This document shows positions 1 to 64,000 of a DNA stretch of 64,000 nucleotides, piece by piece. Under the pieces are notes generated by a model. That model was given only the letters and a program-made list of their open reading frames with translations, searched no databases and was not told the origin of the DNA. Positions within the stretch are counted from its first letter, which is position 1; each line of letters starts with the position of its first letter. A program made the position numbers and the translations under genes. The stretch comes from Mantamonas sphyraenae STR306. Lineage: Eukaryota; Protista; CRuMs. Where the stretch lies: NCBI GenBank assembly GCA_026936335.1, contig JAPMXV010000050.1, forward strand, positions 62,001 through 126,000, read 5' to 3'.

Positions 1-3000
1 TACGGTTGCCACGCTGTTTGGTGCCGTGATCCAGACCCAGCTGCATGCAGATGTTCATGCCCCATCCAAACACGTCGCCCTCGGCGGTGAGGGCAAGCGA
101 AAAGTCGGGACCAGCGGCCACCTTGAGCACCGACTTGTCGTGCATCAGAGCCAGCTGCTTGGGCACCGTCTGATCACGTTTGGAACCGTGGCCTAGGGCG
201 CCTGTGAAGCCCACGCCGACGCTCAGGAGCTTGCCAAACTCGGTGACAAAGAGGGTGTGCGAGTGCCCACAGCCCACGTGCATGACATTGCGACCCTCCA
301 GATTGTGTACGGCACTGGGGCTGCGATGGTTGCGCGTGCTTCCTGTTCCCAGCTGGTACTGCAGACCGCGGCCCCAGCTGTAACAATAATTGGGTTCCAC
401 GGTGTCGTCGTCCGCCACGCTTGCGTTCAGACTCATCGAGCCACTCGATGACACATAAATGGACCGTGAGCGCCCCGATCCTCCACGCACGCGACCCATC
501 ATGTGCAAGGTGCCCTTTCGCGACGCCAACGACGGCGATGCGAGCGGAGATCCTTGCTTGTCCTCCAGGGTGACACTCAGACTTGTGCCGCTGCTGCTTC
601 CTGTGCCACTGCCACTGCTGGACGTGGACCCTGTGGACGACGCCGAGTCCAGACCAGACTCTGCCCCATGGATCTTGCTCATGTTGCTCACCAGAACGGC
701 CAGCGTGTCCAGGGTCTCCTTGGACAGCGCGTTGGCACGGCACATCTTGTTCACAAACTGCCGGGTGTAGGACTCGCTCAGACCCAAACTCAGCATGTTG
801 AACGCATAGTTGCCCAGCAGCTCAAACACCACTGACTCTTGGTTGGCCAGGATCGATTCCAAACCGCCTTCGTCCTCTCCTTCCGAACTGCTGCTGCTGC
901 TGTTGCTGCGTGCGTTTTCTTCGGCCCGTTTCTTGTCCTCCACAAAAGCAGTGGTCCAATACTTGTCTTGGGCCCAGATGGGTGCGGTGCGCAGACGCTG
1001 TTGCAGGAGCTCATGCGATCCAGAGTCAGTGAGGCGGTAGTAGCGTCCGATGACGTCCATCAGCACGCGCGCATTGGTGTACTCGTTCTCATGGCTGATG
1101 TGGTGCAGACAGGTATGCAGCACCGTCAGCAGCTGGTCGAAGCAGCCGTCGCTGAGGATAGACGATGTCGCATCGGCCAACGACAGCTCCTCCACCAGCC
1201 GCGTTCTTCCCGTTTCGTACTCCACCATTTCGCCAAGCTGCTGTTGCTCCTCTTTGTCCAACTCTGTGCCTCCCAGCAACCGGCTGGCACACTCGACAAT
1301 AAACGTGCCTGACGCATCCAACTGCACAATCGATCCGTGTCGTGCACGAACGCCGCCGTGGCTGAGTGCAGAGCTGGGGGACGCCACGTCGTCATCATCG
1401 GCCCCATCTCCCCTGTCTCTCATCACCAGAGCTTCCAGCGCCGCTGTGTCCACATCCGCCATCACTGCACCCAGTGTGTCCTCGTCCGCCAAGGCCTCGT
1501 GGTCAAACGTGCCATCCCACACGCCCTGCCGGCCGTTCTCCGGACGTTCCTCAGGTGACCATGCAGATGCCTGTCTGTACCCATACACATACGCTGATCC
1601 TGCACTGTCTCCAGGCTGGGCGCAGTGGCGAAGGTAAAAGGCGTGCAGGCCAAGCAGCAGGTCGTCGCGCAGATCGTCGAGGTGCGGTGGGGCCGTGGAA
1701 ACGTGCACGGGAAACGGATGGGTGAAGCGCAGAAGGGAGGCAGTAGGCATGAGAGAGGCCATGAGATAGCCAAATGGGGACAGGGTGGCTTCCACGGCAT
1801 GCAAGTAGGTGGCAAACACGGTTCGCATGCCCTCCAGGTGCTCGGTGACAAAGGAGGCAAAGGCCTGTGTTTGCAGCACCATGTGCAGAAAGTCCGGGTC
1901 GTCGCTGGTGGCTCCGTAGGGGGACCGCTTGAGAAAAGTACTCTTGTTGAAGGAAATAATGGGCACTGCAGCGCTCTGCAGGATGATCAAGTGACGGCGA
2001 GCCTGCTGAAACAGGTTGGCCCAACATTCCAGAAAGAGGGAACGCAGCAGCAAGTCGAGATGGATGTCCACCGCTGCCCTGCCCAGGTGATCGGATTGTT
2101 CCGAGTGGACGTAGGGCGAGTAGGAGACCGGTTTGTATCGAGGACCAAGATCGGCGCTGTCCTGACCCACCACCAGACTGTCGTGTTGGGCATCGACGGA
2201 ATCCAGCAACGCTGTCTCTGGATGCAGCAGGAGCTCGAGGTTGGCGACGAGAGGCCCACGCAAGGCAGCAGGGAGATGGCAGGAGGCAGCGGATTCGGGC
2301 TGGCGAAGCTGGCCATTGTCCAGGTTGACAAAGACCAAATGGTCCATATCGGCGCCAGCAAAATCGCCGCTGTGCTCGTCTCCCAGCGTCCCATAAGCGT
2401 TGGGCGAGTCCGAGGCAGCAGCGAGGGTGTCGTTGTGGCAGCCGAGAAGAAAAATGGTCGGGGCGTTGAGGATCTCCGTGAGGCCCTCGGGCAGCACGGG
2501 GATGAACACGTGATGCCACTCAAATGGGAAAATGAGGGAAATGAGGGCCAGAGAGCAGTGCGTCAGGCGTGCGTTGCTTGAACTGTGCAGCACGAGAGAA
2601 AACTGCTCGGTGAGCAGGAGGCAGGCCAGATGTACCACCGTCTGCACGTCCAGCGTGGCAAACAGGTGCCTCAGAGAGACGTCGTGCAGAGGCAAGTCGT
2701 TGGCCGGAGGCAGTGACACACGCACGGATTTCTCGCCGAGTCGCAGAAGCAGAGACGGACTTGAGCTGAGTCGTGCGCCAGGAGACGGGAGTGATTGCAA
2801 AGGTTGCCACCCGAGAAGCTGGTCCTCCAGGGAAATGGGCATCTCAGCGTGGTCCGAACTGTGTGCGTAGCTGCTGTAAAGATGAGACAGGAGGACCCTG
2901 TGCAAGGAAAGCAACGGGTGGGTGCTCAGCAGACACAAACAACGCGGAAGGGCAAGGGACGGCGACGCTGACGTGCTCTGGTGCCACACCAGCGCTGCAG

Positions 3001-3477
3001 CATAGAAGCGAGTGCCGTCGAGCGCGGTGAGGACAAAGGGCATGTACGAAGGCCGCGGGTGCACCTTGTTGCAACTTGCGTGCATGCCTGCAGGAAAGGC
3101 AAACTGCAAAAAAGGGGTTGGGGCGTGTGCAAAGGCAACGGCAACGTGTCAGTGAGAGCGCAAGGCGGATTTTCAACTTTTTGACGACTCACCTGCACCA
3201 CATCGTCTGCATTGAGGCCCAACTGAGCATCCTGGGCGTCTGGATGTTTGTCTATCACCACGGGTTGCAACGGAGTGGATTCTGCAGAGGGAGAGAGTGA
3301 GAGAGGTGTTTGGGGGGGTGGGTATGCATCCACTACAAACGTACCCACTGCACTGAGCTTGGACGGATGAGCTCCCTGCTCGGCTACTGCTGCATATTCA
3401 TGGACAAGGGACTGGACCTGTTCGGGGTCTGCAGCAATGCTGAGCAGGACAAACGACATTTCTTCGCTGGTTTGCAT
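1..3477 (-). CDS. DENN-domain protein (uDENN-cDENN-dDENN) with SBF2-like region and C-terminal RCC1 repeats; 3'-partial
   Basis: Absent from the ORF track because it runs off the window edge. Hand translation gives uDENN (QFAFPAG...FVLTALDGTRFYAAAL...PRCLCLLSTHP), cDENN (LALISLIFPFEWHHVFIPVLPEGLTEILNAPTIFLLG), dDENN (FLECWANLF...FLHMVLQTQAFASFV), SBF2-like (LQQRLRTAPIWAQDKYWTTAF...LGNYAFNMLSLG) and RCC1 blades (CYSWGRGLQYQLG, VGCGHSHTLFVT, VAAGPDFSLALTAEGDVFGWG). Exons 3477-3345, 3281-3193, 3103-<1. Introns 3282-3344 (GTACGT, in-frame, less certain) and 3104-3192 (GTGAGT, CACTGAC, CAG). Start ATG uncertain. Confidence 0.85.
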
Positions 3478-3503
3478 TCCACTGCGCCTCCGTACACAAC
3501 ACT

Positions 3504-4949
3504 TCATGTGTCCACATGCTCAAGGTCGGTGGTGGTGGCAGAGGGCAACGACACGCTGCTGCTGCGTCTGCTGCTGGCGGCGCTGGACATGCCGGAACCG
3601 GGAGTCCCCCAACCGGGATCCAGAGTGGTTCCGTCAACTCCGGTTCCGGCTGCACCTGTCTGCGACCCTGTGTCTGTGTCTGTACCCGTGTTTGTGTTTG
3701 CCGCCTCGTTTTCTGAGTCTGTGTGTTGCTGCTGGCCATCGTGGCTGCCGCCGCCGCTGGACAGGACTCCGGCCTTTTCCAGGGAGTCGCGCAATTGGTC
3801 GACATGGCCAAATGAGCTGTCGACACTGGGCTGGCTCGGATGCACGGCAATGTCAAAGGAGAGCAGCGGGTCGGACTTGACCTCGAGCACATCAAAGTCG
3901 TAGTACAGGGGACACACAATCTCCAGCACTCGGGGCGCAATCGTGGGCATCACATACTCTCCACCACTGAGCTTGGCTTGCTTGGCCCTCTCTTTGGCCT
4001 TTTCCGCTTCCCTGTCTTCTTCCAGCTGCTGTTGCATCTGTGCCAGCCGTTGTTGGCGCCGTTCGAGACGCGCTTGTTCGCGCTCTTCCTGCCTGCGTTC
4101 GAGCTCGTCGTCGTCGAGAAGGACATGCTCGGCATCTTCTTCGTCGTCTTCTTCCTCATCCTCGTCGTCAAACTCCTGGTCAATCTGTGCCTCGAGGGTG
4201 GCGAGATCGGCAGCCTCGCGTTGTCGCTGAAGCTTGTCCAATCGTATCCTGCGTGCCTCCTGGGCGTCTTGGAGGGTGTCAAAGCCCAACAGGTGGGGAT
4301 AGGAGGAAGCGACGACGGGGAGCAGGTCAATGTCGGGCTGGTCGTCGACGGTCCAGTCGTACGGAGGTCGGCCAATGCCCAATTCGGCCAGGGAGTGTTT
4401 GTAGTTGGTGACCAGGGCGGAGGAGGACACCTTGCCCAGGTAGACCTTGAGCTTGAGGATGTTTTCGCCATGCTTATCGTAGATGTGGCGCACGAGTTCG
4501 CTCACGGGGGTTTGTGCAGGCACGCGCAGACTAAAGTTGACATAGGACCAGGTGAGCATGCGAAACTCGACGGTGACAAACACTTGAGTCTTGCGGATGA
4601 TTTCGTTGACGAGGCGCATCTTGCGAAAGGTGTCGATGGCGCCCTCGACAAACTCGTCGGGCAACGGTCGCACGGCCTTCTTCTTCTTGCGCCGTGTGCG
4701 CTTGCGCTGACCATACACGGAGCGCGAGGTTGTGGAGGAACGTGATGAGCGACGCGTGGAGCGTGTGACGGTGCTTCCTGCCGTGCTGCTTGCGCTGTCG
4801 TCTTGCTGGGCAAAGGAAACGCCGCGGCGGCTGCTTCGTCCGGTGTGTGAGGAGGAGGCGGTGGACGAGGAGGACGACGATGCGCTGGTGGACGAGGTCA
4901 TTTGAGGGCCCGACAGGATGGAGGCGAGGTCGTCAAACTCGCCAGACAT
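3504..4949 (-). CDS. Protein (~481 aa) with a ubiquitin-like domain and a charged coiled-coil insert
   Basis: Part of ORF 3504..5279; likely start MSGEFDDL at 4949, because the upstream part overlaps BRX1. VTVEFRMLTWSYVNFSLRVPAQTPVSELVRHIYDKHG...LKVYLG...SLAELGIG has a beta-grasp pattern, flanked by Ser-rich, basic and acidic low-complexity segments. Confidence 0.6.
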   Translation of the reverse strand: MSGEFDDLASILSGPQMTSSTSASSSSSSTASSSHTGRSSRRGVSFAQQDDSASSTAGSTVTRSTRRSSRSSTTSRSVYGQRKRTRRKKKKAVRPLPDEFVEGAIDTFRKMRLVNEIIRKTQVFVTVEFRMLTWSYVNFSLRVPAQTPVSELVRHIYDKHGENILKLKVYLGKVSSSALVTNYKHSLAELGIGRPPYDWTVDDQPDIDLLPVVASSYPHLLGFDTLQDAQEARRIRLDKLQRQREAADLATLEAQIDQEFDDEDEEEDDEEDAEHVLLDDDELERRQEEREQARLERRQQRLAQMQQQLEEDREAEKAKERAKQAKLSGGEYVMPTIAPRVLEIVCPLYYDFDVLEVKSDPLLSFDIAVHPSQPSVDSSFGHVDQLRDSLEKAGVLSSGGGSHDGQQQHTDSENEAANTNTGTDTDTGSQTGAAGTGVDGTTLDPGWGTPGSGMSSAASSRRSSSVSLPSATTTDLEHVDT

Positions 4950-4993
4950 GGTGTGATGAGTGGATGGTTGTTGCGCCGGGGGGCGCAGCAAGG

Positions 4994-6593
4994 ATGGGTC
5001 GTAAAGCAAAGCGGCAGGCAACTCGGGCCAAGAAGCGAACAGCGGCAGCGATGGAGGAGGAGGAGGTGGAGGCATTGGACCACTTTGAGGAGGAGCGTGG
5101 GGCAGCAGAGGTGGAGGATGACGTGTCAGCACTGCTGAGCAAGCGGGGCAAGGGCCGTGGAGGACGTCGGGGAAAGCGAGCGAACGACGACTCGGACTCG
5201 GAAGACGAGTCGAGCAGTGACGAAGAAGAGGTGATTGTGCAACGCAATGCCAAGGGAGAACTCGAGGCTGTGTCTGCAAGCGTCAAGGCACAGTGGCTGG
5301 CCAAACAAGCCGCCAAGGGCAAAAAGACAAAGGGCGGACGAGGAAGCAGCGGCGACGGCAAAGACACCAGCAGCAGCAGCAGCAGCAGCAGTAGCAGCAG
5401 CGGAAGCCAAGGCAAGGGCAAGAAAGAGACTGTGGCGGAAGCATGGCGATTCCGAAACAAGAGCAAAGTGCTTGTGTTCAGCTCGCGAGGCGTGAGCACG
5501 CTGCATCGACATCTCATGCAGGATCTGCGCAACCTGATGCCGCACAGCCGCAAGGGTAGGTTTGACGAGACGCGGGCCAACGGCGTTGCGTAAAGTGGTG
5601 TGACGGACGGCAGGGCGAGGGAGTCAGTGGGTGGAAGGCAAAGGCGAGGGAGGCGGGTTTGTTTGCGCGTGCAACACGCGGGTGGATTTTTTTCTGCATG
5701 CCTCGGGACGGATTTCAGTCCGCTGACACAGCAAACGACGCACACGTGTTCCACGCAACGGGGATTACGTCATCGACACCACCACGACCACACACACACA
5801 CACGCACACACTCACAAACACCCTGGGGAGCACAGAGGTGAAGCTGGACGAAAAGGGGTCGCTGCGAGTCATCAATGAGATTGCGGAAGCGAGGGACTGC
5901 AACGGAGTGGTGTTTCTGGAGGCGCGACGCAAGGAGGACCTGTACATGTGGGTGTCACGTACGCCGAATGGACCGTCGGCCAAGTTCCACTGCACGCACC
6001 TGCACTCGCTGCTGGAACTGAAGCTGACGGGCAACTGCCTGAAGGGCTCGCGTCCGTACCTTGTGTTTGACAAGGGGTTCGAGGAGACGCCTGAGCACAG
6101 ACTGATGAAGGAGATGCTTGTGCAAACGTTTGGGACACCCAACATGCATCCGCGCAGCAAGCCGTTCTTTGACCACGTGTTTTCGTTCACGCTGCTGGAA
6201 GACACCATCTGGTTCCGCAACTACCAGGTGGTCAAGACGGAGGATGAGGAGGAGGCCACCAAGTCGGTGACGTCGCTGGTGGAGATTGGGCCTCGGTTCA
6301 CGCTGCGGCCGATCAAGATCTTTTCGGGCAGCTTCCAGGGCGCTACGCTGTACGAGAACCCGAAGTATGTGTCGCCGACGCAGCTGAGGGCCATGCTGAA
6401 GCGCAAGGCTGGCGCCAAGTATGTAAACCGGCTGGTGAGCGAGGCCAAGCGCAGGAAACGGGAGGTGGAAAACAAGGAGCGTCCTGACGAGCTGGATTTC
6501 GACGACTTGTTTGACGATGGGTTGGGCGGCAGCAGCAGCAGCGGCGGTGCGGGCGAGAGTGGGGAAGGCGACAGCGGCAGCGATGAGGAGTGA
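4994..6593 (+). CDS. BRX1: Ribosome biogenesis protein BRX1 (Brix domain), ~439 aa
   Basis: Exons 4994-5555 and 5836-6593 join as HSRK-E-VKLD across intron 5556-5835 (GTAGGT...CAG). Motifs NKSKVLVFSSRGV..HRHLMQDL..LMPHS, FLEARRKEDLYMW, GPSAKF, TGNCLKGSRP, SKPFFDHV, IWFRNYQ, LVEIGPRF, GSFQGATLYENP. Confidence 0.95.
5680..5781 (+). ncRNA. Candidate intronic H/ACA snoRNA
   Basis: Inside the BRX1 intron: hairpin (GGTGGA...TCCGCT), H-box-like ACAGCA at 5728-5733, second hairpin (GACG...CGTC with inner CGTGTTCC/GGGATTACG), then ACA at 5776-5778. Folded by eye only. Confidence 0.35.
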
Positions 6594-6607
6594 AGAAACC
6601 AGTCTTT

Positions 6608-8769
6608 TCATTCGGCTCCGGGGAGAGGTGGGCGAACGTGGGTGGCAATGTCGAGAGAGTCTTGCGGGGCATGGACGAGCACCTTGCCTGTGGTGGCGAC
6701 GTGGAGGTTGATGCCTGAGGACGGTAGGAGGGCCCAGTTTGCGACGTCGGTGAGGAGCTGGGGTGTTGTGTCGACTGTGTTCTGTTGGCCGGCGCGCTGC
6801 TGGGCGAGCTTGGATTGGAGGATGCTCTGCTTGACGCGTGCACGCATGCGCAGTTGCTTGCGTTCGGCTGCAGTCATGTCGGGGATGACGCGGAGGAAGG
6901 AGATGTCAAAGGCGGTGTTTTGGGTTTCGTCGATGTAGTGCTCCTCGTCGGGGCTAACGAGATTCGTGTAGGGTGACCAGCATTCGGCAGGGTCCTGATC
7001 GGCGTAGGGTACAAGGAGGGAGTGTGCGTCGAGGTCGGCGGGGGCCGTGTCGAGCTGGTTGGAGACGAGCTGGGGCGCAAGGGCGTCGGCGCGGTGGAAG
7101 AGGTTGTAGCGAAAGGTAATGAGGCGCCGGGAGGTGTAAAAGTAGCGGTGGGCGTCCAGGGAGCTTGCGGTGATCCACTCACGAAGGAGGACGTGGACGG
7201 GAGGCACGCTGGAGGATTCGCCGTCTCCACCGGAGAGGACGGGACGCAAATAGGCGAGAAGGGCGCCCATGTCGCGAGACTGGAAGAGGATGCCGTTTGC
7301 ACCGCCATGGGCGACTCGAAGGGCGGCATAGTCGGGGTGGACGGCAGCGGACTTGTGCACGAGGTATTGGAGGGCACGGAGGGCGTTGGGGCACATGCGG
7401 AAGCCTTCGTCGGCGTCCAGGAGCAGATAATTGTGGGATGTGTCATCCAGGAGGGCATCCAAGGAGGCAACGAGGTTTTCGAGCTGCCGGCGTCGCAGTT
7501 CGGTGTGGAGGGGTTGGCTTGCGCGCTCGTTGACGAGTTTGCGGATGGTTTGAGAGTTGTCGATGAAGCGGACGTTGGGACGTGTGTTGTACTTTGCCTT
7601 GGCGGCGTCAAAGGCCGGGTGGGAGTCCTTGGCGTTGTTGACGAGAACAATCTGAACGAAACGCTCGATGTCGAGGTTGTCCATGCCCTGCTGGGCAAAG
7701 ATAGAGTCGAGGGTGTGTTCGAGGTAGTTTGTCTGCTTGCCGGCGTCTGGGTGGACGACGTGCTGTCTGTGTTGGATGTCTGTGTTGATGATGAGAGTGA
7801 CCGGGTAGGCCTTTGGGTGTCTGCAACGTGTGTGGGAGTGAGGTGAAAGGAGTGTGCAAAGTGTAAGCGAGGGAAGGAAGAAGCGGAAAGTGCAAAGGTG
7901 GGATGCAACGTACTGCTTGCGGAGAGCTTGCATAGCTTCGCGAGCCTGCGAAAGCTGTGCCTGGGCTCCTCGGACGCCGTCGTGTAGCTTGGACAAGCGT
8001 TGGTGGAGAGAGGCGGCGGAGGAGGCAGAGGAAGAGGATTGGGAGATGCGTTTGGCAGCCTCCCAGTCGATGTTTCTCTTTGTTTCGGCCTCTAGCTTTG
8101 CGGTGAGGGCCTTGGCAGCGGCAATGAACTCTTCGCGCCTGCGTTGCTCTTCTGCACGTCTACGCGCCTCCTGTGGGGTGGACGAGATGACGGGTGGAGA
8201 TTGATCCAAGTGAGTGAGCGAGGTGCAGATGCAAAGGGTGTGTGGGTGTGTGTGGGTTCGGGGAATCGGGCTGTACCTCTTGCTGCCGGCGCTGCTGCTC
8301 GAGGGCTTGTTGGCGGGCAGCCTGGGGGTGGGAATGGCAAAGCAGTTGGCCAAGGAGGAGGGGGTTGGGGTTGGGGTGGGGGAAATTGAAGCGAGGGGAT
8401 GGGGTTTCGGTGTCAGTGGGCTGTGTTTAGGAGGGATGTTGACGTGCGACTTGCCTCTTCCTGGCGCTTTCTTTCTTCCTCGAGTCTCCTGCGCTCCTCC
8501 TCTTGCTGGCGTTGGGCCTGCAGTTCTTGCGGGGTTGGCGTGTTTTGATTCTGATTCTGTTGTTGCTGCGGTTGTGGCTGTTGTTGCTGCGGTTGTTGCT
8601 GAGGGGTTGCTCCGTTGTCGTCGTCGTCCGGAGCGCCATACCCGGGAATGTCGTTGTCGCCATCTGCTGCGACTAGGGACAGGAGAGAACAAACGAACAG
8701 TGTGACCAGAAGCCAGCGTCGACTCCTCGCGCAGGGACGAGCCCGGTGCTCCGAGGAGAGCTCGGCCAT
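6608..8769 (-). CDS. Secretory-pathway glycosyltransferase, GT54/MGAT4-like GT-A fold, ~609 aa
   Basis: Exons 8769-8455, 8321-8277, 8170-7914, 7820-6608 (1830 nt, in frame). N-terminal hydrophobic segment WLLVTLFVCSLLSLVAA and a Q/E/R-rich stem. Catalytic-like region NYLEHTLDSI...IVLVNN...YLLLDADEGFRMCPNAL...ANGILF...FRYNLFH resembles protist GT54-like proteins. Confidence 0.6.
8322..8454 (-). other. GC-AG intron
   Basis: GAG|GCAAGT donor, CACTGAC branch, CCCCAG acceptor. Removal joins RQEE to AARQQALEQ in frame; unspliced, the frame stops at 8413. Confidence 0.7.
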
Positions 8770-8950
8770 ACTCGCGTTTTGGTTTGGCCGCTGTGGCGAC
8801 CTGGTGGGGTACATTGCTTCACGAGACGTGTTCCCTAGCCACATTTGCCTCGCTCATGTCCACTGGATCATCCATCACCTCCAAGGCAACACTGCGCCGG
8901 GTGCTCCAACCAAACAAACTTTCCCCAACAACCCCAACCGCAAGACAAGC

Positions 8951-11900
8951 ATGCAGCGTGCAAGATTGCTCGTGATTCTGCTTTGTGCCTGCCTTGTAAG
9001 TGTTTTTGTATGAATGGCGCGTGCTGTGCATGACCTGTGTGGCCGCACGTCCGTGCGTCGTGGCCGGTTTTGTGCTTGATGGAGAAAACGTTGCCCCATG
9101 CGGCCGCCGCTCGCGCACGGCGTACTACACGCGCCGCCGAGGACGAGGAGGGCACTCAGAGAGTGCTTGCGCTCTCCTTCTGCGTGCCTGCATGGTGTCG
9201 ACGGCGTGGCGCCGCACGCGCTGCGGCTGTCTAGCAGTTTTTGAGCGAAGGACGTTTGGGGTCGCCTTTTTTTTTCCGATGGATGGGCAAATTTTGAGCA
9301 CGGGCCTGTCAACAGCCGGAGACTGACAATGGAGACGCACACGGGGATGGGGACGCAGGCAATGGCTCATGTGGAGGTTTCCACAGGCGAGCCGCAGGCA
9401 ATGACAAATGCCATTGACGACAGCCAGCTGGAGGAGGCCCAGAAGCTGCTGAACCCTCTCGGGCAGGATGCGGAAGGCGAAAAAGCCTTTGTCTCCAGCT
9501 CAGACTCTGGCTCGGACGATGCGGAGCTCATCGAAGAGCCGGATACCACGGATGCGTCGCAAACGTCCGTGGCCGACGCAGAGGGCATGGAGGATGACCC
9601 TCTCGAGTCGGATCTGGAAGGTAAGCGGGCGAGAAAGGCGTGAGCAAGCGAAAAAAAAAACGCGGCGATGGCGAGAGGGAGAATTTTTCGCAGTGGAGGT
9701 TTTTCCGGCGCGGATCACTGACATGGGAGGTGGAACACCAGACTTCAACGAGAAGGAAGAAGCGCCTGAGGAGAACCGCGAGGCCGAGTCTGAAGACGAG
9801 GCTGAAGAAGCGTCCTCTGTGCTGCTGAGCGGCGCTCCGACACCGGAGGACGCGGACGACGTGGCCTCGGAAGACGAGACGCTGGAGGACGACGCCGAGC
9901 TTGCCGGCTCGGATGTCGAGGAGGAGGAAGAGGGTGTGGTGGAGAAGGACGAGGAGGACCTGGAACTGGAGAAGCAGGCCCAGGGCAAGCAAGAGGACAT
10001 GACTCTGCTGGAAGACCTCGATCTGGACACCGACCTCGCACGCCGCCTCAAGAAGGTGCGCTGTGGAAGCCGCTGCCGTTGCCGACGCACTCTGTTCAAG
10101 GTGCGCAAGGTGTACGTGAAGGAGCTGCACAGCCACAAGCGCAAGGTTGCACGTGCACGACGTGCACGCGCACGCCGTGCTCGTGCTGCGCGTAGCAAGA
10201 TGGCACGTCTGATCAAGCGCCTCAAGGTGCTGAAGGGACGTGCTCGCAGCCAGCTGCGTCGCTACCGCCGCACGCGCAACCGCAAGGCCAAGGCCACGTG
10301 GAAGCGCCGCTACGCCGCGACCATGAAGCGTGTGCGCCGTCTGCAGCGTGCTGTCAAGCTTCATCGCGCACGCGCAGCACGTGCTCGCGTGGCTCGCATG
10401 CGTGCGTCTGTCAACGCACGTATTGCACGCCTGCAGCTCGCACAGGCTCGCAAGTACAGCAAGGCTCGCCATGTGCTGATTCGCCGCCTGCGTGCCAAGC
10501 GCAACGGTGCCACACGACGTGCTCGCAACAAGGCTAGCCTGAAGCGCATCAAGCTGCGTGCACGCAAGATCCGTGCACTGACTCTGCGCGTCGCACGCTA
10601 CCGCCTCGCGCAGCGTCGTACTCGCAACGCAAAGCGCCGTGCCAGCATCGGCCGCAAGATGCGTGCCCTGCAGAAGCGCATTGCGCGTCTGTCGCGCCGC
10701 ACCAAGCGCCGTGCACGCAAGACCAAGCGACGCATTGCGCAGTGGGCTGTGTACCGACGCAAGCTGCGTGCGTACAAGAAGCGCATCGCAGCTCTGCGCC
10801 GCCGACGCAAGGCTCGCAAGGCTCTGCGCCGCATGATCGCCAAGCGCAACGCGTACCGCCGCAACTTTCTCAAAAAGGTTCGCCGTGCGCGTTCGCTGCG
10901 TCTGCGTAAGCGCTCGGGTGCCCTGCGCAAGCTGATGAAGAAGCTGCGTGCAAGCATCAAGCGCACACGCAACAAGCGCACGCGCCGTGCCCTGCGCCAG
11001 CGCATTGCACGCACGACGCGCAAGCTGCGCGCTCTGCGCCGCCGCTACTACCGTGCAGGCAAAGCCCTGTTCACCAAGCGCTACCGCCGCACACGACGTG
11101 CCTTGATCAAGAAGCGCAACGCGAACAAGCGTGCATACCGCCGCCGCTGTCGAAACAAGCGTGCTCGACGCAGCCGTGTGTGCCGCGCGATCCGCAAGCG
11201 TCTGTCGCGTGTGGCTCGCAGCCTGCGCTCGGCTCGCGCCAAGTACCTCAAGCGCATCGCTCGCAACACCAACACCAAGTACCTCTCGCGCGTGCGTGCT
11301 CTGGCTGCCAAGGTGGCCCACGCAAAGCGCGTGCTTCGCAAGCGCCTGTCAGCGCGCACACGTGCCGCTACCCTGCGCCGTCTGCGCCGTCTGCAAAAGT
11401 CGCTTGCTAGCATGAAGCGCACACGCGCACGCAAGCTGGCTTCTCTGCGCCGACGCGCAAAGGCCATCAAGAAGCGCCGCGCTCGCCGCCGTGCTGCTGC
11501 CAAGCGCCGAAAGCGCGTTGTGCGCAAGCGCCGCAACCGCAAGCTCAACCGTGCCGCAAAGTGCCATGCGCGCGCAAGGTCCTACTGCCGCAAGGCCAAG
11601 ATCTACCGCCGTCGCCGTGGCGCTGCCAACAAGCGCCGCGCAAAGGCCTTCAAGTCTCTTTGCGTGCGCCACTCCCGCGTCTGCCGCAAGCTCGGCAAGA
11701 AGCGCACCGTGCGCCGTGCCCTGGCCAAGCGTGCCAACAAGCGCTCTCGCCAGATCTACAAGCGCCTGTGCCCGCGCCTCTCCTTGCTGGACGAGGATGT
11801 CGTGTCGGACGCCGACTCGGACGACGACGAGCAGGACGCCGTCAGCGAGCGCTTCATGAGCTCCGCCAAGTTTGACGACTTTGCCGTCAAGATGGACGAC

Positions 11901-11963
11901 GCCCAGTACGCCAACGCCGTCAACATGTTTAGCAACGACGTGAGCGACGCAGATGCAGAGGCA

Positions 11964-12003
<40 letters not shown>

Positions 12004-15000
12004 GTGTGGTTCGCCGCCGCCGACGCCGCCGTCGCACGACGCGCAAGTCGCGACGCCTGTTTGCGATTGCCAACCAGCGCCTGAACAAGATCCGCAACAC
12101 GCGTGCGCGCAACAACGCACGCAACTACTGCTACGCGCGCTTCCGCCGCAACGCCTCGCGCCTCGCACGCTGTGCGTCGCAGCGCCTGGCTCAGTGGAAC
12201 GGACGCAACAGGCGCACGCGCTACCTGCGTTTGGCCAACAACATGTTTGGCAAGATCCGCAACGCAGCAGCACGCAACCGTGCTCGCCGCGGCTGCAAGC
12301 GCCTTGTGCGCAAGCCGGCCAAGTACTACCTGTGCGCCAGCCGCGCCGCAGCCGCCGCCTTCAAGGTCGGCGCCAAGCAGAGCGGCCGCCAGCTCACCTG
12401 CCGATCGACGGGTGACCCGCACTACCGCTCCATGTACGGCCGTGGCTTCAACATCTACGGCAAGCAGGGCGCCATGACGCTGTACCAGTACCGCAACATC
12501 AAGGTGGTCACGTACGTCAAGTACGGCGCCCACTGGGGCAACCGTGGCCTCAACTCGCAGGTGTGGGTGTACAAGAACGGCCGCCGCGTGGCCCGCTACA
12601 ACGACCTGTGCCGCTTCAGTGGCAAGTCGGCGTACCGTCTGCGCCACAACAAGGCCAACTACTGGCTGCAGGCCAACGACGGACAGCGCATCCGCCTGAA
12701 CATGTCGTGCCATCGCGTGAGCAACCGTGGCAAGCGCCAGTTCTCGCGCGCCTACTACAACGTGTATGTGTATGCACGCGAGCTCGCCTCGCACCAAGCC
12801 AGTGGCATCTGCGTCAGCGGCCGCGGCAACCAGGTCAACTCCAACGTGTGGACCAACCGTGCCAACGCCCTGCTCAACAAGATGCCCGCCGCCAGCAAAC
12901 GCCGCGCACAGGCCGTCTGCCGCAAGCAGCGCACAAAGGTGCGCTACTACAACTGCGTCTACGACGTCGCCGCCGGCTTTGCCAAGCAGGCTGCCAAGCA
13001 CATCGCCGCTCGACGTGCTCGCCGCGCCAAGTACCTGCGCATGGCCGCCGCTCAGTTCCGCGCCATCACCAACGCCGCCAAGCGCCGACAGGCTACCACG
13101 TACTGCCGCGGCCGCTACGGCAAGAACGCACAACGCCTCTACCTGTGTGCTCGCCGCCGCCGTGTCGCCTTTAACGGCACATTCAAGGTCGGCGCCAAGG
13201 TTGGCGGCCGCCAGCTCACCTGCCGCTCGACGGGCGACCCGCACTACCGCAGCTTCTACGGCCGCGGCTTCAACGTCTACGGCAAACAGGGCGCACTCAC
13301 ACTGTACAAGTACCGCAACGTCAAGCTGGTCACGTACGTCAAGTACGGCGCAAGCTGGGGTAACCGCGGTCTGAACTCGCAGATCTGGCTGTACAAGAAC
13401 AACCGCCGTGTCGGTCTGTACAACGACCTGTGCCAGTTCCGCGGCAACAAGAAGTACCGCATGCACCGCAACCGCGCCAACTTCTGGATCCAGGCCAACG
13501 ACGGCCAGAAGATCCGCGTCAACTTTACGTGCCACCGCGTGGGCAACCGTGGCAAGCGCCACTTTTCGCGCGCTTACTACAACGTGTACGTGTACGCACG
13601 CGAGGTCGCCTCGCACATGGCCAGCGGCCTGTGTGTCAGTGGCCGCGGCAACCAGGTCAACGCAAGCGTGTGGTCCACCCGCGCCAACGCCCTGCTCAAG
13701 AAGATGCCGGGCAACCTGCGCAACCAGGCACGCCGCATCTGCCGCAAGCAGAGCACAAAGGTGCGCTACTACAACTGCGTCTACGACGTCGCCGCCGGCT
13801 TTGGCAAGCGCGCGCGCAAGCACATCGCTGCTCGCCGTGCGCGCAACAGCCGCTACTTTGCAAAGGGCAACGCCGCCTTGCGCAAGATCAGCAACGCTGC
13901 ACAGCGCCGCTCCAGCAAGAACTACTGTGTGCGCCGTTACCGCAAGCACGCAGTGCGCTTTTACCGCTGCGCTCGCAGCCAGCTGTCCAAGTGGAAGCGC
14001 ATCCAGAACACGATCAACCGCCCCGTGCGTGGCCTTGGCGCAAAGACGAACGGCCGCCAGCTCAACTGCCGATCGACGGGTGACCCGCACTACCGCAGCT
14101 TCTACGGCCGCGGTTTTGACATCTACGGCAAGCAGGGTGCCATGACTCTGTTCAAGCACCGCAACGTCAAGGTGGTCACGTACGTCAAGTACGGCGCCCA
14201 CTGGAGAAACCGTGGCCTCAACTCGCAGGTGTGGGTGTACAAGAACAACCGCCGCGTCGGCGTGTACAACGACCTGTGCCAGTTCCGCGGCAACAAGAAG
14301 TACCGCATGCACCGCAACCGCGCCAACTTCTGGATGACGGCCAACGACGGCCAGCGCATCCGTGTGCACTTTACGTGCCACCGCGTGAGCAACAAGGGCA
14401 AGCGCCACTTTTCGCGCGCTTACTACAACGTGTACGTGTATGCACGCGAGCTGGCGACGCACCAGTCGTCGGGTCTGTGTGTGAGCGGCCGCGGCAACCG
14501 TGCCAACAGCCGCGTGTGGGTCAACCGCGCCAACGCCGTCCTGCGCAAGCTCAACGCTGGCCAGAAGGCGCACGCACGTCGCATCTGCAGCAAGCAGCGC
14601 ACCAAGGTGCGCTACTACAACTGCATCTTTGACACTGCCGCTGGGTTTGGCAAACAGGCCCGCAAGCACATCAACGCTCGTCGTGCACGTCGCACCAAGT
14701 ACCTGCGCCTGGCGAACCAGACCTTTGCCAAGATCCACGGCGCCTCTCGCCGCCGCAACAGCCGCCGCCATTGCACACGCCGCTATCACGCACACGCTGT
14801 GCGTCTGTACAACTGTGCACGTGGCCAGTACGCACAGTACAAGCGCTCCAAGAACATGGCCCGCCTGTACAACCGTGCCAAGAAGGCCTTCCGCAGCATC
14901 GGCAACGGAGCACGTCGCGCAAACGCCAAGGCCTTCTGCAGCGCCAAGAAGCGCAGCGCCTCGGCTTACTACGCCTGCGCCGTCGCACGCCTGGCTTCGT

Positions 15001-18000
15001 ACCGCCTGAAGCGCCGCCTGGGTGGCAAGTCCAGCGGCCGCCAGCTCACCTGCCGATCGACGGGCGACCCGCACTACCGCAGCTTCTACGGCCGTGGCTA
15101 CAACATCTACGGCAAGCAGGGCGCCATGACTCTGTTCAAGCACCGCAACGTCAAGGTGGTCACGTACGTCAAGTACGGCGCCCACTGGAGCAACCGCGGC
15201 CTCAACTCGCAGGTGTGGGTGTACAAGAACAACCGCCGCGTCGGTGTGTACAACGACCTGTGCCAGTTCCGCGGCAACAAGAAGTACCGCATGCACCGCA
15301 ACCGCGCCAACTTCTGGATGACGGCCAACGACGGCCAGCGCATCCGTGTGTACTTTACGTGCCACCGCGTGGGCAACAAGGGCCAGTCGCGCTTCTCGCG
15401 CGCTTACTACAACGTGTACGTGTATGCACGCGAGCTGGCGACGCACCAGTCGTCGGGTCTGTGTGTGAGCGGCCGCGGCAACCAGGTCAACTCGCGCGCG
15501 TGGGTCAACCGCGCCAACGCGATCCTGCGCAAGATGAGCAAGGCTCAGCAGAAGCGTGCTCGTCACATCTGCCGCAAGCAGCGCACCAAGGTGCGCTACT
15601 ACAACTGCGTGTACGACGTGGCTGCCGGCTTTGCCAAGCAGGCCGTGAACCACATCACACGCCGTCGCCTGCGGGACATCAAGCACCGCCGCCAGGCTGA
15701 GAGGTATCTGAACCGCATCAAGAACGGCGGGCGCCGCAACCGCGCACGCCGCCATTGCCGCAAGCGCTACGGCAAGCACGCGCAGAGGTACATGCTGTGT
15801 GCACGCAACCAGTTCAACAGCTGGAACCGTGCCTACCAGCGTGCTCGCTACTACAAGCTCGCCAAGAAGGCCTTCCGCAGCATCGGCCACAGTGCACGCC
15901 GCGGAAACGCACTTGCTTTCTGCAGCAACAAGAAGAGCAGCGCAATCAAGTACTACCGCTGCGCTGTCGCGCGCCTGGCTTCGTACCGCCTGAAGCGCCG
16001 CCTGGGTGGCAAGTCCAGCGGCCGCCAGCTCACCTGCCGATCGACGGGTGACCCGCATTACCGCAGCTTCTACGGCCGCGGCTACAACATCTACGGCAAG
16101 CAGGGTGCCATGACTCTGTTCAAGCACCGCAACGTCAAGGTGGTCACGTACGTCAAGTACGGCGCCCACTGGAGCAACCGCGGCCTCAACTCGCAGGTGT
16201 GGGTGTACAAGAACAACCGCCGCGTCGGTGTGTACAACGACCTGTGCCAGTTCCGCGGCAACAAGAAGTACCGCATGCACCGCAACCGCGCCAACTTCTG
16301 GATGACGGCCAACGACGGCCAGCGCATCCGTGTGTACTTTACGTGCCACCGCGTGAGCAACAAGGGCCAGTCGCGCTTCTCGCGCGCTTACTACAACGTG
16401 TACGTGTACGCACGCGAGCTGGCGACGCACCAGTCTTCGGGTCTGTGTGTGAGCGGCCGCGGCAACCAGGTCAACTCGCGCGCGTGGGTCAACCGCGCCA
16501 ACGCGATCCTGCGCAAGATGAGCAAGGCTCAGCAGAAGCGTGCTCGTCACATCTGCCGCAAGCAGCGCACCAAGGTGCGCTACTACAACTGCGTGTACGA
16601 CGTGGCTGCCGGCTTTGCCAAGCAGGCCGTGAACCACATCACACGCCGTCGCCTGCGGGACATCAAGCACCGCCGCCAGGCTGAGAGGTATCTGAACCGC
16701 ATCAAGAACGGCGGACGCCGCAACCGCGCACGCCGCCACTGCCGCAAGCGCTACGGCAAGCACGCGCAGAGGTACATGCTGTGTGCACGCAACCAGTTCA
16801 ACAGCTGGAACCGTGCCTACCAGCGTGCTCTGCAGCTGCGCCGTGCGAACAACCTCTTCAACCGCATCCGCGGCTCGCGTCGCGCACATGCCCGCCTCTA
16901 CTGCAGCAACAAGCGCCGCAACACTGCCGCGTACTACCGCTGCGCACTGGCTCGCTACAACGCGTACCGCCTGAAGCGCCGCCTGGGTGGCAAGTCCAGC
17001 GGCCGCCAGCTCACCTGCCGATCGACGGGCGACCCGCACTACCGCAGCTTCTACGGCCGTGGCTACAACATCTACGGCAAGCAGGGCGCCATGACTCTGT
17101 TCAAGCACCGCAACGTCAAGGTGGTCACGTACGTCAAGTACGGCGCCCACTGGAGCAACCGCGGCCTCAACTCGCAGGTGTGGGTGTACAAGAACAACCG
17201 CCGCGTCGGTGTGTACAACGACCTGTGCCAGTTCCGCGGCAACAAGAAGTACCGCATGCACCGCAACCGCGCCAACTTCTGGATGACGGCCAACGACGGC
17301 CAGCGCATCCGTGTGTACTTTACGTGCCACCGCGTGGGCAACAAGGGCCAGTCGCGCTTCTCGCGCGCTTACTACAACGTGTACGTGTATGCACGCGAGC
17401 TGGCGACGCACCAGTCTTCGGGTCTGTGTGTGAGCGGCCGCGGCAACCAGGTCAACTCGCGCGCGTGGGTCAACCGCGCCAACGCGATCCTGCGCAAGAT
17501 GAGCAAGGCTCAGCAGAAGCGTGCTCGTCACATCTGCCGCAAGCAGCGCACCAAGGTGCGCTACTACAACTGCGTGTACGACGTGGCTGCCGGCTTTGCC
17601 AAGCAGGCCGCCAACCACATCACGCGCCGCCACTACCGCAACAAGCGCTACATGAAGCAGGCTCAGGGCTACCTGAGGCGCATCAAGAACAGCCGCCGAC
17701 GACGCAACGCCAGCCGCTACTGCCGCAAGCGCTACGGCAAGCACGCCTTGCGCTTCCGCAACTGCTGCCGCAACCAGTTCAACAGCTGGCACCGCGCCTA
17801 CACACGTGCTCGCTACTACAAGCTCGCCAACAAGGCGTTCAACCACATCCGCAACGGCTCGCGCCGCAAGAACGCCAAGGAGGTGTGCTCCACCAAGAAG
17901 CGCAACCCGCTGCGCTACTACCGCTGCGCAGCCGCTCGTCTGGCCGCCTACCGCCTCGCACGCCGCCTGGGCAAGAAGCAGAACGGCCGTCAGTTGAGCT

Positions 18001-21000
18001 GCCATGCCACAGGTGACCCGCACTACCGCAGCTTCTTTGGACGTCGCTTTGACATCTACAGCCGCGTCGGCAACTTCAACCTGTTCTCCTACAAGGACCT
18101 GAAGCTCGTTGCCTACGTCAAGTACGGCGCCTACTGGGCAAACCGTGGCCTCAACTCGCAGATCTGGCTCTACAAGGGAGGCCGCCGCATCGCGCGCTAC
18201 AACGACTTGTGCCAGTACAGCGGCCCCAGCGCCTACCGCATGCGCGGCAACCGCGCCAACTTCTGGGTTACCGCAAAGAACGGCCAGCGTGTGCGCATCT
18301 ATCTCACGTGCCATCGCGTCGGCAACCGTGGCCAGGCCCGCTACACGCGCGGCTACTACAACGCCTATGTGTACGCTCGCGAGATGGCCGCCCACACCGC
18401 CGGTGGCATCTGCGTCAGCAGCCGTGGCAACCGTGCCAACAGCCGCGTTTGGATCAACCGCGCAAACGCAGTCCTTCGCAAGCTCAACGCCGCGCAGAAG
18501 AAGCGTGCTCGCGCTGTCTGCCGCAAGCAGCGCACAAAGGCGCAGTTCTACGACTGCGTCTTTGACGTCGCCGCAGGCTTTGCCAAGCAGGCCGTCAACC
18601 ACGTCGCTCGCCGACGTGCACGCCGTGCCAAGTATCTTGGCCTCGCACGCAAGCAGTTCAACGCAATCCGTAGCCGCTCCAACCGCAGCCGCGCACGCAA
18701 GATCTGTCTCAAGCGCTACGGCAAGAAGCACGCCCAGCGCTACTACACCTGCGCCGCAGGCCAGCGCACACACTACGCACGCATGGCTCGTTACTACAGC
18801 CTCGCCGCAAAGAACCTGCGCTCCATCCGCAACAAGCGCCGCCGCGCCATTGCATACAAGTTCTGCGCCCAGGCAAAGGCCAACGCCTTCAAGTACTACC
18901 GTTGCGCTGTCAACCGCTTTGTCGCCTCCAAGCTTGCTCGCTCCCTGGGCAAGAGGCAGAGCGGCCGCCAGCTCACCTGCCGCGCCACGGGCGACCCGCA
19001 TTACCGCAGCTTCTACGGCCGCGGTTTGACATCTACGGCAAGCAGGGTGCCATGACTCTGTTCAAGCACCGCAACATCAAGCTGGTCACCTACGTCAAGT
19101 ACGGTGCCCACTGGGCCAACCGCGGCCTCAACTCCCAGGTCTGGCTGTACAAGAACAACCGCCGTGTCGGTCTGTACAACGACCTGTGCCAGTTCCGCGG
19201 CAACAAGAAGTACCGCATGCACCGCAACCGCGCCAACTTCTGGATCCAGGCCAACGATGGCCAGCGCATCCGTGTGTACTTTACGTGCCATCGCGTGAGC
19301 AACCGTGGCAAGCGCCACTTTTCGCGCGCTTACTACAACGTGTACGTGTACGCACGCGAGATGGCGACGCACCAGTCGTCCGGTATCTGCGTCAGCGGCC
19401 GCGGCAACCAGGTCAACTCGCGCGCGTGGGTCAACCGCGCCAACGCGATCCTGCGCAAGATGACACGTGAGCACCGCGCACGCGCCACCCGCACTTGCCG
19501 CAAGCAGCGCACCAAGATGCGCTACTACAACTGCATCTACGACGCCGCCAAGGGTTTCACAAACGAGGCCGCCAAGCACATCGCCGCACGTCGCGCACGC
19601 CGCCTGCGCCGCCTGCGCAAGGCCGCAAACTACCTGCGCGCCATCAAGCACAAGCGCACGCGCGTCCGCGCTCAGCGCTATTGCCGCAAGCGTTACGGCA
19701 AGCACGCCGAGCGCTACATGCTTTGCGCCAAGCGCAAGCTCGCCGCATACCGCCGTGACCTGCGCGCCAAGGCCCTGGCCCGACGCCGCAAGTTCCAGCG
19801 CTCTGCCGCCGGCTACAAGAAGTACCTGCGTGCTCAGCTCGCCAAGTGCCACCGCGAACAGCGCAAGCTCGCCGCCAAGCGCGCACGCATGGGCCCGCGC
19901 AAGTACTTTGTTCGCAACCGTCGCATCAGCCGCCGTTGCGCTCGCCTCCGCCACAACCTGCGTCGCGTCACCCTCTGTCTCGCGCACAGCCACATGGCCA
20001 AGAAGCAGCGCCTCGTCAACCGCAAGCGTGCTCTCGCCGCCAAGCTGCGTGCCATCCACGCACGCCTCGCCCGCCACAAGGGCAACGCCAAGCTTGTCCG
20101 CCGCCTCAATGCCCAACGCAAGCGCGTGGCACGCAGCCTGCGCTCCCTGGCACGCTCCATCAAGTGCTCTCTGCGCCGTGCCGTTCTGCGCAAGCAGTAC
20201 GCACGCAAGGCTTCCGCCTTGCATCGCCGCATCAAGCACGATGTCCGCTGGCTCAAGCGTCACCGTCGCCATCGTTCGCGCCGCGCAGTCGCTCGTCGCC
20301 TGCGCTCACGCCGCCGCTCTCTCGCCCTCCTCAAGCGCCGCCGCAAGGCTCACCTTGCACGCGCTTGCCGCAAGCTCAAGACCAAGCGCGCCGTCCCGCG
20401 ACGCCGCATCCAGGTCTGCTACGCCACGGGTGACCCGCACATGCGCACCTTTGATGGTGTCTCCTACGAGCAGCAACAGGTCGGCGAGTACACCCTCGCC
20501 GCCGATGCACAGCGTGGACTCGACGTCCAGGCTCGCTTCTGGAAGCGCAACATGGCCCAGCCCTACTCGCTTGTCGGCGCCTTTGCCCTCAAGTTTGGCA
20601 AGGTTCACGTCGCCACAACCAACAACGGCAAGGTGTACGTCAACAACCGCCTCCAGGGCGCCCTCTCTCGCTCCCCGCGCCGCACCGTGACCCGCCGCTA
20701 CGGCGACGTGGCCATCTCTGCAAAGGGCCAGCGCATCTACGTCTCTTGGTACTGCAACCGCAAGAACAAGAAGGCCTACTGCGCACGCGTCCTCCTGCAC
20801 CGCTGGGGCAAGCGCCAGAGCAAGACCAACGTCTTCAACCTCTACGTGTATGCCGACCGCGCCCACTTCAACCTCAACGGTCTGTGTGGCCACGCCAACG
20901 GCACACGCAAGGACGATCTCGTCGGCGGCAACGGCCACGTGTACCCCAACTGCGCCAAGAAGTGGTACCGCCGCTGCTACAACGACGACTTTGTCAACAC

Positions 21001-22407
21001 CTGGGCCACTGCGTCCAACACCTCCCTCTTTGCCCACAAGGTCCACTCGTGGAAGAAGTACAACTGGCAGCGCAAGATGCAGGCCGCTCCCCGGCCAAGA
21101 TCAAGTACCCCAGCGCCGCTTTCAAGAAGGCTGTCAAGCGCCGTTGCGCTCGCATCTTCAACCTCAACCTGCGTCTCGCCTGCCACGTCGACGCCATCGC
21201 CGGCTTCCGCCGCGCTGCCGCTCGCCGTGCCCTCGCACGTCTGCTCCGCATCAAGACAGCCGCAGGACGCGTCCACTGGCTCAAGACCTCGCGCTCTTTT
21301 GCACGTGCACGCAAGCCAAAGAGCTGCACCAAGGCCACCAAGGCCATGCGCAGCGTCATTGCCGCCGCGCGCCACTGGATCCGCCGCCTCAGCTTCAAGA
21401 AGCTCATCAAGGCTTACACTCGCAAGCTGTCCGCGTATGTCCGTGCCACCGCGCGCGCCCAGGCCAAGTGCACCATTGTCTTGCGTCGCCTCGCCGCCGC
21501 TCGCAACGCCTTCAAGTTCCTCGCCGCGCGCTGGAAGTCCGTGTATGCCTCCAACGACCACAAGGCCATGCGCAAGTGGATCAACCACTCGCGCACGACC
21601 ATTCGCCACTGGCGCATTCAGTGGTCCTACAAGAGGTCCTTCCTTGCCCAGGTCACCCGCTGGGCCAAGCAGTTTGCTTGGTGGAACAAGAACTCCCGCT
21701 GGGTGCGCTACAAGCCCTACCGCCCCGTCCAGATCTGCGCACGCCACAAGTTTATCCGCTCCAAGCTGGCTGCCACCTACGCCTCCATGAAGACCGTCCT
21801 GCAGGGCCCGCACAGCAAGCGCGTCAAGTGTGGCACCACCCGCAAGTACGCTCGCTTCCTCTTCCGCGCCTCCTACTACCTGTGGAACCAGCTCAACAAG
21901 CAGGCCAGCTCCATGGACTGCACACGCTGCTTCACCAAGCGCACAAAGTGGAACCAGAAGGGCGGCAAGCTGCTCAAGGATGACGACGCCGACCAGGACG
22001 TCGCCGACGCAGACTCCAACGCAAACGCTGATCTCAACAGCGCCGCCGAGGTTGCTGCTCGTAAGCGTTTGGCCAAGTCGTGCGACCACCACCTGTGGCG
22101 CCCCACGCTGCACTGCCGCAAGCGCATGTACCTCAGCGTCGCCACCGCGTGCTCGCGCGTCCTCTTCCAGCGCCGCTACGTCCAGTACGTCTACCGCCGC
22201 GCCTCCATCTTTGTCAAGCGCAACTACCGTGCGCTTGTCAAGCGCAACGGCAAGTATGTGGCCAACGAGCTCAGGAAGGCCGTCCACCGCCTCAAGTATC
22301 TGCGCGTCAGCTTCCGCAGCCTCAGCGTCACCATGCGCTGCGGCCGCTGCGGCAAGCACTACGCCAAGGCACAGAAGCGTGCCATCAAGAAGGCAGGCGG
22401 CAACTGA
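8951..22407 (+). CDS. Giant secreted Arg/Lys-rich polyprotein (~4,320 aa) with acidic pro-segments, 8 tandem GDPH/vWD-like repeats and one canonical vWD domain
   Basis: Exons 8951-8995 (MQRARLLVILLCACL), 9359-9620 and 9742-22407; introns 8996-9358 and 9621-9741 have GTAAG donors and ACTGAC branches. Single-base deletions near 19025 (TTT vs TTTT in the copy at ~14114) and 21090 (CCCC) join ORFs 9468..19055, 18902..21790 and 20746..22407. GDPH at 12411, 13233, 14079, 15063, 16047, 17028, 18012, 18990 and 20429; the last reads CYATGDPHMRTFDG...GLCGHANG...DDL. Confidence 0.85.
11964..12035 (+). repeat. (CGC/CGT)n tract encoding R14-VV-R8
   Basis: Read directly; in frame, immediately after DADAEA. 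Confidence 0.95.
12360..19760 (+). repeat. Eight tandem 822-984 bp coding repeats (vWD-like GDPH module plus Cys-pair basic helical linkers)
   Basis: GDPH spacings are 822, 846, 984, 984, 981, 984 and 978 nt. Copies 4-6 are near-identical at DNA level; copies 1 and 7 are diverged. Confidence 0.95.
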
Positions 22408-22486
22408 ATGTCACATGTCTAGTCGGATAAGGGGCAGGCACAGCGCCTGTCGCGAGGACCCCAGCCATCCGCGCACATGCCCACGT

Positions 22487-22524
22487 CACACACACACGCA
22501 CACACACACACACTTTCACACTCA
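22487..22524. repeat. Imperfect (CA)n microsatellite
   Basis: cacacacacgcacacacacacacac. Similar tracts lie at 5789-5820 and 60317-60380. Confidence 0.8.
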
Positions 22525-22806
22525 ACATGCAGCTGTCCACACATAGACGCGCACACTGCTCGCAACGTCGCTCTCGAGCGGGGTTTGGGGAAAGCCCGCC
22601 CGAGTCAAAAGCAAGCTTACAGCGACGCTGTGCGTGCTCCGCTACCGGGATGAAACCCCGAGGGCATGGCCGTCAAGCGAGCACGTGTGCTGTGTTGTGG
22701 ACGTTTTCAGCTGCGCAGCAAGAGTGTCGTGTGTGGAAGGTCTGGAGATGGGGAGTCATGGAGTGTCGGGAAGAATGGAAACCAACAGCATTGCTGGGAA
22801 ATCGCC

Positions 22807-24350
22807 TCACCCCTTTGTTTTGCGTGCAACCAGAGAACGCAGGCGCAGTAGCGCGATGCGCACACTTTGCGCCAGAGTTCGCAAGGCCAGCCAAACAAGC
22901 GCCAGATGAAATCCCAAAAACACAAAGATTTGACCCAGCATAAAGAAGCCATTGACGCGCAGCACGTGCAACATGCGCTTGCTGTCGCAGCTGTTGCGTT
23001 CCCCTTCGTGCCACAGCACACTCTGTTCGTTGACCATATTGAACTGCAGGTCCACCCCGGCCACCTGTTTGCCCGTCAGCGCATTGTGAATGGACACCTT
23101 GAGGACGTCACGCATCCAATCCATGCGAAGCACCGCGTAGTTTTTGCCCAAGTACGGCTGACCTAACCGCTGGTAGGCCGGGATCAGGTTGAAGAATCGT
23201 TCCCACACGCCCAAACCGCGATCAAATACAGCCAAGATCGACCGCATGCTGTGTGTCAGCCCAGACGATGTCACTTCAAGCAGAGGGCGCGTCAGAGGCG
23301 CACAAAAAACCTGGTTAAACTCGCTAAAGTGCACGTCACCAGACATCAACGCCACCCGGCGCAGCCCACTTTCGCCGATTAGCCGCAGCAGCCTGTCCCT
23401 CGCCTTGGGAAAGACAGACCAGCTCTCCTGCAGTGGGCGGCCTGCAGGGAGCACCTGTGTGCCCGATCCAATCAACACCACCTCGCCCGGTGTCGCTGCT
23501 GCCGCCCCCACCTGTCCTTCCAGCCAGGTCCACTGTTCTTCCCCCAGCATGTCTGCCGTCTCGTTGTGCACCTTCCAGCCCAACCGATGACTGTATTGCT
23601 GCGGTGTGCGATGGTACCGCACGTCCAGCAGCACAATGCGCACCGTTCGGTAGGGTCCGGCATGGATGATGTGCGACGACCACAGCCCGGCTTGCGTCCT
23701 CCTCGGGTCGTCCTGCCTGGCATCAAGAAAGTCCAGATACACTTGCTTCACCTCTTCTCGCACAGGGTTCTCGCTTCCGGCGTCGTTTAGGGCGTAGTCG
23801 TGGTCGTCCCACACTCCAAGCACCGGTTTCTCTGGGGTTTCGTCGTCGGTGTGATCGGTCGCCCCGTTGACGTCAGCTCCCGTCACCAAGCCCAATGCCT
23901 CACTCAACCCTCGCTGGATGGCTCAATGGTGCGCACAACCATGCGGGGACGCACTGAGCGCCTTTTGGATACCGGCCACTGCTTACCTCGCGCAGCCATG
24001 GACTCGCGAAACGCCACGTACTCAGGCTCTTGCTTCTGCTGCTCAAACACAGCCTTGACCTGCTCCAGGGGCCTCAAACGCCACAGCCCCGGTAAGGGCA
24101 GTCGATGATCTGCGTAGACAGCGTCCCCCAACCAGATGAACGCATCGGGTTCGGTCTTGCCGATGTTTGGCCAATAGCTCTGGTCTTTGCCTTGCTTGTT
24201 GCAACTGGCAAACACAACCACCGTTTCATCATTGCTCGACCCATCACTCATCGACGTCTCCTTGCCCTGAATACACACTCCACTCGATGCCACAAACATC
24301 ACTACAAGCAGGGTCAGCAACCCATTGCGCAGGGCGGTCGCGGTCGTCAT
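22807..24350 (-). CDS. PhoD-family alkaline phosphatase/phosphodiesterase, signal peptide plus C-terminal TM anchor, ~462 aa
   Basis: Exons 24350-23987 and 23831-22807; intron 23832-23986 (GTAAGC, GCTGAC, CAG). Motifs FASCNKQ, FIWLGDAVYAD, GVWDDHDY, LLDVRYHR, MLGEEQWTWL, SGDVHFSE, EVTSSGLTHS. Confidence 0.92.
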
Positions 24351-24537
24351 CACCTTCTTGTTGCCTACCCATGCGCAAACAGCCTCCATTCCCCTGTTTG
24401 TGGCTTCCATTCTCCGGCGAGGGCTCGCGACACTCTCGCCGGCGTTTGCTCCATGCCACAGGAGACATGACATGGCCCTCTTGGAATCCATCGCCAACAC
24501 ACGTTCTTTCCACAACCCACACAACCAAAACACAAGC

Positions 24538-27500
24538 ATGAGCGATACCTTGGGCGCCCTGGCCAATGCCTGGGCTGATCCTACGAGGAAACAGCATGCA
24601 CTGAACCGATTAAGGTTTGTTTCTCGGTCCCCAAGTGTGAATGTGCCGATCCGTGGATCCGCTTTCTCACACCCACACTGCCCCACGCTCCGCACTGCAG
24701 CTCATCGGCAGAGAATACGCCTGGCTCCACCTTTCAAGCCATTTTGGACAGCATTGCCCAAGCTCCAGCCGACGGTGCGTGTCCACAAGCAGCCCAGCGA
24801 AATTTGGCGGGAGCTGATCTTTTTGGCGCCAAGACGGCGCGGAAAGTTGCATCCAGCGCCCCGTTGCCTACCGTCACCCGTTACGCTGACACTCAGCCTG
24901 CCCACGCCTTTCCCATGTACCTGCATCTATGCATGCCAACCACAGTATTGAGCACGGCATCGACACTGGCCAAACTGGGCCAGGTGGCCGCTCAGAACAA
25001 GCGTCTGCAAACACGCAACGCCGACCTTGCCAAGGCGCTCACTGCGGCTGTCGACATGAACCAGAACTTGAAATCACAGGTGGGCATGCTGCGAAACAAG
25101 TGTGAGCGCCAACAGAAGCTCCTGCAAAGCTTTGAAAGCGAGGTCGGACACATGGACGACCTTCGCAACGAACTCGCACGCCAACGGGCGCTTTGTGAGA
25201 GCCTGGAGGCTCAGATGGCAAGAAACAAAGCGGCCATGGACGCCATGCGAGCCAAAGCACACGCAAAAGACGCACATGGAGGGCACACACGACCGGACGA
25301 GACCGGGCAGCCTGCAGTGGTGCGCGTTCACGAACAACTTTTGCGGGACATTGCAGAAGCGAAGAAAGAGACAGCCAAGCGCCACGCAGAGGCAATGAGG
25401 CAAGCAAAGGAAGCACAGGTAGTGGATGACGTGGACCGTGAAGCACAGGAAACAGTGCGCGTGTTGAGTCACTTTGATCACCAACACGCCAGCGTGGAGG
25501 AGCGTGCCGCCATGACCCATCGCATGCAGAAAGTGACGCAAAAGATGGCGATGTATCGGCCCACACGAATCGGTGACCACGCACTACAAGAGGCCCAACA
25601 AGAACAGGAAAACCAGAGCCAGCGGACCAAGGCAAAGAGAAAACCCAGCAAGCAGCGACGTGCATTGACCCAGGTCAAGAACGCACCCGTGCACTCTGTT
25701 GCGCAACACTCGTCTGAAAGCGTGCACACGCCCATGGAAAGCCAGCCTCAGGACCTAGATGCCCCTCACAGCGCGTTTGCGCAGCAGCGATCAACAACCA
25801 TGCCAATGCCACTCGAAACGGCACTGACGGTCCAGGAAGTGGCCAAGAGAGTGGCCGAGCTGGATGTGGAACAGATGAGCACAGAGGAGCGTGTTGCTGC
25901 CGGTCGTCATATGCTGCAGGCTGCAGTGGCACTGAGCAACGACGAATCGATTCTTCGACCCGCGCCAGAGACCAACACACCCGGCAAGAGCATCCGACAA
26001 CAACAAGACAAAGACGTGGAAGTGAAAACCCCTGTGCGACTTGCAGAAAGCGAGCGTGTGGTGGAGGTTGTACGCGAGCTGGAGAAGATGGACGTCCGGG
26101 CGATGACGCAGGAAGAGCGCATCCAGGCCGTTGAGCGCATGCACATGGCAGCTCAAGCGCTTGAAAATGACCAATCGGTGCTGGGAAGCACTTCCACGCC
26201 AGCTGGGGAGGACGATTCAGTGGAGGGAGTTGGCCTGTTGTCTCCCATCGGTGCAGGATTTCGCGAGGAGATGGCCATGTCACCAAACCAGTCGCTGATG
26301 GTGTCGTTGATGCAGGAAAAGGCACGCAGCGCATCGGGTTGGGATGAAGTGGACGCTGCCTGGGCAACGGTGCAGCAGTTGTGCGAGAAGCAACATCAGT
26401 CGCAAGAGCTGCAACAGCACAAGGACGTGGTGGATCATGAGCGCATGGACAGACTGAAAGCTAGCCTGGCAGCGCAACACGACGTTGTCAACAGACTGAA
26501 CACAGAAGTGGAAACGGCACAGCAGCAGGCACATGATTGGAGAGCAGCCGCCGCGGAGTGGCAGGAACGCCATGCAGACGCCATGCAGTCACTGTCGCGT
26601 GTCGCAAGCAAGTTGGCACAACAAGAGGCACAATCTGTGCAACACCAAAAGATGGGCAAAAAGACATATGACCGACTGGTGATGCGAAAGAAAGAAGCTG
26701 CACAACATGCGCGAGAGCTCGCTGAAACAAAGGCTGCATTGAGCGACGCTCAGGCAAAGCTGGAGGCCCTGGAACGGGAACGAGATGACGTCCAACGTGA
26801 AGCAAATGCATTGGAGAGGACAAGCCGGGCTATTGCGCACGCTGCGGACGAAAGAGACCGACAGATCGCGCTTGTGGAGCAGGCGAGGGATGCCGCTGAA
26901 GCGCGTCAGAGAGTGCAGGCGCAACAGAACGAGGAAGACATGCGGGACTTGCGCAAAAAGGTACGCGATGAATTAGAAGCGATGGATAGCGACAGAAGGG
27001 AGGCACTATTGCAGGCGGAAGCAAAGATCAGGCGCTTGGAGGAGGAGAAGGATGCTGAGAAGAAGCAAGCATTGATGAAACTGGAGGAGGAGAAGGGTGC
27101 CGAGCAGCGCAAGGCAGTGGCAGCTGTGGAGGAGGAGAAGGAGGCTGAGAAGAAGCAGGCACTGATGAAGCTGGAGGAGGAGAAGGATGCCGAGCAGCGC
27201 AAGGCAGTGGCAGCTGTGGAGGAGGAGAAGGATGCTGAGAAGAAGCAGGCACTGATGAAGCTGGAGGAGGAGAAGGATGCCGAGAAGAAGCAGGCACTGA
27301 TGAAGCTGGAGGAGGAGAAGGATGCCGAGCAGCGCAAGGTGGTGGCAGCTGTGGAGGAGGAGAAGGAGGCAGAGAAGAAGCAGGCATTGGTGAAGCTTGA
27401 GGAGGAGAAGGATGCTGAGAAGAAGCAGGCATTGATGAAGCTGGGGGAGGAGAAGGATGCCGAGCAGCGCAAGGCAGTGGCAGCTGTGGAGGAGGAGAAG

Positions 27501-30500
27501 GAGGCTGAGAAGAAGCAGGCACTGATGAAGCTGGGGGAGGAGAAGGATGCTGAGAAGAAGCAGGCACTGATGAAGCTTGAGGAGGAGAAGGATGCTGAGC
27601 AGCGCAAGGCAGTGGCAGCTGTGGAGGAGGAGAAGGAGGCTGAGAAGAAGCAGGCACTGATGAAGCTGGAGGAGGAGAAGGATGCCGAGCAGCGCAAGGC
27701 AGTGGCAGCTGTGGAGGAGGAGAAGGAGGCAGAGAAGAAGCAGGCACTGATGAAGCTTGAGGAGGAGAAGGATGCCGAGCAGAAGCAGGCACTGATGAAG
27801 CTTGAGGAGGAGAAGGATGCTGAGCAGCGCAAGGTGGTGGCAGCTGTGGAGGAGGAGAAGGACGCTGAGAAGAAGCAGGCACTGATGAAGCTTGAGGAGG
27901 AGAAGGATGCTGAGAAGAAGCAGGCATTGATGAAGCTGGGGGAGGAGAAGGATGCTGAGCAGCGCAAAGCAGTGGCAGCTGTGGAGGAGGAGAAGGAGGC
28001 TGAGAAGAAGCAGGCATTGATGAAGCTGGAGGAGGAGAAGGAGGCTGAGCAGAAGCAGGCACTGATGAAGCTTGAGGAGGAGAAGGATGCCGAGCAGCGC
28101 AAGGCAGTGGCAGCTGTGGAGGAGGAGAAGGAAGCCGAGAAGAAGCAGGCACTGATGAAGCTGGAGGAGGAGAAGGATGCCGAGCAGCGCAAGGCAGTGG
28201 CAGCTGTGGAGGAGGAGAAGGATGCTGAGAAGAAGCAGGCACTGATGAAGCTGGAGGAGGAGAAGGATGCTGAGAAGAAGCAGGCACTGATGAAGCTGGA
28301 GGAGGAGAAGGAGGCTGAGCAGAAGCAGGCACTGATGAAGCTTGAGGAGGAGAAGGATGCTGAGCAGCGCAAGGCAGTGGCAGCTGTGGAGGAGGAGAAG
28401 GAGGCTGAGAAGAAGCAGGCACTGATGAAGCTTGAGGAGGAGAAGGATGCTGAGCAGCGCAAGGCAGTGGCAGCTGTGGAGGAGGAGAAGGAGGCTGAGA
28501 AGAAGCAGGCACTGATGAAGCTGGAGGAGGAGAAGGATGCCGAGCAGCGCAAGGCAGTGGCAGCTGTGGAGGAGGAGAAGGATGCCGAGAAGAAGCAGGC
28601 ACTGATGAAGCTGGAGGAGGAGAAGGATGCCGAGCAGAAGCAGGCACTGATGAAGCTTGAGGAGGAGAAGGATGCTGATCAGCGCAAGGCAGTGGCAGCT
28701 GTGGAGGAGGAGAAGGAGGCTGAGAAGAAGCAGGCACTGATGAAGCTTGAGGAGGAGAAGGATGCTGAGCAGCGCAAGGCAGTGGCAGCTGTGGAGGAGG
28801 AGAAGGACGCTGAGAAGAAGCAGGCACTGATGAAGCTGGAGGAGGAGAAGGATGCTGAGCAGCGCAAGGCAGTGGCAACTGTGGAGGAGGAGAAGGAGGC
28901 TGAGAAGAAGCAGGCACTGATGAAGCTGGAGGAGGAGAAGGATGCCGAGCAGAAGCAGGCACTGATGAAGCTTGAGGAGGAGAAGGATGCCGAGCAGCGC
29001 AAGGCAGTGGCAGCTGTGGAGGAGGAGAAGGACGCTGAGAAGAAGCAGGCACTGATGAAGCTGGAGGAGGAGAAGGATGCCGAGAAGAAGCAGGCACTGA
29101 TGAAGCTGGAGGAGGAGAAGGATGCTGAGCAGAAGCAGGCACTGATGAAGCTTGAAGAGGAGAAGGATGCTGAGAAGCGCAAGGCAGTGGCAACTGTGGA
29201 GGAGGAGAAGGATGCCGAGAAGAAGCAGGCACTGATGAAGCTTGAGGAGGAGAAGGATGCCGAGCAGAAGCAGGCACTGATGAAGCTTGAGGAGGAGAAG
29301 GATGCTGATCAGCGCAAGGCAGTGGCAGCTGTGGAAGGTGAATACGACATCCAGCAAGGGAAGCTCCTTTCCCAGATAGCGGACTCCAAGGTTGAAGCCG
29401 AACAAGGGCAGGAGATTCTTAAGCACCTGTCCCAGAGTGACAGTAGGCAGGCTGACGCCCTTGTCAATCTGCGCATGGAAGCCGCAGAACATGCTGCGAT
29501 CATCTCAAAGCTCACCGAGGTTGCCAGGAATATGGATCCCCATGAAGAATTGGAGTGTGAAAAGTGTAGGATGGAAGTTGAGCTTGTGGGCGAGTGCAGT
29601 GAGCATGTGCTAAAGGCAAGAGTGGAACGAGGCGCACAAGCGAACCAACACGAGTTTGCAGAGGTGGAAAGTACCGGGGATGAATGCGTCTGGGAAGGAG
29701 AGTGCGTCTCAAGGGATGAGAAGAAGCGAGGCTGGTTGTTGACCAAGTTGGAAGTCGAAGGGGCAGGCGAACAAGCCGGACGAGACGAGCAATCCGTCGG
29801 TTTGGGACGCGAAGGGCGTGCAGAGGTACAGCGTTTGCGTGGAGCGGTGCAGAAGGGCACATTTGAGATTCGACGCATGCGAGCCGTGTGGCAGAAAGAG
29901 AAGGACATTGCAGAAGCAGAACGTGAGGCGCTACAAGCGCGTGTCGACGAGCTGGAAGCCATTGCTGTACGCAAGCCTTCCCCTGGTCCCATATCCCCTC
30001 CCCACACAGAGAGTGGAGACGACGATCAACACGACTCGCTCATGGCTCTTCAGGACCAGCTTAAGCAGCTACGCGCAGAGAAGGACTCGGCAATTTCCAG
30101 TTTGATGCGAGCACGCCAAGAGGCAGAAAAAGAGGCCTTTGCTGTTGGTTGCGCGCTCCAGGAGCTCCGGAAAGAGAAGGAGCATGCCGTATGGGCTATG
30201 GAAATCCACCAGGATCCTGTCGCCACGCTTGTATCCATGCAGGAACGTGTCGAGACTTTGCAACGCAACAGAGATCAACTCGATCGCATGTTGATGTGGG
30301 AGCGCGAAGAGAAGGAGGCTGCATGGAAGTGCGTGGACACATTGGGCACGGCCTGGGAGTTGGCCGACAGAGAGGCGGAGGAACGGGCAGCCTACGCAGA
30401 CGAAACTTTGGGTGAACTGCGGTCTCAGGTCGAGCAACTTCTGTGCTCCAAGAACGAGCTGGAGGCCAATGTTGCCTCGCAGAGCAAGCAGAAGGATGAG

Positions 30501-33500
30501 CTTTTGATGGCAGTTCAGGAAGCTCAACAAAGGAATGCGGCCCTCGAAAGTGAGCAACAGAACCTGCAACACCTGCACGAAGAACTGGAAAAGAGTCATG
30601 CACAAACCATTGAATCAATGGAAACGCACACAGCCAAGCTGGAGAAGAAGTTGGACAATATGCGTGCACGACGCAAGAAGGAGGGCGAGCAGCACGCTGC
30701 ATCGCAGGCACGACTCCGTGCCGCTCTGGCCAGTGCAGAGGGCAACATGGTGAAGATTCTCCAAGCATGCAAGGCCTCACAGGACGAGATGGATGCTGCT
30801 GAAGAAGCACTAAAAAAGGCAGACATGGAGGTACAGCAACTTCAAGCGCGCGTGCGAGAGCTGGAAACGACATCACAGCAGCAAAAGGAAGCAATCATCC
30901 GAGCAGTGGCACGGGCTACAAACTCCTCCCTCCAAGATGAGGAGGTTTCCGACGTCCAAGCCATCGATGGCCTTCAAGAGCTGGTCAATCAGATTGAAAC
31001 CGAACAGAACCAGAACAAGGCGATGCGTGCAAAGAACGAGGAGCTGCGGCGTCATGTTGCACAGTTGCGAAGCGAAAAGGACGCAGCCATCTCGAGGCTG
31101 ATGCGGGCACGCCAGCAAGCTGAGAAAGAGGCGCATCGCCTTGGCGAGGCATTGCGCAGGGCGCAGGAAGAGCGCGAGCATCATCAGAGCACAATCGACC
31201 ACCTTGCAAGCGATCAGGGACAAAGTGTGTCCACACATATCGTCACTAAACAGACACCGGCAAGTGCACAGTCGTACGTGCGTGAGCTGGAGAACCAGCG
31301 TGACGTTCTCGACCGCATGGTGGCTGGGTCACAGGAAGACACGCGCATCGCGTTGCGTTCTTTGGAAGAGGCCTGGGAGCAAGTCGAGAAGGCCGCTACG
31401 GAGAACTCAAACCATATGAAGCACGTTGCCGCGCTGGAGGGCGAACTTTGCCGTCTTCGGGAAATCGTGGCATCCGCAGACGAGGAAAGAGAAGGAAAAG
31501 GAACCAACGTGGCCGCGATGATCACTGTGCAAGGACCAAAGGAACGCGAGATGCAGGCCACGTACACCGGCACTTTGCAATCCACCGAGATGTCACGGCT
31601 GCTCCGTGGGAGCAGAGCACACACAGAGGCTCTGGAACAAGAGAGGAACAGACTGGAGCAACAGGTTTCCGAACAGAAGGAGGTCATGCAACAGCTGCAG
31701 CGCCGTCTGGACAACCACGACAGAAAGCACGAGCACCACCGCACAGAACTGACACAGGCCATGTCCAGTGCAGTTTCAGCAATGCACGTGGCACAGGAAG
31801 ACGCACAAGCGCAGTCCACAGCCATGCAAAAAGTGGTGGAGGAACTGGAAGAGAACACAAGCATTATCGCCTCCCTGGAAGAAGACTTGAACAGAGAAAG
31901 GCTGAGATCGACCCAAGCGCAACAGAGAATTGAAGAGCTGACAGCACAACTGCAAATGACGAGAGAAGCCACGGCGGAGCAGCTTACAGAGGTCACTGAG
32001 GAGAAGCAGGTTGTTGCCACGCAGCTGGCAGATGTGACTGACGAGAAGGAGACAGTGACGAAGCAGCTGGCAGAGGTGACCGAAGAGAAGGAGACCGCCG
32101 TGAAGAAGCTTGCAGAGGGGACTGAGGAGAAGGAGGCTGTGACCAAGCAGCTGGCCGAGATGGTTGAGGAGAAGGAGGCTGTAACCAAGCAGCTGGCAGA
32201 TGTGACCGAGGAGAAGGAGACCGCCGTGAAGAAGCTGGCGGCGACCAAGGCATCCAAAGTACGCAGTGAAGAAGCACTGGAGGCAAAGGTGGCAGAGCTT
32301 GTGCAAGAAGTGTCCGAGGCACGATCGCGATCAGAGAGGCTGGCGGAGATTGAGGATGTGGACAAGCGTGTGCGGGCAGCCAACGAAGAGTTGCAGAAGG
32401 AGAATGCGACATTGCGGGAAGAGAAATCTGCTTGGAAGGAGGAGATGAGGAAGTACGAAGAACGGGCAGTTGTGGCAGAAGAGGAGGTGGAACGAGTTGA
32501 GGCGGAGATTGTATTGGTGAGAGAGGAGGTTGTGAAGGAGAGGGCGGAGAGGGAGGCTGTGGCCAAGCAGCTGGCAGATGTGACTGAGGAGAAGGAAACC
32601 ACCGTGAAGCAGCTTGCCGAGGTGACTGAGGAGAAGGAGACAGCCGTGAAGCAGGTGGCAGAGGTGATTGAGGAGAAGGAGGCTGTGACCAAGCAGCTGG
32701 CCGAGATGGTTGAGGAGAAGGAGGCTGTAACCAAGCAGCTGGCAGATGTGACCGAGGAGAAGGAGACCGCCGTGAAGAAGCTGGCGGCGACCAAGGCATC
32801 CAAAGTACGCAGTGAAGAAGCACTGGATGCAAAGGTGGCAGAGCTTGTGCAAGAAGTGTCCGAGGCACGATCGCGATCAGAGAGGCTGGCGGAGATTGAG
32901 GATGTGGACAAGCGTGTGCGGGCAGCCAACGAAGAGTTGCAGAAGGAGAATGCGACATTGCGGGAAGGGAAATCTGCTTGGAAGGAGGAGATGAAGAAGT
33001 ACGAGGAACGGGCAGTTGTGGCAGAGGAGGAGGTGGAACGAGTTGAAGCGGAGATTGTATCGGTGAGAGAGGAGGTTGTGAAGGAGAGGGCGGAGAGGGA
33101 GGCTGTGGCCAAGCAGCTGGCAGATGTGACTGAGGAGAAGGAGGCTGTAACCAAGCAGCTGGCAGATGTGACTGAGGAGAAGGAAACCACCGTGAAGCAG
33201 CTTGCCGAGGTGACTGAGGAGAAGGAGACAGCCGTGAAGCAGCTGGCAGAGGTGATTGAGGAGAAGGAGGCTGTGACCAAGCAGGTGGCAGAGGTGACTG
33301 AGGAGAAGGAGGCTGTGACCAAGCAGCTGGCCGAGATGGTTGAGGAGAAGGAGGCTGTAACCAAGCAGCTGGCAGATGTGACCGAGGAGAAGGAGACCGC
33401 CGTGAAGAAGCTGGCGGCGACCAAGGCATCCAAAGTACGCAGTGAAGAAGCACTGGATGCAAAGGTGGCAGAGCTTGTGCAAGAAGTGTCCGAGGCACGA

Positions 33501-36500
33501 TCGCGATCAGAGAGGCTGGCGGAGATTGAGGATGTGGACAAGCGTGTGCGGGCAGCCAACGAAGAGTTGCAGAAGGAGAATGCGACATTGCGGGAAGAGA
33601 AATCTGCTTGGAAGGAGGAGATGAAGAAGTACGAGGAACGGGCAGTTGTGGCAGAGGAGGAGGTGGAACGAGTTGAGGCGGAGATTGTATTGGTGAGAGA
33701 GGAGATTGTGAAGGAGAGGGCGGAGAGGGAGGCTGTGGCCAAGCAGCTGGCAGATGTGACTGAGGAGAAGGAAACCACCGTGAAGCAGCTTGCCGAGGTG
33801 ACTGAGGAGAAGGAGACAGCCGTGAAGCAGCTGGCAGAGGTGATTGAGGAGAAGGAGGCTGTGACCAAGCAGGTGGCAGAGGTGACTGAGGAGAAGGAGG
33901 CTGTGACCAAGCAGCTGGCCGAGATGGTTGAGGAGAAGGAGGCTGTAACCAAGCAGCTGGCAGATGTGACCGAGGAGAAGGAGACCGCCGTGAAGAAGCT
34001 GGCGGCGACCAAGGCATCCAAAGTACGCAGTGAAGAAGCACTGGATGCAAAGGTGGCAGAGCTTGTGCAAGAAGTGTCCGAGGCACGATCGCGATCAGAG
34101 AGGCTGGCGGAGATTGAGGATGTGGACAAGCGTGTGCGGGCAGCCAACGAAGAGTTGCAGAAGGAGAATGCGACATTGCGGGAAGGGAAATCTGCTTGGA
34201 AGGAGGAGATGAAGAAGTACGAGGAACGGGCAGTTGTGGCAGAGGAGGAGGTGGAACGAGTTGAAGCGGAGATTGTATCGGTGAGAGAGGAGGTTGTGAA
34301 GGAGAGGGCGGAGAGGGAGGCTGTGGCCAAGCAGCTGGCAGATGTGACTGAGGAGAAGGAGGCTGTAACCAAGCAGCTGGCAGATGTGACTGAGGAGAAG
34401 GAAACCACCGTGAAGCAGCTTGCCGAGGTGACTGAGGAGAAGGAGACAGCCGTGAAGCAGCTGGCAGAGGTGATTGAGGAGAAGGAGGCTGTGACCAAGC
34501 AGGTGGCAGAGGTGACTGAGGAGAAGGAGGCTGTGACCAAGCAGCTGGCCGAGATGGTTGAGGAGAAGGAGGCTGTAACCAAGCAGCTGGCAGATGTGAC
34601 CGAGGAGAAGGAGACCGCCGTGAAGAAGCTGGCGGCGACCAAGGCATCCAAAGTACGCAGTGAAGAAGCACTGGATGCAAAGGTGGCAGAGCTTGTGCAA
34701 GAAGTGTCCGAGGCACGATCGCGATCAGAGAGGCTGGCGGAGATTGAGGATGTGGACAAGCGTGTGCGGGCAGCCAACGAAGAGTTGCAGAAGGAGAATG
34801 CGACATTGCGGGAAGAGAAATCTGCTTGGAAGGAGGAGATGAAGAAGTACGAGGAACGGGCAGTTGTGGCAGAGGAGGAGGTGGAACGAGTTGAGGCGGA
34901 GATTGTATTGGTGAGAGAGGAGATTGTGAAGGAGAGGGCGGAGAGGGAGGCTGTGGCCAAGCAGCTGGCAGATGTGACTGAGGAGAAGGAAACCACCGTG
35001 AAGCAGCTTGCCGAGGTGACTGAGGAGAAGGAGACAGCCGTGAAGCAGGTGGCAGAGGTGACCGAGGAGAAGGAGACCGCCGTGAAGCAGCTTGCAGAGG
35101 GGACTGAGGAGAAGGAGGCTGTGACCAAGCAGCTGGCCGAGATGGTTGAGGAGAAGGAGGCTGTAACCAAGCAGCTGGCAGATGTGACCGAGGAGAGGGA
35201 GACCGCCGTGAAGAAGCTTGCCGAGGTGACTGAGGAGAAGGAGACAGCCGTGAAGCAGCTGGCAGAGGTGATTGAGGAGAAGGAGGCTGTAACCAAGCAG
35301 CTGGCAGATGTGACCGAGGAGAAGGAGACCGCCGTGAAGAAGCTGGCGGCGACCAAGGCATCCAAAGTACGCAGTGAAGAAGCACTGGATGCAAAGGTGG
35401 CAGAGCTTGTGCAAGAAGTGTCCGAGGCACGATCGCGATCAGAGAGGCTGGCGGAGATTGAGGATGTGGACAAGCGTGTGCGGGCAGCCAACGAAGAGTT
35501 GCAGAAGGAGAATGCGACATTGCGGGAAGAGAAATCTGCTTGGAAGGAGGAGATGAAGAAGTACGAGGAACGGGCAGTTGTGGCAGAGGAGGAGGTGGAA
35601 CGAGTTGAAGCGGAGATTGTATCGGTGAGAGAGGAGGTTGTGAAGGAGAGGGCGGAGAAGGAGACTGTGGCCAAGCAGCTGGCAGATGTGACTGAGGAGA
35701 AGGAGGCTGTAACCAAGCAGCTGGCAGATGTGACTGAGGAGAAGGAAACCACCGTGAAGCAGCTTGCCGAGGTGACTGAGGAGAAGGAGACAGTGACGAA
35801 GCAGCTGGCCGAGATGGTTGAGGAGAAGGAGGCTGTAACCAGGCAGCTGGCAGAGGTGACTGAGGAGAAGGACACTATGGCCAAGGAGCTGGCACAGGTC
35901 GCTGAGGAGAAGGACACTGTGACGAAGCAGCTGGAAGAGGTTGCTGAGGAGAATGACAGTGTCGGTGCGACTCTGGCAGCTGAGAAGCGTACTGCGGAAG
36001 CACTGCGGGAAGAACTTGCCTTGTCTGTGTCTGCGCAGGACGAGATGCGTCGTGAATGGGCTGATGAGATGGCGGCGATGGAGAAGCAACTGCAGGAAGT
36101 GCGAGCGGAGGCGGATAGACAGGTGGAGATGATCGCAGCGTTGGAAGAGGTTGCAAGGAACATGGATCCGCACGAGGAGAAAGAGTGCGCACGATGCATG
36201 GGAGAGCTTGCGCTTGTTGGGGAATGGAGTGAGCATGTGGCGAAGAGCAGGGTGGAGGGCAGGAGCCAGGTTGGTGGAGACGAGTACGCGGAGGTGGATG
36301 AGGAGGGTGGAGAGTGGGCATGGGAGGTAGAAATGGTGGCGAGCGATGGGAAGAAGCGGCGAGGATGGCAGCTGAGCAAGATGGAAGTTGAGGGAGGAGG
36401 AGAAGAAAGCGGCCAAGGTGGGGAGAGTGGAGTTGGCCTTGGAAGCGATGGGCGTGCGGCTGTGCAGCGTCTGCGAGGCGATGTGCAGAAGGAACGATTT

Positions 36501-39500
36501 GAGATTCGACGTATGCGTGCGGTTTGGCAGAAGGAAAGGTCGGAGTCGGAGGCGATGCAGGCAAGGTTGGCGGAAGAACGGCAGACGCTGGAGGCCCGTG
36601 TTGCAGAGCTTGAGAGTGAGCTGTCGGATGCACGAGCAGCGACGGAGAAGATGGCGACGGAGCTTGCGAAAGCACAGACGGCACACGAAAGTGAGGTGAA
36701 GGAGCTTGAGGCGATGCATCAGCAGCAGATGGCGACGATGGAGGCGACGGATGGCGAGGAAGCAGCGGAGGCAGCGAAGAAGCACCGTGAAGAGATGGAA
36801 CGGGTGCGAGAGGAACGACGGGTGGCGTTGAAGGAGTTGGAGCGCGTTGTTGCTGAATCGAAGGCAAAGGAGGAGGAGGCGAAGCGTGCAGCTGATGAGG
36901 CAGGAAAGGCAGCACGTGCGGCAGAAGCGCGTGCAGTGGAGGAAGCCGTGATGGCCGAGCAGGTTGCAGCGAAGGAAGCACGAGAAGCACTGGAAGCGGA
37001 GAAGGCAGAAGAGCACAAGAAGGAAGTGGAAGGGATTTTGGCATCGTTGCAGAAGCTGCAGGCGCAGATGCACTCTTTGCAGAAGGATGCACAGGAGGCG
37101 CAGGAGCAGAACGACACGCTGCAAAGGTCGTTGGAGGAATATGAGGAGAGCATTGCTTTGTTGGAACAGGAGAAGGAGGTTGCGTTGAGGAAGGCGGAGG
37201 AGACGGGGCGACTGAGGGAGGAGGAGGCAGTGGCGGCTGTGAAGGAAGCGATGCGAGAGGAGCACATGGCGTATGTGTCGGATATGGAGAGGAAGTCGGA
37301 AGAGAAGGCGGAGATGGAACGTGTGGCAGCTGTGGAAGCAGCAGTGGCCAATACGAAGGAGGAGATGGAAACACAGAGGACATTGGCGGTGGAGGAAGCT
37401 GTGAAGGAGGCCAAGAAGGAGATGGAAGAGCAGCATGCTGTCGCTGTTGAAGAAGCTGTGAAGGAGGCCAAGAAGGAGATGGATGAACAGCATTCAGCCG
37501 AGGTGACTGCGATGCAGGAGCAGATGGCGTCGTCGTGGGCAGAAGCCGAGCAAGAGGTGACGGAGCTGCGTGTGAAGAACACCGCTCTGGAGAAGGAAAG
37601 GAAGGAGTTGAAGGAAGCTTTGGCGAGGGTGGAGTCGAAGATGGACGAAGTGGTCGCCGAACGTACGGCGATGATTGCACGACAGGATGAAGAGAGGAAT
37701 AAGCAGCGTGGAATTGTGAGACGGTTGGAGGAAGAGGCACAGGAGGAGCGGGCGGCGCAGAAGACCCGTGAGGAACAGCTGGAACAGGCATTGAAGCAGG
37801 CTCGGGAGCGTGCGACGCGGTTGGTGGAGATTGAAGAAGCCGATGAACGACTGACAAAGGCGAACCAGGAGCTGCAGGACGAGGTGGAGGAACTGCGAGA
37901 GAAGAACGAGAAGTTGGAGAAGGAAGTTGCGGAAGATCGACGTCAGATGGAGTCGATGTACTCTGAAGCGGAAGGGAAGGTTCAAGCGCTGACGCAGGAG
38001 ATACAGGAAGAGCAAAGTGAGAGGGAACGGGCTGTGGAAGAAGTGCAGGTGGAACTGCGCGCAGTGCAACATCGTGTGGAAGTGCTTGAGGAGGAGAAGA
38101 GTGCACTGGAGAAGCAAGTTTCAGCGAAGGATGAGGAGAAGGAGGGTGTGACGAAGCAGCTGGCAGAGGTGACTGGGGAGAAGGAGGCTGTGACGAAGCA
38201 GCTGGCAGTGGTGACTGAGGAAAAGGACGGTATGGCCAAGCAGCTGGCAGAGGTCGCTGAGGAGAAGGAGGCTGTGTCGAAGCAGCTGGATGAGTTGACT
38301 GAAGGGAAGGAGGCTGTGACGAAGAAGCTGGCAGAGGTGACTGAAGAGAAGGAGGGTGTGACCACGCAGCTCGCAGATGTGACTAGGGAGAAGGAGACAG
38401 CCGTGAAGCAGCTGGCAGAGGTGACTGGGGAGAAGGAGGCTGTGACGAAGAAGCTGGATGCGGTGACCGTAGAGAAGGAGGGTGTGACCAAGCAGCTGGA
38501 TGCGGTGACCGTAGAGAAGGAGACTGTAACCAAGCAGCTGGCAGAGGTGACTGGCGAGAAGGAGGCTGTGACGAAGCAGCTGGCAGAGGTCGCTGAGGAG
38601 AAGGACAGCGTCAGTGAGACTCTGGCAGCTGAGAAGCGTACTGTGGAAGCACTGCGGGAAGAACTTGCCTTGTCTGTGTCTGCACAGGACGAGTTGCGTC
38701 GTGAACGGGCTGATGAGATGGCAGCGATGGAGAAGCAACTGCAGGAAGTGCGAGCGGAGGCGGATAGACAGGTGGAGATGATCGCAGCGTTGGAAGAGGT
38801 TGCAAGGAACATGGATCCGCACGAGGAGAAAGAGTGCACACGATGCATGGGTGAGCTTGCGCTTGTTGGGGAATGGAGTGAGCATGTGGCGAAGAGCAGA
38901 GTGGAGGGCAGGAGCCAGGTTGGTGGAGACGAGTACGCGGAGGTGGATGAGGAGGGTGGAGAGTGGGCATGGGAGGTAGAAAGGGTGGCGAGCGATGGGA
39001 AGAAGCGGCGAGGATGGCAGCTGAGCAAGATGGAAGTTGAGGGAGGAGGAGAAGAAAGCGGCCAAGGTGGGGAGAGTGGAGTTGGCCTTGGAAGCGATGG
39101 GCGTGCGGCTGTGCAGCGTCTGCGAGGCGATGTGCAGAAGGAACGATTTGAGATTCGACGTATGCGTGCGGTTTGGCAGAAGGAAAGGTCGGAGTCGGAG
39201 GCGATGCAGGCAAGGTTGGCGGAAGAACGGCAGACGCTGGAGGCCCGTGTTGCAGAGCTTGAGAGTGAGCTGTCGGATGCACGAGCAGCGACGGAGAAGA
39301 TGGCGACGGAGCTTGCGAAAGCACAGACGGCACACGAAAGTGAGGTGAAGGAGCTTGAGGCGATGCATCAGCAGCAGATGGCGACGATGGAGGCGACGGA
39401 TGGCGAGGAAGCAGCGGAGGCAGCGAAGAAGCACCGTGAAGAGATGGAACGGGTGCGAGAGGAACGACGGGCGGCGTTGAAGGAGTTGGAGCGCGTTGTT

Positions 39501-42500
39501 GCTGAATCGAAGGCAAAGGAGGAGGAGGCGAAGCGTGCAGCTGATGAGGCAGGAAAGGCAGCACGTGCGGCAGAAGCGCGTGCAGTGGAGGAAGCCGTGA
39601 TGGCCGAGCAGGTTGCAGCGAAGGAAGCACGAGAAGCACTGGAAGCGGAGAAGGCAGAAGAGCACAAGAAGGAAGTGGAAGGGATTTTGGCATCGTTGCA
39701 GAAGCTGCAGGCGCAGATGCACTCTTTGCAGAAGGATGCACAGGAGGCGCAGGAGCAGAACGACACGCTGCAAAGGTCGTTGGAGGAATATGAGGAGAGC
39801 ATTGCTGTGTTGGAACAGGAGAAGGAGGTTGCGTTGAGGAAGGCGGAGGAGACGGGGCGACTGAGGGAGGAGGAGGCAGTGGCGGCTGTGAAGGAAGCGA
39901 TGCGAGAAGAGCACATGGCGTATGTGTCGGATATGGAGAGGAAGTCGGACGAGAAGGCGGAGATGGAACGTGTGGCAGCTGTGGAAGCAGCAGTGGCCAG
40001 GACGAAGGAGGAGATGGAAACACAGAGGACATTGGCGGTGGAGGAAGCTGTGAAGGAGGCCAAGAAGGAGATGGAAGAGCAGCATGCTGTCGCTGTTGAA
40101 GAAGCTGTGAAGGAGACCAAGAAGGAGATGGAAGAGCAGCATTCTGTCGCCGTTGAGGAAGCTGTGAAGGAGGTGAAGCAGCGGATGGGGGAGGAACATG
40201 CAGCGGCTGTTGAAGCAGCAGTGAAGGAGGTGAAGCAGCAGATGGAAGAGGAATATGCAGCGGCTGTTGAAGCAGCAGTGGCCAATACGAAGGAGGAGAT
40301 GGAAACACAGAGGACATTGGCAGTGGAGGAAGCTGTGAAGGAGGCCAAGAAGGAGATGGAAGAGCAGCATGCTGTCGCTGTTGAAGAAGCTGTGAAGGAG
40401 GCCAAGAAGGAGATGGATGAACAGCATTCAGCCGAGGTGACTGCGATGCAGGAGCAGATGGCGTCGTCGTGGGCAGAAGCCGAGCAAGAGGTGACGGAGC
40501 TGCGTGTGAAGAACACCGCTCTGGAGAAGGAAAGGAAGGAGTTGAAGGAAGCTTTGGCGAGGGTGGAGTCGAAGATGGACGAAGTGGTCGCCGAGCGTAC
40601 GGCGATGATTGCACGACAGGATGAAGAGAGGAATAAGCAGCGTGGAATTGTGAGACGATTGGAGGAAGAGGCACAGGAGGAGCGCGTGGCGCAGAAGACC
40701 CGTGAGGAACAGCTGGAACAGGCATTGAAGCAGGCTCGGGAGCGTGCGACGCGGTTGGTGGAGATTGAAGAAGCCGATGAACGACTGACAAAGGCGAACC
40801 AGGAGCTGCAGAACGAGGTGGAGGAACTGCGAGAGAAGAACGAGAAGTTGGAGAAGGAAGCTGCGGAAGATCGACGTCAGATGGAGTCGATGTACTCTGA
40901 AGCGGAAGGGAAGGTTCAAGCGCTGACGCAGGAGATACAGGAAGAGCAAAGTGAGAGGGAACGGGCTGTGGAAGAAGTGCAGGTGGAACTGCGTGCAGTG
41001 CAACATCGTGTGGAAGTGCTTGAGGAGGAGAAGAGTGCACTGGAGAAGCAAGTTTCAGCGAAGGATGAGGAGAAGGAGGGTGTGACGAAGCAGCTGGCAG
41101 TGGTGACTGAGGAAAAGGACGGTATGGCCAAGCAGCTGGCAGAGGTGGCTGAGGAGAAGGTCACTGTGTCGAAGCAGCTGAATGAGTTGACTGAAGGGAA
41201 GGAGGCTGTGACGAAGAAGCTGGCAGAGGTGACTGAAGAGAAGGAGGGTGTGACCAAGCAGCTGGCAGTGGTGACTGAGGAAAAGGACGGTATGGCCAAG
41301 CAGCTGGCAGAGGTGGCTGAGGAGAAGGTCACTGTGTCGAAGCAGCTGAATGAGTTGACTGAAGGGAAGGAGGCTGTGACGAAGAAGCTGGCAGAGGTGA
41401 CTGAAGAGAAGGAGGGTGTGACCACGCAGCTCGCAGATGTGACTAGGGAGAAGGAGACAGCCGTGAAGCAGCTGGCAGAGGTGACTGGGGAGAAGGAGGC
41501 TGTGACGAAGAAGCTGGCAGAGATGGTTGACGAGAACGATGTGATGACGAAGAAGCTCGCAGAGGTGACTGAGGAGAAGGAGACTGTGACGCAGAAACTG
41601 GATGAGTTGAACGAGCAGAAGGAGACCGTCGTTAAGAAGCTCGCAGAGGTGACTAAGGAGAAGGAGACAGCCGTGAAGCAGCTGGCAGAGGTGACTGGGG
41701 AGAAGGAGGCTGTGACAACGCAGCTGACACAGGTCGCTGAGGAGAAGGACACTGTGACGAAGCAGCTGGCAGAGGTCGCTGAGAAGAAGGACAGCGTCAG
41801 TGAGACTCTGGCAGCTGAGAAGCGTACTGCGGAAGCACTGCGGGAAGAACTTGCCTTGTCTGTGTCTGCACAGGACGAGTTGCGTCGTGAACGGGCTGAT
41901 GAGATGGCAGCGATGGAGAAGCAACTGCAGGAAGTGCGAGCGGAGGCGGATAGACAGGTGGAGATGATCGCAGCGTTGGAAGAGGTTGCAAGGAACATGG
42001 ATCCGCACGAGGAGAAAGAGTGCACACGATGCATGGGTGAGCTTGCGCTTGTTGGGGAATGGAGTGAGCATGTGGCGAAGAGCAGAGTGGAGGGCAGGAG
42101 CCAGGTTGGTGGAGACGAGTACGCGGAGGTGGATGAGGAGGGTGGAGAGTGGGCATGGGAGGTAGAAAGGGTGGCGAGCGATGGGAAGAAGCGGCGAGGA
42201 TGGCAGCTGAGCAAGATGGAAGTTGAGGGAGGAGGAGAAGAAAGCGGCCAAGGTGGGGAGAGTGGAGTTGGCCTTGGAAGCGATGGGCGTGCGGCCGTGC
42301 AGCGTCTGCGAGGCGATGTGCAGAAGGAACGATTTGAGATTCGACGTATGCGTGCGGTTTGGCAGAAGGAAAGGTCGGAGTCGGAGGCGATGCAGGCAAG
42401 TTTGGCGGAAGAACGGCAGACGCTGGAGGCCCGTGTTGCAGAGCTTGAGAGTGAGCTGTCGGATGCACGAGCAGCGACGGAGAAGATGGCGACGGAGCTT

Positions 42501-45500
42501 GCGAAAGCACAGACGGCACACGAAAGTGAGGTGAAGGAGCTTGAGGCGATGCATCAGCAGCAGATGGCGACGATGGAGGCGACGGATGGCGAGGAAGCAG
42601 CGGAGGCAGCGAAGAAGCACCGTGAAGAGATGGAACGGGTGCGAGAGGAACGACGGGCGGCGTTGAAGGAGTTGGAGCGCGTTGTTGCTGAATCGAAGGC
42701 AAAGGAGGAGGAGGCGAAGCGTGCAGCTGATGAGGCAGGAAAGGCAGCACGTGCGGCAGAAGCGCGTGCAGTGGAGGAAGCCGTGATGGCCGAGCAGGTT
42801 GCAGCGAAGGAAGCACGAGAAGCACTGGAAGCGGAGAAGGCAGAAGAGCACAAGAAGGAAGTGGAAGGGATTTTGGCATCGTTGCAGAAGCTGCAGGCGC
42901 AGATGCACTCTTTGCAGAAGGATGCACAGGAGGCGCAGGAGCAGAACGACACGCTGCAAAGGTCGTTGGAGGAATATGAGGAGAGCATTGCTGTGTTGGA
43001 ACAGGAGAAGGAGGTTGCGTTGAGGAAGGCGGAGGAGACGGGGCGACTGAGGGAGGAGGAGGCAGTGGCGGCTGTGAAGGAAGCGATGCGAGAAGAGCAC
43101 ATGGCGTATGTGTCGGATATGGAGAGGAAGTCGGACGAGAAGGCGGAGATGGAACGTGTGGCAGCTGTGGAAGCAGCAGTGGCCAGGACGAAGGAGGAGA
43201 TGGAAGCACAGAGGACATTGGAGGTGGAGGAAGCTGTGAAGGAAGTGAAGCAGCAGATGGAGGAGGAACATGCAGCGGCTGTTGGAGAAGCAGTGACGGA
43301 GGTGAAGCAGCAGATGGAGGAGGAACATGCAGCGGCTGTTGGAGAAGCTGTGAAGGAGACCAAGAAGGAGATGGAAGAGCAGCATTCTGTCGCTGTTGAG
43401 GAAGCTGTGAAGGAGACCAAGAAGGAGATGGAAGAGCAGCATTCAGCCGAGGTGACTGCGATGCAGGAGCAGATGGCTTCGTCGTGGGCAGAAGCCGAGC
43501 AAGAGGTGACGGAGCTGCGTGTGAAGAACACCGCTCTGGAGAAGGAAAGGGAGGAGTTGAAGGAAGCTTTGGCGAGGGTGGAGTCGAAGATGGACGACGT
43601 GGTCGCCGAGCGTACGGCGATGATTGCACGACAGGATGAAGAGAGGAATAAGCAGCGTGGAATTGTGAGACGGTTGGAGGAAGAGGCACAGGAGGAGCGG
43701 GCGGCGCAGAAGACCCGTGAGGAACAGCTGGAACAGGCATTGAAGCAGGCTCGGGAGCGTGCGACGCGGTTGGTGGAGATTGAAGAAGCCGATGAACGAC
43801 TGACAAAGGCGAACCAGGAGCTGCAGGACGAGGTGGAGGAACTGCGAGAGAAGAACGAGAAGTTGGAGAAGGAAGTTGCGGAAGATCGACGTCAGATGGA
43901 GTCGATGTACTCTGAAGCGGAAGGGAAGGTTCAAGCGCTGACGCAGGAGATACAGGAAGAGCAAAGTGAGAGGGAACGGGCTGTGGAAGAAGTGCAGGTG
44001 GAACTGCGTGCAGTGCAACATCGTGTGGAAGTGCTTGAGGAGGAGAAGAGTGCACTGGAGAAGCAAGTTTCAGCGAAGGATGAGGAGAAGGAGGGTGTGA
44101 CGAAGCAGCTGGCAGAGGTGACTGAAGAGAAGGAGGGTGTGACCAAGCAGCTGGCAGTGGTGACTGAGGAAAAGGACGGTATGGCCAAGCAGCTGGCAGA
44201 GGTGGCTGAGGAGAAGGTCACTGTGTCGAAGCAGCTGAATGAGTTGACTGAAGGGAAGGAGGCTGTGACGAAGAAGCTGGCAGAGGTGACTGAAGAGAAG
44301 GAGGGTGTGACCACGCAGCTCGCAGATGTGACTAGGGAGAAGGAGACAGCCGTGAAGCAGCTGGCAGAGGTGACTGGGGAGAAGGAGGCTGTGACGAAGA
44401 AGCTGGCAGAGATGGTTGACGAGAACGATGTGATGACGAAGAAGCTCGCAGAGGTGACTGAGGAGAAGGAGACTGTGACGCAGAAACTGGATGAGTTGAA
44501 CGAGCAGAAGGAGACCGTCGTTAAGAAGCTCGCAGAGGTGACTAAGGAGAAGGAGACCGCCGTGAAGCAGCTGGCAGAGGTGACTGGGGAGAAGGAGGCT
44601 GTGACAACGCAGCTGACACAGGTCGCTGAGGAGAAGGACACTGTGACGAAGCAGCTGGCAGAGGTCGCTGAGGAGAAGGACAGCGTCAGTGAGACTCTGG
44701 CAGCTGAGAAGCGTACTGCGGAAGCACTGCGGGAAGAACTTGCCTTGTCTGTGTCTGCACAGGACGAGTTGCGTCGTGAACGGGCTGATGAGATGGCAGC
44801 GATGGAGAAGCAACTGCAGGAAGTGCGAGCGGAGGCGGATAGACAGGTGGAGATGATCGCAGCGTTGGAAGAGGTTGCAAGGAACATGGATCCGCACGAG
44901 GAGAAAGAGTGCACACGATGCATGGGTGAGCTTGCGCTTGTTGGGGAATGGAGTGAGCATGTGGCGAAGAGCAGAGTGGAGGGCAGGAGCCAGGTTGGTG
45001 GAGAGACGAGTACGCGGAGGTGGATGAGGAGGGTGGAGAGTGGGCATGGGAGGTAGAAAGGGTGGCGAGCGATGGGAAGAAGCGGCGAGGATGGCAGCTG
45101 AGCAAGATGGAAGTTGAGGGAGGAGGAGAAGAAAGCGGCCAAGGTGGGGAGAGTGGAGTTGGCCTTGGAAGCGATGGGCGTGCGGCCGTGCAGCGTCTGC
45201 GAGGCGATGTGCAGAAGGAACGATTTGAGATTCGACGTATGCGTGCGGTTTGGCAGAAGGAAAGGTCGGAGTCGGAGGCGATGCAGGCAAGTTTGGCGGA
45301 AGAACGGCAGACGCTGGAGGCCCGTGTTGCAGAGCTTGAGAGTGAGCTGTCGGATGCACGAGCAGCGACGGAGAAGATGGCGACGGAGCTTGCGAAAGCA
45401 CAGACGGCACACGAAAGTGAGGTGAAGGAGCTTGAGGCGATGCATCAGCAGCAGATGGCGACGATGGAGGCGACGGATGGCGAGGAAGCAGCGGAGGCAG

Positions 45501-48500
45501 CGAAGAAGCACCGTGAAGAGATGGAACGGGTGCGAGAGGAACGACGGGCGGCGTTGAAGGAGTTGGAGCGCGTTGTTGCTGAATCGAAGGCAAAGGAGGA
45601 GGAGGCGAAGCGTGCAGCTGATGAGGCAGGAAAGGCAGCACGTGCGGCAGAAGCGCGTGCAGTGGAGGAAGCCGTGATGGCCGAGCAGGTTGCAGCGAAG
45701 GAAGCACGAGAAGCACTGGAAGCGGAGAAGGCAGAAGAGCACAAGAAGGAAGTGGAAGGGATTTTGGCATCGTTGCAGAAGCTGCAGGCGCAGATGCACT
45801 CTTTGCAGAAGGATGCACAGGAGGCGCAGGAGCAGAACGACACGCTGCAAAGGTCGTTGGAGGAATATGAGGAGAGCATTGCTGTGTTGGAACAGGAGAA
45901 GGAGGTTGCGTTGAGGAAGGCGGAGGAGACGGGGCGACTGAGGGAGGAGGAGGCAGTGGCGGCTGTGAAGGAAGCGATGCGAGAAGAGCACATGGCGTAT
46001 GTGTCGGATATGGAGAGGAAGTCGGACGAGAAGGCGGAGATGGAACGTGTGGCAGCTGTGGAAGCAGCAGTGGCCAGGACGAAGGAGGAGATGGAAGCAC
46101 AGAGGACATTGGCGGTGGAGGAAGCTGTGAAGGAAGTGAAGCAGCAGATGGAGGAGGAACATGCAGCGGCTGTTGGAGAAGCAGTGACGGAGGTGAAGCA
46201 GCAGATGGAGGAGGAACATGCAGCGGCCGTTGGAGAAGCTGTGAAGGAGACCAAGAAGGAGATGGAAGAGCAGCATTCTGTCGCTGTTGAGGAAGCTGTG
46301 AAGGAGGTGAAGCAGCAGATGGAGGAGGAACATGCAGCGGCCGTTGAAGAAGCTGTGAAGGAGGCCAAGAAGGAGATGGAAGAGCAGCATGCTGTCGCTG
46401 TTGAAGCAGCAGTGGCCATTACGAAGGAGGAGATGGAAACAGAGAGGACATTGGCAGTGGAGGAAGCTGTGAAGGAGGCCAAGAAGGAGATGGAAGAGCA
46501 GCATGCTGTCGCTGTTGAAGAAGCTGTGAAGGAGACCAAGAAGGAGATGGAAGAGCAGCATGCTGTCGCTGTTGAGGAAGCTGTGAAGGAGACCAAGAAG
46601 GAGATGGAAGAGCAGCATTCTGTCGCTGTTGAAGAAGCTGTAAAGGAGGCGAAGCAGCAGATGGAGGAGGAACATGCAGCGGCTGTTGAGGAAGCTGTGA
46701 AGGAGACCAAGAAGGAGATGGAAGATCAGCATTCTGTCGCTGTTGAGGAAGCTGTGAAGGAGGTGAAGCAGCAGATGGAGGAGGAACATGCAGCGGCCGT
46801 TGAAGAAGCTGTGAAGGAGGCCAAGAAGGAGATGGAAGAGCAGCATGCTGTCGCTGTTGAAGCAGCAGTGGCCATTACGAAGGAGGAGATGGAAACAGAG
46901 AGGACATTGGCAGTGGAGGAAGCTGTGAAGGAGGCCAAGAAGGAGATGGAAGAGCAGCATGCTGTCGCTGTTGAAGAAGCTGTGAAGGAGACCAAGAAGG
47001 AGATGGAAGAGCAGCATGCTGTCGCTGTTGAGGAAGCTGTGAAGGAGACCAAGAAGGAGATGGAAGAGCAGCATTCAGCCGAGGTGACTGCGATGCAGGA
47101 GCAGATGGCTTCGTCGTGGGCAGAAGCCGAGCAAGAGGTGACGGAGCTGCGTGTGAAGAACACCGCTCTGGAGAAGGAAAGGGAGGAGTTGAAGGAAGCT
47201 TTGGCGAGGGTGGAGTCGAAGATGGACGACGTGGTCGCCGAGCGTACGGCGATGATTGCACGACAGGATGAAGAGAGGAATAAGCAGCGTGGAATTGTGA
47301 GACGGTTGGAGGAAGAGGCACAGGAGGAGCGGGCGGCGCAGAAGACCCGTGAGGAACAGCTGGAACAGGCATTGAAGCAGGCTCGGGAGCGTGCGACGCG
47401 GTTGGTGGAGATTGAAGAAGCCGATGAACGACTGACAAAGGCGAACCAGGAGCTGCAGAACGAGGTGGAGGAACTGCGAGAGAAGAACGAGAAGTTGGAG
47501 AAGGAAGTTGCGGAAGATCGACGTCAGATGGAGTCGATGTACTCTGAAGCGGAAGGGAAGGTTCAAGCGCTGACGCAGGAGATACAGGAAGAGCAAAGTG
47601 AGAGGGAACGGGCTGTGGAAGAAGTGCAGGTGGAACTGCGTGCAGTGCAACATCGTGTGGAAGTGCTTGAGGAGGAGAAGAGTGCACTGGAGAAGCAAGT
47701 TTCAGCGAAGGATGAGGAGAAGGAGGGTGTGACGAAGCAGCTGGCAGAGGTGACTGAGGAAAAGGACGGTATGGCCAAGCAGCTGGCAGAGGTGGCTGAG
47801 GAGAAGGTCACTGTGTCGAAGCAGCTGAATGAGTTGACTGAAGGGAAGGAGGCTGTGACGAAGAAGCTGGCAGAGGTGACTGAAGAGAAGGAGGGTGTGA
47901 CCACGCAGCTCGCAGATGTGACTAGGGAGAAGGAGACAGCCGTGAAGCAGCTGGCAGAGGTGACTGGGGAGAAGGAGGCTGTGACGAAGAAGCTGGCAGA
48001 GATGGTTGACGAGAACGATGTGATGACGAAGAAGCTCGCAGAGGTGACTGAGGAGAAGGAGACTGTGACGCAGAAACTGGATGAGTTGAACGAGCAGAAG
48101 GAGACCGTCGTTAAGAAGCTCGCAGAGGTGACTAAGGAGAAGGAGACCGCCGTGAAGCAGCTGGCAGAGATGGCTGAGGAGAAGGAGACTGTAACCAAGC
48201 AGCTGGCAGAGGTGACTGAGGAGAAGGAGGCTGTGACGAAGCAGCTGGCAGAGGTTGCTGAGGAGAATGACAGCGTCAGTGAGACTCTGGCAGCTGAGAA
48301 GCGTACTGTGGAAGCACTGCGGGAAGAACTTGCCTTGTCTGTGTCTGCACAGGACGAGTTGCGTCGTGAACGGGCTGATGAGATGGCAGCGATGGAGAAG
48401 CAACTGCAGGAAGTGCGAGCGGAGGCGGATAGACAGGTGGAGATGATCGCAGCGTTGGAAGAGGTTGCAAGGAACATGGATCCGCACGAGGAGAAAGAGT

Positions 48501-51500
48501 GCACACGATGCATGGGTGAGCTTGCGCTTGTTGGGGAATGGAGTGAGCATGTGGCGAAGAGCAGGGTGGAGGGCAGGAGCCAGGTTGGTGGAGACGAGTA
48601 CGCGGAGGTGGATGAGGAGGGTGGAGAGTGGGCATGGGAGGTAGAAAGGGTGGCGAGCGATGGGAAGAAGCGGCGAGGATGGCAGCTGAGCAAGATGGAA
48701 GTTGAGGGAGGAGGAGAAGAAAGCGGCCAAGGTGGGGAGAGTGGAGTTGGCCTTGGAAGCGATGGGCGTGCGGCCGTGCAGCGTCTGCGAGGCGATGTGC
48801 AGAAGGAACGATTTGAGATTCGACGTATGCGTGCGGTTTGGCAGAAGGAAAGGTCGGAGTCGGAGGCGATGCAGGCAAGTTTGGCGGAAGAACGGCAGAC
48901 GCTGGAGGCCCGTGTTGCAGAGCTTGAGAGTGAGCTGTCGGATGCACGAGCAGCGACGGAGAAGATGGCGACGGAGCTTGCGAAAGCACAGACGGCACAC
49001 GAAAGTGAGGTGAAGGAGCTTGAGGCGATGCATCAGCAGCAGATGGCGACGATGGAGGCGACGGATGGCGAGGAAGCAGCGGAGGCAGCGAAGAAGCATC
49101 GTGAAGAGATGGAACGGGTGCGAGAAGAACGACGGGCGGCGTTGAAGGAGTTGGAGCGCGTTGTTGCTGAATCGAAGGCAAAGGAGGAGGAGGCGAAGCG
49201 TGCAGCTGATGAGGCAGGAAAGGCAGCACGTGCGGCAGAAGCGCGTGCAGTGGAGGAAGCCGTGATGGCCGAGCAGGTTGCAGCGAAGGAAGCACGAGAA
49301 GCACTGGGAAGCGGAGAAGGCAGAAGAGCACAAGAAGGAAGTGGAAGGGATTTTGGCATCGTTGCAGAAGCTGCAGGCGCAGATGCACTCTTTGCAGAAG
49401 GATGCACAGGAGGCGCAGGAGCAGAACGACACGCTGCAAAGGTCGTTGGAGGAATATGAGGAGAGCATTGCTTTGTTGGAACAGGAGAAGGAGGTTGCGT
49501 TGAGGAAGGCGGAGGAGACGGGGCGACTGAGGGAGGAGGAGGCAGTGGCGGCTGTGAAGGAAGCGATGCGAGAAGAGCACATGGCGTATGTGTCGGATAT
49601 GGAGAGGAAGTCGGACGAGAAGGCGGAGATGGAACGTGTGGCAGCTGTGGAAGCAGCAGTGGCCAGGACGAAGGAGGAGATGGAAACACAGAGGACATTG
49701 GCGGTGGAGGAAGCTGTGAAGGAGGCCAAGAAGGAGATGGAAGAGCAGCATGCTGTCGCTGTTGAGGAAGCTGTGAAGGAGACCAAGAAGGAGATGGAAG
49801 AGCAGCATTCTGTCGCTGTTGAGGAAGCTGTGAAGGAGACCAAGAAGGAGATGGAAGAGCAGCATTCTGTCGCTGTTGAAGAAGCTGTAAAGGAGGCGAA
49901 GCAGCAGATGGAGGAGGAACATGCAGTGGCTGTTGAGGAAGCTGTGAAGGAGACCAAGAAGGAGATGGAAGATCAGCATGCTGTCGCTGTTGAAGAAGCT
50001 GTGAAGGAGACCAAGAAGGAGATGGAAGAGCAGCATTCTGTCGCTGTTGAGGAAGCTGTGAAGGAGGTGAAGCAGCAGATGGAGGAGGAACATGCAGCGG
50101 CCGTTGAAGAAGCAGTGAAGGAGGCGAAGAAGGAGATGGAGGAGCAGCGTTCTGTCGCTGTTGAGGTAGCTGTGAAGGAGGTGAAGCAGCAGATGGAGGA
50201 GGAACATGCAGCGGCCGTTGAAGAAGCAGTGAAGGAGACCAAGAAGGAGATGGAAGAGCAGCATTCTGTCGCTGTTGAGGAAGCTGTGAAGGAGACCAAG
50301 AAGGAGATGGAAGAGCAGCATTCTGTCGCTGTTGAAGAAGCTGTAAAGGAGGCGAAGCAGCAGATGGAGGAGGAACATGCAGCGGCTGTTGAGGAAGCTG
50401 TGAAGGAGACCAAGAAGGAGATGGAAGAGCAGCATGCTGTCGCTGTTGAAGAAGCTGTGAAGGAGACCAAGAAGGAGATGGATGAACAGCATTCAGCCGA
50501 GGTGACTGCGATGCAGGAGCAGATGGCGTCGTCGTGGGCAGAAGCCGAGCAAGAGGTGACGGAGCTGCGTGTGAAGAACACCGCTCTGGAGAAGGAAAGG
50601 GGGGAGTTGAAGGAAGCTTTGGCGAGGGTAGAGTCGAAGATGGACGACGTGGTCGCCGAGCGTACGGCGATGATTGCACGACAGGATGAAGAGAGGAATA
50701 AGCAGCGTGGAATTGTGAGACGGTTGGAGGAAGAGGCACAGGAGGAGCGGGTGGCGCAGAAGACCCGTGAGGAACAGCTGGAACAGGCGTTGAAGCAGGC
50801 TCGGGAGCGTGCGACGCGGTTGGTGGAGATTGAAGAAGCCGATGAACGACTGACAAAGGCGAACCAGGAGCTGCAGGACGAGGTGGAGGAACTGCGAGAG
50901 AAGAACGAGAAGTTGGAGAAGGAAGTTGCGGAAGATCGACGTCAGATGGAGTCGATGTACTCTGAAGCGGAAGGGAAGGTTCAAGCGCTGACGCAGGAGA
51001 TACAGGAAGAGCAAAGTGAGAGGGAACGGGCTGTGGAAGAAGTGCAGGTGGAACTGCGTGCAGTGCAACATCGTGTGGAAGTGCTTGAGGAGGAGAAGAG
51101 TGCACTGGAGAAGCAAGTTTCAGCGAAGGATGAGGAGAAGGAGGGTGTGACGAAGCAGCTGGCAGAGGTGACTGAAGAGAAGGAGGGTGTGACCAAGCAG
51201 CTGGCAGTGGTGACTGAGGAAAAGGACGGTATGGCCAAGCAGCTGGCAGAGGTGGCTGAGGAGAAGGTCACTGTGTCGAAGCAGCTGGCGGTGGTGACTG
51301 AAGAGAAGGAGTCTATGTCGCAGCAGCTGGCACAGGTCGCTGAGGAGAAGGAGGCTGTGTCGAAGCAGCTGGCAGATGTGACTGAGGAGAAGGAGGCTGT
51401 GACGAAGCAGCTGAAAGAGATTGCTGAGGAGAAGGACAGCGTCAGTGAGACTCTTGCAGCTGAGAAGCGTACTGTGGAAGCACTGCGGGAAGAACTTGCC

Positions 51501-54500
51501 TTGTCTGTGTCTGCACAGGACGAGTTGCGTCGTGAACGGGCTGATGAGATTGCGGCGATGGAGAAGCAACTGCAGGAAGTACGAGCGGAGGCGGATAGAC
51601 AGGTGGAGATGATCGCAGCGTTGGAAGAGGTTGCAAGGAACATGGATCCGCACGAGGAGAAAGAGTGCACACGATGCATGGGTGAGCTTGCGCTTGTTGG
51701 GGAATGGAGTGAGCATGTGGCGAAGAGCAAGGTAGAGAGCAGAAGCCAGGTTGGTGGAGACGAGTACGCGGAGGTGGATGAGGAGGGTGGAGAGTGGGCA
51801 TGGGAGGTAGAAAGGGTGGCGAGCGATGGGAAGAAGCGGCGAGGATGGCAGCTGAGCAAGATGGAAGTTGAGGGAGGAGGAGAAGAAAGCGGCCAAGGTG
51901 GGGAGAGTGGAGTTGGCCTTGGAAGCGATGGGCGTGCGGCCGTGCAGCGTCTGCGAGGCGATGTGCAGAAGGAACGGTTTGAGATTCGACGTATGCGTGC
52001 GGTTTGGCAGAAGGAAAGGTCGGAGTCGGAGGCGATGCAGGCAAGTTTGGCGGAAGAACGGCAGACGCTGGAGGCCCGTGTTGCAGAGCTTGAGAGTGAG
52101 CTGTCGGATGCACGAGCAGCGACGGAGAAGATGGCGACGGAGCTTGCGAAAGCACAGACGGCACACGAAAGTGAGGTGAAGGAGCTTGAGGCGATGCATC
52201 AGCAGCAGATGGCGACGATGGAGGCGACGGATGGCGAGGAAGCAGCGGAGGCAGCGAAGAAGCATCGTGAAGAGATGGAACGGGTGCGAGAAGAACGACG
52301 GGCGGCGTTGAAGGAGTTGGAGCGCGTTGTTGCTGAATCGAAGGCTAAGGAGGAGGAGGCGAAGCGTGCAGCTGATGAGGCAGGAAAGGCAGCACGTGTG
52401 GCAGAAGCGCGTGCAGTGGAGGAAGCCGTGATGGCCGAGCAGGTTGCAGCGAAGGAAGCACGAGAAGCACTGGAAGCGAAGAAGGCAGAAGAGCACAAGA
52501 AGGAAGTGGAAGGGATTTTGGCATCGTTGCAGAAGCTGCAGGCGCAGATGCACTCTTTGCAGAAGGATGCACAGGAGGCGCAGGAGCAGAACGACACGCT
52601 GCAAAGGTCGTTGGAGGAATATGAGGAGAGCATTGCTGTGTTGGAACAGGAGAAGGAGGTTGCGTTGAGGAAGGCGGAGGAGACGGGGCGACTGAGGGAG
52701 GAGGAGGCAGTGGCGGCTGTGAAGGAAGCGATGCGAGAAGAGCACATGGCGTATGTGTCGGATATGGAGAGGAAGTCGGAAGAGAAGGCGGAGATGGAAC
52801 GTGTGGCAGCTGTGGAAGCAGCAGTGGCCAGGACGAAGGAGGAGATGGAAGCACAGAGGGCATTGGAGGTGGAGAAAGCTGTGAAGGAGGTGAAGCAGCA
52901 GATGGAGGAGGAACATGCAGCGGCTGTTGAAGAAGCAGTGAAGGAGACCAAGAAGGAGATGGATGAACAGCATTCAGCCGAGGTGACGGCGATGCAGGAG
53001 CAGATGGCGTCGTCGTGGGCAGAAGCCGAGCAAGAGGTGACGGAGCTGCGTGTGAAGAACACCGCTCTGGAGAAGGAAAGGGGGGAGTTGAAGGAAGCTT
53101 TGGCGAGTGTAGAGTCGAAGATGGACGAAGTGGTCGTCGAACGTACGGCGATGATTGCACGACAGGATGAAGAGAGGAATAAGCAGCGTGGAATTGTGAG
53201 ACGGTTGGAGGAAGAGGCACAGGAGGAGCGGGTGGCGCAGAAGACCCGTGAGGAACAGCTGGAACAGGCGTTGAAGCAGGCTCGGGAGCGTGCGACGCGG
53301 TTGGTGGAGATTGAAGAAGCCGATGAACGACTGACAAAGGCGAACCAGGAGCTGCAGAACGAGGTGGAGGAACTGCGAGAGAAGAACGAGAAGTTGGAGA
53401 AGGAGTTGGCAGCGCAGCAAGAGATGATGGATGTGCTGCGACGCCGTCTGGATGGTGAAGGACGTGTGGGCAGGGAGGGATCGGATGCGGATGCAGAGGC
53501 GATTGCAAGTGCGTTGGCGGAGGCGAAGGAGGCTAAGCAGGCGCTGTCGAAGGCACTGTCGGAGAAGAAGATGCAGGAAGATGAAGTGTTGTCGCTCAGG
53601 GGCCAACTTGCGATGGCAGAGGAGATGTTGAATGGGGACGGAAGCGGCGGAGGAGGAGATGGAGGAGCAGCACTGCGTGTGGCGGAGCTGCAAGACAAGC
53701 TGGGCAACCTGGAGACGATGAAACGACAACTGGAAGAACGTGTGGCGGAGCTGGAGAGTGAGGGTGGTGTGAAGAGGACGATGGAGGAGACGCAGGCGGA
53801 AGCGTTGGATGCAGTGCAGCAGGAGCTTGCGGCGGTGCAGACACGATGCAACGAGCTGGAAGATGAGCGAGAGGCGGCGGAGAAGAGCATGGCGTCGCTT
53901 TCGGAGCAACTGCGTGTGTCGGAAGAGGAACGCAGGTCGATGACATCGCAACTGTTGTCACTGAGCAGTGTGGGGGTGGATGAGAGTGGGGATGGGGAGA
54001 GTGTGGGTGGAGAGAGCAGAGTGAGTGTGGCGGAGATGTCGCAGGCGTTTGAAGAGGCGGATATGGAGGTGCAGAAGATGAGGGGAGAAGTGCAGGAGAT
54101 GGCAGCAGAGGTGGAGAAGGCAAGAGAGGAGCGGGATGAGGCGTTGGCGCGTGTGGCGCGTGTGGAAGCTGGACGCAAGGAGGAGACAGAAGGCCTGATG
54201 GGACAGGTGGACGAGTTGCAACGTGCACTGGTGGTTGCCGAGCAGAAGGTTGGGCATGTGGACACGGAAGCAAGTGAAGGTGAAGTGGAGACACAACGGG
54301 TGAAGGAGCTGGAAGAGACTGTGCGGGAGCTTGCAGAGGAGAAGAAGCGTGCTGTGGAGGAAGCGCGAAGGTTTGAAGAGATGATGGCGACGGTGGTGCG
54401 TGCTCAGGAGGAAGTTGGAGACGAGGATGGGAGTGGGGAGAGTGGGAAAGAGAAGGATGGGGAGACGGAGACACGGGCAAGCACAGAACTGCAGGCACAG

Positions 54501-57500
54501 ATGGCGGAACTGTCGCGTCTGCTTCAAGGAAGGAGTGCACACATGGAGGCGATTGAGGCTGAGCGTGTGCGACTGGAGAAGGAGCTGGCAGCGCAGCAAG
54601 AGATGATGGATGTGCTGCGACGCCGTCTGGATGGTGAAGGACGTGTGGGCAGGGAGGGATCGGGTGCGGATGCAGAGGCGATTGCAAGTGCGTTGGCGGA
54701 GGCGAAGGAGGCTAAGCAGGCGCTGTCGAAGGCACTGTCGGAGAAGAAGATGCAGGAAGATGAAGTGTTGTCGCTCAGGGGCCAACTTGCGATGGCAGAG
54801 GAGATGTTGAATGGGGACGGAAGCGGCGGAGGAGGAGATGGAGGAGCAGCACTGCGTGTGGCGGAGCTGCAAGACAAGCTGGGCAATCTGGAGACGATGA
54901 AACGACAACTGGAAGAACGTGTGGCGGAGCTGGAGAGTGAGGGTAGTGTGAAGAGGACGATGGAGGAGACGCAGGCGGAAGCGTTGGATGCAGTGCAGCA
55001 GGAGCTTGCGGCGGTGCAGACACGATGCAACGAGCTGGAAGATGAGCGAGAGGCGGCGGAGAAGAGCATGGCGTCGCTTTCGGAGCAACTGCGTGTGTCG
55101 GAAGAGGAACGCAGGTCGATGACATCGCAACTGTTGTCACTGAGCAGTGTGGGGTGGATGAGAGTGGGGATGGGGAGAGTGTGGGTGGAGAGAGCAGAGT
55201 GAGTGTGGCGGAGATGTCGCAGGCGTTTGAAGAGGCGGATATGGAGGTGCAGAAGATGAGGGGAGAAGTGCAGGAGATGGCAGCAGAGGTGGAGAAGGCA
55301 AGAGAGGAGCGGGATGAGGCGTTGGCGCGTGTGGCGCGTGTGGAAGCTGGACGCAAGGAGGAGACAGAAGGCCTGATGGGACAGGTGGACGAGTTGCAAC
55401 GTGCACTGGTGGTTGCCGAGCAGCAGGTGGGCATGTGGACACGGAAGCAAGTGAAGGTGAAGTGGAGACACAACGGGTGAAGGAGCTGGAAGAGACTGTG
55501 CGGGAGCTTGCAGAGGAGAAGAAGCGTGCTGTGGAGGAAGCGCGAAGGTTTGAAGAGATGATGGCGACGGTGGTGCGTGCTCAGGAGGAAGTTGGAGACG
55601 AGGATGGGAGTGGGGAGAGTGGGAAAGAGAAGGATGGGGAGACGGAGACACGGGCAAGCACAGAACTGCAGGCACAGATGGCGGAACTGTCGCGTCTGCT
55701 TCAAGGAAGGAGTGCACACATGGAGGCGATTGAGGCTGAGCGTGTGCGACTGGAGAAGGAGCTGGCAGCGCAGCAAGAGATGAAGGATGTGCTGCGACGC
55801 CGTCTGGATGGTGAAGGACGTGTGGGCAGGGAGGGATCGGGTGCGGATGCGGATGCAGAGGCGATTGCAAGTGCGTTGGCGGAGGCGAAGGAGGCTAAGC
55901 AGGCGCTGTCGAAGGCACTGTCGGAGAAGAAGATGCAGGAAGATGAAGTGTTGTCGCTCAGGGGCCAACTTGCGATGGCAGAGGAGATGTTGAATGGGAC
56001 GGAAGCGGGCGGAGGAGGAGATGGAGGAGCAGCACTGCGTGTGGCGGAGCTGCAAGACAAGCTGGGCAACCTGGAGACGATGAAACGACAACTGGAAGAA
56101 CGTGTGGCGGAGCTGGAGAGTGAGGGTGGTGTGAAGAGGACGATGGAGGAGACGCAGGCGGAAGCGTTGGATGCAGTGCAGCAGGAGCTTGCGGCGGTGC
56201 AGACACGATGCAACGAGCTGGAAGATGAGCGAGAGGCGGCGGAGAAGAGCATGGCGTCGCTTTCGGAGCAACTGCGTGTGTCGGAAGAGGAACGCAGGTC
56301 GATGACATCGCAACTGTTGTCACTGAGCAGTGTGGGGGTGGATGAGAGTGGAGATGGGGAGAGTGTGGGTGGAGAGAGCAGAGTGAGTGTGGCGGAGATG
56401 TCGCAGGCGTTTGAAGAGGCGGATATGGAGGTGCAGAAGATGAGGGGAGAAGTGCAGGAGATGGCAGCAGAGGTGGAGAAGGCAAGAGAGGAGCGGGATG
56501 AGGCGTTGGCGCGTGTGGCGCGTGTGGAAGCTGGACGCAAGGAGGAGACAGAAGGCCTGATGGGACGAGTGGACGAGTTGCAACGTGCACTGGCTGCCAA
56601 AGAGAGCAGTGACAAGAATGTGGATCGATTGGCCCAGGAGGTGAAGAAATCCAAGCAGCAGTTGTCTATGGTAATGGCAGAGAAGATGAGGCAAGAGGAC
56701 GAATTGAGCACGCTGAGGCTCCAGCTGAAGTATGTCGAAGAAGCCGGGGGTGGCGGTGAATCCCTGCACGTGGGTGAACTTGAAGGCAAAGTGGCCAATC
56801 TGACGTCGCAGGTTGCGCTGGCGGAGATCACACGCAAGGAGTATGAAGAAATGGTGACGATTGCCAACCAGGCGGCAAAGGCTGCCGATGAAGATGCTGC
56901 GGAACTGAGACGTGAGCTGGCAGACGCCGAGTTGCGATGTCGTCAACTGGAGGAAGAACGAAGCATTTTGGCATCACAATTGTCGTTGGTGACGGGAAAT
57001 GATGAGGATGCCGACGTGCTGGAGATGGCGAGTGCAATTGTGATGGAGGTGGAGGAGCAACGCGTGGTTGTGGAGCGCATTGAAAGGGAGCACCTTGCAG
57101 GAGGTGAGGCGAGGGAGAACAAGGAGGAGGTGGAGAGGTTGCGTATGCAGGTGAAGGAGCTGGAGAATAGCTGCGCAAGGGCAGAGGAACATGTGCACAA
57201 GATGGAGATGGTGGACCAGACCCTGAGGAGTTCACTGGCAAGTCACGAAGATGCGGTGAGGGATCTGAGGGAACGTCTGCAGGAGCGAGACGAGGCATTG
57301 GCGGCGTTGCGAGAACTGGTGTCTGTGGAAACGACGCGAACCGTGGATGTGAAGATCGAGGAGTTTGACGTGGAAGGGGACGGTGGAGCAGAGTTGGTGA
57401 GCTCCCTGAAACTGCGGTTGGCATCGTTGACGATAGCAATGTCGGATCTGGAGCGACAGAACAAGTATCTGGACGAGGAGGTGGAGCGCACGAAGGAGCT

Positions 57501-57663
57501 GCACAGGCGAACGCTGGACATTGCAACAAGCCACATCGATGAGCTGGAACTGCGCTCTCAAAACCTGGAACAGTCGCTGGAACAGTCGCTCAACATGAAC
57601 GAGTCGCGATCGTCAGTGCTGGAGTGGTCAGAGTCTGTGCAGATCGAGGAGATTGACGAGTAG
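24538..57663 (+). CDS. Giant acidic coiled-coil repeat protein, ~10,950 aa, no signal peptide
   Basis: Exons 24538-24614, 24701-24774 and 24946-57663 (introns GTTTGT/CTCAC/CAG and GTGCGT/CTGAC/CAG, frame-consistent). ORFs 24744, 45020, 49278, 55154 and 55435 join through small indels near 45003 (+2), 49307 (+1), 55152 (-1) and 55428 (-1), each visible against sister repeat copies. Composition is dominated by E/K/A/Q. Confidence 0.85.
27036..29336 (+). repeat. ~51 tandem 45-bp units (15 aa: LEEEKDAEKKQALMK / LEEEKDAEQRKAVAA)
   Basis: GGAGGAGGAGAAG recurs every 45 nt (27038, 27083, ...); two unit types are interspersed. Confidence 0.95.
31980..35950 (+). repeat. Six 546-714 bp units with nested 42-bp (14 aa, KQLAEVTEEKEAVT) repeats
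   Basis: Marker ORFs at 32266, 32812, 33442, 34030, 34660 and 35374; spacings 546, 630, 588, 630, 714. Confidence 0.95.
35950..53400 (+). repeat. Six 2.6-3.6 kb higher-order units, each with a CxxC node, a 57-bp (19 aa) array and (except the truncated last) a 42-bp array
   Basis: Marker ORFs at 36388, 39037, 42223, 45114, 48702 and 51868; spacings 2649, 3186, 2891, 3588, 3166. Length differences come from copy number of the nested arrays. Confidence 0.95.
53395..56592 (+). repeat. ~2.7 tandem copies of a ~1.18 kb coding unit
   Basis: Marker ORFs at 53431, 54610 and 55787. Confidence 0.92.
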
Positions 57664-57709
57664 AAATAGTGCGATCTTGGAATGCGCTCAACCCGACAAA
57701 CAAAAACCG

Positions 57710-59017
57710 ATGAAGACCCAATTTGTGATCTTTGCACTGCTTGTGGCCGTTGTGGCTGCATCGTCGCTGCGTGTGCCGCTGAGCACCATGCAGGCGTCGG
57801 ACAAGTCGAAGGAGATGTTCATGAGCAAGCTGCGCATGCATCAAGAGCAGCTGCCGATTGTGGCAGCCATGAGCCAGGAGGCCCGTGTGGCCCGCTCTAT
57901 GCAGGGCGGCACGTGGCGCCAGAAGCTGATCAACTTTGAGGTGAGTGGAATGAGGAAAAGGGGCCGGGAGCAGCGGGAGGTGGGAGTACACGCGATTGGC
58001 CGTTTCGGCGTTTTTCGAGAAAGGCGCGTGTACTGACTCGTGTGGACTGTGCGGTGGGACGGCAATTGGGAATGGGGTGGACACTGAGTACAGGAGCTGC
58101 AGTACTACGGCCCGATCACGATCGGTGAGCCTGCGCAGTCGTTCAAGGTTGTGTTTGACACGGGCTCGTCCAACCTGTGGATTCCGTCGAAGAACTGCAC
58201 GGACGCAGCGTGCGAGGACCACCAGCGCTACGACCACAGCGCGAGCAACACGTACCAGGCCAACGGCACTGCTTTCAGCATCCAGTACGGCACGGGCTCC
58301 GTGGCAGGCTTCCTGTCGACGGACACTGTGACCGTGGCCGGCAGCGCTGCGATTGAGGCGCAGACGTTTGGCGAGGCGACGACGATGGCCTCGTTCTTCA
58401 CCAACACGGTGCCCGATGGAATTCTGGGTCTGGCGTTCCGCAGCATTGCGAACGACGACGTGGAGACTCCGTTTGACAACATGGTGAAGCAGGGTCTTGT
58501 GCAGAACGCCCAGTTTGGCGTGTACCTGTCGCCCACGAGCGGCGACTCGTCGTCGGAGATCCTCTTTGGCGGCGCCGACTCGAGCCTGTACTCGGGCGAC
58601 CTGCACCGCGTGCCTCTGACGCGCGAGCTGTACTGGCTGTTTGATCTGGATGGCGTGAACGCTGGTGGTGTGTCTCTGTGCGGCAGTGGCAGCCCCTGCC
58701 AGGCGATTGCCGACACCGGCACGTCGCTGATTGCGGGTCCGTCGGCTCAGGTGGCTCAGCTGCAGCAGCAGGTGAACGTGAGCTCGGACTGCTCCAACCT
58801 GGACTCTCTGCCCAACCTGACCTTCACCCTGGCCGGCAAGGACTTTGTGCTGACCCCGAACCAGTACGTGCTGAAGCTTCAGGGCCAGTGCATCACTGGC
58901 GTGCAGGGCATCGACCTGCCCGAGCCCCTGTGGATTCTGGGCGACGTCTTCCTCCGCGTGTACTACTCTGTGTACGACGCCCAGGACCAGAGCGTGTCGT
59001 TTGCCACCGCCAACTGA
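57710..59017 (+). CDS. Pepsin-family (A1) aspartic protease, cathepsin D/E-like preproenzyme, ~384 aa
   Basis: Exons 57710-57940 and 58094-59017. Signal peptide MKTQFVIFALLVAVVAA, pro-part LRVPL, QYYGPITIG, FDTGSSNLW, YGTGS, DGILGLAF, IADTGTSLI, WILGDVFLR. Confidence 0.96.
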
Positions 59018-59182
59018 GCGTTGAGCACTTTGTGAATGAAATGCACCAAGACACTCTGTACTGTTGGGCGTCAATCATCATCATCCATACACACGCTGCA
59101 TCACTGGCACCCACTCTTTCGCGATGGGCCAGCAAATCAAAAGAAACAACAACCCTCGGGAATCCCTCGCCGCGCTTCGCAA

Positions 59183-61859
59183 ATGTCCGCGTTGGAGATG
59201 GACACCTTGTCGTCGCGACACAAGGAGAGGACCAAGCGCAGGATGACGTCGGATGACGACGATATGTCGACGCGTGCGGCAGCCGGGAGTGTACGAGCCA
59301 AACGGGACGTCGAGGTGTTGAAGGAAGCCGATCGGCTGGTCCGAGCACGCAGCCGATCCGCAATCAAGATCGAATCCATCGACCAGTACACGACACAGAA
59401 GAAGCAAAAGCTGACCATCAGGTGAGTCAAAGCCGGGGAAAGGGGGGGTGGGGGGGCTGTGGCGACGGGAAGGGGGAGCAAAAAGGAGGGGGCTGTGCTG
59501 ACGCGGTTCGGCTCTGGAAACACACAGCGCGGCGTTTGCCTTTATGTCGCCTGCACGGCTGGACAACCTTGTGCGCAAGCGCAACGTGTGGCTGAACATC
59601 AATGCCATCACTGCACTGATGCTATTCATTGTGGAGGTGGGTTTGCCACAGCTGGCGCGGAAGGTTGCGAGAGATGGATGTGGGTGGGAGTTCGCTGACG
59701 CGCCGTACGGGGATAAACACACCACCGCTGCTGGCAGATCGAGCTGGCTTACATCAAGGTGGAGTGGTACATCACCGAGGGGATGAAGCTTGTGATTTCG
59801 GTGATGACAATGATCCTGTGTAGGTTGTGAGCAAGAGAGAGCGCATAGAAAAGCGAGCGGGCCGTTTGAGACGCGCGCGTTTCGGAGAAGGCTGCTCTGA
59901 CACGAAAGCACGATTTGGGGTGCGGAGGGAGACAGTGATGCAGCTGTGGTCGTACTATCACTTCCAGGTGCTGATCCAAGCGAGCGAATGGAAGATCAAC
60001 AAGAAGGTGGAGCTTCGTGGTGAAAAGCAGCTGTTCCGGACTTTCCTGCTCGAAGTTGCCCTCTGCGTCATTCACCCGATACCCTTCCTGGTGCCAGACT
60101 GGGTGGGCATCTTTATGTTTCTGCGCCTTTATTTGGTAGTGCGGCTGGTGCGAGACAACAACATCACATACAAGCTGCGCGGCGAGCTGGCACGGCATCT
60201 GTAGGTGGCGCGGCGGAGCGGAGCAGAGCGCGATGTTGCCTCACCTCCCAAATTGGGAAGGCAGCGGCCACAGCTGGAGAGCTGAGGAGAGAAGCTGACA
60301 CGGAGCATGGGGCATACTACACGCACGCATCACTCCACACGCATGCACACACGCATCCACACGCAAACACAACGCACACAGGCAGCAGAACAGGAGCATG
60401 CTCCTTCCGCCAAAGCACAACTGGCGGCTGACGCTCAAGGCGCTGTTTCAGGTGAGTAGAACAGAAGACGAAAGGAAGACGAGTGTGTGCAACAGAAACA
60501 GCAGGCAATGAGGGGACATACGCTGACGCAGGTGGTGTGTGTGCAGACGAAATCGGTCAAGACGGTTGTGTTCTTCTCGCTGCTGCTGATCCTGTCGCTG
60601 GCGTTTGCCATGCACATTGTGGAGCGAGATGCCAATCCCGTGTTTAACGACTTTTTCGTGGTGATCTACTACGTGACCATCACCATCACAAGCGTCGGGT
60701 TTGGAGATGTGCAGGCCAAGAGCCCGTACGGGCGACTGATGTCGATGGTAAGCGTGGAGAGAGCTCGGGGGGACATGTGGCAAAAGGAGCAACACTGACA
60801 CGAGAGAGGGGATGGCACGTGGCACGCGTTGGACAGATCATTGCCATCTCTGGGGTGTTTGTGGCGTCGCTGCTGGTGGCTGTGTTGGCCAAGACGTTGG
60901 AGCTGAAACGGCATCAAAAGTACGCGGTGGCATGGGTGGCACTGCAGCACAGGTCGCGCAAGTACAAAGAACAGAGTGCGGTGTGTATTGCGCTGGCGTG
61001 GAAGTGGCACGACATGAAGAAGCGGAAGCGAGCGTGTTCGGCGTACGACGAGACGAACCTCGTGCGGCTGACGACAGCAAGTGAGGTGTACCATCTGAAT
61101 CTGTTGCACTCTCTGCGGAATCACCGACGCATTCGCAAGCTTGTGGGACTGCTCAAGCTGGACGTCAAGGATTACACTCTGGAAGCGGTCAACTCAATCA
61201 ACCGCAAGGTGGACAATTTGGAGGAGCAGATGTCGCAGAAACTGGCACAGCTGGATGCACTGAACCTGAGGCTGCGTGAGGTGCTGGAGAACCAGGCTGA
61301 AATGATGGCAAAACTGGGTGTAGAGACAGGACGCGGGGCGCTGACGACGGCCAACGTGACGCGGCTGAGCAAACAGATGGAAGCACGAGACGGAGAGGAA
61401 GAATCGTCGCGAAAGGCGGCACGAGGAAGCATGACGCAGTCGATGCTGCAGAAACAGCAGCAAGAGTGGCTGGAGTATCAGCGGAAGTACGCAGAGTGGG
61501 AGAAGCAGCAGCGAGCGTACGAGGAGCGGCAGGCACGACGCGCAAGCCAGAGGCTATCCACGGTGGAAACCAACAAGGCAGAGGGAGGCGCGGTGGAGAA
61601 GCGTGAATGGAGTGATGCACAGGCCGAGGCGCGTGGGAACAAGGAAGCGGACCACGTGGTGCCGGGCACAGAGACAGAAGGGGGTCGCCCCGTGTCAAGC
61701 ATGCAGCGTGTATACAGCGCTATCGAGGTGGACCGATTGCCAGCTGGAACGTCTGCTGCAGGGTTGCGAACAGACGCGGACACGCCGCCGCCGCCGCCAC
61801 CTGCAGAGGGCTTTTCGGACGACGACGACGAAGATGACGCCGACGATCAGCGGGATTGA
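59183..61859 (+). CDS. SK/IK-like (KCa2/3-type) potassium channel, ~662 aa
   Basis: Seven exons (59183-59421, 59528-59636, 59738-59819, 59936-60200, 60382-60451, 60547-60747, 60837-61859) sum to 1989 nt in frame. Motifs LLEVALCVIHPIP, MFLRLYLVVR, filter TITSVGFGD, and S6 to CaM-binding-like region SLLVAVLAKTLEL...SAVCIALAW; C-terminal coiled coil. Confidence 0.9.
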
Positions 61860-62110
61860 GAGCAGGATTGAGAGCAGGCACAGTGACAAAAGAACAGGAG
61901 AAGATGTGGATGAGATGGAATGATGGAATGAACCCGGCGACAGCCTTGCCAACCAAAAAAAAACCAACCAACCTTTCGGAACCCCCGCAGCATCTTCTTC
62001 GCTGCTCAACCTATCAACTCCAAACCAGACCGAACACCAATTGCGGAAAACAATTCGCTGTTTTGACTCTGGGATTGACACGAAAAGCAAGAGAGAAGAG
62101 AAGAATCAAG

Positions 62111-64000
62111 ATGCAAACCGCAACGTTGCTGCAACTTGTGGTTGTGCTGCTTGCGTGCAGCGTCGTGATGACGACGGCTGTGCCTGCAGCCAGTGTGTCG
62201 TCCACGGCTGTGGGCGCCACGCAAACACTGAAGCAAGGCATGGTCGCGAATGGCTCGCCGTCGGGAGCGACGGAAAGCGAAGCGGCCGCGGCCGATGTCG
62301 GCCTTGTGGATGTGCAAGACAACGAGCTGGACGAGCTCAACCAGGCCGCATCCGACCTGTCTGCACAGTCCAAGTTCTACCAGGACGACGAGCGCGACGA
62401 CCCATTTGCCTCGGACTTGTCTGGTGAGTGTGTGTGGGCAACGCGGCGGGCGGCAAACGCGGGCGCCGGCGAGAGGGGATTTGGCGTGGTGATTTGCAAC
62501 GGACCGTACGGCTGACACACATGGGCACAGACTTTGACGAGTACGAGGAAGAGGTGTCCGACCCGACGACCGAACAGGCCGAGGCTGCGCTGACATCTGC
62601 CGAGCCAGACAGCTCCATGGAGGTAAGCCTTTTCTTGAGGAAACTGCGCGTTTCCACCGTGCCCCTTTTTTTTCCGAGCGCCAAACGGCATTGTGCACGC
62701 AGCTTGCGGCGGGTACGCTTGTAGCAGCGACGCATGGACAGGAGCAATGTGTGCACACTGGATGTGTGCAGCGTGTGTGCAGGTCGTGCCGGCGTGCAAG
62801 TGAACGTGGGATGCGGCAGGGCGGAAGGGAAAGGCCAGCGGATGGCATCTGTTTTTTTTTCGCCAGCCCCAAATTTCAAGAGTCTTGTTTTCTGCTGTCG
62901 AGGCAATCGAAGCTGACACGGGAAAACGCAGGACGTGGACACGAGCGACGAAGAGGTGGAGGACGAGGCCGCGCGCAAGTTGCGCGACGAGTACCGCCAT
63001 TGTGACAGCAAGGGCAACCACCGAGCGTGTGTGTGTCTGCGCAAGATTCACACGCCCGTGCCTCGACCCGGAAAGCCCGCAAAGCCCCAGTGGGTGCTTG
63101 CGAGCAAGTATGCCAAGCGCGTGGTCAAGCGCACGGCCAGGAGCCAGAAGAAGCGTGCCAAGCGCGCTGTGAAGCGTCGTGTCAAGTAGGTTTTGCGGAT
63201 GGAGAATGCGGCGAGGAAGGAGATGGCAAGCAGGCACTCACACACACTCTCTCTCCCTCTGGTGTCTGTGCAGGAAAATGACGCTGCTGACAGCCGAGAT
63301 CAAGACTGTGCAGAAGACGCGTAAGTTGAGGCAGAAGAATTGTGCTCGTGGGGACTGCTGAAGAAGATGGAAGATGCACAGACACTCACACGACGAGGGA
63401 TGACGACGTGTCACAGTCAAGGTGTGGAAGAACAAGAGCAACCAGTACGGACGCACGCTGCGTCTGCAGCGTAGTCAGCGACGTGCGTCGCGCAAGATCT
63501 ACCAGAGACTGCGCAAGGACCGCAAGCACGCCAAGCTGGCGCGTGCTGAGCTGGGTCGCTTCCGTGCACTCACGCGAGCAATCAAGACGTCGCGTGCGCG
63601 ATATGTAAACGCACGTCGCCGCCTGCGTGCGCTGCGCCAGCGCGTGTCGCTGTACCGCCGCGCAAGCCGCTTTGGATGCAAGGTGCCCACGTCGGCAACC
63701 AAGGCCAAGGGAGCACGCCGTGCAGCGCTGTTGAAGCGCTTTGCACGCAAGTGCAAGCTTGTGATGCGACGCAAGAAGCGACGTGCGCGCCGACGCCTGC
63801 GCAGCCTGGCTCGAAAGCAGGTTGCGCGCTGCCGGCGCAGCCGAGCGTCGTGCCGACGCCACCGCGCGCTTGTGCGCAAGTACAGCCGCGCAGCGAGTGC
63901 GCAGCGCCGTGTGGCGCGCAAGTGGGGCCGCAAGAAGCAGTACAAGCGAGCTGCGGTGCATACGCGCCGTGCGGCCGCGCTGACGAAGCGCTTGAAGGGA
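62111..64000 (+). CDS. Secreted acidic-pro/Arg-Lys-rich protein, paralogue of the 8951 gene; 3'-partial
   Basis: Exons 62111-62423, 62531-62622, 62932-63185, 63274-63320 and 63417->64000, all frame-consistent. Signal peptide MQTATLLQLVVVLLACS, acidic region ending EDEAARKL, Cys cluster (HC...ACVCLRK), then very R/K-rich helical sequence. Confidence 0.85.

What the first reader, a model, noticed from the sequence alone, without database searches (positions are those of the whole stretch)
8951..22407. Secreted hyper-cationic, potentially self-cleaving GDPH/vWD polyprotein: candidate new secretory system
Seen: signal peptide, long D/E-rich pro-region, a ~580-aa R/K-dominated block almost free of acidic residues, an acidic spacer, poly-Arg, 8 compact basic vWD-like repeats, a second basic block, a canonical vWD, another acidic spacer and a basic tail. 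Known: GD|PH in vWD domains of MUC2, MUC5AC, FCGBP and RGMs is an acid-promoted autoproteolysis site, and acidic pro-pieces neutralise cationic cargo in defensins, eosinophil MBP and the diatom silaffin precursor. Inference: the precursor is cut in an acidic granule into many polycationic, disulfide-linked subunits, for example extrusome content, glue, cyst or scale matrix, a silica template, or a bacteria-trapping polymer. I do not recognise this architecture from any characterised protein.
Basis: partly seen in the sequence, partly recalled or inferred. Interest (0 to 1): 0.9.

Follow-up and report, generated by a model that had tools for sequence, protein, structure and literature searches.

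The report
Giant positively charged mucin-domain secreted protein
A gliding, bacteria-eating marine flagellate (Mantamonas) transcribes a gene for a roughly 4,300-residue secreted protein made of nine mucin-type self-nicking domains with about +990 net charge, most likely an electrostatic glue or bacteria-binding slime, though nobody has tested it.

Summary
The genome is Mantamonas sphyraenae. The gene (8951-22407; three exons; about 4,324 aa; about +990 net) is intact and transcribed: two DNA runs and one RNA run show both apparent frameshifts are one-base assembly errors. All nine GDPH motifs sit in vWD domains (repeat model pLDDT 92, Z 15 to vWF/MUC5B), each followed by cationic disulfide-stapled three-helix units, not C8/TIL. 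Six such genes lie in this genome, with relatives in M. plastica and smaller ones in Naegleria and Willaertia; this scan already noted the paralogues on other DNA. The invariant vWD cysteine pair predicts, as in FCGBP, a nicked but tethered chain, not free subunits, and the acidic parts offset only about 15% of the charge. Cysts were never seen in culture. Partial precedents exist: flatworm glue Mlig-ap1 (K/R-rich plus vWD), sea-star Sfp1 (self-cleaving), diatom GDPH trail proteins. Best reading (0.45): secreted polycationic adhesive or prey-binding polymer; main rival (0.25): antibacterial cargo. Location and function are untested. New variant of a known kind.

The parts
8951..8995 (+). Exon 1: first 15 residues of the signal peptide; with the first three codons of exon 2 it ends in an A-M-A cleavage-like site
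   Evidence: Sequence; all paralogues begin with a similar hydrophobic peptide. No SignalP run.
8996..9358 (+). Intron 1 (inferred)
   Evidence: GTAAGT donor, CTGAC branch motif at 9323, CAG acceptor, phase 0; not checked on reads
9359..9620 (+). Exon 2: end of signal peptide and first half of acidic pro-region
9621..9741 (+). Intron 2 (inferred; 9729 is an alternative in-frame end)
   Evidence: GTAAGC donor, CTGAC motif, CAG acceptor, phase 1
9742..10040 (+). Second half of acidic pro-region, 99 aa, 43% D/E
10041..11789 (+). Basic block 1: 583 aa, 31% R, 14% K, one acidic residue, 10 Cys, net +261; only weakly amphipathic
11790..11963 (+). Acidic spacer 1 (58 aa), entered through the family's [V/L]-x-D junction motif
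11964..12047 (+). Poly-Arg stretch, 28 aa, 82% R
12048..12389 (+). Two free-standing disulfide-stapled helical units
   Evidence: Cys spacing
12390..19750 (+). Eight cationic repeats (starts 12390, 13212, 14058, 15042, 16026, 17007, 17991, 18969), each a GDPH vWD domain plus 2-3 three-helix units; GDPH at 12411, 13233, 14079, 15063, 16047, 17028, 18012, 18990
19024..19025 (+). Assembly error: one T missing in a homopolymer inside repeat 8
   Evidence: Insertion seen in all three runs
19751..20407 (+). Basic block 2: 219 aa, 40% R+K, net +85
20408..21085 (+). Ninth, canonical vWD domain with GDPH at 20429; a separate lineage from the eight repeats, shared with the C43 paralogue
   Evidence: Pfam VWD E 6e-10
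21088..21089 (+). Assembly error: one C missing in a homopolymer
   Evidence: Insertion seen in all three runs
21091..21978 (+). Basic Cys-containing helical region (296 aa, net +75); its last third is conserved in two paralogues and in M. plastica
21979..22059 (+). Acidic spacer 2 (27 aa), again entered through [V/L]-x-D
22060..22407 (+). Basic tail (115 aa, 5 Cys) and stop codon; no membrane or GPI-like anchor evident

Best explanation
An abundant secreted polycation that works as electrostatic glue: an adhesive or cohesive slime for gliding on sediment and biofilm and for holding bacteria. Shown: intact transcribed gene, vWD fold, charge layout, cysteine pattern, gene family. Inferred by homology: it enters the ER, each vWD nicks itself at GD|PH, and the pieces stay joined by the intradomain disulfide and the shared beta-sheet, giving a tethered beads-on-a-string chain of protease-resistant cationic modules. 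Inferred from sequence only: the acidic pro-region and spacers help folding or sorting and mark proteolytic trimming points (conserved [V/L]-x-D junction); storage needs an outside polyanion because the acidic parts are too small. After release the Arg-rich surfaces bind negatively charged substrate, bacterial surfaces and the cell's own coat.
For: Gene intact and covered by contigs of the RNA run. Codon adaptation 0.51-0.64 against actin/tubulin weights versus 0.27-0.46 for eight ordinary window genes; paralogues 0.57-0.75. vWD fold. Cys before GDPH and Cys of the GxC motif invariant in 26 repeats; even Cys counts per GDPH-bounded fragment except repeat 6. Basic blocks have only 22% large hydrophobic residues and weak helical amphipathicity (z 1.2-1.4), which suits charge binding better than pore formation. 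The host glides on surfaces and eats bacteria (PMC10492846). Precedents in wet adhesives: Mlig-ap1, over 3,600 K/R-rich residues plus a vWD core, blocked by heparin (PMC6410801); Sfp1, self-cleaved into four subunits (PMC9382459); diatom GDPH-domain proteins in gliding trails (10.1101/2023.03.06.531300).
Against: No localisation, proteomics or functional data. No trail or mucilage is described for Mantamonas in the paper I read. The analogues are analogies, not orthologues. 59 furin-type R-x-K/R-R sites and two proprotein-convertase P-domain genes in the genome mean the basic blocks could be cut to small peptides. Relatives occur in amoebae (Naegleria), which do not glide on a flagellum.
Confidence: 0.45

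Rival explanations
1. Antibacterial or prey-processing cargo: delivered to the food vacuole or onto prey, where convertases and cathepsins release protamine-like peptides and cationic three-helix modules that clump, permeabilise or kill bacteria, or sequester released DNA and LPS.
For: Named relatives with signal peptide, GDPH vWD and polycationic tail are all from bacterivores (Mantamonas, Naegleria, Willaertia). Many dibasic sites and convertase genes. Acidic spacers with a hydrophobic residue two before the first Asp (8 of 9 acidic islands) fit a protease site. Other notes of this scan list many acid-masked cationic secreted families in this genome (unchecked).
Against: Weak amphipathicity and low hydrophobic content of the basic blocks; half the protein is folded vWD modules that are not needed to make short peptides; acidic parts too small to mask the charge.
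Confidence: 0.25
2. Structural matrix of a dense secretory granule or extrusome, or a thin cell-surface coat, condensed with a polyanion and expanding on release.
For: vWD proteins pack into granules and polymerise (vWF, mucins; established knowledge); Mlig-ap1 forms the dense core of its vesicles (PMC8621496); regular repeats; high codon adaptation.
Against: The repeats lack the acidic Ca2+-binding stretch after GxC and almost all spare cysteines that mucins and vWF use to polymerise; 'extrusome' does not occur in the species description, which has no electron microscopy.
Confidence: 0.17
3. One reading: acid-triggered GDPH cleavage in a granule frees many separate polycationic subunits, neutralised until then by the acidic pro-piece.
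For: All nine motifs are intact; single-disulfide links could be opened by reduction (speculated for FCGBP in PMC8267560).
Against: Tether cysteines invariant; FCGBP precedent of neutral-pH ER cleavage without release; acidic charge about 15% of basic charge.
Confidence: 0.08
4. Cyst wall, scale matrix or silica-templating (silaffin-like) precursor.
For: Polycations precipitate silica; acidic N-terminus plus basic repeats resembles the silaffin precursor in outline (own knowledge).
Against: Cells plastic, cysts never observed (PMC10492846) while the gene is transcribed; Arg rather than Lys/Ser dominates, S+T only 8-11%.
Confidence: 0.03

Closest known systems
FCGBP (IgGFc-binding protein; 13 vWD, 11 GDPH; PMC8267560, PMC10880436)
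   Same: Secreted tandem array of GDPH vWD domains; best sequence match among solved structures (profile E 5e-33 whole protein); same tethering cysteine pair.
   Different: No FCGBP_N, C8 or TIL domains here; vWD surfaces are strongly basic; long R/K blocks and acidic spacers; Tyr instead of Gln/Met 14 residues after the Asp.
[quoted passage not shown]
   Same: Giant secreted protein combining very long K/R-rich regions with a vWD domain, in a small marine surface-dwelling organism.
   Different: ap1 has one vWD-C8-TIL, a C-type lectin and EGF modules and low-complexity GRK repeats; here nine vWD, non-repetitive helical Arg blocks and acidic spacers. No homology outside vWD was shown; treat as convergence.
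Sea star footprint protein Sfp1 (PMC9382459, PMC8621496)
   Same: About 4,000-aa secreted vWD protein autocatalytically cleaved into subunits, used as cohesive underwater adhesive.
   Different: Four subunits with vWD-C8-TIL, EGF and other domains; not reported as polycationic.
Diatom GDPH-domain adhesive trail proteins, e.g. Amphora Ac629 (Lachnit 2019, read second-hand in 10.1101/2023.03.06.531300 and PMC8027222)
   Same: GDPH-motif proteins secreted by a gliding protist; 87 such genes in Seminavis.
   Different: Those trail proteins carry PTS-rich regions and sit in acidic polysaccharide; homology to the Mantamonas domain was not tested (only a 0.88 Atlas lead).
Uncharacterised heterolobosean proteins (Naegleria gruberi XP_002671385, N. 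fowleri FDP41_006112, N. lovaniensis C9374_012176, Willaertia ABK040_003113 and _008784)
   Same: Signal peptide, 1-2 GDPH vWD each followed by the same two-Cys helical unit, long K/R tail.
   Different: Smaller (450-1,080 aa), no acidic pro-region or spacers; no paper mentions them.

Membership tests
vWD domain (PF00094) | vWD beta-sandwich fold | tested here: met
   Model pLDDT 91.6; Z 15.2 and 15.0 to vWF and MUC5B over 129-130 residues, rmsd 2.5 A; Foldseek E 1e-6 to MUC2
vWD domain (PF00094) | Cys-x3-GDPH start and GxC cysteine forming the intradomain disulfide | tested here: met
   C8, G12-D13-P14-H15 and C145 invariant in 26 repeats; the bond itself is inferred
vWD domain (PF00094) | Acidic Ca2+-binding stretch after GLCG | tested here: not met
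   Repeats have basic/neutral residues there; partly kept only in the ninth domain
Autoproteolytic GDPH vWD proteins | Actual Asp-Pro cleavage | not testable with these tools
   Asp and His needed in FCGBP D10 are present; the helper Gln4094 position is a near-invariant Tyr
FCGBP | FCGBP_N domain plus repeated VWD-C8-TIL units | tested here: not met
   No C8, TIL or IgGFc-binding Pfam hit; profile comparison to FCGBP C8 region probability 7.7%; helical part matches only generic three-helix bundles, Z up to 6.8
Gel-forming mucins | Three VWD-C8-TIL units and PTS-rich glycosylated regions | tested here: not met
   S+T 8-11%, no PTS stretch; definition from PMC4948705
Flatworm ap1-type cohesive proteins | Very long K/R-rich regions with a vWD core | tested here: met
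Flatworm ap1-type cohesive proteins | C-type lectin, C8, TIL and EGF modules | tested here: not met
   None in Pfam scan
Flatworm ap1-type cohesive proteins | Present in adhesive footprint and needed for attachment | not testable with these tools
   Needs localisation and inhibition tests
Diatom GDPH-domain trail proteins | Homology to the diatom GDPH domain | not tested
   Source paper not held; Atlas lead only
Defensin/MBP-type precursors | Acidic pro-piece that roughly balances the cationic cargo | tested here: not met
   About 170 D/E against 1,159 R/K; same imbalance in all paralogues and M. plastica
Silaffin precursors | Lys/Ser-rich repeats in a silicifying cell | tested here: not met
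   Arg-dominated, Ser-poor; no mineral wall or cyst described

The most novel reading that the evidence does not exclude
Cationic GDPH-vWD proteins are an old, undescribed class of protist secretion used by surface-feeding bacterivores (CRuMs and Heterolobosea) to stick to surfaces or trap bacteria; Mantamonas expanded it into FCGBP-like multi-domain chains that use charge instead of glycans, processed at a conserved [V/L]-x-D site, independently of and convergent with animal mucus and glue proteins.
Probability: 0.25. Interest if true: 0.8.

Novelty: new variant of a known kind. Interest (0 to 1): 0.6.

Why it matters
Tandem vWD arrays are known from animal mucus and glues, and a survey found the domain in only a few protists and not with C8 or TIL (PMC4948705). 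A lineage branching near the base of Amorphea has built its own nine-domain array and made it one of the most basic large folded proteins, which bears on where mucus-like materials came from. What gliding heterotrophic flagellates secrete to grip surfaces and bacteria is, to my knowledge, unknown; this family gives named candidates and a cheap test (polyanion inhibition, as done for flatworms). A folded, self-nicking, highly cationic module is also of interest for underwater adhesives and flocculants.

Tried and rejected
Pseudogene or broken gene: rejected, both frameshifts absent from DNA and RNA runs. Wrong strand or shadow ORF: rejected by codon bias, fold and orthology. Helical part as C8: not supported; Pfam C8-3_MUC4 gives weak hits only in the non-cationic VWD genes on C57 and C31. 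Pfam IF-2 and Sod hits are below cut-off with no passing stretch. Astacin as the Asp-directed trimming protease: none found, but the control also rang nowhere, so inconclusive. A tree of 96 vWD domains (quick method, the careful search did not finish) puts the Mantamonas repeats in one clade (SH-aLRT 97) with three environmental proteins and places other cationic protist domains nearby with weak support (82); shared K/R bias could cause that, so common origin of the cationic type is not shown. Full-length homologue search found only M. plastica and FCGBP-like partial hits. No paper names the Naegleria relatives. The source organisms of the EukProt 'gene...' proteins and of the metagenomic hits could not be determined. 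The joined spliced model was not submitted to any search; pieces were searched by reference and residue counts were summed over pieces.
Full report
Source. The window is G000:C50:62001-126000 of an assembly of 25,061,354 bases in 78 contigs. Size, contig number and GC match Mantamonas sphyraenae (25.06 Mb, 78 contigs, 59.19% GC; PMC10492846), a marine gliding bacterivorous flagellate of the CRuMs group. The closest protein hits are from M. plastica. The paper says cells are plastic, glide, and never formed cysts in culture.

Observation. The window has exactly nine GDPH motifs, all in this gene. The likely structure is exon 1 8951-8995, exon 2 9359-9620, exon 3 9742-22407; the introns are inferred from donor, branch and acceptor motifs and give 4,324 codons. 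Summed over pieces there are about 1,159 R+K, 170 D+E and 115 Cys, net about +990. The joined model was not searched; each piece was searched by reference.

Intact and transcribed. The assembly changes frame near 19025 and 21090. Three public runs laid on 18650-24600 each show one T put in after 19024 and one C after 21088. Run X2 behaves as RNA: it skips a 155-base CT..AC intron of the neighbouring minus-strand gene and does not cover the spacer beyond it. Its contigs cover the gene's 3' third. So the gene is whole and transcribed. Contig depth cannot rank genes, but codon adaptation relative to actin and beta-tubulin is 0.51-0.64 for this gene and 0.57-0.75 for its paralogues, against 0.27-0.46 for eight ordinary genes of the window and 0.38 for a non-cationic VWD gene, which suggests high expression.

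The repeat. A profile of 26 repeats hits FCGBP vWD domains. The AlphaFold model (pLDDT 91.6) aligns over residues 3-150 to vWF and MUC5B D domains at Z 15, rmsd 2.5 A. The rest is helical: tandem ~55-aa three-helix units, each with one Cys pair 13-16 residues apart, 23 of them in the gene. They are not canonical C8 and match only generic three-helix bundles. The Cys before GDPH and the Cys of the GxC motif are invariant. Each GDPH-bounded fragment has 8 or 10 Cys, all accounted for by pairs, except repeat 6 with one extra. The acidic Ca2+-binding stretch of mucin vWD domains is missing in the repeats.

What that implies. In FCGBP every GDPH is cleaved early in the ER at neutral pH, the pieces stay joined by one disulfide per domain, and no cross-linking to other proteins was found (PMC8267560). 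Cleavage needs the Asp and His and makes the domain more protease-resistant (PMC10880436). By homology the Mantamonas protein should be a nicked but continuous chain. This is inference; cleavage was not tested. The acidic regions offset only about 15% of the charge, and the imbalance is the same in all family members, so they cannot act as defensin-type neutralisers. In 8 of 9 acidic islands that follow basic sequence, the first Asp is preceded two residues earlier by Val or Leu (background 19%; the sites are related, so this is not an independent test), and M. plastica keeps the motif on a spacer of only five acidic residues. That looks more like a protease mark than a charge shield. The basic blocks also hold 59 furin-type sites and the genome has two convertase P-domain genes.

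Family. Five paralogues share signal peptide, acidic pro-region, R/K blocks and 2-6 cationic GDPH repeats: two flank this gene on contig C50 (one starts at window 62111), others lie on C43, C6, C59 and C60; counting the window gene this is six giant or large loci plus C60, seven in all if each locus is one gene. M. plastica has transcript-derived relatives of 2,964 aa (57% identical over the repeats) and 854 aa. A search of 1.84 billion representatives also returned about 25 smaller cationic proteins with signal peptide, one or two GDPH vWD domains, the same two-Cys helical unit and a K/R tail; the named ones are from Naegleria gruberi, N. fowleri, N. lovaniensis and Willaertia magna, the rest from unnamed protist or environmental sets. 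Whether the cationic type arose once is not resolved.

Comparison. No characterised protein has this architecture, but three partial precedents point the same way. Flatworm Mlig-ap1 joins more than 3,600 K/R-rich residues to a vWD core, forms the dense centre of adhesive vesicles and is blocked by heparin (PMC6410801, PMC8621496). Sea-star Sfp1 is a 3,853-aa vWD adhesive protein that cleaves itself into four subunits (PMC9382459). Gliding diatoms leave GDPH-domain proteins in their trails (10.1101/2023.03.06.531300, PMC8027222). The protein fails membership of FCGBP, gel-forming mucins and ap1 on domain content, but may work like them.

Mechanism and odds. Most likely (0.45) it is a secreted electrostatic adhesive or prey-binding polymer: host biology, the analogues, the low hydrophobic content (22%) and weak amphipathicity of the basic blocks fit. 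Antibacterial or food-vacuole cargo is the main rival (0.25), granule, extrusome or coat matrix next (0.17), free-subunit release (0.08) and cyst or silica roles (0.03) last. None of these is shown.

Verdict. A real, expressed, undescribed protein family member; new variant of a known kind (multi-vWD GDPH secreted proteins); interest 0.6. The scan had already flagged the paralogues on other DNA of this genome.

Noticed in passing
window 24540-57663 (+): A roughly 33-kb gene for a giant E/K/A-rich coiled-coil protein with nested internal repeats (about 11,000 codons in four open frames of 6,825, 1,500, 1,978 and 781 aa); the frame changes near 45050, 49400 and 55200 may be assembly errors like the two found here.
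   Followed up: no
window 62111-64000 (+), continuing to G000:C50:133995: Paralogue with signal peptide, acidic pro-region, about 1,390 aa of R/K-rich sequence and four GDPH repeats; orthologue of M. plastica P0154. A third family member lies 10 kb before the window (C50:41817-52500, minus strand).
   Followed up: partly
G000:C6:28268-35800 (-), loci L038-L039: Closest paralogue in repeat sequence (five GDPH), split over three frames in the assembly; not checked on reads.
   Followed up: partly
G000:C57:25544-31357 and C31:390788-396831, loci L042, L006: Non-cationic GDPH vWD genes with weak C8-3_MUC4 matches, i.e. a more conventional vWD-C8-like arrangement in a CRuMs genome.
   Followed up: partly
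window 57711-59017 (+): Secreted cathepsin D/pepsin-like aspartic protease by its motifs, with codon adaptation 0.71, close to actin.
   Followed up: no
window 1-8800 and 22990-24350: Ordinary neighbours: DENN- and RCC1-like gene (minus), Brix ribosome-biogenesis gene (Pfam E 4e-38), two unnamed minus-strand genes, and a PhoD-like phosphatase whose intron 23832-23986 is confirmed by RNA contigs.
   Followed up: partly
window 20131-23991: Several single-base differences between runs and assembly (probable alleles) and an 11-base insertion after 22736 in both DNA runs.
   Followed up: no
proteins P0029, P0179, P0180, P0101, P0181: Naegleria (including N. fowleri) and Willaertia encode uncharacterised secreted proteins with one or two GDPH vWD domains and very long Lys/Arg tails.
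   Followed up: partly
window 59200-61900 (+): Multi-intron gene resembling a small-conductance Ca2+-activated potassium channel (pore motif SVGFGD).
   Followed up: no

Follow-up and report, generated by a model that had tools for sequence, protein, structure and literature searches.

The proteins closest in architecture to the one described here are ANC-1, giantin, FAZ10 and GSBP1/2, and it is a member of none of these families. ANC-1 of C. elegans, the orthologue of Nesprin-1/2, is described as having 8,545 aa and six repeats of about 900 aa that are near-identical in DNA (PMC8139857). A 2016 review regards the 3,056-aa coil of giantin (GOLGB1) as longer than any other identified (PMC5082667). 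FAZ10 of Trypanosoma is described as an annotated 4,334 aa containing a 35-aa repeat 52 times, with a repeat number that is uncertain in the assembly (PMC5358337). The Sfi1-like proteins GSBP1 and GSBP2 of Spirostomum are given as 13,125 and 17,974 aa, intronless, and the backbone of a fibre (PMC9946354).

The window analyzed is the whole 64,000-nt stretch of DNA. Its forward strand carries a real gene, whose product is a giant acidic coiled-coil protein of about 10,000–11,000 residues with no membrane segment. The protein resembles ANC-1 in being giant and highly helical with six big tandem repeats, but it has no CH, TM or KASH segment and no sequence match to ANC-1, which is modelled as spectrin-like bundles. 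It shares a long heptad coiled coil with giantin, but has about three times more helical sequence (8,885 aa fall in stretches of 100 or more residues free of Gly/Pro clusters), displays recent tandem duplication and has neither a TM anchor nor a GRIP domain; its longest run without interruption, 1,552 aa, is nevertheless shorter than the annotated coil of giantin. FAZ10, as characterized in its source, is likewise a protist coiled coil built of repeats, with motif-free unique ends, no TM segment and an uncertain repeat number; there is no homology, and the FAZ10 described there is without CxxC inserts. GSBP1/2 are examples of still larger tandem-repeat proteins of this general type, from a protist. 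As described, however, they bind centrin/spasmin through a Trp motif that recurs every 69 aa, whereas the protein here has no F/L-x-x-W-K/R motif and only eight W-K/R.

Gene model and reading frame

Four long open reading frames tile the locus (24579–45056 with 6,825 codons, 44957–49459, 49266–55202 and 55318–57663), and an 89-codon frame at 55154–55420 bridges the last two. Read through with an X at each of four frame breaks (Table 1), the product is 10,952 aa and 1.23 MDa, with a pI of 4.74, a net charge of -1,036 and a composition of 21.9% E, 14.6% A, 9.2% K and 0.3% P. The 32.7-kb terminal exon proposed in an earlier note is thus found as one coding stretch, and the 10,952 aa differ from its approximately 10,955 codons within the trimming at the breaks. 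Its description of an acidic coiled-coil protein is supported, and heptads are found in 8/8 segments. The highest 19-residue Kyte-Doolittle mean is 1.12 and therefore a TM segment or hydrophobic signal stretch is absent, as the note had stated, by this hydropathy scan rather than by a dedicated signal-peptide predictor. The second predicted intron is 171 nt and in frame, and could be retained. A CTGAC branch match is found in four of five introns examined and is missing from predicted intron 1. Alternative in-frame Mets are present at 24915–25215; a start there would shorten the head by at most ~90 aa.

Table 1. Features of the locus, by position in the window
Feature	Positions	Strand	Basis or remark
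Predicted exon 1, start Met	24538–24614	+	GT at 24615, frame continuity with exon 2
Predicted GT..AG introns	24615–24700 and 24775–24945	+	sequence-only prediction
Predicted exon 2	24701–24774	+	GT..AG flanks
Giant terminal exon 3, 32,718 nt, four frame breaks	24946–57663	+	open frames
N-terminal head, to aa ~747	24946–27035	+	
Array of 50 15-residue repeats, two classes, 56% charged	27036–29335	+	periodicity, pN/pS
Diverged first CxxC/Gly-rich insert and flanks	29478–29960	+	60% aa identity to next copy
Non-tandem heptad coiled coil	29961–31977	+	power at period 3.5 reached by 0/500 shuffles
About six units of 182–252 aa (14-residue heptad repeats and conserved coil)	31978–35953	+	
Six units of ~880–1,200 aa	35654–53408	+	cores 98.2–100% identical
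Frame break 1, two surplus bases in GA run	45001–45004	+	1/6 copies
Longest 19-residue array, 16.7 copies	46055–47080	+	candidate right-handed 19/5 coiled coil
Frame break 2, one surplus base in G run	49306–49308	+	1/6 copies
Second long 19-residue array	49641–50495	+	all-helical in AlphaFold2
About 2.7 copies of ~393-aa unit, short heptad helices and Gly-rich linkers	53395–56593	+	breaks 3 and 4 inside
Frame breaks 3 and 4	~55151 and ~55428	+	inside ~393-aa unit region
Unique coil of the C-terminus plus acidic tail, V-x-I-E-E-(F/I)-D motif present twice	56594–57663	+	stop 57661–57663

All breaks are located in G or GA runs, and the frame breaks are singletons at which the sister copies agree. 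A compensated indel pair at ~55996 and ~56007 is also in G runs. Similar breaks are present in a neighbouring repeat gene. Break 4 is an assembly error, as shown by independent contigs: an extra base is found in 3/3 X1 contigs, 3/3 X2 contigs and the one X3 contig. Breaks 1–3 are probably assembly errors as well. At break 1 two bases are missing from the X1 and X2 contigs, and at break 2 the contigs show no such insertion at the sister site; these comparisons are of low power, as breaks 1–3 were compared with collapsed contigs only, in which copy-specific letters are lost and one path is a mosaic. Hidden introns were also considered as a cause of the breaks, and no GT..AG intron with consensus donor and branch sites would span any of the four. 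Truncation by real frameshifts, a concern of the earlier note, is not upheld: break 4 is shown to be an error, and breaks 1–3 are probable ones.

Contig depth reaches 211 and 276.8 in the six-copy core versus single-copy values of 37.5 and 51.9 (5.6× and 5.3×), which fits the six assembled copies and does not uphold an inflated repeat number, the other concern of the note; contig depth is a rough measure, not copy number proper, and five and six copies are inseparable by it. The three-copy C-terminal unit is at 3.4× and 2.7× single-copy depth, and both X1 and X2 have single-copy contigs for the C-terminal unique region. Over 1,351 columns, units 3 and 4 do not differ. In unique DNA the contigs of X1 differ from those of X2, and the organism appears to be heterozygous.

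X3 behaves as RNA, because it contains four GT..AG joints in the neighbouring gene and leaves one intron uncovered (bin depth 48.1, equal to 28/171 of 293.7). In the repeat core and 3' end, the parts examined, it covers 55385–56126, 56194–57661 and most of 44690–46050, and an X3 contig spans 56537–57661. Its cover has gaps within 44920–45195, to which no weight is given here. The gene is apparently transcribed.

Repeat anatomy and coiled-coil periodicity

The head has a heptad coiled coil at aa 52–200, followed by a region that contains Pro and holds a ~50-aa helical motif in triplicate, and a second heptad coil at aa 520–740. Seven of the ten S/T-P sites of the whole protein are within aa 1–500. 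In each big unit a 14-mer array comes first, followed by the CxxC/Gly insert, a conserved coil, a 19-mer array and a further coil. The CxxC sites of the six units are at aa 3798, 4681, 5743, 6706, 7901 and 8956, a unit spacing of 883–1,195 aa. Protein-wide there are 47 19-residue repeats, and a His occupies one given position in 36 of them. The arrays hold between 2.4 and 16.7 copies. Seven CxxC/Gly-rich inserts of ~95 residues separate heptad segments of ~0.8–1.5 thousand residues, between which there are also 15- and 19-residue arrays, and the chain has 36 Gly/Pro-rich interruptions.

Comparison of repeat copies shows pN/pS values of 0.24 and 0.18 in the two 15-mer classes, 0.18–0.26 across the 15- and 19-mers and 0.74 in the 14-mers. 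The two insert types have 60% aa identity, with pS 0.74 and pN 0.26 and synonymous sites saturated. As judged from these sequence comparisons, the repeats are under purifying selection.

Heptad (7/2) power in the eight segments is matched by 0–4 of 500 shuffles. In the 19-mers, period 3.8, the 19/5 of the nonadecad coiled coil as defined in PMC8016460, is the best harmonic on 4/4 scales, with p values of 0.03–0.18 that are below 0.05 on 1/4 scales. The 15-mers were also considered as a right-handed pentadecad coil, a reading that is rejected in that no hydrophobic stripe is present at 15/4 (period 3.75, p 0.69–0.95 on 4/4 scales); this 750-residue array is likely a charged or polar-core helix. 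No repeat class passed a column shuffle on the Eisenberg scale, and since even the 14-mer fails, this test is low in power.

At 0.148 nm per residue the contour is 1.3–1.6 µm. This is a ceiling only, because the seven inserts and many Gly-rich linkers joint the chain. The continuous rod of ~1.5 µm proposed earlier does not agree with these joints, with the 36 interruptions or with the stripe-free 15-mers.

The CxxC insert and its modelled dimer

The seven CxxC motifs are kept in both diverged insert types. The fold of the insert itself is modelled with low confidence (pLDDT <50). A separate model of a single chain is a continuous helix. A homodimer model of insert and flanks has a score of 0.43, versus 0.00 for the best of three controls, with at least 53% of contacts in agreement between runs and pLDDT of at least 62. 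In benchmarks the mark used was passed by 21/30 solved pairs and 0/23 single chains from microbes and by 17/29 pairs from eukaryotes, including only 1/7 of those lacking an older solved relative. The contacts are i-to-i across residues 3–106 and 201–298, on both sides of the insert, and the flanks are thus predicted to form a parallel in-register homodimer. The model may pass because it resembles solved coiled coils. The only contact residues named between these two stretches are 113 and 116, both Cys, which touch across chains (Zn supplied, ligand unscored), a weak hint that the insert cysteines may form inter-chain zinc clasps. The supplied zinc may itself pull the cysteines together.

The C-x2-C-x12-H spacing of the insert was compared with the finger consensus. 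A C2H2 or CCHC finger is rejected, as there is no fourth ligand after the His and no Pfam match. Five insert fragments have no Pfam match at E 10, the Rad50 hook included. The insert nonetheless shares with the Rad50 zinc hook a CxxC adjoining a coiled coil, from which a Zn(Cys)4 site between chains could form, and its Leu four residues past the second Cys corresponds to Rad50 Leu451 as described in PMC5093744. Unlike the insert, the hook tops an antiparallel fold-back of an ATPase; the protein here is modelled as parallel, has seven inserts and no ATPase domain (Pfam scan, E 0.01), and does not keep the equivalents of Val446 and Gly448. A zinc-stapled modular cable on the scale of the cell is an unlikely structure. 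In it, 1.2-MDa chains would form a parallel dimer with a contour above 1 µm and about three times giantin's helical length, with right-handed 19-residue segments and with seven inter-chain CxxC-Zn-CxxC clasps that would hold the register and also serve as hinges.

Homologues, function and alternative readings

Searches for relatives gave no match. Pfam at E 0.01 showed none for the translations of 24579–42797, 49266–55199 and 55318–57660 (42798–49265, which repeats scanned units, left out), and in this protein there is no CH or spectrin domain, no KASH (no PPPx end, an acidic tail and no TM span), no GRIP or PACT domain or C-terminal TM as in golgins and pericentrin-AKAP450, and no lamin/IF rod profile, LTD or CaaX. 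As to the flagellar rootlet component suggested in the earlier note, membership of the Rootletin/C-Nap1 family fails: Rootletin PF15035 gives 14.6 bits against a cut-off of 36, and is one of 34 weak coiled-coil matches on the same 105 aa. The search with the unique N-terminus that the note had advised returned nothing related, as 0/804 scored proteins of 3,753–11,944 aa matched the head (aa 124–800 of the first frame). The insert profile matched none of 1.84 billion representatives, the 19-mer array 0/7,988 proteins of 500–2,000 aa, and the PDB sequences gave nothing at E 10; 0/62 pattern matches in metagenome contigs were confirmed. The ESM Atlas returned only generic coiled-coil clusters at 0.88–0.90, with low recognition, and nothing for the head. 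A literature search, mostly of open papers, showed no protein of such description. The lineage is poorly sampled: a neighbouring conserved gene, for a DENN protein, finds just one relative at 30% identity, and the blank searches thus partly reflect sampling.

On balance the product of this real gene, with ~10,000–11,000 residues, is predicted to form a parallel two-chain coiled coil, jointed every ~120–160 nm by a CxxC/Gly insert, and likely serves as a lineage-specific cytoskeletal fibre subunit. We infer translation of the whole chain and, by analogy, a cytoskeletal role; the searches run gave no homologue or domain that links the protein to any cytoskeletal system. Where the location of giant proteins that are repetitive and helical has been described, they are cytoskeletal or tethering (FAZ10, PMC5358337; GSBP1/2, PMC9946354; ANC-1, PMC8139857). 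The unique head and tail would anchor the chain or link chains end to end, the inserts would act as hinges and perhaps as zinc clasps that reset the register, and the rods would bundle into an insoluble fibre. Nested in-frame duplication would have built the gene, and because of this mode of growth its length would be tolerant rather than fixed.

Other readings differ in length or in use of the chain. With a real or allele-specific break among 1–3, or a duplicated unit, the length would be partly artefact and the product 6,750–10,000 aa. The collapsed contigs behind breaks 1–3, the identical cores of units 3 and 4 and the apparent heterozygosity are consistent with this, but it is improbable given the demonstrated error at break 4, the G/GA runs at all breaks and at the compensated pair, the similar breaks next door and a frame that stays open 3' of break 1 and has cover in the spliced run X3; minus one unit, ~9,990 aa would remain. 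A full-length chain may instead be a single-molecule spacer or ruler, in which extended dimers of ~1 µm between two anchors define a dimension of an organelle or of the cell. The distinct unique ends and the contour ceiling agree with such a spacer, and the giantin coil has been called a spacer of ~0.5 µm (PMC5082667). Spacers elsewhere are described in that review as conserved in length, however, and here the 19-mer arrays, the unit spacing and the 36 joints argue against one. A fixed-length ruler, also proposed in the note, fits poorly because repeat numbers vary freely between units; the spacer reading as a whole is quite unlikely, if slightly less so than an artefact of length.

An elastic crosslinker like ANC-1 or spectrin, with helices folded into bundles or left as charged single helices in a short springy chain, is no more probable than the artefact. 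The six near-identical units echo the six 903-aa repeats reported for ANC-1 (PMC8139857), and the C-terminal triple unit of short helices with Gly linkers and the stripe-free, charged 15-mer array suit it. Stretches of 800–1,550 aa free of Gly/Pro clusters and the clean heptads do not, nor do the continuous-helix monomer and parallel-dimer models or the lack of CH, spectrin, KASH and TM segments. Least likely, and by our estimate very much so, is a lamina-like nucleoskeletal filament, an analogue of NUP-1 of trypanosomes, which is reportedly a 450-kDa coiled-coil lamina protein. A layout of head, rod and tail, with the S/T-P sites concentrated in the head, and minimal K(K/R)x(K/R) motifs at 20 places, six inserts among them, would be in keeping with this reading; such motifs are, however, common in K/R-rich repeats, and there is no bipartite NLS, CaaX or lamin/IF Pfam match.

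The zinc-clasp stapling of a parallel coil and the shape of a long 19/5 coil are directly testable, because the insert and the 19-mers are small and easily expressed. Giant repeat-built fibre proteins are already known as a kind. If translated whole, this protein would rank with the largest that consist mainly of coiled coil, well beyond giantin, and the gene would provide a sequence handle on a new cytoskeletal structure in a lineage of which few members have been sampled.

The giant gene and its frame breaks

The window is eukaryotic, with GT..AG introns, which splice junctions in a neighbouring gene confirm, and its G+C content is ~60%. The giant gene consists of four long open frames in succession on the + strand, from 24579 to 57663. 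Its product, computed with two predicted 5' introns and an X placed at each of four frame breaks (breaks 1–4), is 10,952 aa (1.23 MDa, pI 4.7, 22% Glu, 0.3% Pro), and no hydrophobic segment is present in this read-through translation. The size of the coding exon and the ~10,955 codons reported in the earlier note are correct, and its lack of signal peptide and TM segment agrees with the recomputed product. The 5' exons are model predictions. Intron 1 has no CTGAC branch match, which is present in four of the five introns examined, and alternative later Mets are available in the 5' part.

Each break is a change of one or two bases within a G or GA run and is confined to one repeat copy, with the sister copies in agreement (one copy of 6, 6, 3 and 2, respectively). 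No consensus intron able to bridge a break is found at any of the four. Contigs of three public sequencing runs (X1, X2 and X3) were compared with two stretches that cover 6.5 kb of the 33 kb in total. Copies and alleles stay separate contigs at break 4, and every contig carries the base that the window lacks (3/3 in X1, 3/3 in X2, 1/1 in X3); break 4 is therefore an assembly error. The two extra bases at break 1 are absent from the X1 and X2 contigs, and no indel is recorded where breaks 2 and 3 fall in sister copies. The test is weak at all three, because these contigs merge the copies into mosaics and lose letters specific to one copy. Errors of this kind seem to be general, as indicated by a further compensated indel pair, also in G runs, and by two similar breaks in the repeat gene upstream. 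Truncation by real frameshifts, the concern raised previously, is answered at break 4, and the other three breaks are probably errors as well; were break 1 real, the product would still be ~6,753 aa. The gene is real and probably intact.

Run X3 is catalogued as 'DNA?', yet it has four GT..AG joints and leaves an intron uncovered, and is therefore read as RNA. It covers the last 2.3 kb of the gene (to 57661) and, in the repeat core, 24 of 30 bins; this shows that parts of the gene are transcribed and is not evidence of a 33-kb message. The pN/pS values, from pairs that are not independent, are 0.24 and 0.18 among 15-mers and 0.19–0.26 among 19-mers; the 14-mers, at 0.74, have a smaller synonymous excess.

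Coordinates of the giant gene, its landmarks and neighbouring features
Position	Strand	Feature	Observation
2-3148	-	DENN gene	Architecture uDENN-DENN-dDENN-SBF2-RCC1; 7,990 candidates gave a best relative 30% identical across 21% of region
8951-22407	+	Upstream repeat gene	~4,200 aa; signal-peptide-like start, acidic segment, then a body that is extremely basic (R 19%, K 8%) and carries eight TGDPH-type repeats, the last matching Pfam VWD (E 2e-9); frame apparently broken twice by a single base, near 19025 and near 21070; read as giant polycationic predicted-secreted VWD-repeat protein
22810-24350	-	PhoD-like phosphatase gene	Divergent from giant gene, ~190 bases between starts
24538-57663	+	Giant gene	Predicted 5' exons 24538-24614 and 24701-24774; terminal exon from 24946
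25404-26195	+	~50-aa helical motif of head	Three copies; candidate docking site
35654-53408	+	Six large units
45001-45004, 49306-49308, ~55151, ~55428	+	Breaks 1–4
55385-60500		Contig differences	X1 and X2 contigs differ in unique DNA by SNPs and small indels, suggesting a heterozygous genome
57340-57660	+	V-x-I-E-E-(F/I)-D motif of tail	Two copies; candidate docking site
57710-59017	+	Aspartic protease gene	Pfam Asp E 2.3e-98; start 46 bases past giant gene's stop
59193-61886	+	Membrane-protein gene	Multi-intron, four introns confirmed by X3 joints; product looks channel-like
62091-64000	+	Secreted-looking gene	Introns; acidic N-part then R/K-rich, a design shared with 8951-22407; extends past window edge

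Anatomy and the CxxC/Gly insert

The ~750-aa head has two heptad coils flanking a Pro-containing region with the helical motif, and contains seven of the protein's ten S/T-P sites. It is followed by fifty 15-mer repeats, the first insert (a CxxC/Gly-rich segment), a non-tandem coil, some six units of ~200 aa made of 14-mers, and six units of ~880–1,200 aa. A 393-aa unit with Gly joints then occurs in 2.7 copies, and the C-terminal tail, of 355 aa, is unique. No family match was found for the head or tail motifs; those of the tail resemble EEVD-type TPR-binding ends.

Heptad periodicity is above shuffles in all eight segments tested. The strongest hydrophobic harmonic of the 19-mers is 19/5, borderline only (p 0.03–0.18), a right-handed period according to an excerpt of PMC8016460. 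The 15-mers show no hydrophobic stripe at 15/4. AlphaFold2 models a 407-aa 19-mer region as a near-continuous helix (pLDDT 71.5, pTM 0.24).

The insert is ~95 aa and occurs seven times, with a D-P-H-E-E start, a CxxC, a His twelve residues on and then a Gly-rich linker; a beta hairpin between the His and the linker is possible. Its two types represent the oldest duplication (pS 0.74, pN 0.26). The monomer model is unreliable. Two copies of a 300-aa insert fragment modelled with zinc score 0.43; of three controls, the best scores 0.00. In calibration, the mark is reached by 21/30 solved microbial pairs and 0/23 microbial single chains, and by 17/29 eukaryote pairs (1/7 where there is no older solved relative). 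Contact agreement is at least 53% and pLDDT at least 62 in the dimer runs. In the model the two chains meet in register, as a parallel coil, on either side of the insert, with the two CxxC cysteines the only residues named between. The model modestly supports dimerisation and weakly a cysteine/zinc clasp, because likeness to solved structures can be enough for a coiled coil to pass, and the supplied zinc may pull the cysteines together. A zinc-stapled micrometre cable is an unlikely reading. The likeness to the Rad50 hook, as presented in an excerpt of PMC5093744, is in mechanism only, and the insert does not qualify as a member.

Repeat number, relatives and the favoured reading

Contig depth relative to single-copy sequence is 5.6x (X1) and 5.3x (X2) for the six-copy core and 3.4x and 2.7x for the three-copy unit, in a rough per-contig check where depth does not equal copy number. 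This argues against the gross inflation by misassembly that the earlier note had named as a danger, and does not separate five from six copies. The third and fourth large units are identical across 1,351 columns, and their 19-mer arrays differ (3.9 vs 16.7 copies). With one unit removed the length would be ~9,990 aa, and a true length shorter than assembled is improbable.

The chain is broken by 36 Gly/Pro-rich segments. Stretches of 100+ residues between them total 8,885 aa (~1.3 um) and the longest is 1,552 aa; 1.3–1.6 um is therefore a ceiling of contour and should not be read as a stiff rod's length. The ~1.5-um single rod proposed earlier survives as a coiled coil and not as an uninterrupted one. 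A spacer made of a single molecule is rather improbable, though slightly less so than an elastic bundle, which is on a par with the shorter length; a lamina-like filament is the least probable.

No relatives of the giant protein were found in sequence, profile, metagenome-contig, PDB and ESM Atlas searches, nor any Pfam match above cut-off on the parts scanned. It is a member of none of the families tested. Since the best relative of the neighbouring DENN protein is just 30% identical, the organism is far from database content, and the protein's orphan status should be taken as provisional. The literature search found no protein of this description. The longest coiled coil named in an excerpt of a 2016 review has 3,056 aa (PMC5082667); larger repeat-built fibre proteins are known, as an extract of PMC9946354 gives 17,974 aa for GSBP2.

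We favour, by a little over an even chance, a reading in which the protein forms a jointed, parallel coiled coil and is a subunit of a cytoskeletal fibre specific to its lineage. The chain would have been lengthened through nested in-frame duplications, and its unique ends would anchor or polymerise it. Its cellular location and partners may be inferred by analogy with FAZ10 (PMC5358337), GSBP1/2 (PMC9946354) and ANC-1 (PMC8139857), as portrayed in excerpts of these sources.

Follow-up and report, generated by a model that had tools for sequence, protein, structure and literature searches.

How do two genes come to share a 16-residue stretch that is interrupted by an intron within the very same codon, in leaders that otherwise show no similarity in DNA or protein, and what would keep such a stretch in place? 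Both are located on one contig of Mantamonas sphyraenae, 52 kb from each other, within a 64,000-nucleotide stretch that we refer to as the window. Gene 1 extends from 8951 to about 22407; only the 5' end of gene 2 lies in the window (62111-64000), and the whole gene, which encodes about 3,100 residues, runs 8 kb past it, for which 16 kb of genome sequence was taken in. M. sphyraenae, a member of the CRuMs, is a marine flagellate that lives freely, glides and feeds on bacteria. Mantamonads are placed near the base of Amorphea, and to our knowledge almost nothing is known of their secretory cargo. The genome that we scanned comprises 25,061,354 bases in 78 contigs (25.06 Mb in 78 primary contigs, at 59.19% G+C, in the published FALCON assembly; PMC10492846), and the G+C content of the window is 59.4%.

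The gene models are collected in Table 1. Upstream of its motif junction gene 1 reads ...GMEDDPLESDLE followed by the G at 9620, while the acidic stretch of gene 2 exon 1 closes with ...ERDDPFASDLS and the G at 62423. Intron 2 of gene 1 has the ends gtaagc...cactgacatgggaggtggaacaccag and intron 1 of gene 2 the ends gtgagt...ggctgacacacatgggcacag. The junctions are GAT CTG GAA G/gtaagc...caccag/AC TTC AAC GAG AAG GAA GAA in gene 1 and GAC TTG TCT G/gtgagt...gcacag/AC TTT GAC GAG TAC GAG GAA in gene 2; in both, splicing rebuilds GAC (Asp). Because each of these introns holds an in-frame stop when retained (right after GKRARKA in gene 1, after ...NGPYG in gene 2), the frame continues only after splicing. 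An ATG at 9329 falls inside intron 1 of gene 1, and intron 2 of gene 2 (62623-62931) has no counterpart in gene 1. The last exon of gene 2 (63417-71995) is a single exon of about 2,860 amino acids with a net charge of about +938, holding five GDPH modules that resemble von Willebrand D (VWD) domains and a Cys/His/Tyr-rich C-terminal domain: Gene 2 is a full-length family member and not a diverged fragment. A pepsin-like protease is encoded 3 kb upstream, with no link to the motif.

Table 1. Predicted exons, introns and motif positions at the 5' ends of genes 1 and 2 (window coordinates).
Feature	Position	Strand	Description
Gene 1 exon 1	8951..8995	+	MQRARLLVILLCACL, start of signal peptide; donor gtaagt next
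Gene 1 intron 1	8996..9358	+	Joins exon 1 in phase to 9359
Gene 1 exon 2	9359..9620	+	AMAHVEV..., acidic leader, DDPLESDLE (9593-9619), first base of split Asp codon
Gene 1 intron 2	9621..9741	+	Phase 1, gtaagc...ctgac...caccag, 121 nt
Gene 1 long exon, start	9742..10088	+	AC and FNEKEE (9744-9761), 94 more acidic-leader residues, A-R-R-L (10038-10049), Cys cluster CGSRCRCRR (10062-10088)
Gene 2 exon 1	62111..62423	+	Starts at ATG 62111, signal-peptide-like MQTATLLQLVVVLLACSVV..., acidic leader; last base is G of split Asp codon; from translation
Gene 2 motif, upstream half DDPFASDLS	62396..62422	+	
Gene 2 intron 1	62424..62530	+	Phase 1, gtgagt...ctgac...cacag, 107 nt; positional homologue of gene 1 intron 9621-9741
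Gene 2 exon 2	62531..62622	+	AC completing Asp codon, FDEYEE (62533-62550), remaining acidic residues; P0002 cDNA ...SDLEDFDEQED... unbroken
Gene 2 intron 2	62623..62931	+	Phase 0, gtaagc...ctgac...cgcag, 309 nt; predicted from frame and P0002 spacing
Gene 2 exon 3	62932..63185	+	End of acidic leader, A-R-K-L (62971-62982), Cys cluster CDSKGNHRACVCLRK (63001-63045), first Lys/Arg-rich stretch
Gene 2 intron 3	63186..63273	+	Phase 2, gtaggt...gtgcag; predicted from reading frame only
Gene 2 exon 4	63274..63320	+	(K)KMTLLTAEIKTVQKT; predicted, weak similarity to P0002 RKMRFTAFTNRMRAAL
Gene 2 intron 4	63321..63416	+	Phase 1, gtaagt...tcacag; predicted from reading frame only
Gene 2 last exon, start	63417..64000	+	Open frame as far as window-equivalent 71995

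The only outside relative of these proteins that we found is in the EukProt transcriptome of M. plastica, where a GDPH module of gene 1, used as a word-search query, returns one cluster of Trinity transcripts. The M. sphyraenae proteome is evidently missing from the protein collections; searches were run exon by exon, or with the natural, cDNA-derived M. plastica sequence, rather than with joined spliced models. One cluster member, P0002 (3,119 residues), begins ...NGLVDVDDNDPQEAIQDIVEQDFKDDSADNPLESDLEDFDEQEDVEEV...EDAKVFRTKFRTCTSPNKKCKCLRSFRNKRR and carries the motif in its cDNA as DNPLESDLEDFDEQED, with ...RTCTSPNKKCKCLR further on. Since the motif is unbroken in this cDNA, the spliced reading is supported, and together sequence logic and orthologue cDNA support the predicted 5' gene models of both genes. 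Also kept in P0002 are GLVDV[QD]DN (GLVDVQDN at 62300-62323 in exon 1 of gene 2, GLVDVDDN in P0002) and the cluster R-x-C-x-S...C-x-C-L-R. An earlier note, made from the window alone, had read the two phase-1 introns as splitting the same Asp codon of a shared motif, and by frame the junctions fall exactly so; the Cys cluster that it placed in both genes, with Arg/Lys-rich sequence following, is likewise present. Its A-R-[R/K]-L ending of the acidic regions is found in genes 1 and 2 (ARRL and ARKL) but reads AKVF in M. plastica, such that the leader boundary common to the three sequences is A-[RK]-x-[LF]-[RK]. When we aligned the exon pieces with P0002:1-135 using MAFFT, the halves of the motif were misplaced.

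We now consider how strong the match itself is. The motif, DDPLESDLE-D-FNEKEE in gene 1 and DDPFASDLS-D-FDEYEE in gene 2, starts at residue 94 and residue 96, respectively, and the three known instances (genes 1 and 2 and P0002) give the 16-residue consensus D-[DN]-P-[LF]-x-S-D-L-x-D-F-[DN]-E-x-E-[ED]. Aligned from the intron outwards, genes 1 and 2 agree at 10 of 15 flanking residues (11/16 if the split Asp is included). For this anchored identity, 200,000 composition-matched shuffles give a mean of 1.5 and a maximum of 8. The whole leaders, compared exon by exon with Smith-Waterman alignments, are unremarkable (z = 2.4, 0.5 and 1.5), and beyond the motif the leader exons of the two genes have no DNA similarity to each other (z = 0.7 and 0.8). 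From the anchored and whole-leader statistics it follows that the signal is a short motif at the junction and not the leader as a whole. The P0002 motif matches the upstream 9-mer of gene 1 at 8/9 positions and that of gene 2 at 7/9, where a match of at least 7 occurs in 3 of 2,000 shuffles. Scanning the 25-Mb genome with a pattern for motif plus donor, GAYGAYCCN7WSNGAYYTNNNNGGT, yields exactly two exact matches, which are genes 1 and 2, and the reversed control pattern yields 0. A degenerate cDNA-form pattern of the motif has 0 matches in JGI metagenome contigs, and Pfam finds nothing meaningful on the leader exons.

Could the match nevertheless be chance resemblance between two low-complexity acidic regions, or a recent local patch of gene conversion? 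The genes are close enough together for conversion to be considered, the whole-leader alignments are not significant, and the upstream 9-mer taken alone (6/9 identical) is not significant either, as 7.8% of shuffles reach 6/9 somewhere in the upstream exons. However, the anchored identity was never reached in the shuffles, the same motif occurs in a second species, and the pattern with its donor is unique to these two paralogues. At the DNA level, codons for identical residues are the same in only 4 of 10 cases; the remaining six differ synonymously (GAT/GAC, CCT/CCA, GAT/GAC, CTG/TTG, TTC/TTT and GAA/GAG), and no identical DNA extends across motif and intron. These synonymous differences argue for selection on the protein and make a recent conversion patch unlikely, and we regard chance and conversion together as very improbable.

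The introns within the motif may carry a signal of their own. Gene 1 intron 9621-9741 and gene 2 intron 62424-62530 give a local alignment of about 70 nt that scores 24.5, as compared with control maxima of 16 among 19 other intron-like segments (a small set) and 21 among 4,000 random genomic segments. Measured against shuffles the pair reaches z = 7.8. Two non-homologous introns of these genes also reach z = 4.7, because features such as GCC-T8-9-CCGA runs recur among introns here, and for this reason we rate the homology below proven: The two motif introns are likely to be homologous by descent. Neither has an Rfam match to a snoRNA or other known RNA, and neither was found to recur elsewhere in the genome.

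The position of the motif raises the question of whether it is the RNA, and not the peptide, that has been kept. Exonic enhancer sequence on both sides of a branch-point-defined intron would leave a conserved block astride the junction, with the amino acids following passively, and this is the geometry that we see: The conserved block spans 9 codons upstream and 6 downstream of the junction in an otherwise dissimilar leader. Introns here have no obvious polypyrimidine tract beside the acceptor, which makes exonic help plausible. The codon comparison runs the other way, as with 6 of the 10 identical-residue codons synonymously different conservation is weaker in the RNA than in the peptide, and the peptide is kept in M. 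plastica. Some splicing constraint may act on a motif that straddles a junction; as its main cause, splicing is argued against by the synonymous changes and by M. plastica, and we consider it quite unlikely.

To place the motif in time we turn to the rest of the genes. P0002 has five modules, colinear with those of gene 2. In a tree of modules the first and the last modules of P0002 and gene 2 pair with each other (100/99 and 99/98) and the inner modules group by species. The C-terminal 832 residues of P0002 are 50% identical to gene 2 over 844 columns. These comparisons identify P0002 as the gene 2 orthologue; for gene 1, no orthologue turned up in M. plastica. The comparisons point to a duplication giving rise to genes 1 and 2, with motif and intron already in place, that predates the split between M. 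sphyraenae and M. plastica. Searches with the P0002 leader (word searches with the leader within full-length candidates and as a stand-alone piece, and HMMER against 1.84 billion representatives) returned no relative; they did not return its own cluster either, whose representative, P0001, has no leader, so this result carries little weight.

Seen at full length, genes 1 and 2 follow the same order: signal peptide, acidic low-complexity leader, Cys cluster (C-x-S...C-x-C-x-R), at least about 1,000 residues of Arg/Lys-rich helices, tandem GDPH modules of VWD fold and a shared C-terminal domain. Modules of gene 2 are 38-60% identical to a gene 1 module over four matches (gene 2 has five modules), and the C-terminal domains (window 21514-22356 in gene 1) are 35-37% identical (E = 1e-21). 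The earlier note had described everything beyond motif and Cys cluster as highly diverged, an artefact of the window edge, as the shared modules and C-terminal domain lie downstream and the genes are colinear. It had also proposed looking for GDPH/vWD modules past position 64000, where five are present in gene 2, and its proposal of an old gene family is borne out by at least six GDPH-module genes and by P0002, colinear with gene 2 and with the motif unbroken. The DDPxxSDLxDF motif, in which it saw a possible sorting or processing signal, holds for genes 1 and 2 and P0002 but characterizes a subfamily only, 2 of the at least 6 genes. A sorting or processing role is a reasonable proposal; shown here are conservation of the peptide and a leader charge too small for bulk neutralization. 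Besides genes 1 and 2 the family includes a minus-strand gene on the same contig (C50-minus) and genes on contigs C6, C43 and C59. All four of these open with a signal-like, hydrophobic exon followed by acidic sequence, and regex scans of their loci turned up no other copy of the motif. The C59 leader contains DNYDPLEYES with no intron beside it, possibly a degenerate copy, and a different block, STDVE[DE]xSSS, is common to the C50-minus and C6 leaders. By this distribution the motif is a mark of one subfamily and not of the whole GDPH family. Since four family members have an acidic leader without the motif, secretion within the family does not in itself depend on it.

What kind of protein carries this leader? 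In an alignment of 26 modules the G, D, P and H, three Cys and other residues are invariant; a module starts C-x3-GDPHY-x-[ST]F-x-G-x-F and ends G-x-C...G. A PDB sequence search with one module gave no match, and a profile of modules was needed, which matches the VWD domains of FCGBP (8rde) with E = 6e-11. Pfam VWD (PF00094) reaches 25.3 bits on P0002 (gathering cut-off 22.9) and has no match on the M. sphyraenae gene 1 protein or on a single module. An AlphaFold2 model of a module (pLDDT 83) consists of a beta-sandwich and then basic helices. The Foldseek matches of this model, as listed to rank 38, are all VWF, FCGBP, MUC2, MUC5AC, MUC5B or RGMB except for a luciferase at rank 3; the VWD matches have probabilities of 0.92-1.00 and E of about 1e-3 to 3e-2. 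Pfam found no C8, TIL, PTS or mucin domains, and the architecture is thus not that of a gel-forming mucin or VWF D assembly. Von Willebrand domains are not mentioned in the M. sphyraenae genome paper (PMC10492846). Self-cleavage at GDPH has been described in VWD proteins (PMC8267560, PMC10880436). Autocatalytic Asp-Pro cleavage at GDPH would be plausible in the Mantamonas modules.

Like FCGBP, the Mantamonas proteins are predicted to be secreted (signal peptide) and have tandem GDPH VWD modules. Unlike FCGBP, the D assemblies of MUC2/MUC5AC and RGM, they have spacers of Arg/Lys-rich helices, with a net charge near +800 to +1,000, and an N-terminal acidic leader with a DxPΦxSDLxDFxExE motif; we know of no counterpart to this leader in those proteins. 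The family thereby joins mucin-type, possibly self-cleaving VWD modules to a net charge of about +800 to +1,000, setting it apart from described VWD proteins, and such giant VWD polycations may underlie gliding adhesion or the binding of bacterial prey.

An acidic leader in front of a strongly basic protein suggests a further explanation. In eosinophil proMBP and the alpha-defensins, the charges of propiece and mature part approximately cancel, and the Mantamonas proteins have the same order of signal peptide, acidic segment and strongly basic segment. The leader could then be a removable, charge-balancing propiece, and the motif an intramolecular latch, the best-packed contact with the first basic helices. 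All six family genes identified do have a signal peptide and then an acidic stretch before the basic part, and the transition at A-[RK]-x-[LF]-[RK] followed by the Cys cluster is kept in three sequences. Quantitatively, though, the balance fails: The leader of gene 1 has a net charge of -62 against +788 for the body, that of gene 2 -31 against +938 (the P0002 body has +1037), so compensation is under 8%. Because -31 or -62 stands against about +790 to +940, the leader is not a bulk neutralizing propiece. Unlike proMBP and the alpha-defensins, the boundary (ARRL, ARKL and AKVF) also has no conserved dibasic or other cleavage site, and we think the propiece reading unlikely. RxLR, PEXEL and TEXEL motifs belong to other lineages and sit nearer the signal peptide. 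A reading of A-R-[RK]-L as RxLR, PEXEL RxLx[EQD] or TEXEL RRL was rejected, since the R-x-L core is not kept in M. plastica.

The reading that we prefer, with a probability of roughly 0.6, is that gene 2 is a colinear paralogue of gene 1 with ancestral intron and motif, and that the motif, kept by selection on the protein, is a linear docking site that lies in disordered leader sequence and is read luminally. Intron and motif would already have been present in the common ancestor of genes 1 and 2, before the two Mantamonas species split, and selection on the protein would have kept the motif since. Within rapidly evolving, probably disordered sequence it holds Pro, Ser, Leu, Phe and acidic residues at fixed positions, which is why we consider it most likely a short linear docking site. 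Its place behind a signal peptide means that whatever reads it should be found in the lumen of the secretory pathway, be it a sorting receptor, packaging factor or processing enzyme that would serve this subfamily of giant polycations. We favor a docking or sorting role over charge neutralization. An amphipathic-helix reading of the motif was rejected, as its helical hydrophobic moment does not exceed that of shuffled sequences (p about 0.2).

Luminal sorting determinants of acidic and hydrophobic character exist elsewhere, examples being the N-terminal Asp/Leu/Glu/Leu motif of POMC and the NPIR-type vacuolar signals of plants. Like these, the Mantamonas motif is short, N-terminal, predicted to be luminal and acidic with few fixed hydrophobic residues; unlike them in sequence, with no match, it offers a functional analogy only. 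The genome encodes Vps10/sortilin loci and P-domain convertase loci, which provide background plausibility only and have no link to the motif. A bolder version of the docking reading, which we hold to be improbable, would make the motif a new luminal cargo signal of a deep-branching eukaryote (CRuMs) that passes the giant polycationic VWD subclass to a receptor (e.g. Vps10/sortilin) for a dedicated secretory or phagosome-directed compartment, the split intron being a relic or regulator of the module. In its M. plastica form, D-N-P-L-E, the motif loosely resembles the plant N-P-I-R. No other part of the leader is shared by both paralogues and both species, and the motif offers a 16-residue handle on awkward secretory cargo.

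Beyond gene 1 and gene 2, we find the GDPH-module family represented by a third member on the same contig. Its leader consists of MKHGILILLLFLVGAASF and a short acidic stretch interrupted by four introns, and after the leader runs an open frame of 3,244 aa with six GDPH motifs; the C-terminal domain that gene 1 and gene 2 have in common is weakly matched. Within this leader, STDVEDASSSDE resembles STDVEESSSMED of the family gene on contig C6. The member on contig C59 carries DNYDPLEYESAGEED, which has DPLE in common with the motif of gene 1 and gene 2; there is no intron beside DNYDPLEYESAGEED in this acidic leader.

Coordinates of family members and other genes (G000, M. sphyraenae assembly; C33, C45, C50, C59, contigs, C50 being that of the window; L numbers, fetched stretches)
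Feature	Position	Strand	Remark
Third family member	G000:C50:42003-52560 (L004+L008)	minus	adjoins gene 1
C59 family member, acidic leader	G000:C59 ~69260-69940 (L007+L011)	minus	contains DNYDPLEYESAGEED
Eukaryotic pepsin-like aspartyl protease family, open frame	window 58151-59014	+	Pfam Asp, E = 7e-89
Separate giant gene(s), acidic Glu/Lys-rich coiled-coil repeats	window 24744-57663	+	
P-domain (kexin/furin-type convertase) locus	G000:C45:305721-305969		
P-domain (kexin/furin-type convertase) locus	G000:C33:210730-210987		

Introns of gene 1 and gene 2 contain runs of eight or nine T near their middle (window 9267-9275, 62666-62673 and 62852-62860), the first two flanked by GCC/CCC and CCGA and the third followed by CGCC. 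Comparable runs occur in introns of other family paralogues, and it is because of these runs that non-homologous introns resemble one another (z = 4.7).

The reading frame of gene 1 changes twice. In the eighth GDPH module, the T run at window 19025-19027 is one T shorter (ggTTTgac) than in an intact copy (ggTTTTgac, 14114-14117), and the missing T shifts the frame, which reads GDPHYRSFYGRG and then LTSTASRVP*; the remainder of the module is readable in a different frame. The short run is either a genuine frameshift or a homopolymer error of the long-read assembly. The second change, at about 21000-21100, falls after the last module region and before the C-terminal domain, where open frames 18902-21790 and 20746-22407 overlap; an intron or an indel may account for it.

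With RR/KR pairs in the hundreds, a cargo would be an obvious predicted substrate for kexin/furin-type convertases, unless protected. The genome has two P-domain convertase loci.

The coiled-coil repeat gene or genes are distinct from the polycation gene; the open frames here are 6,770, 1,479, 1,974 and 742 aa long, with long internal duplications and recurrent frame breaks. The pepsin-like protease frame shares its strand with gene 2 and precedes that gene by 3 kb.
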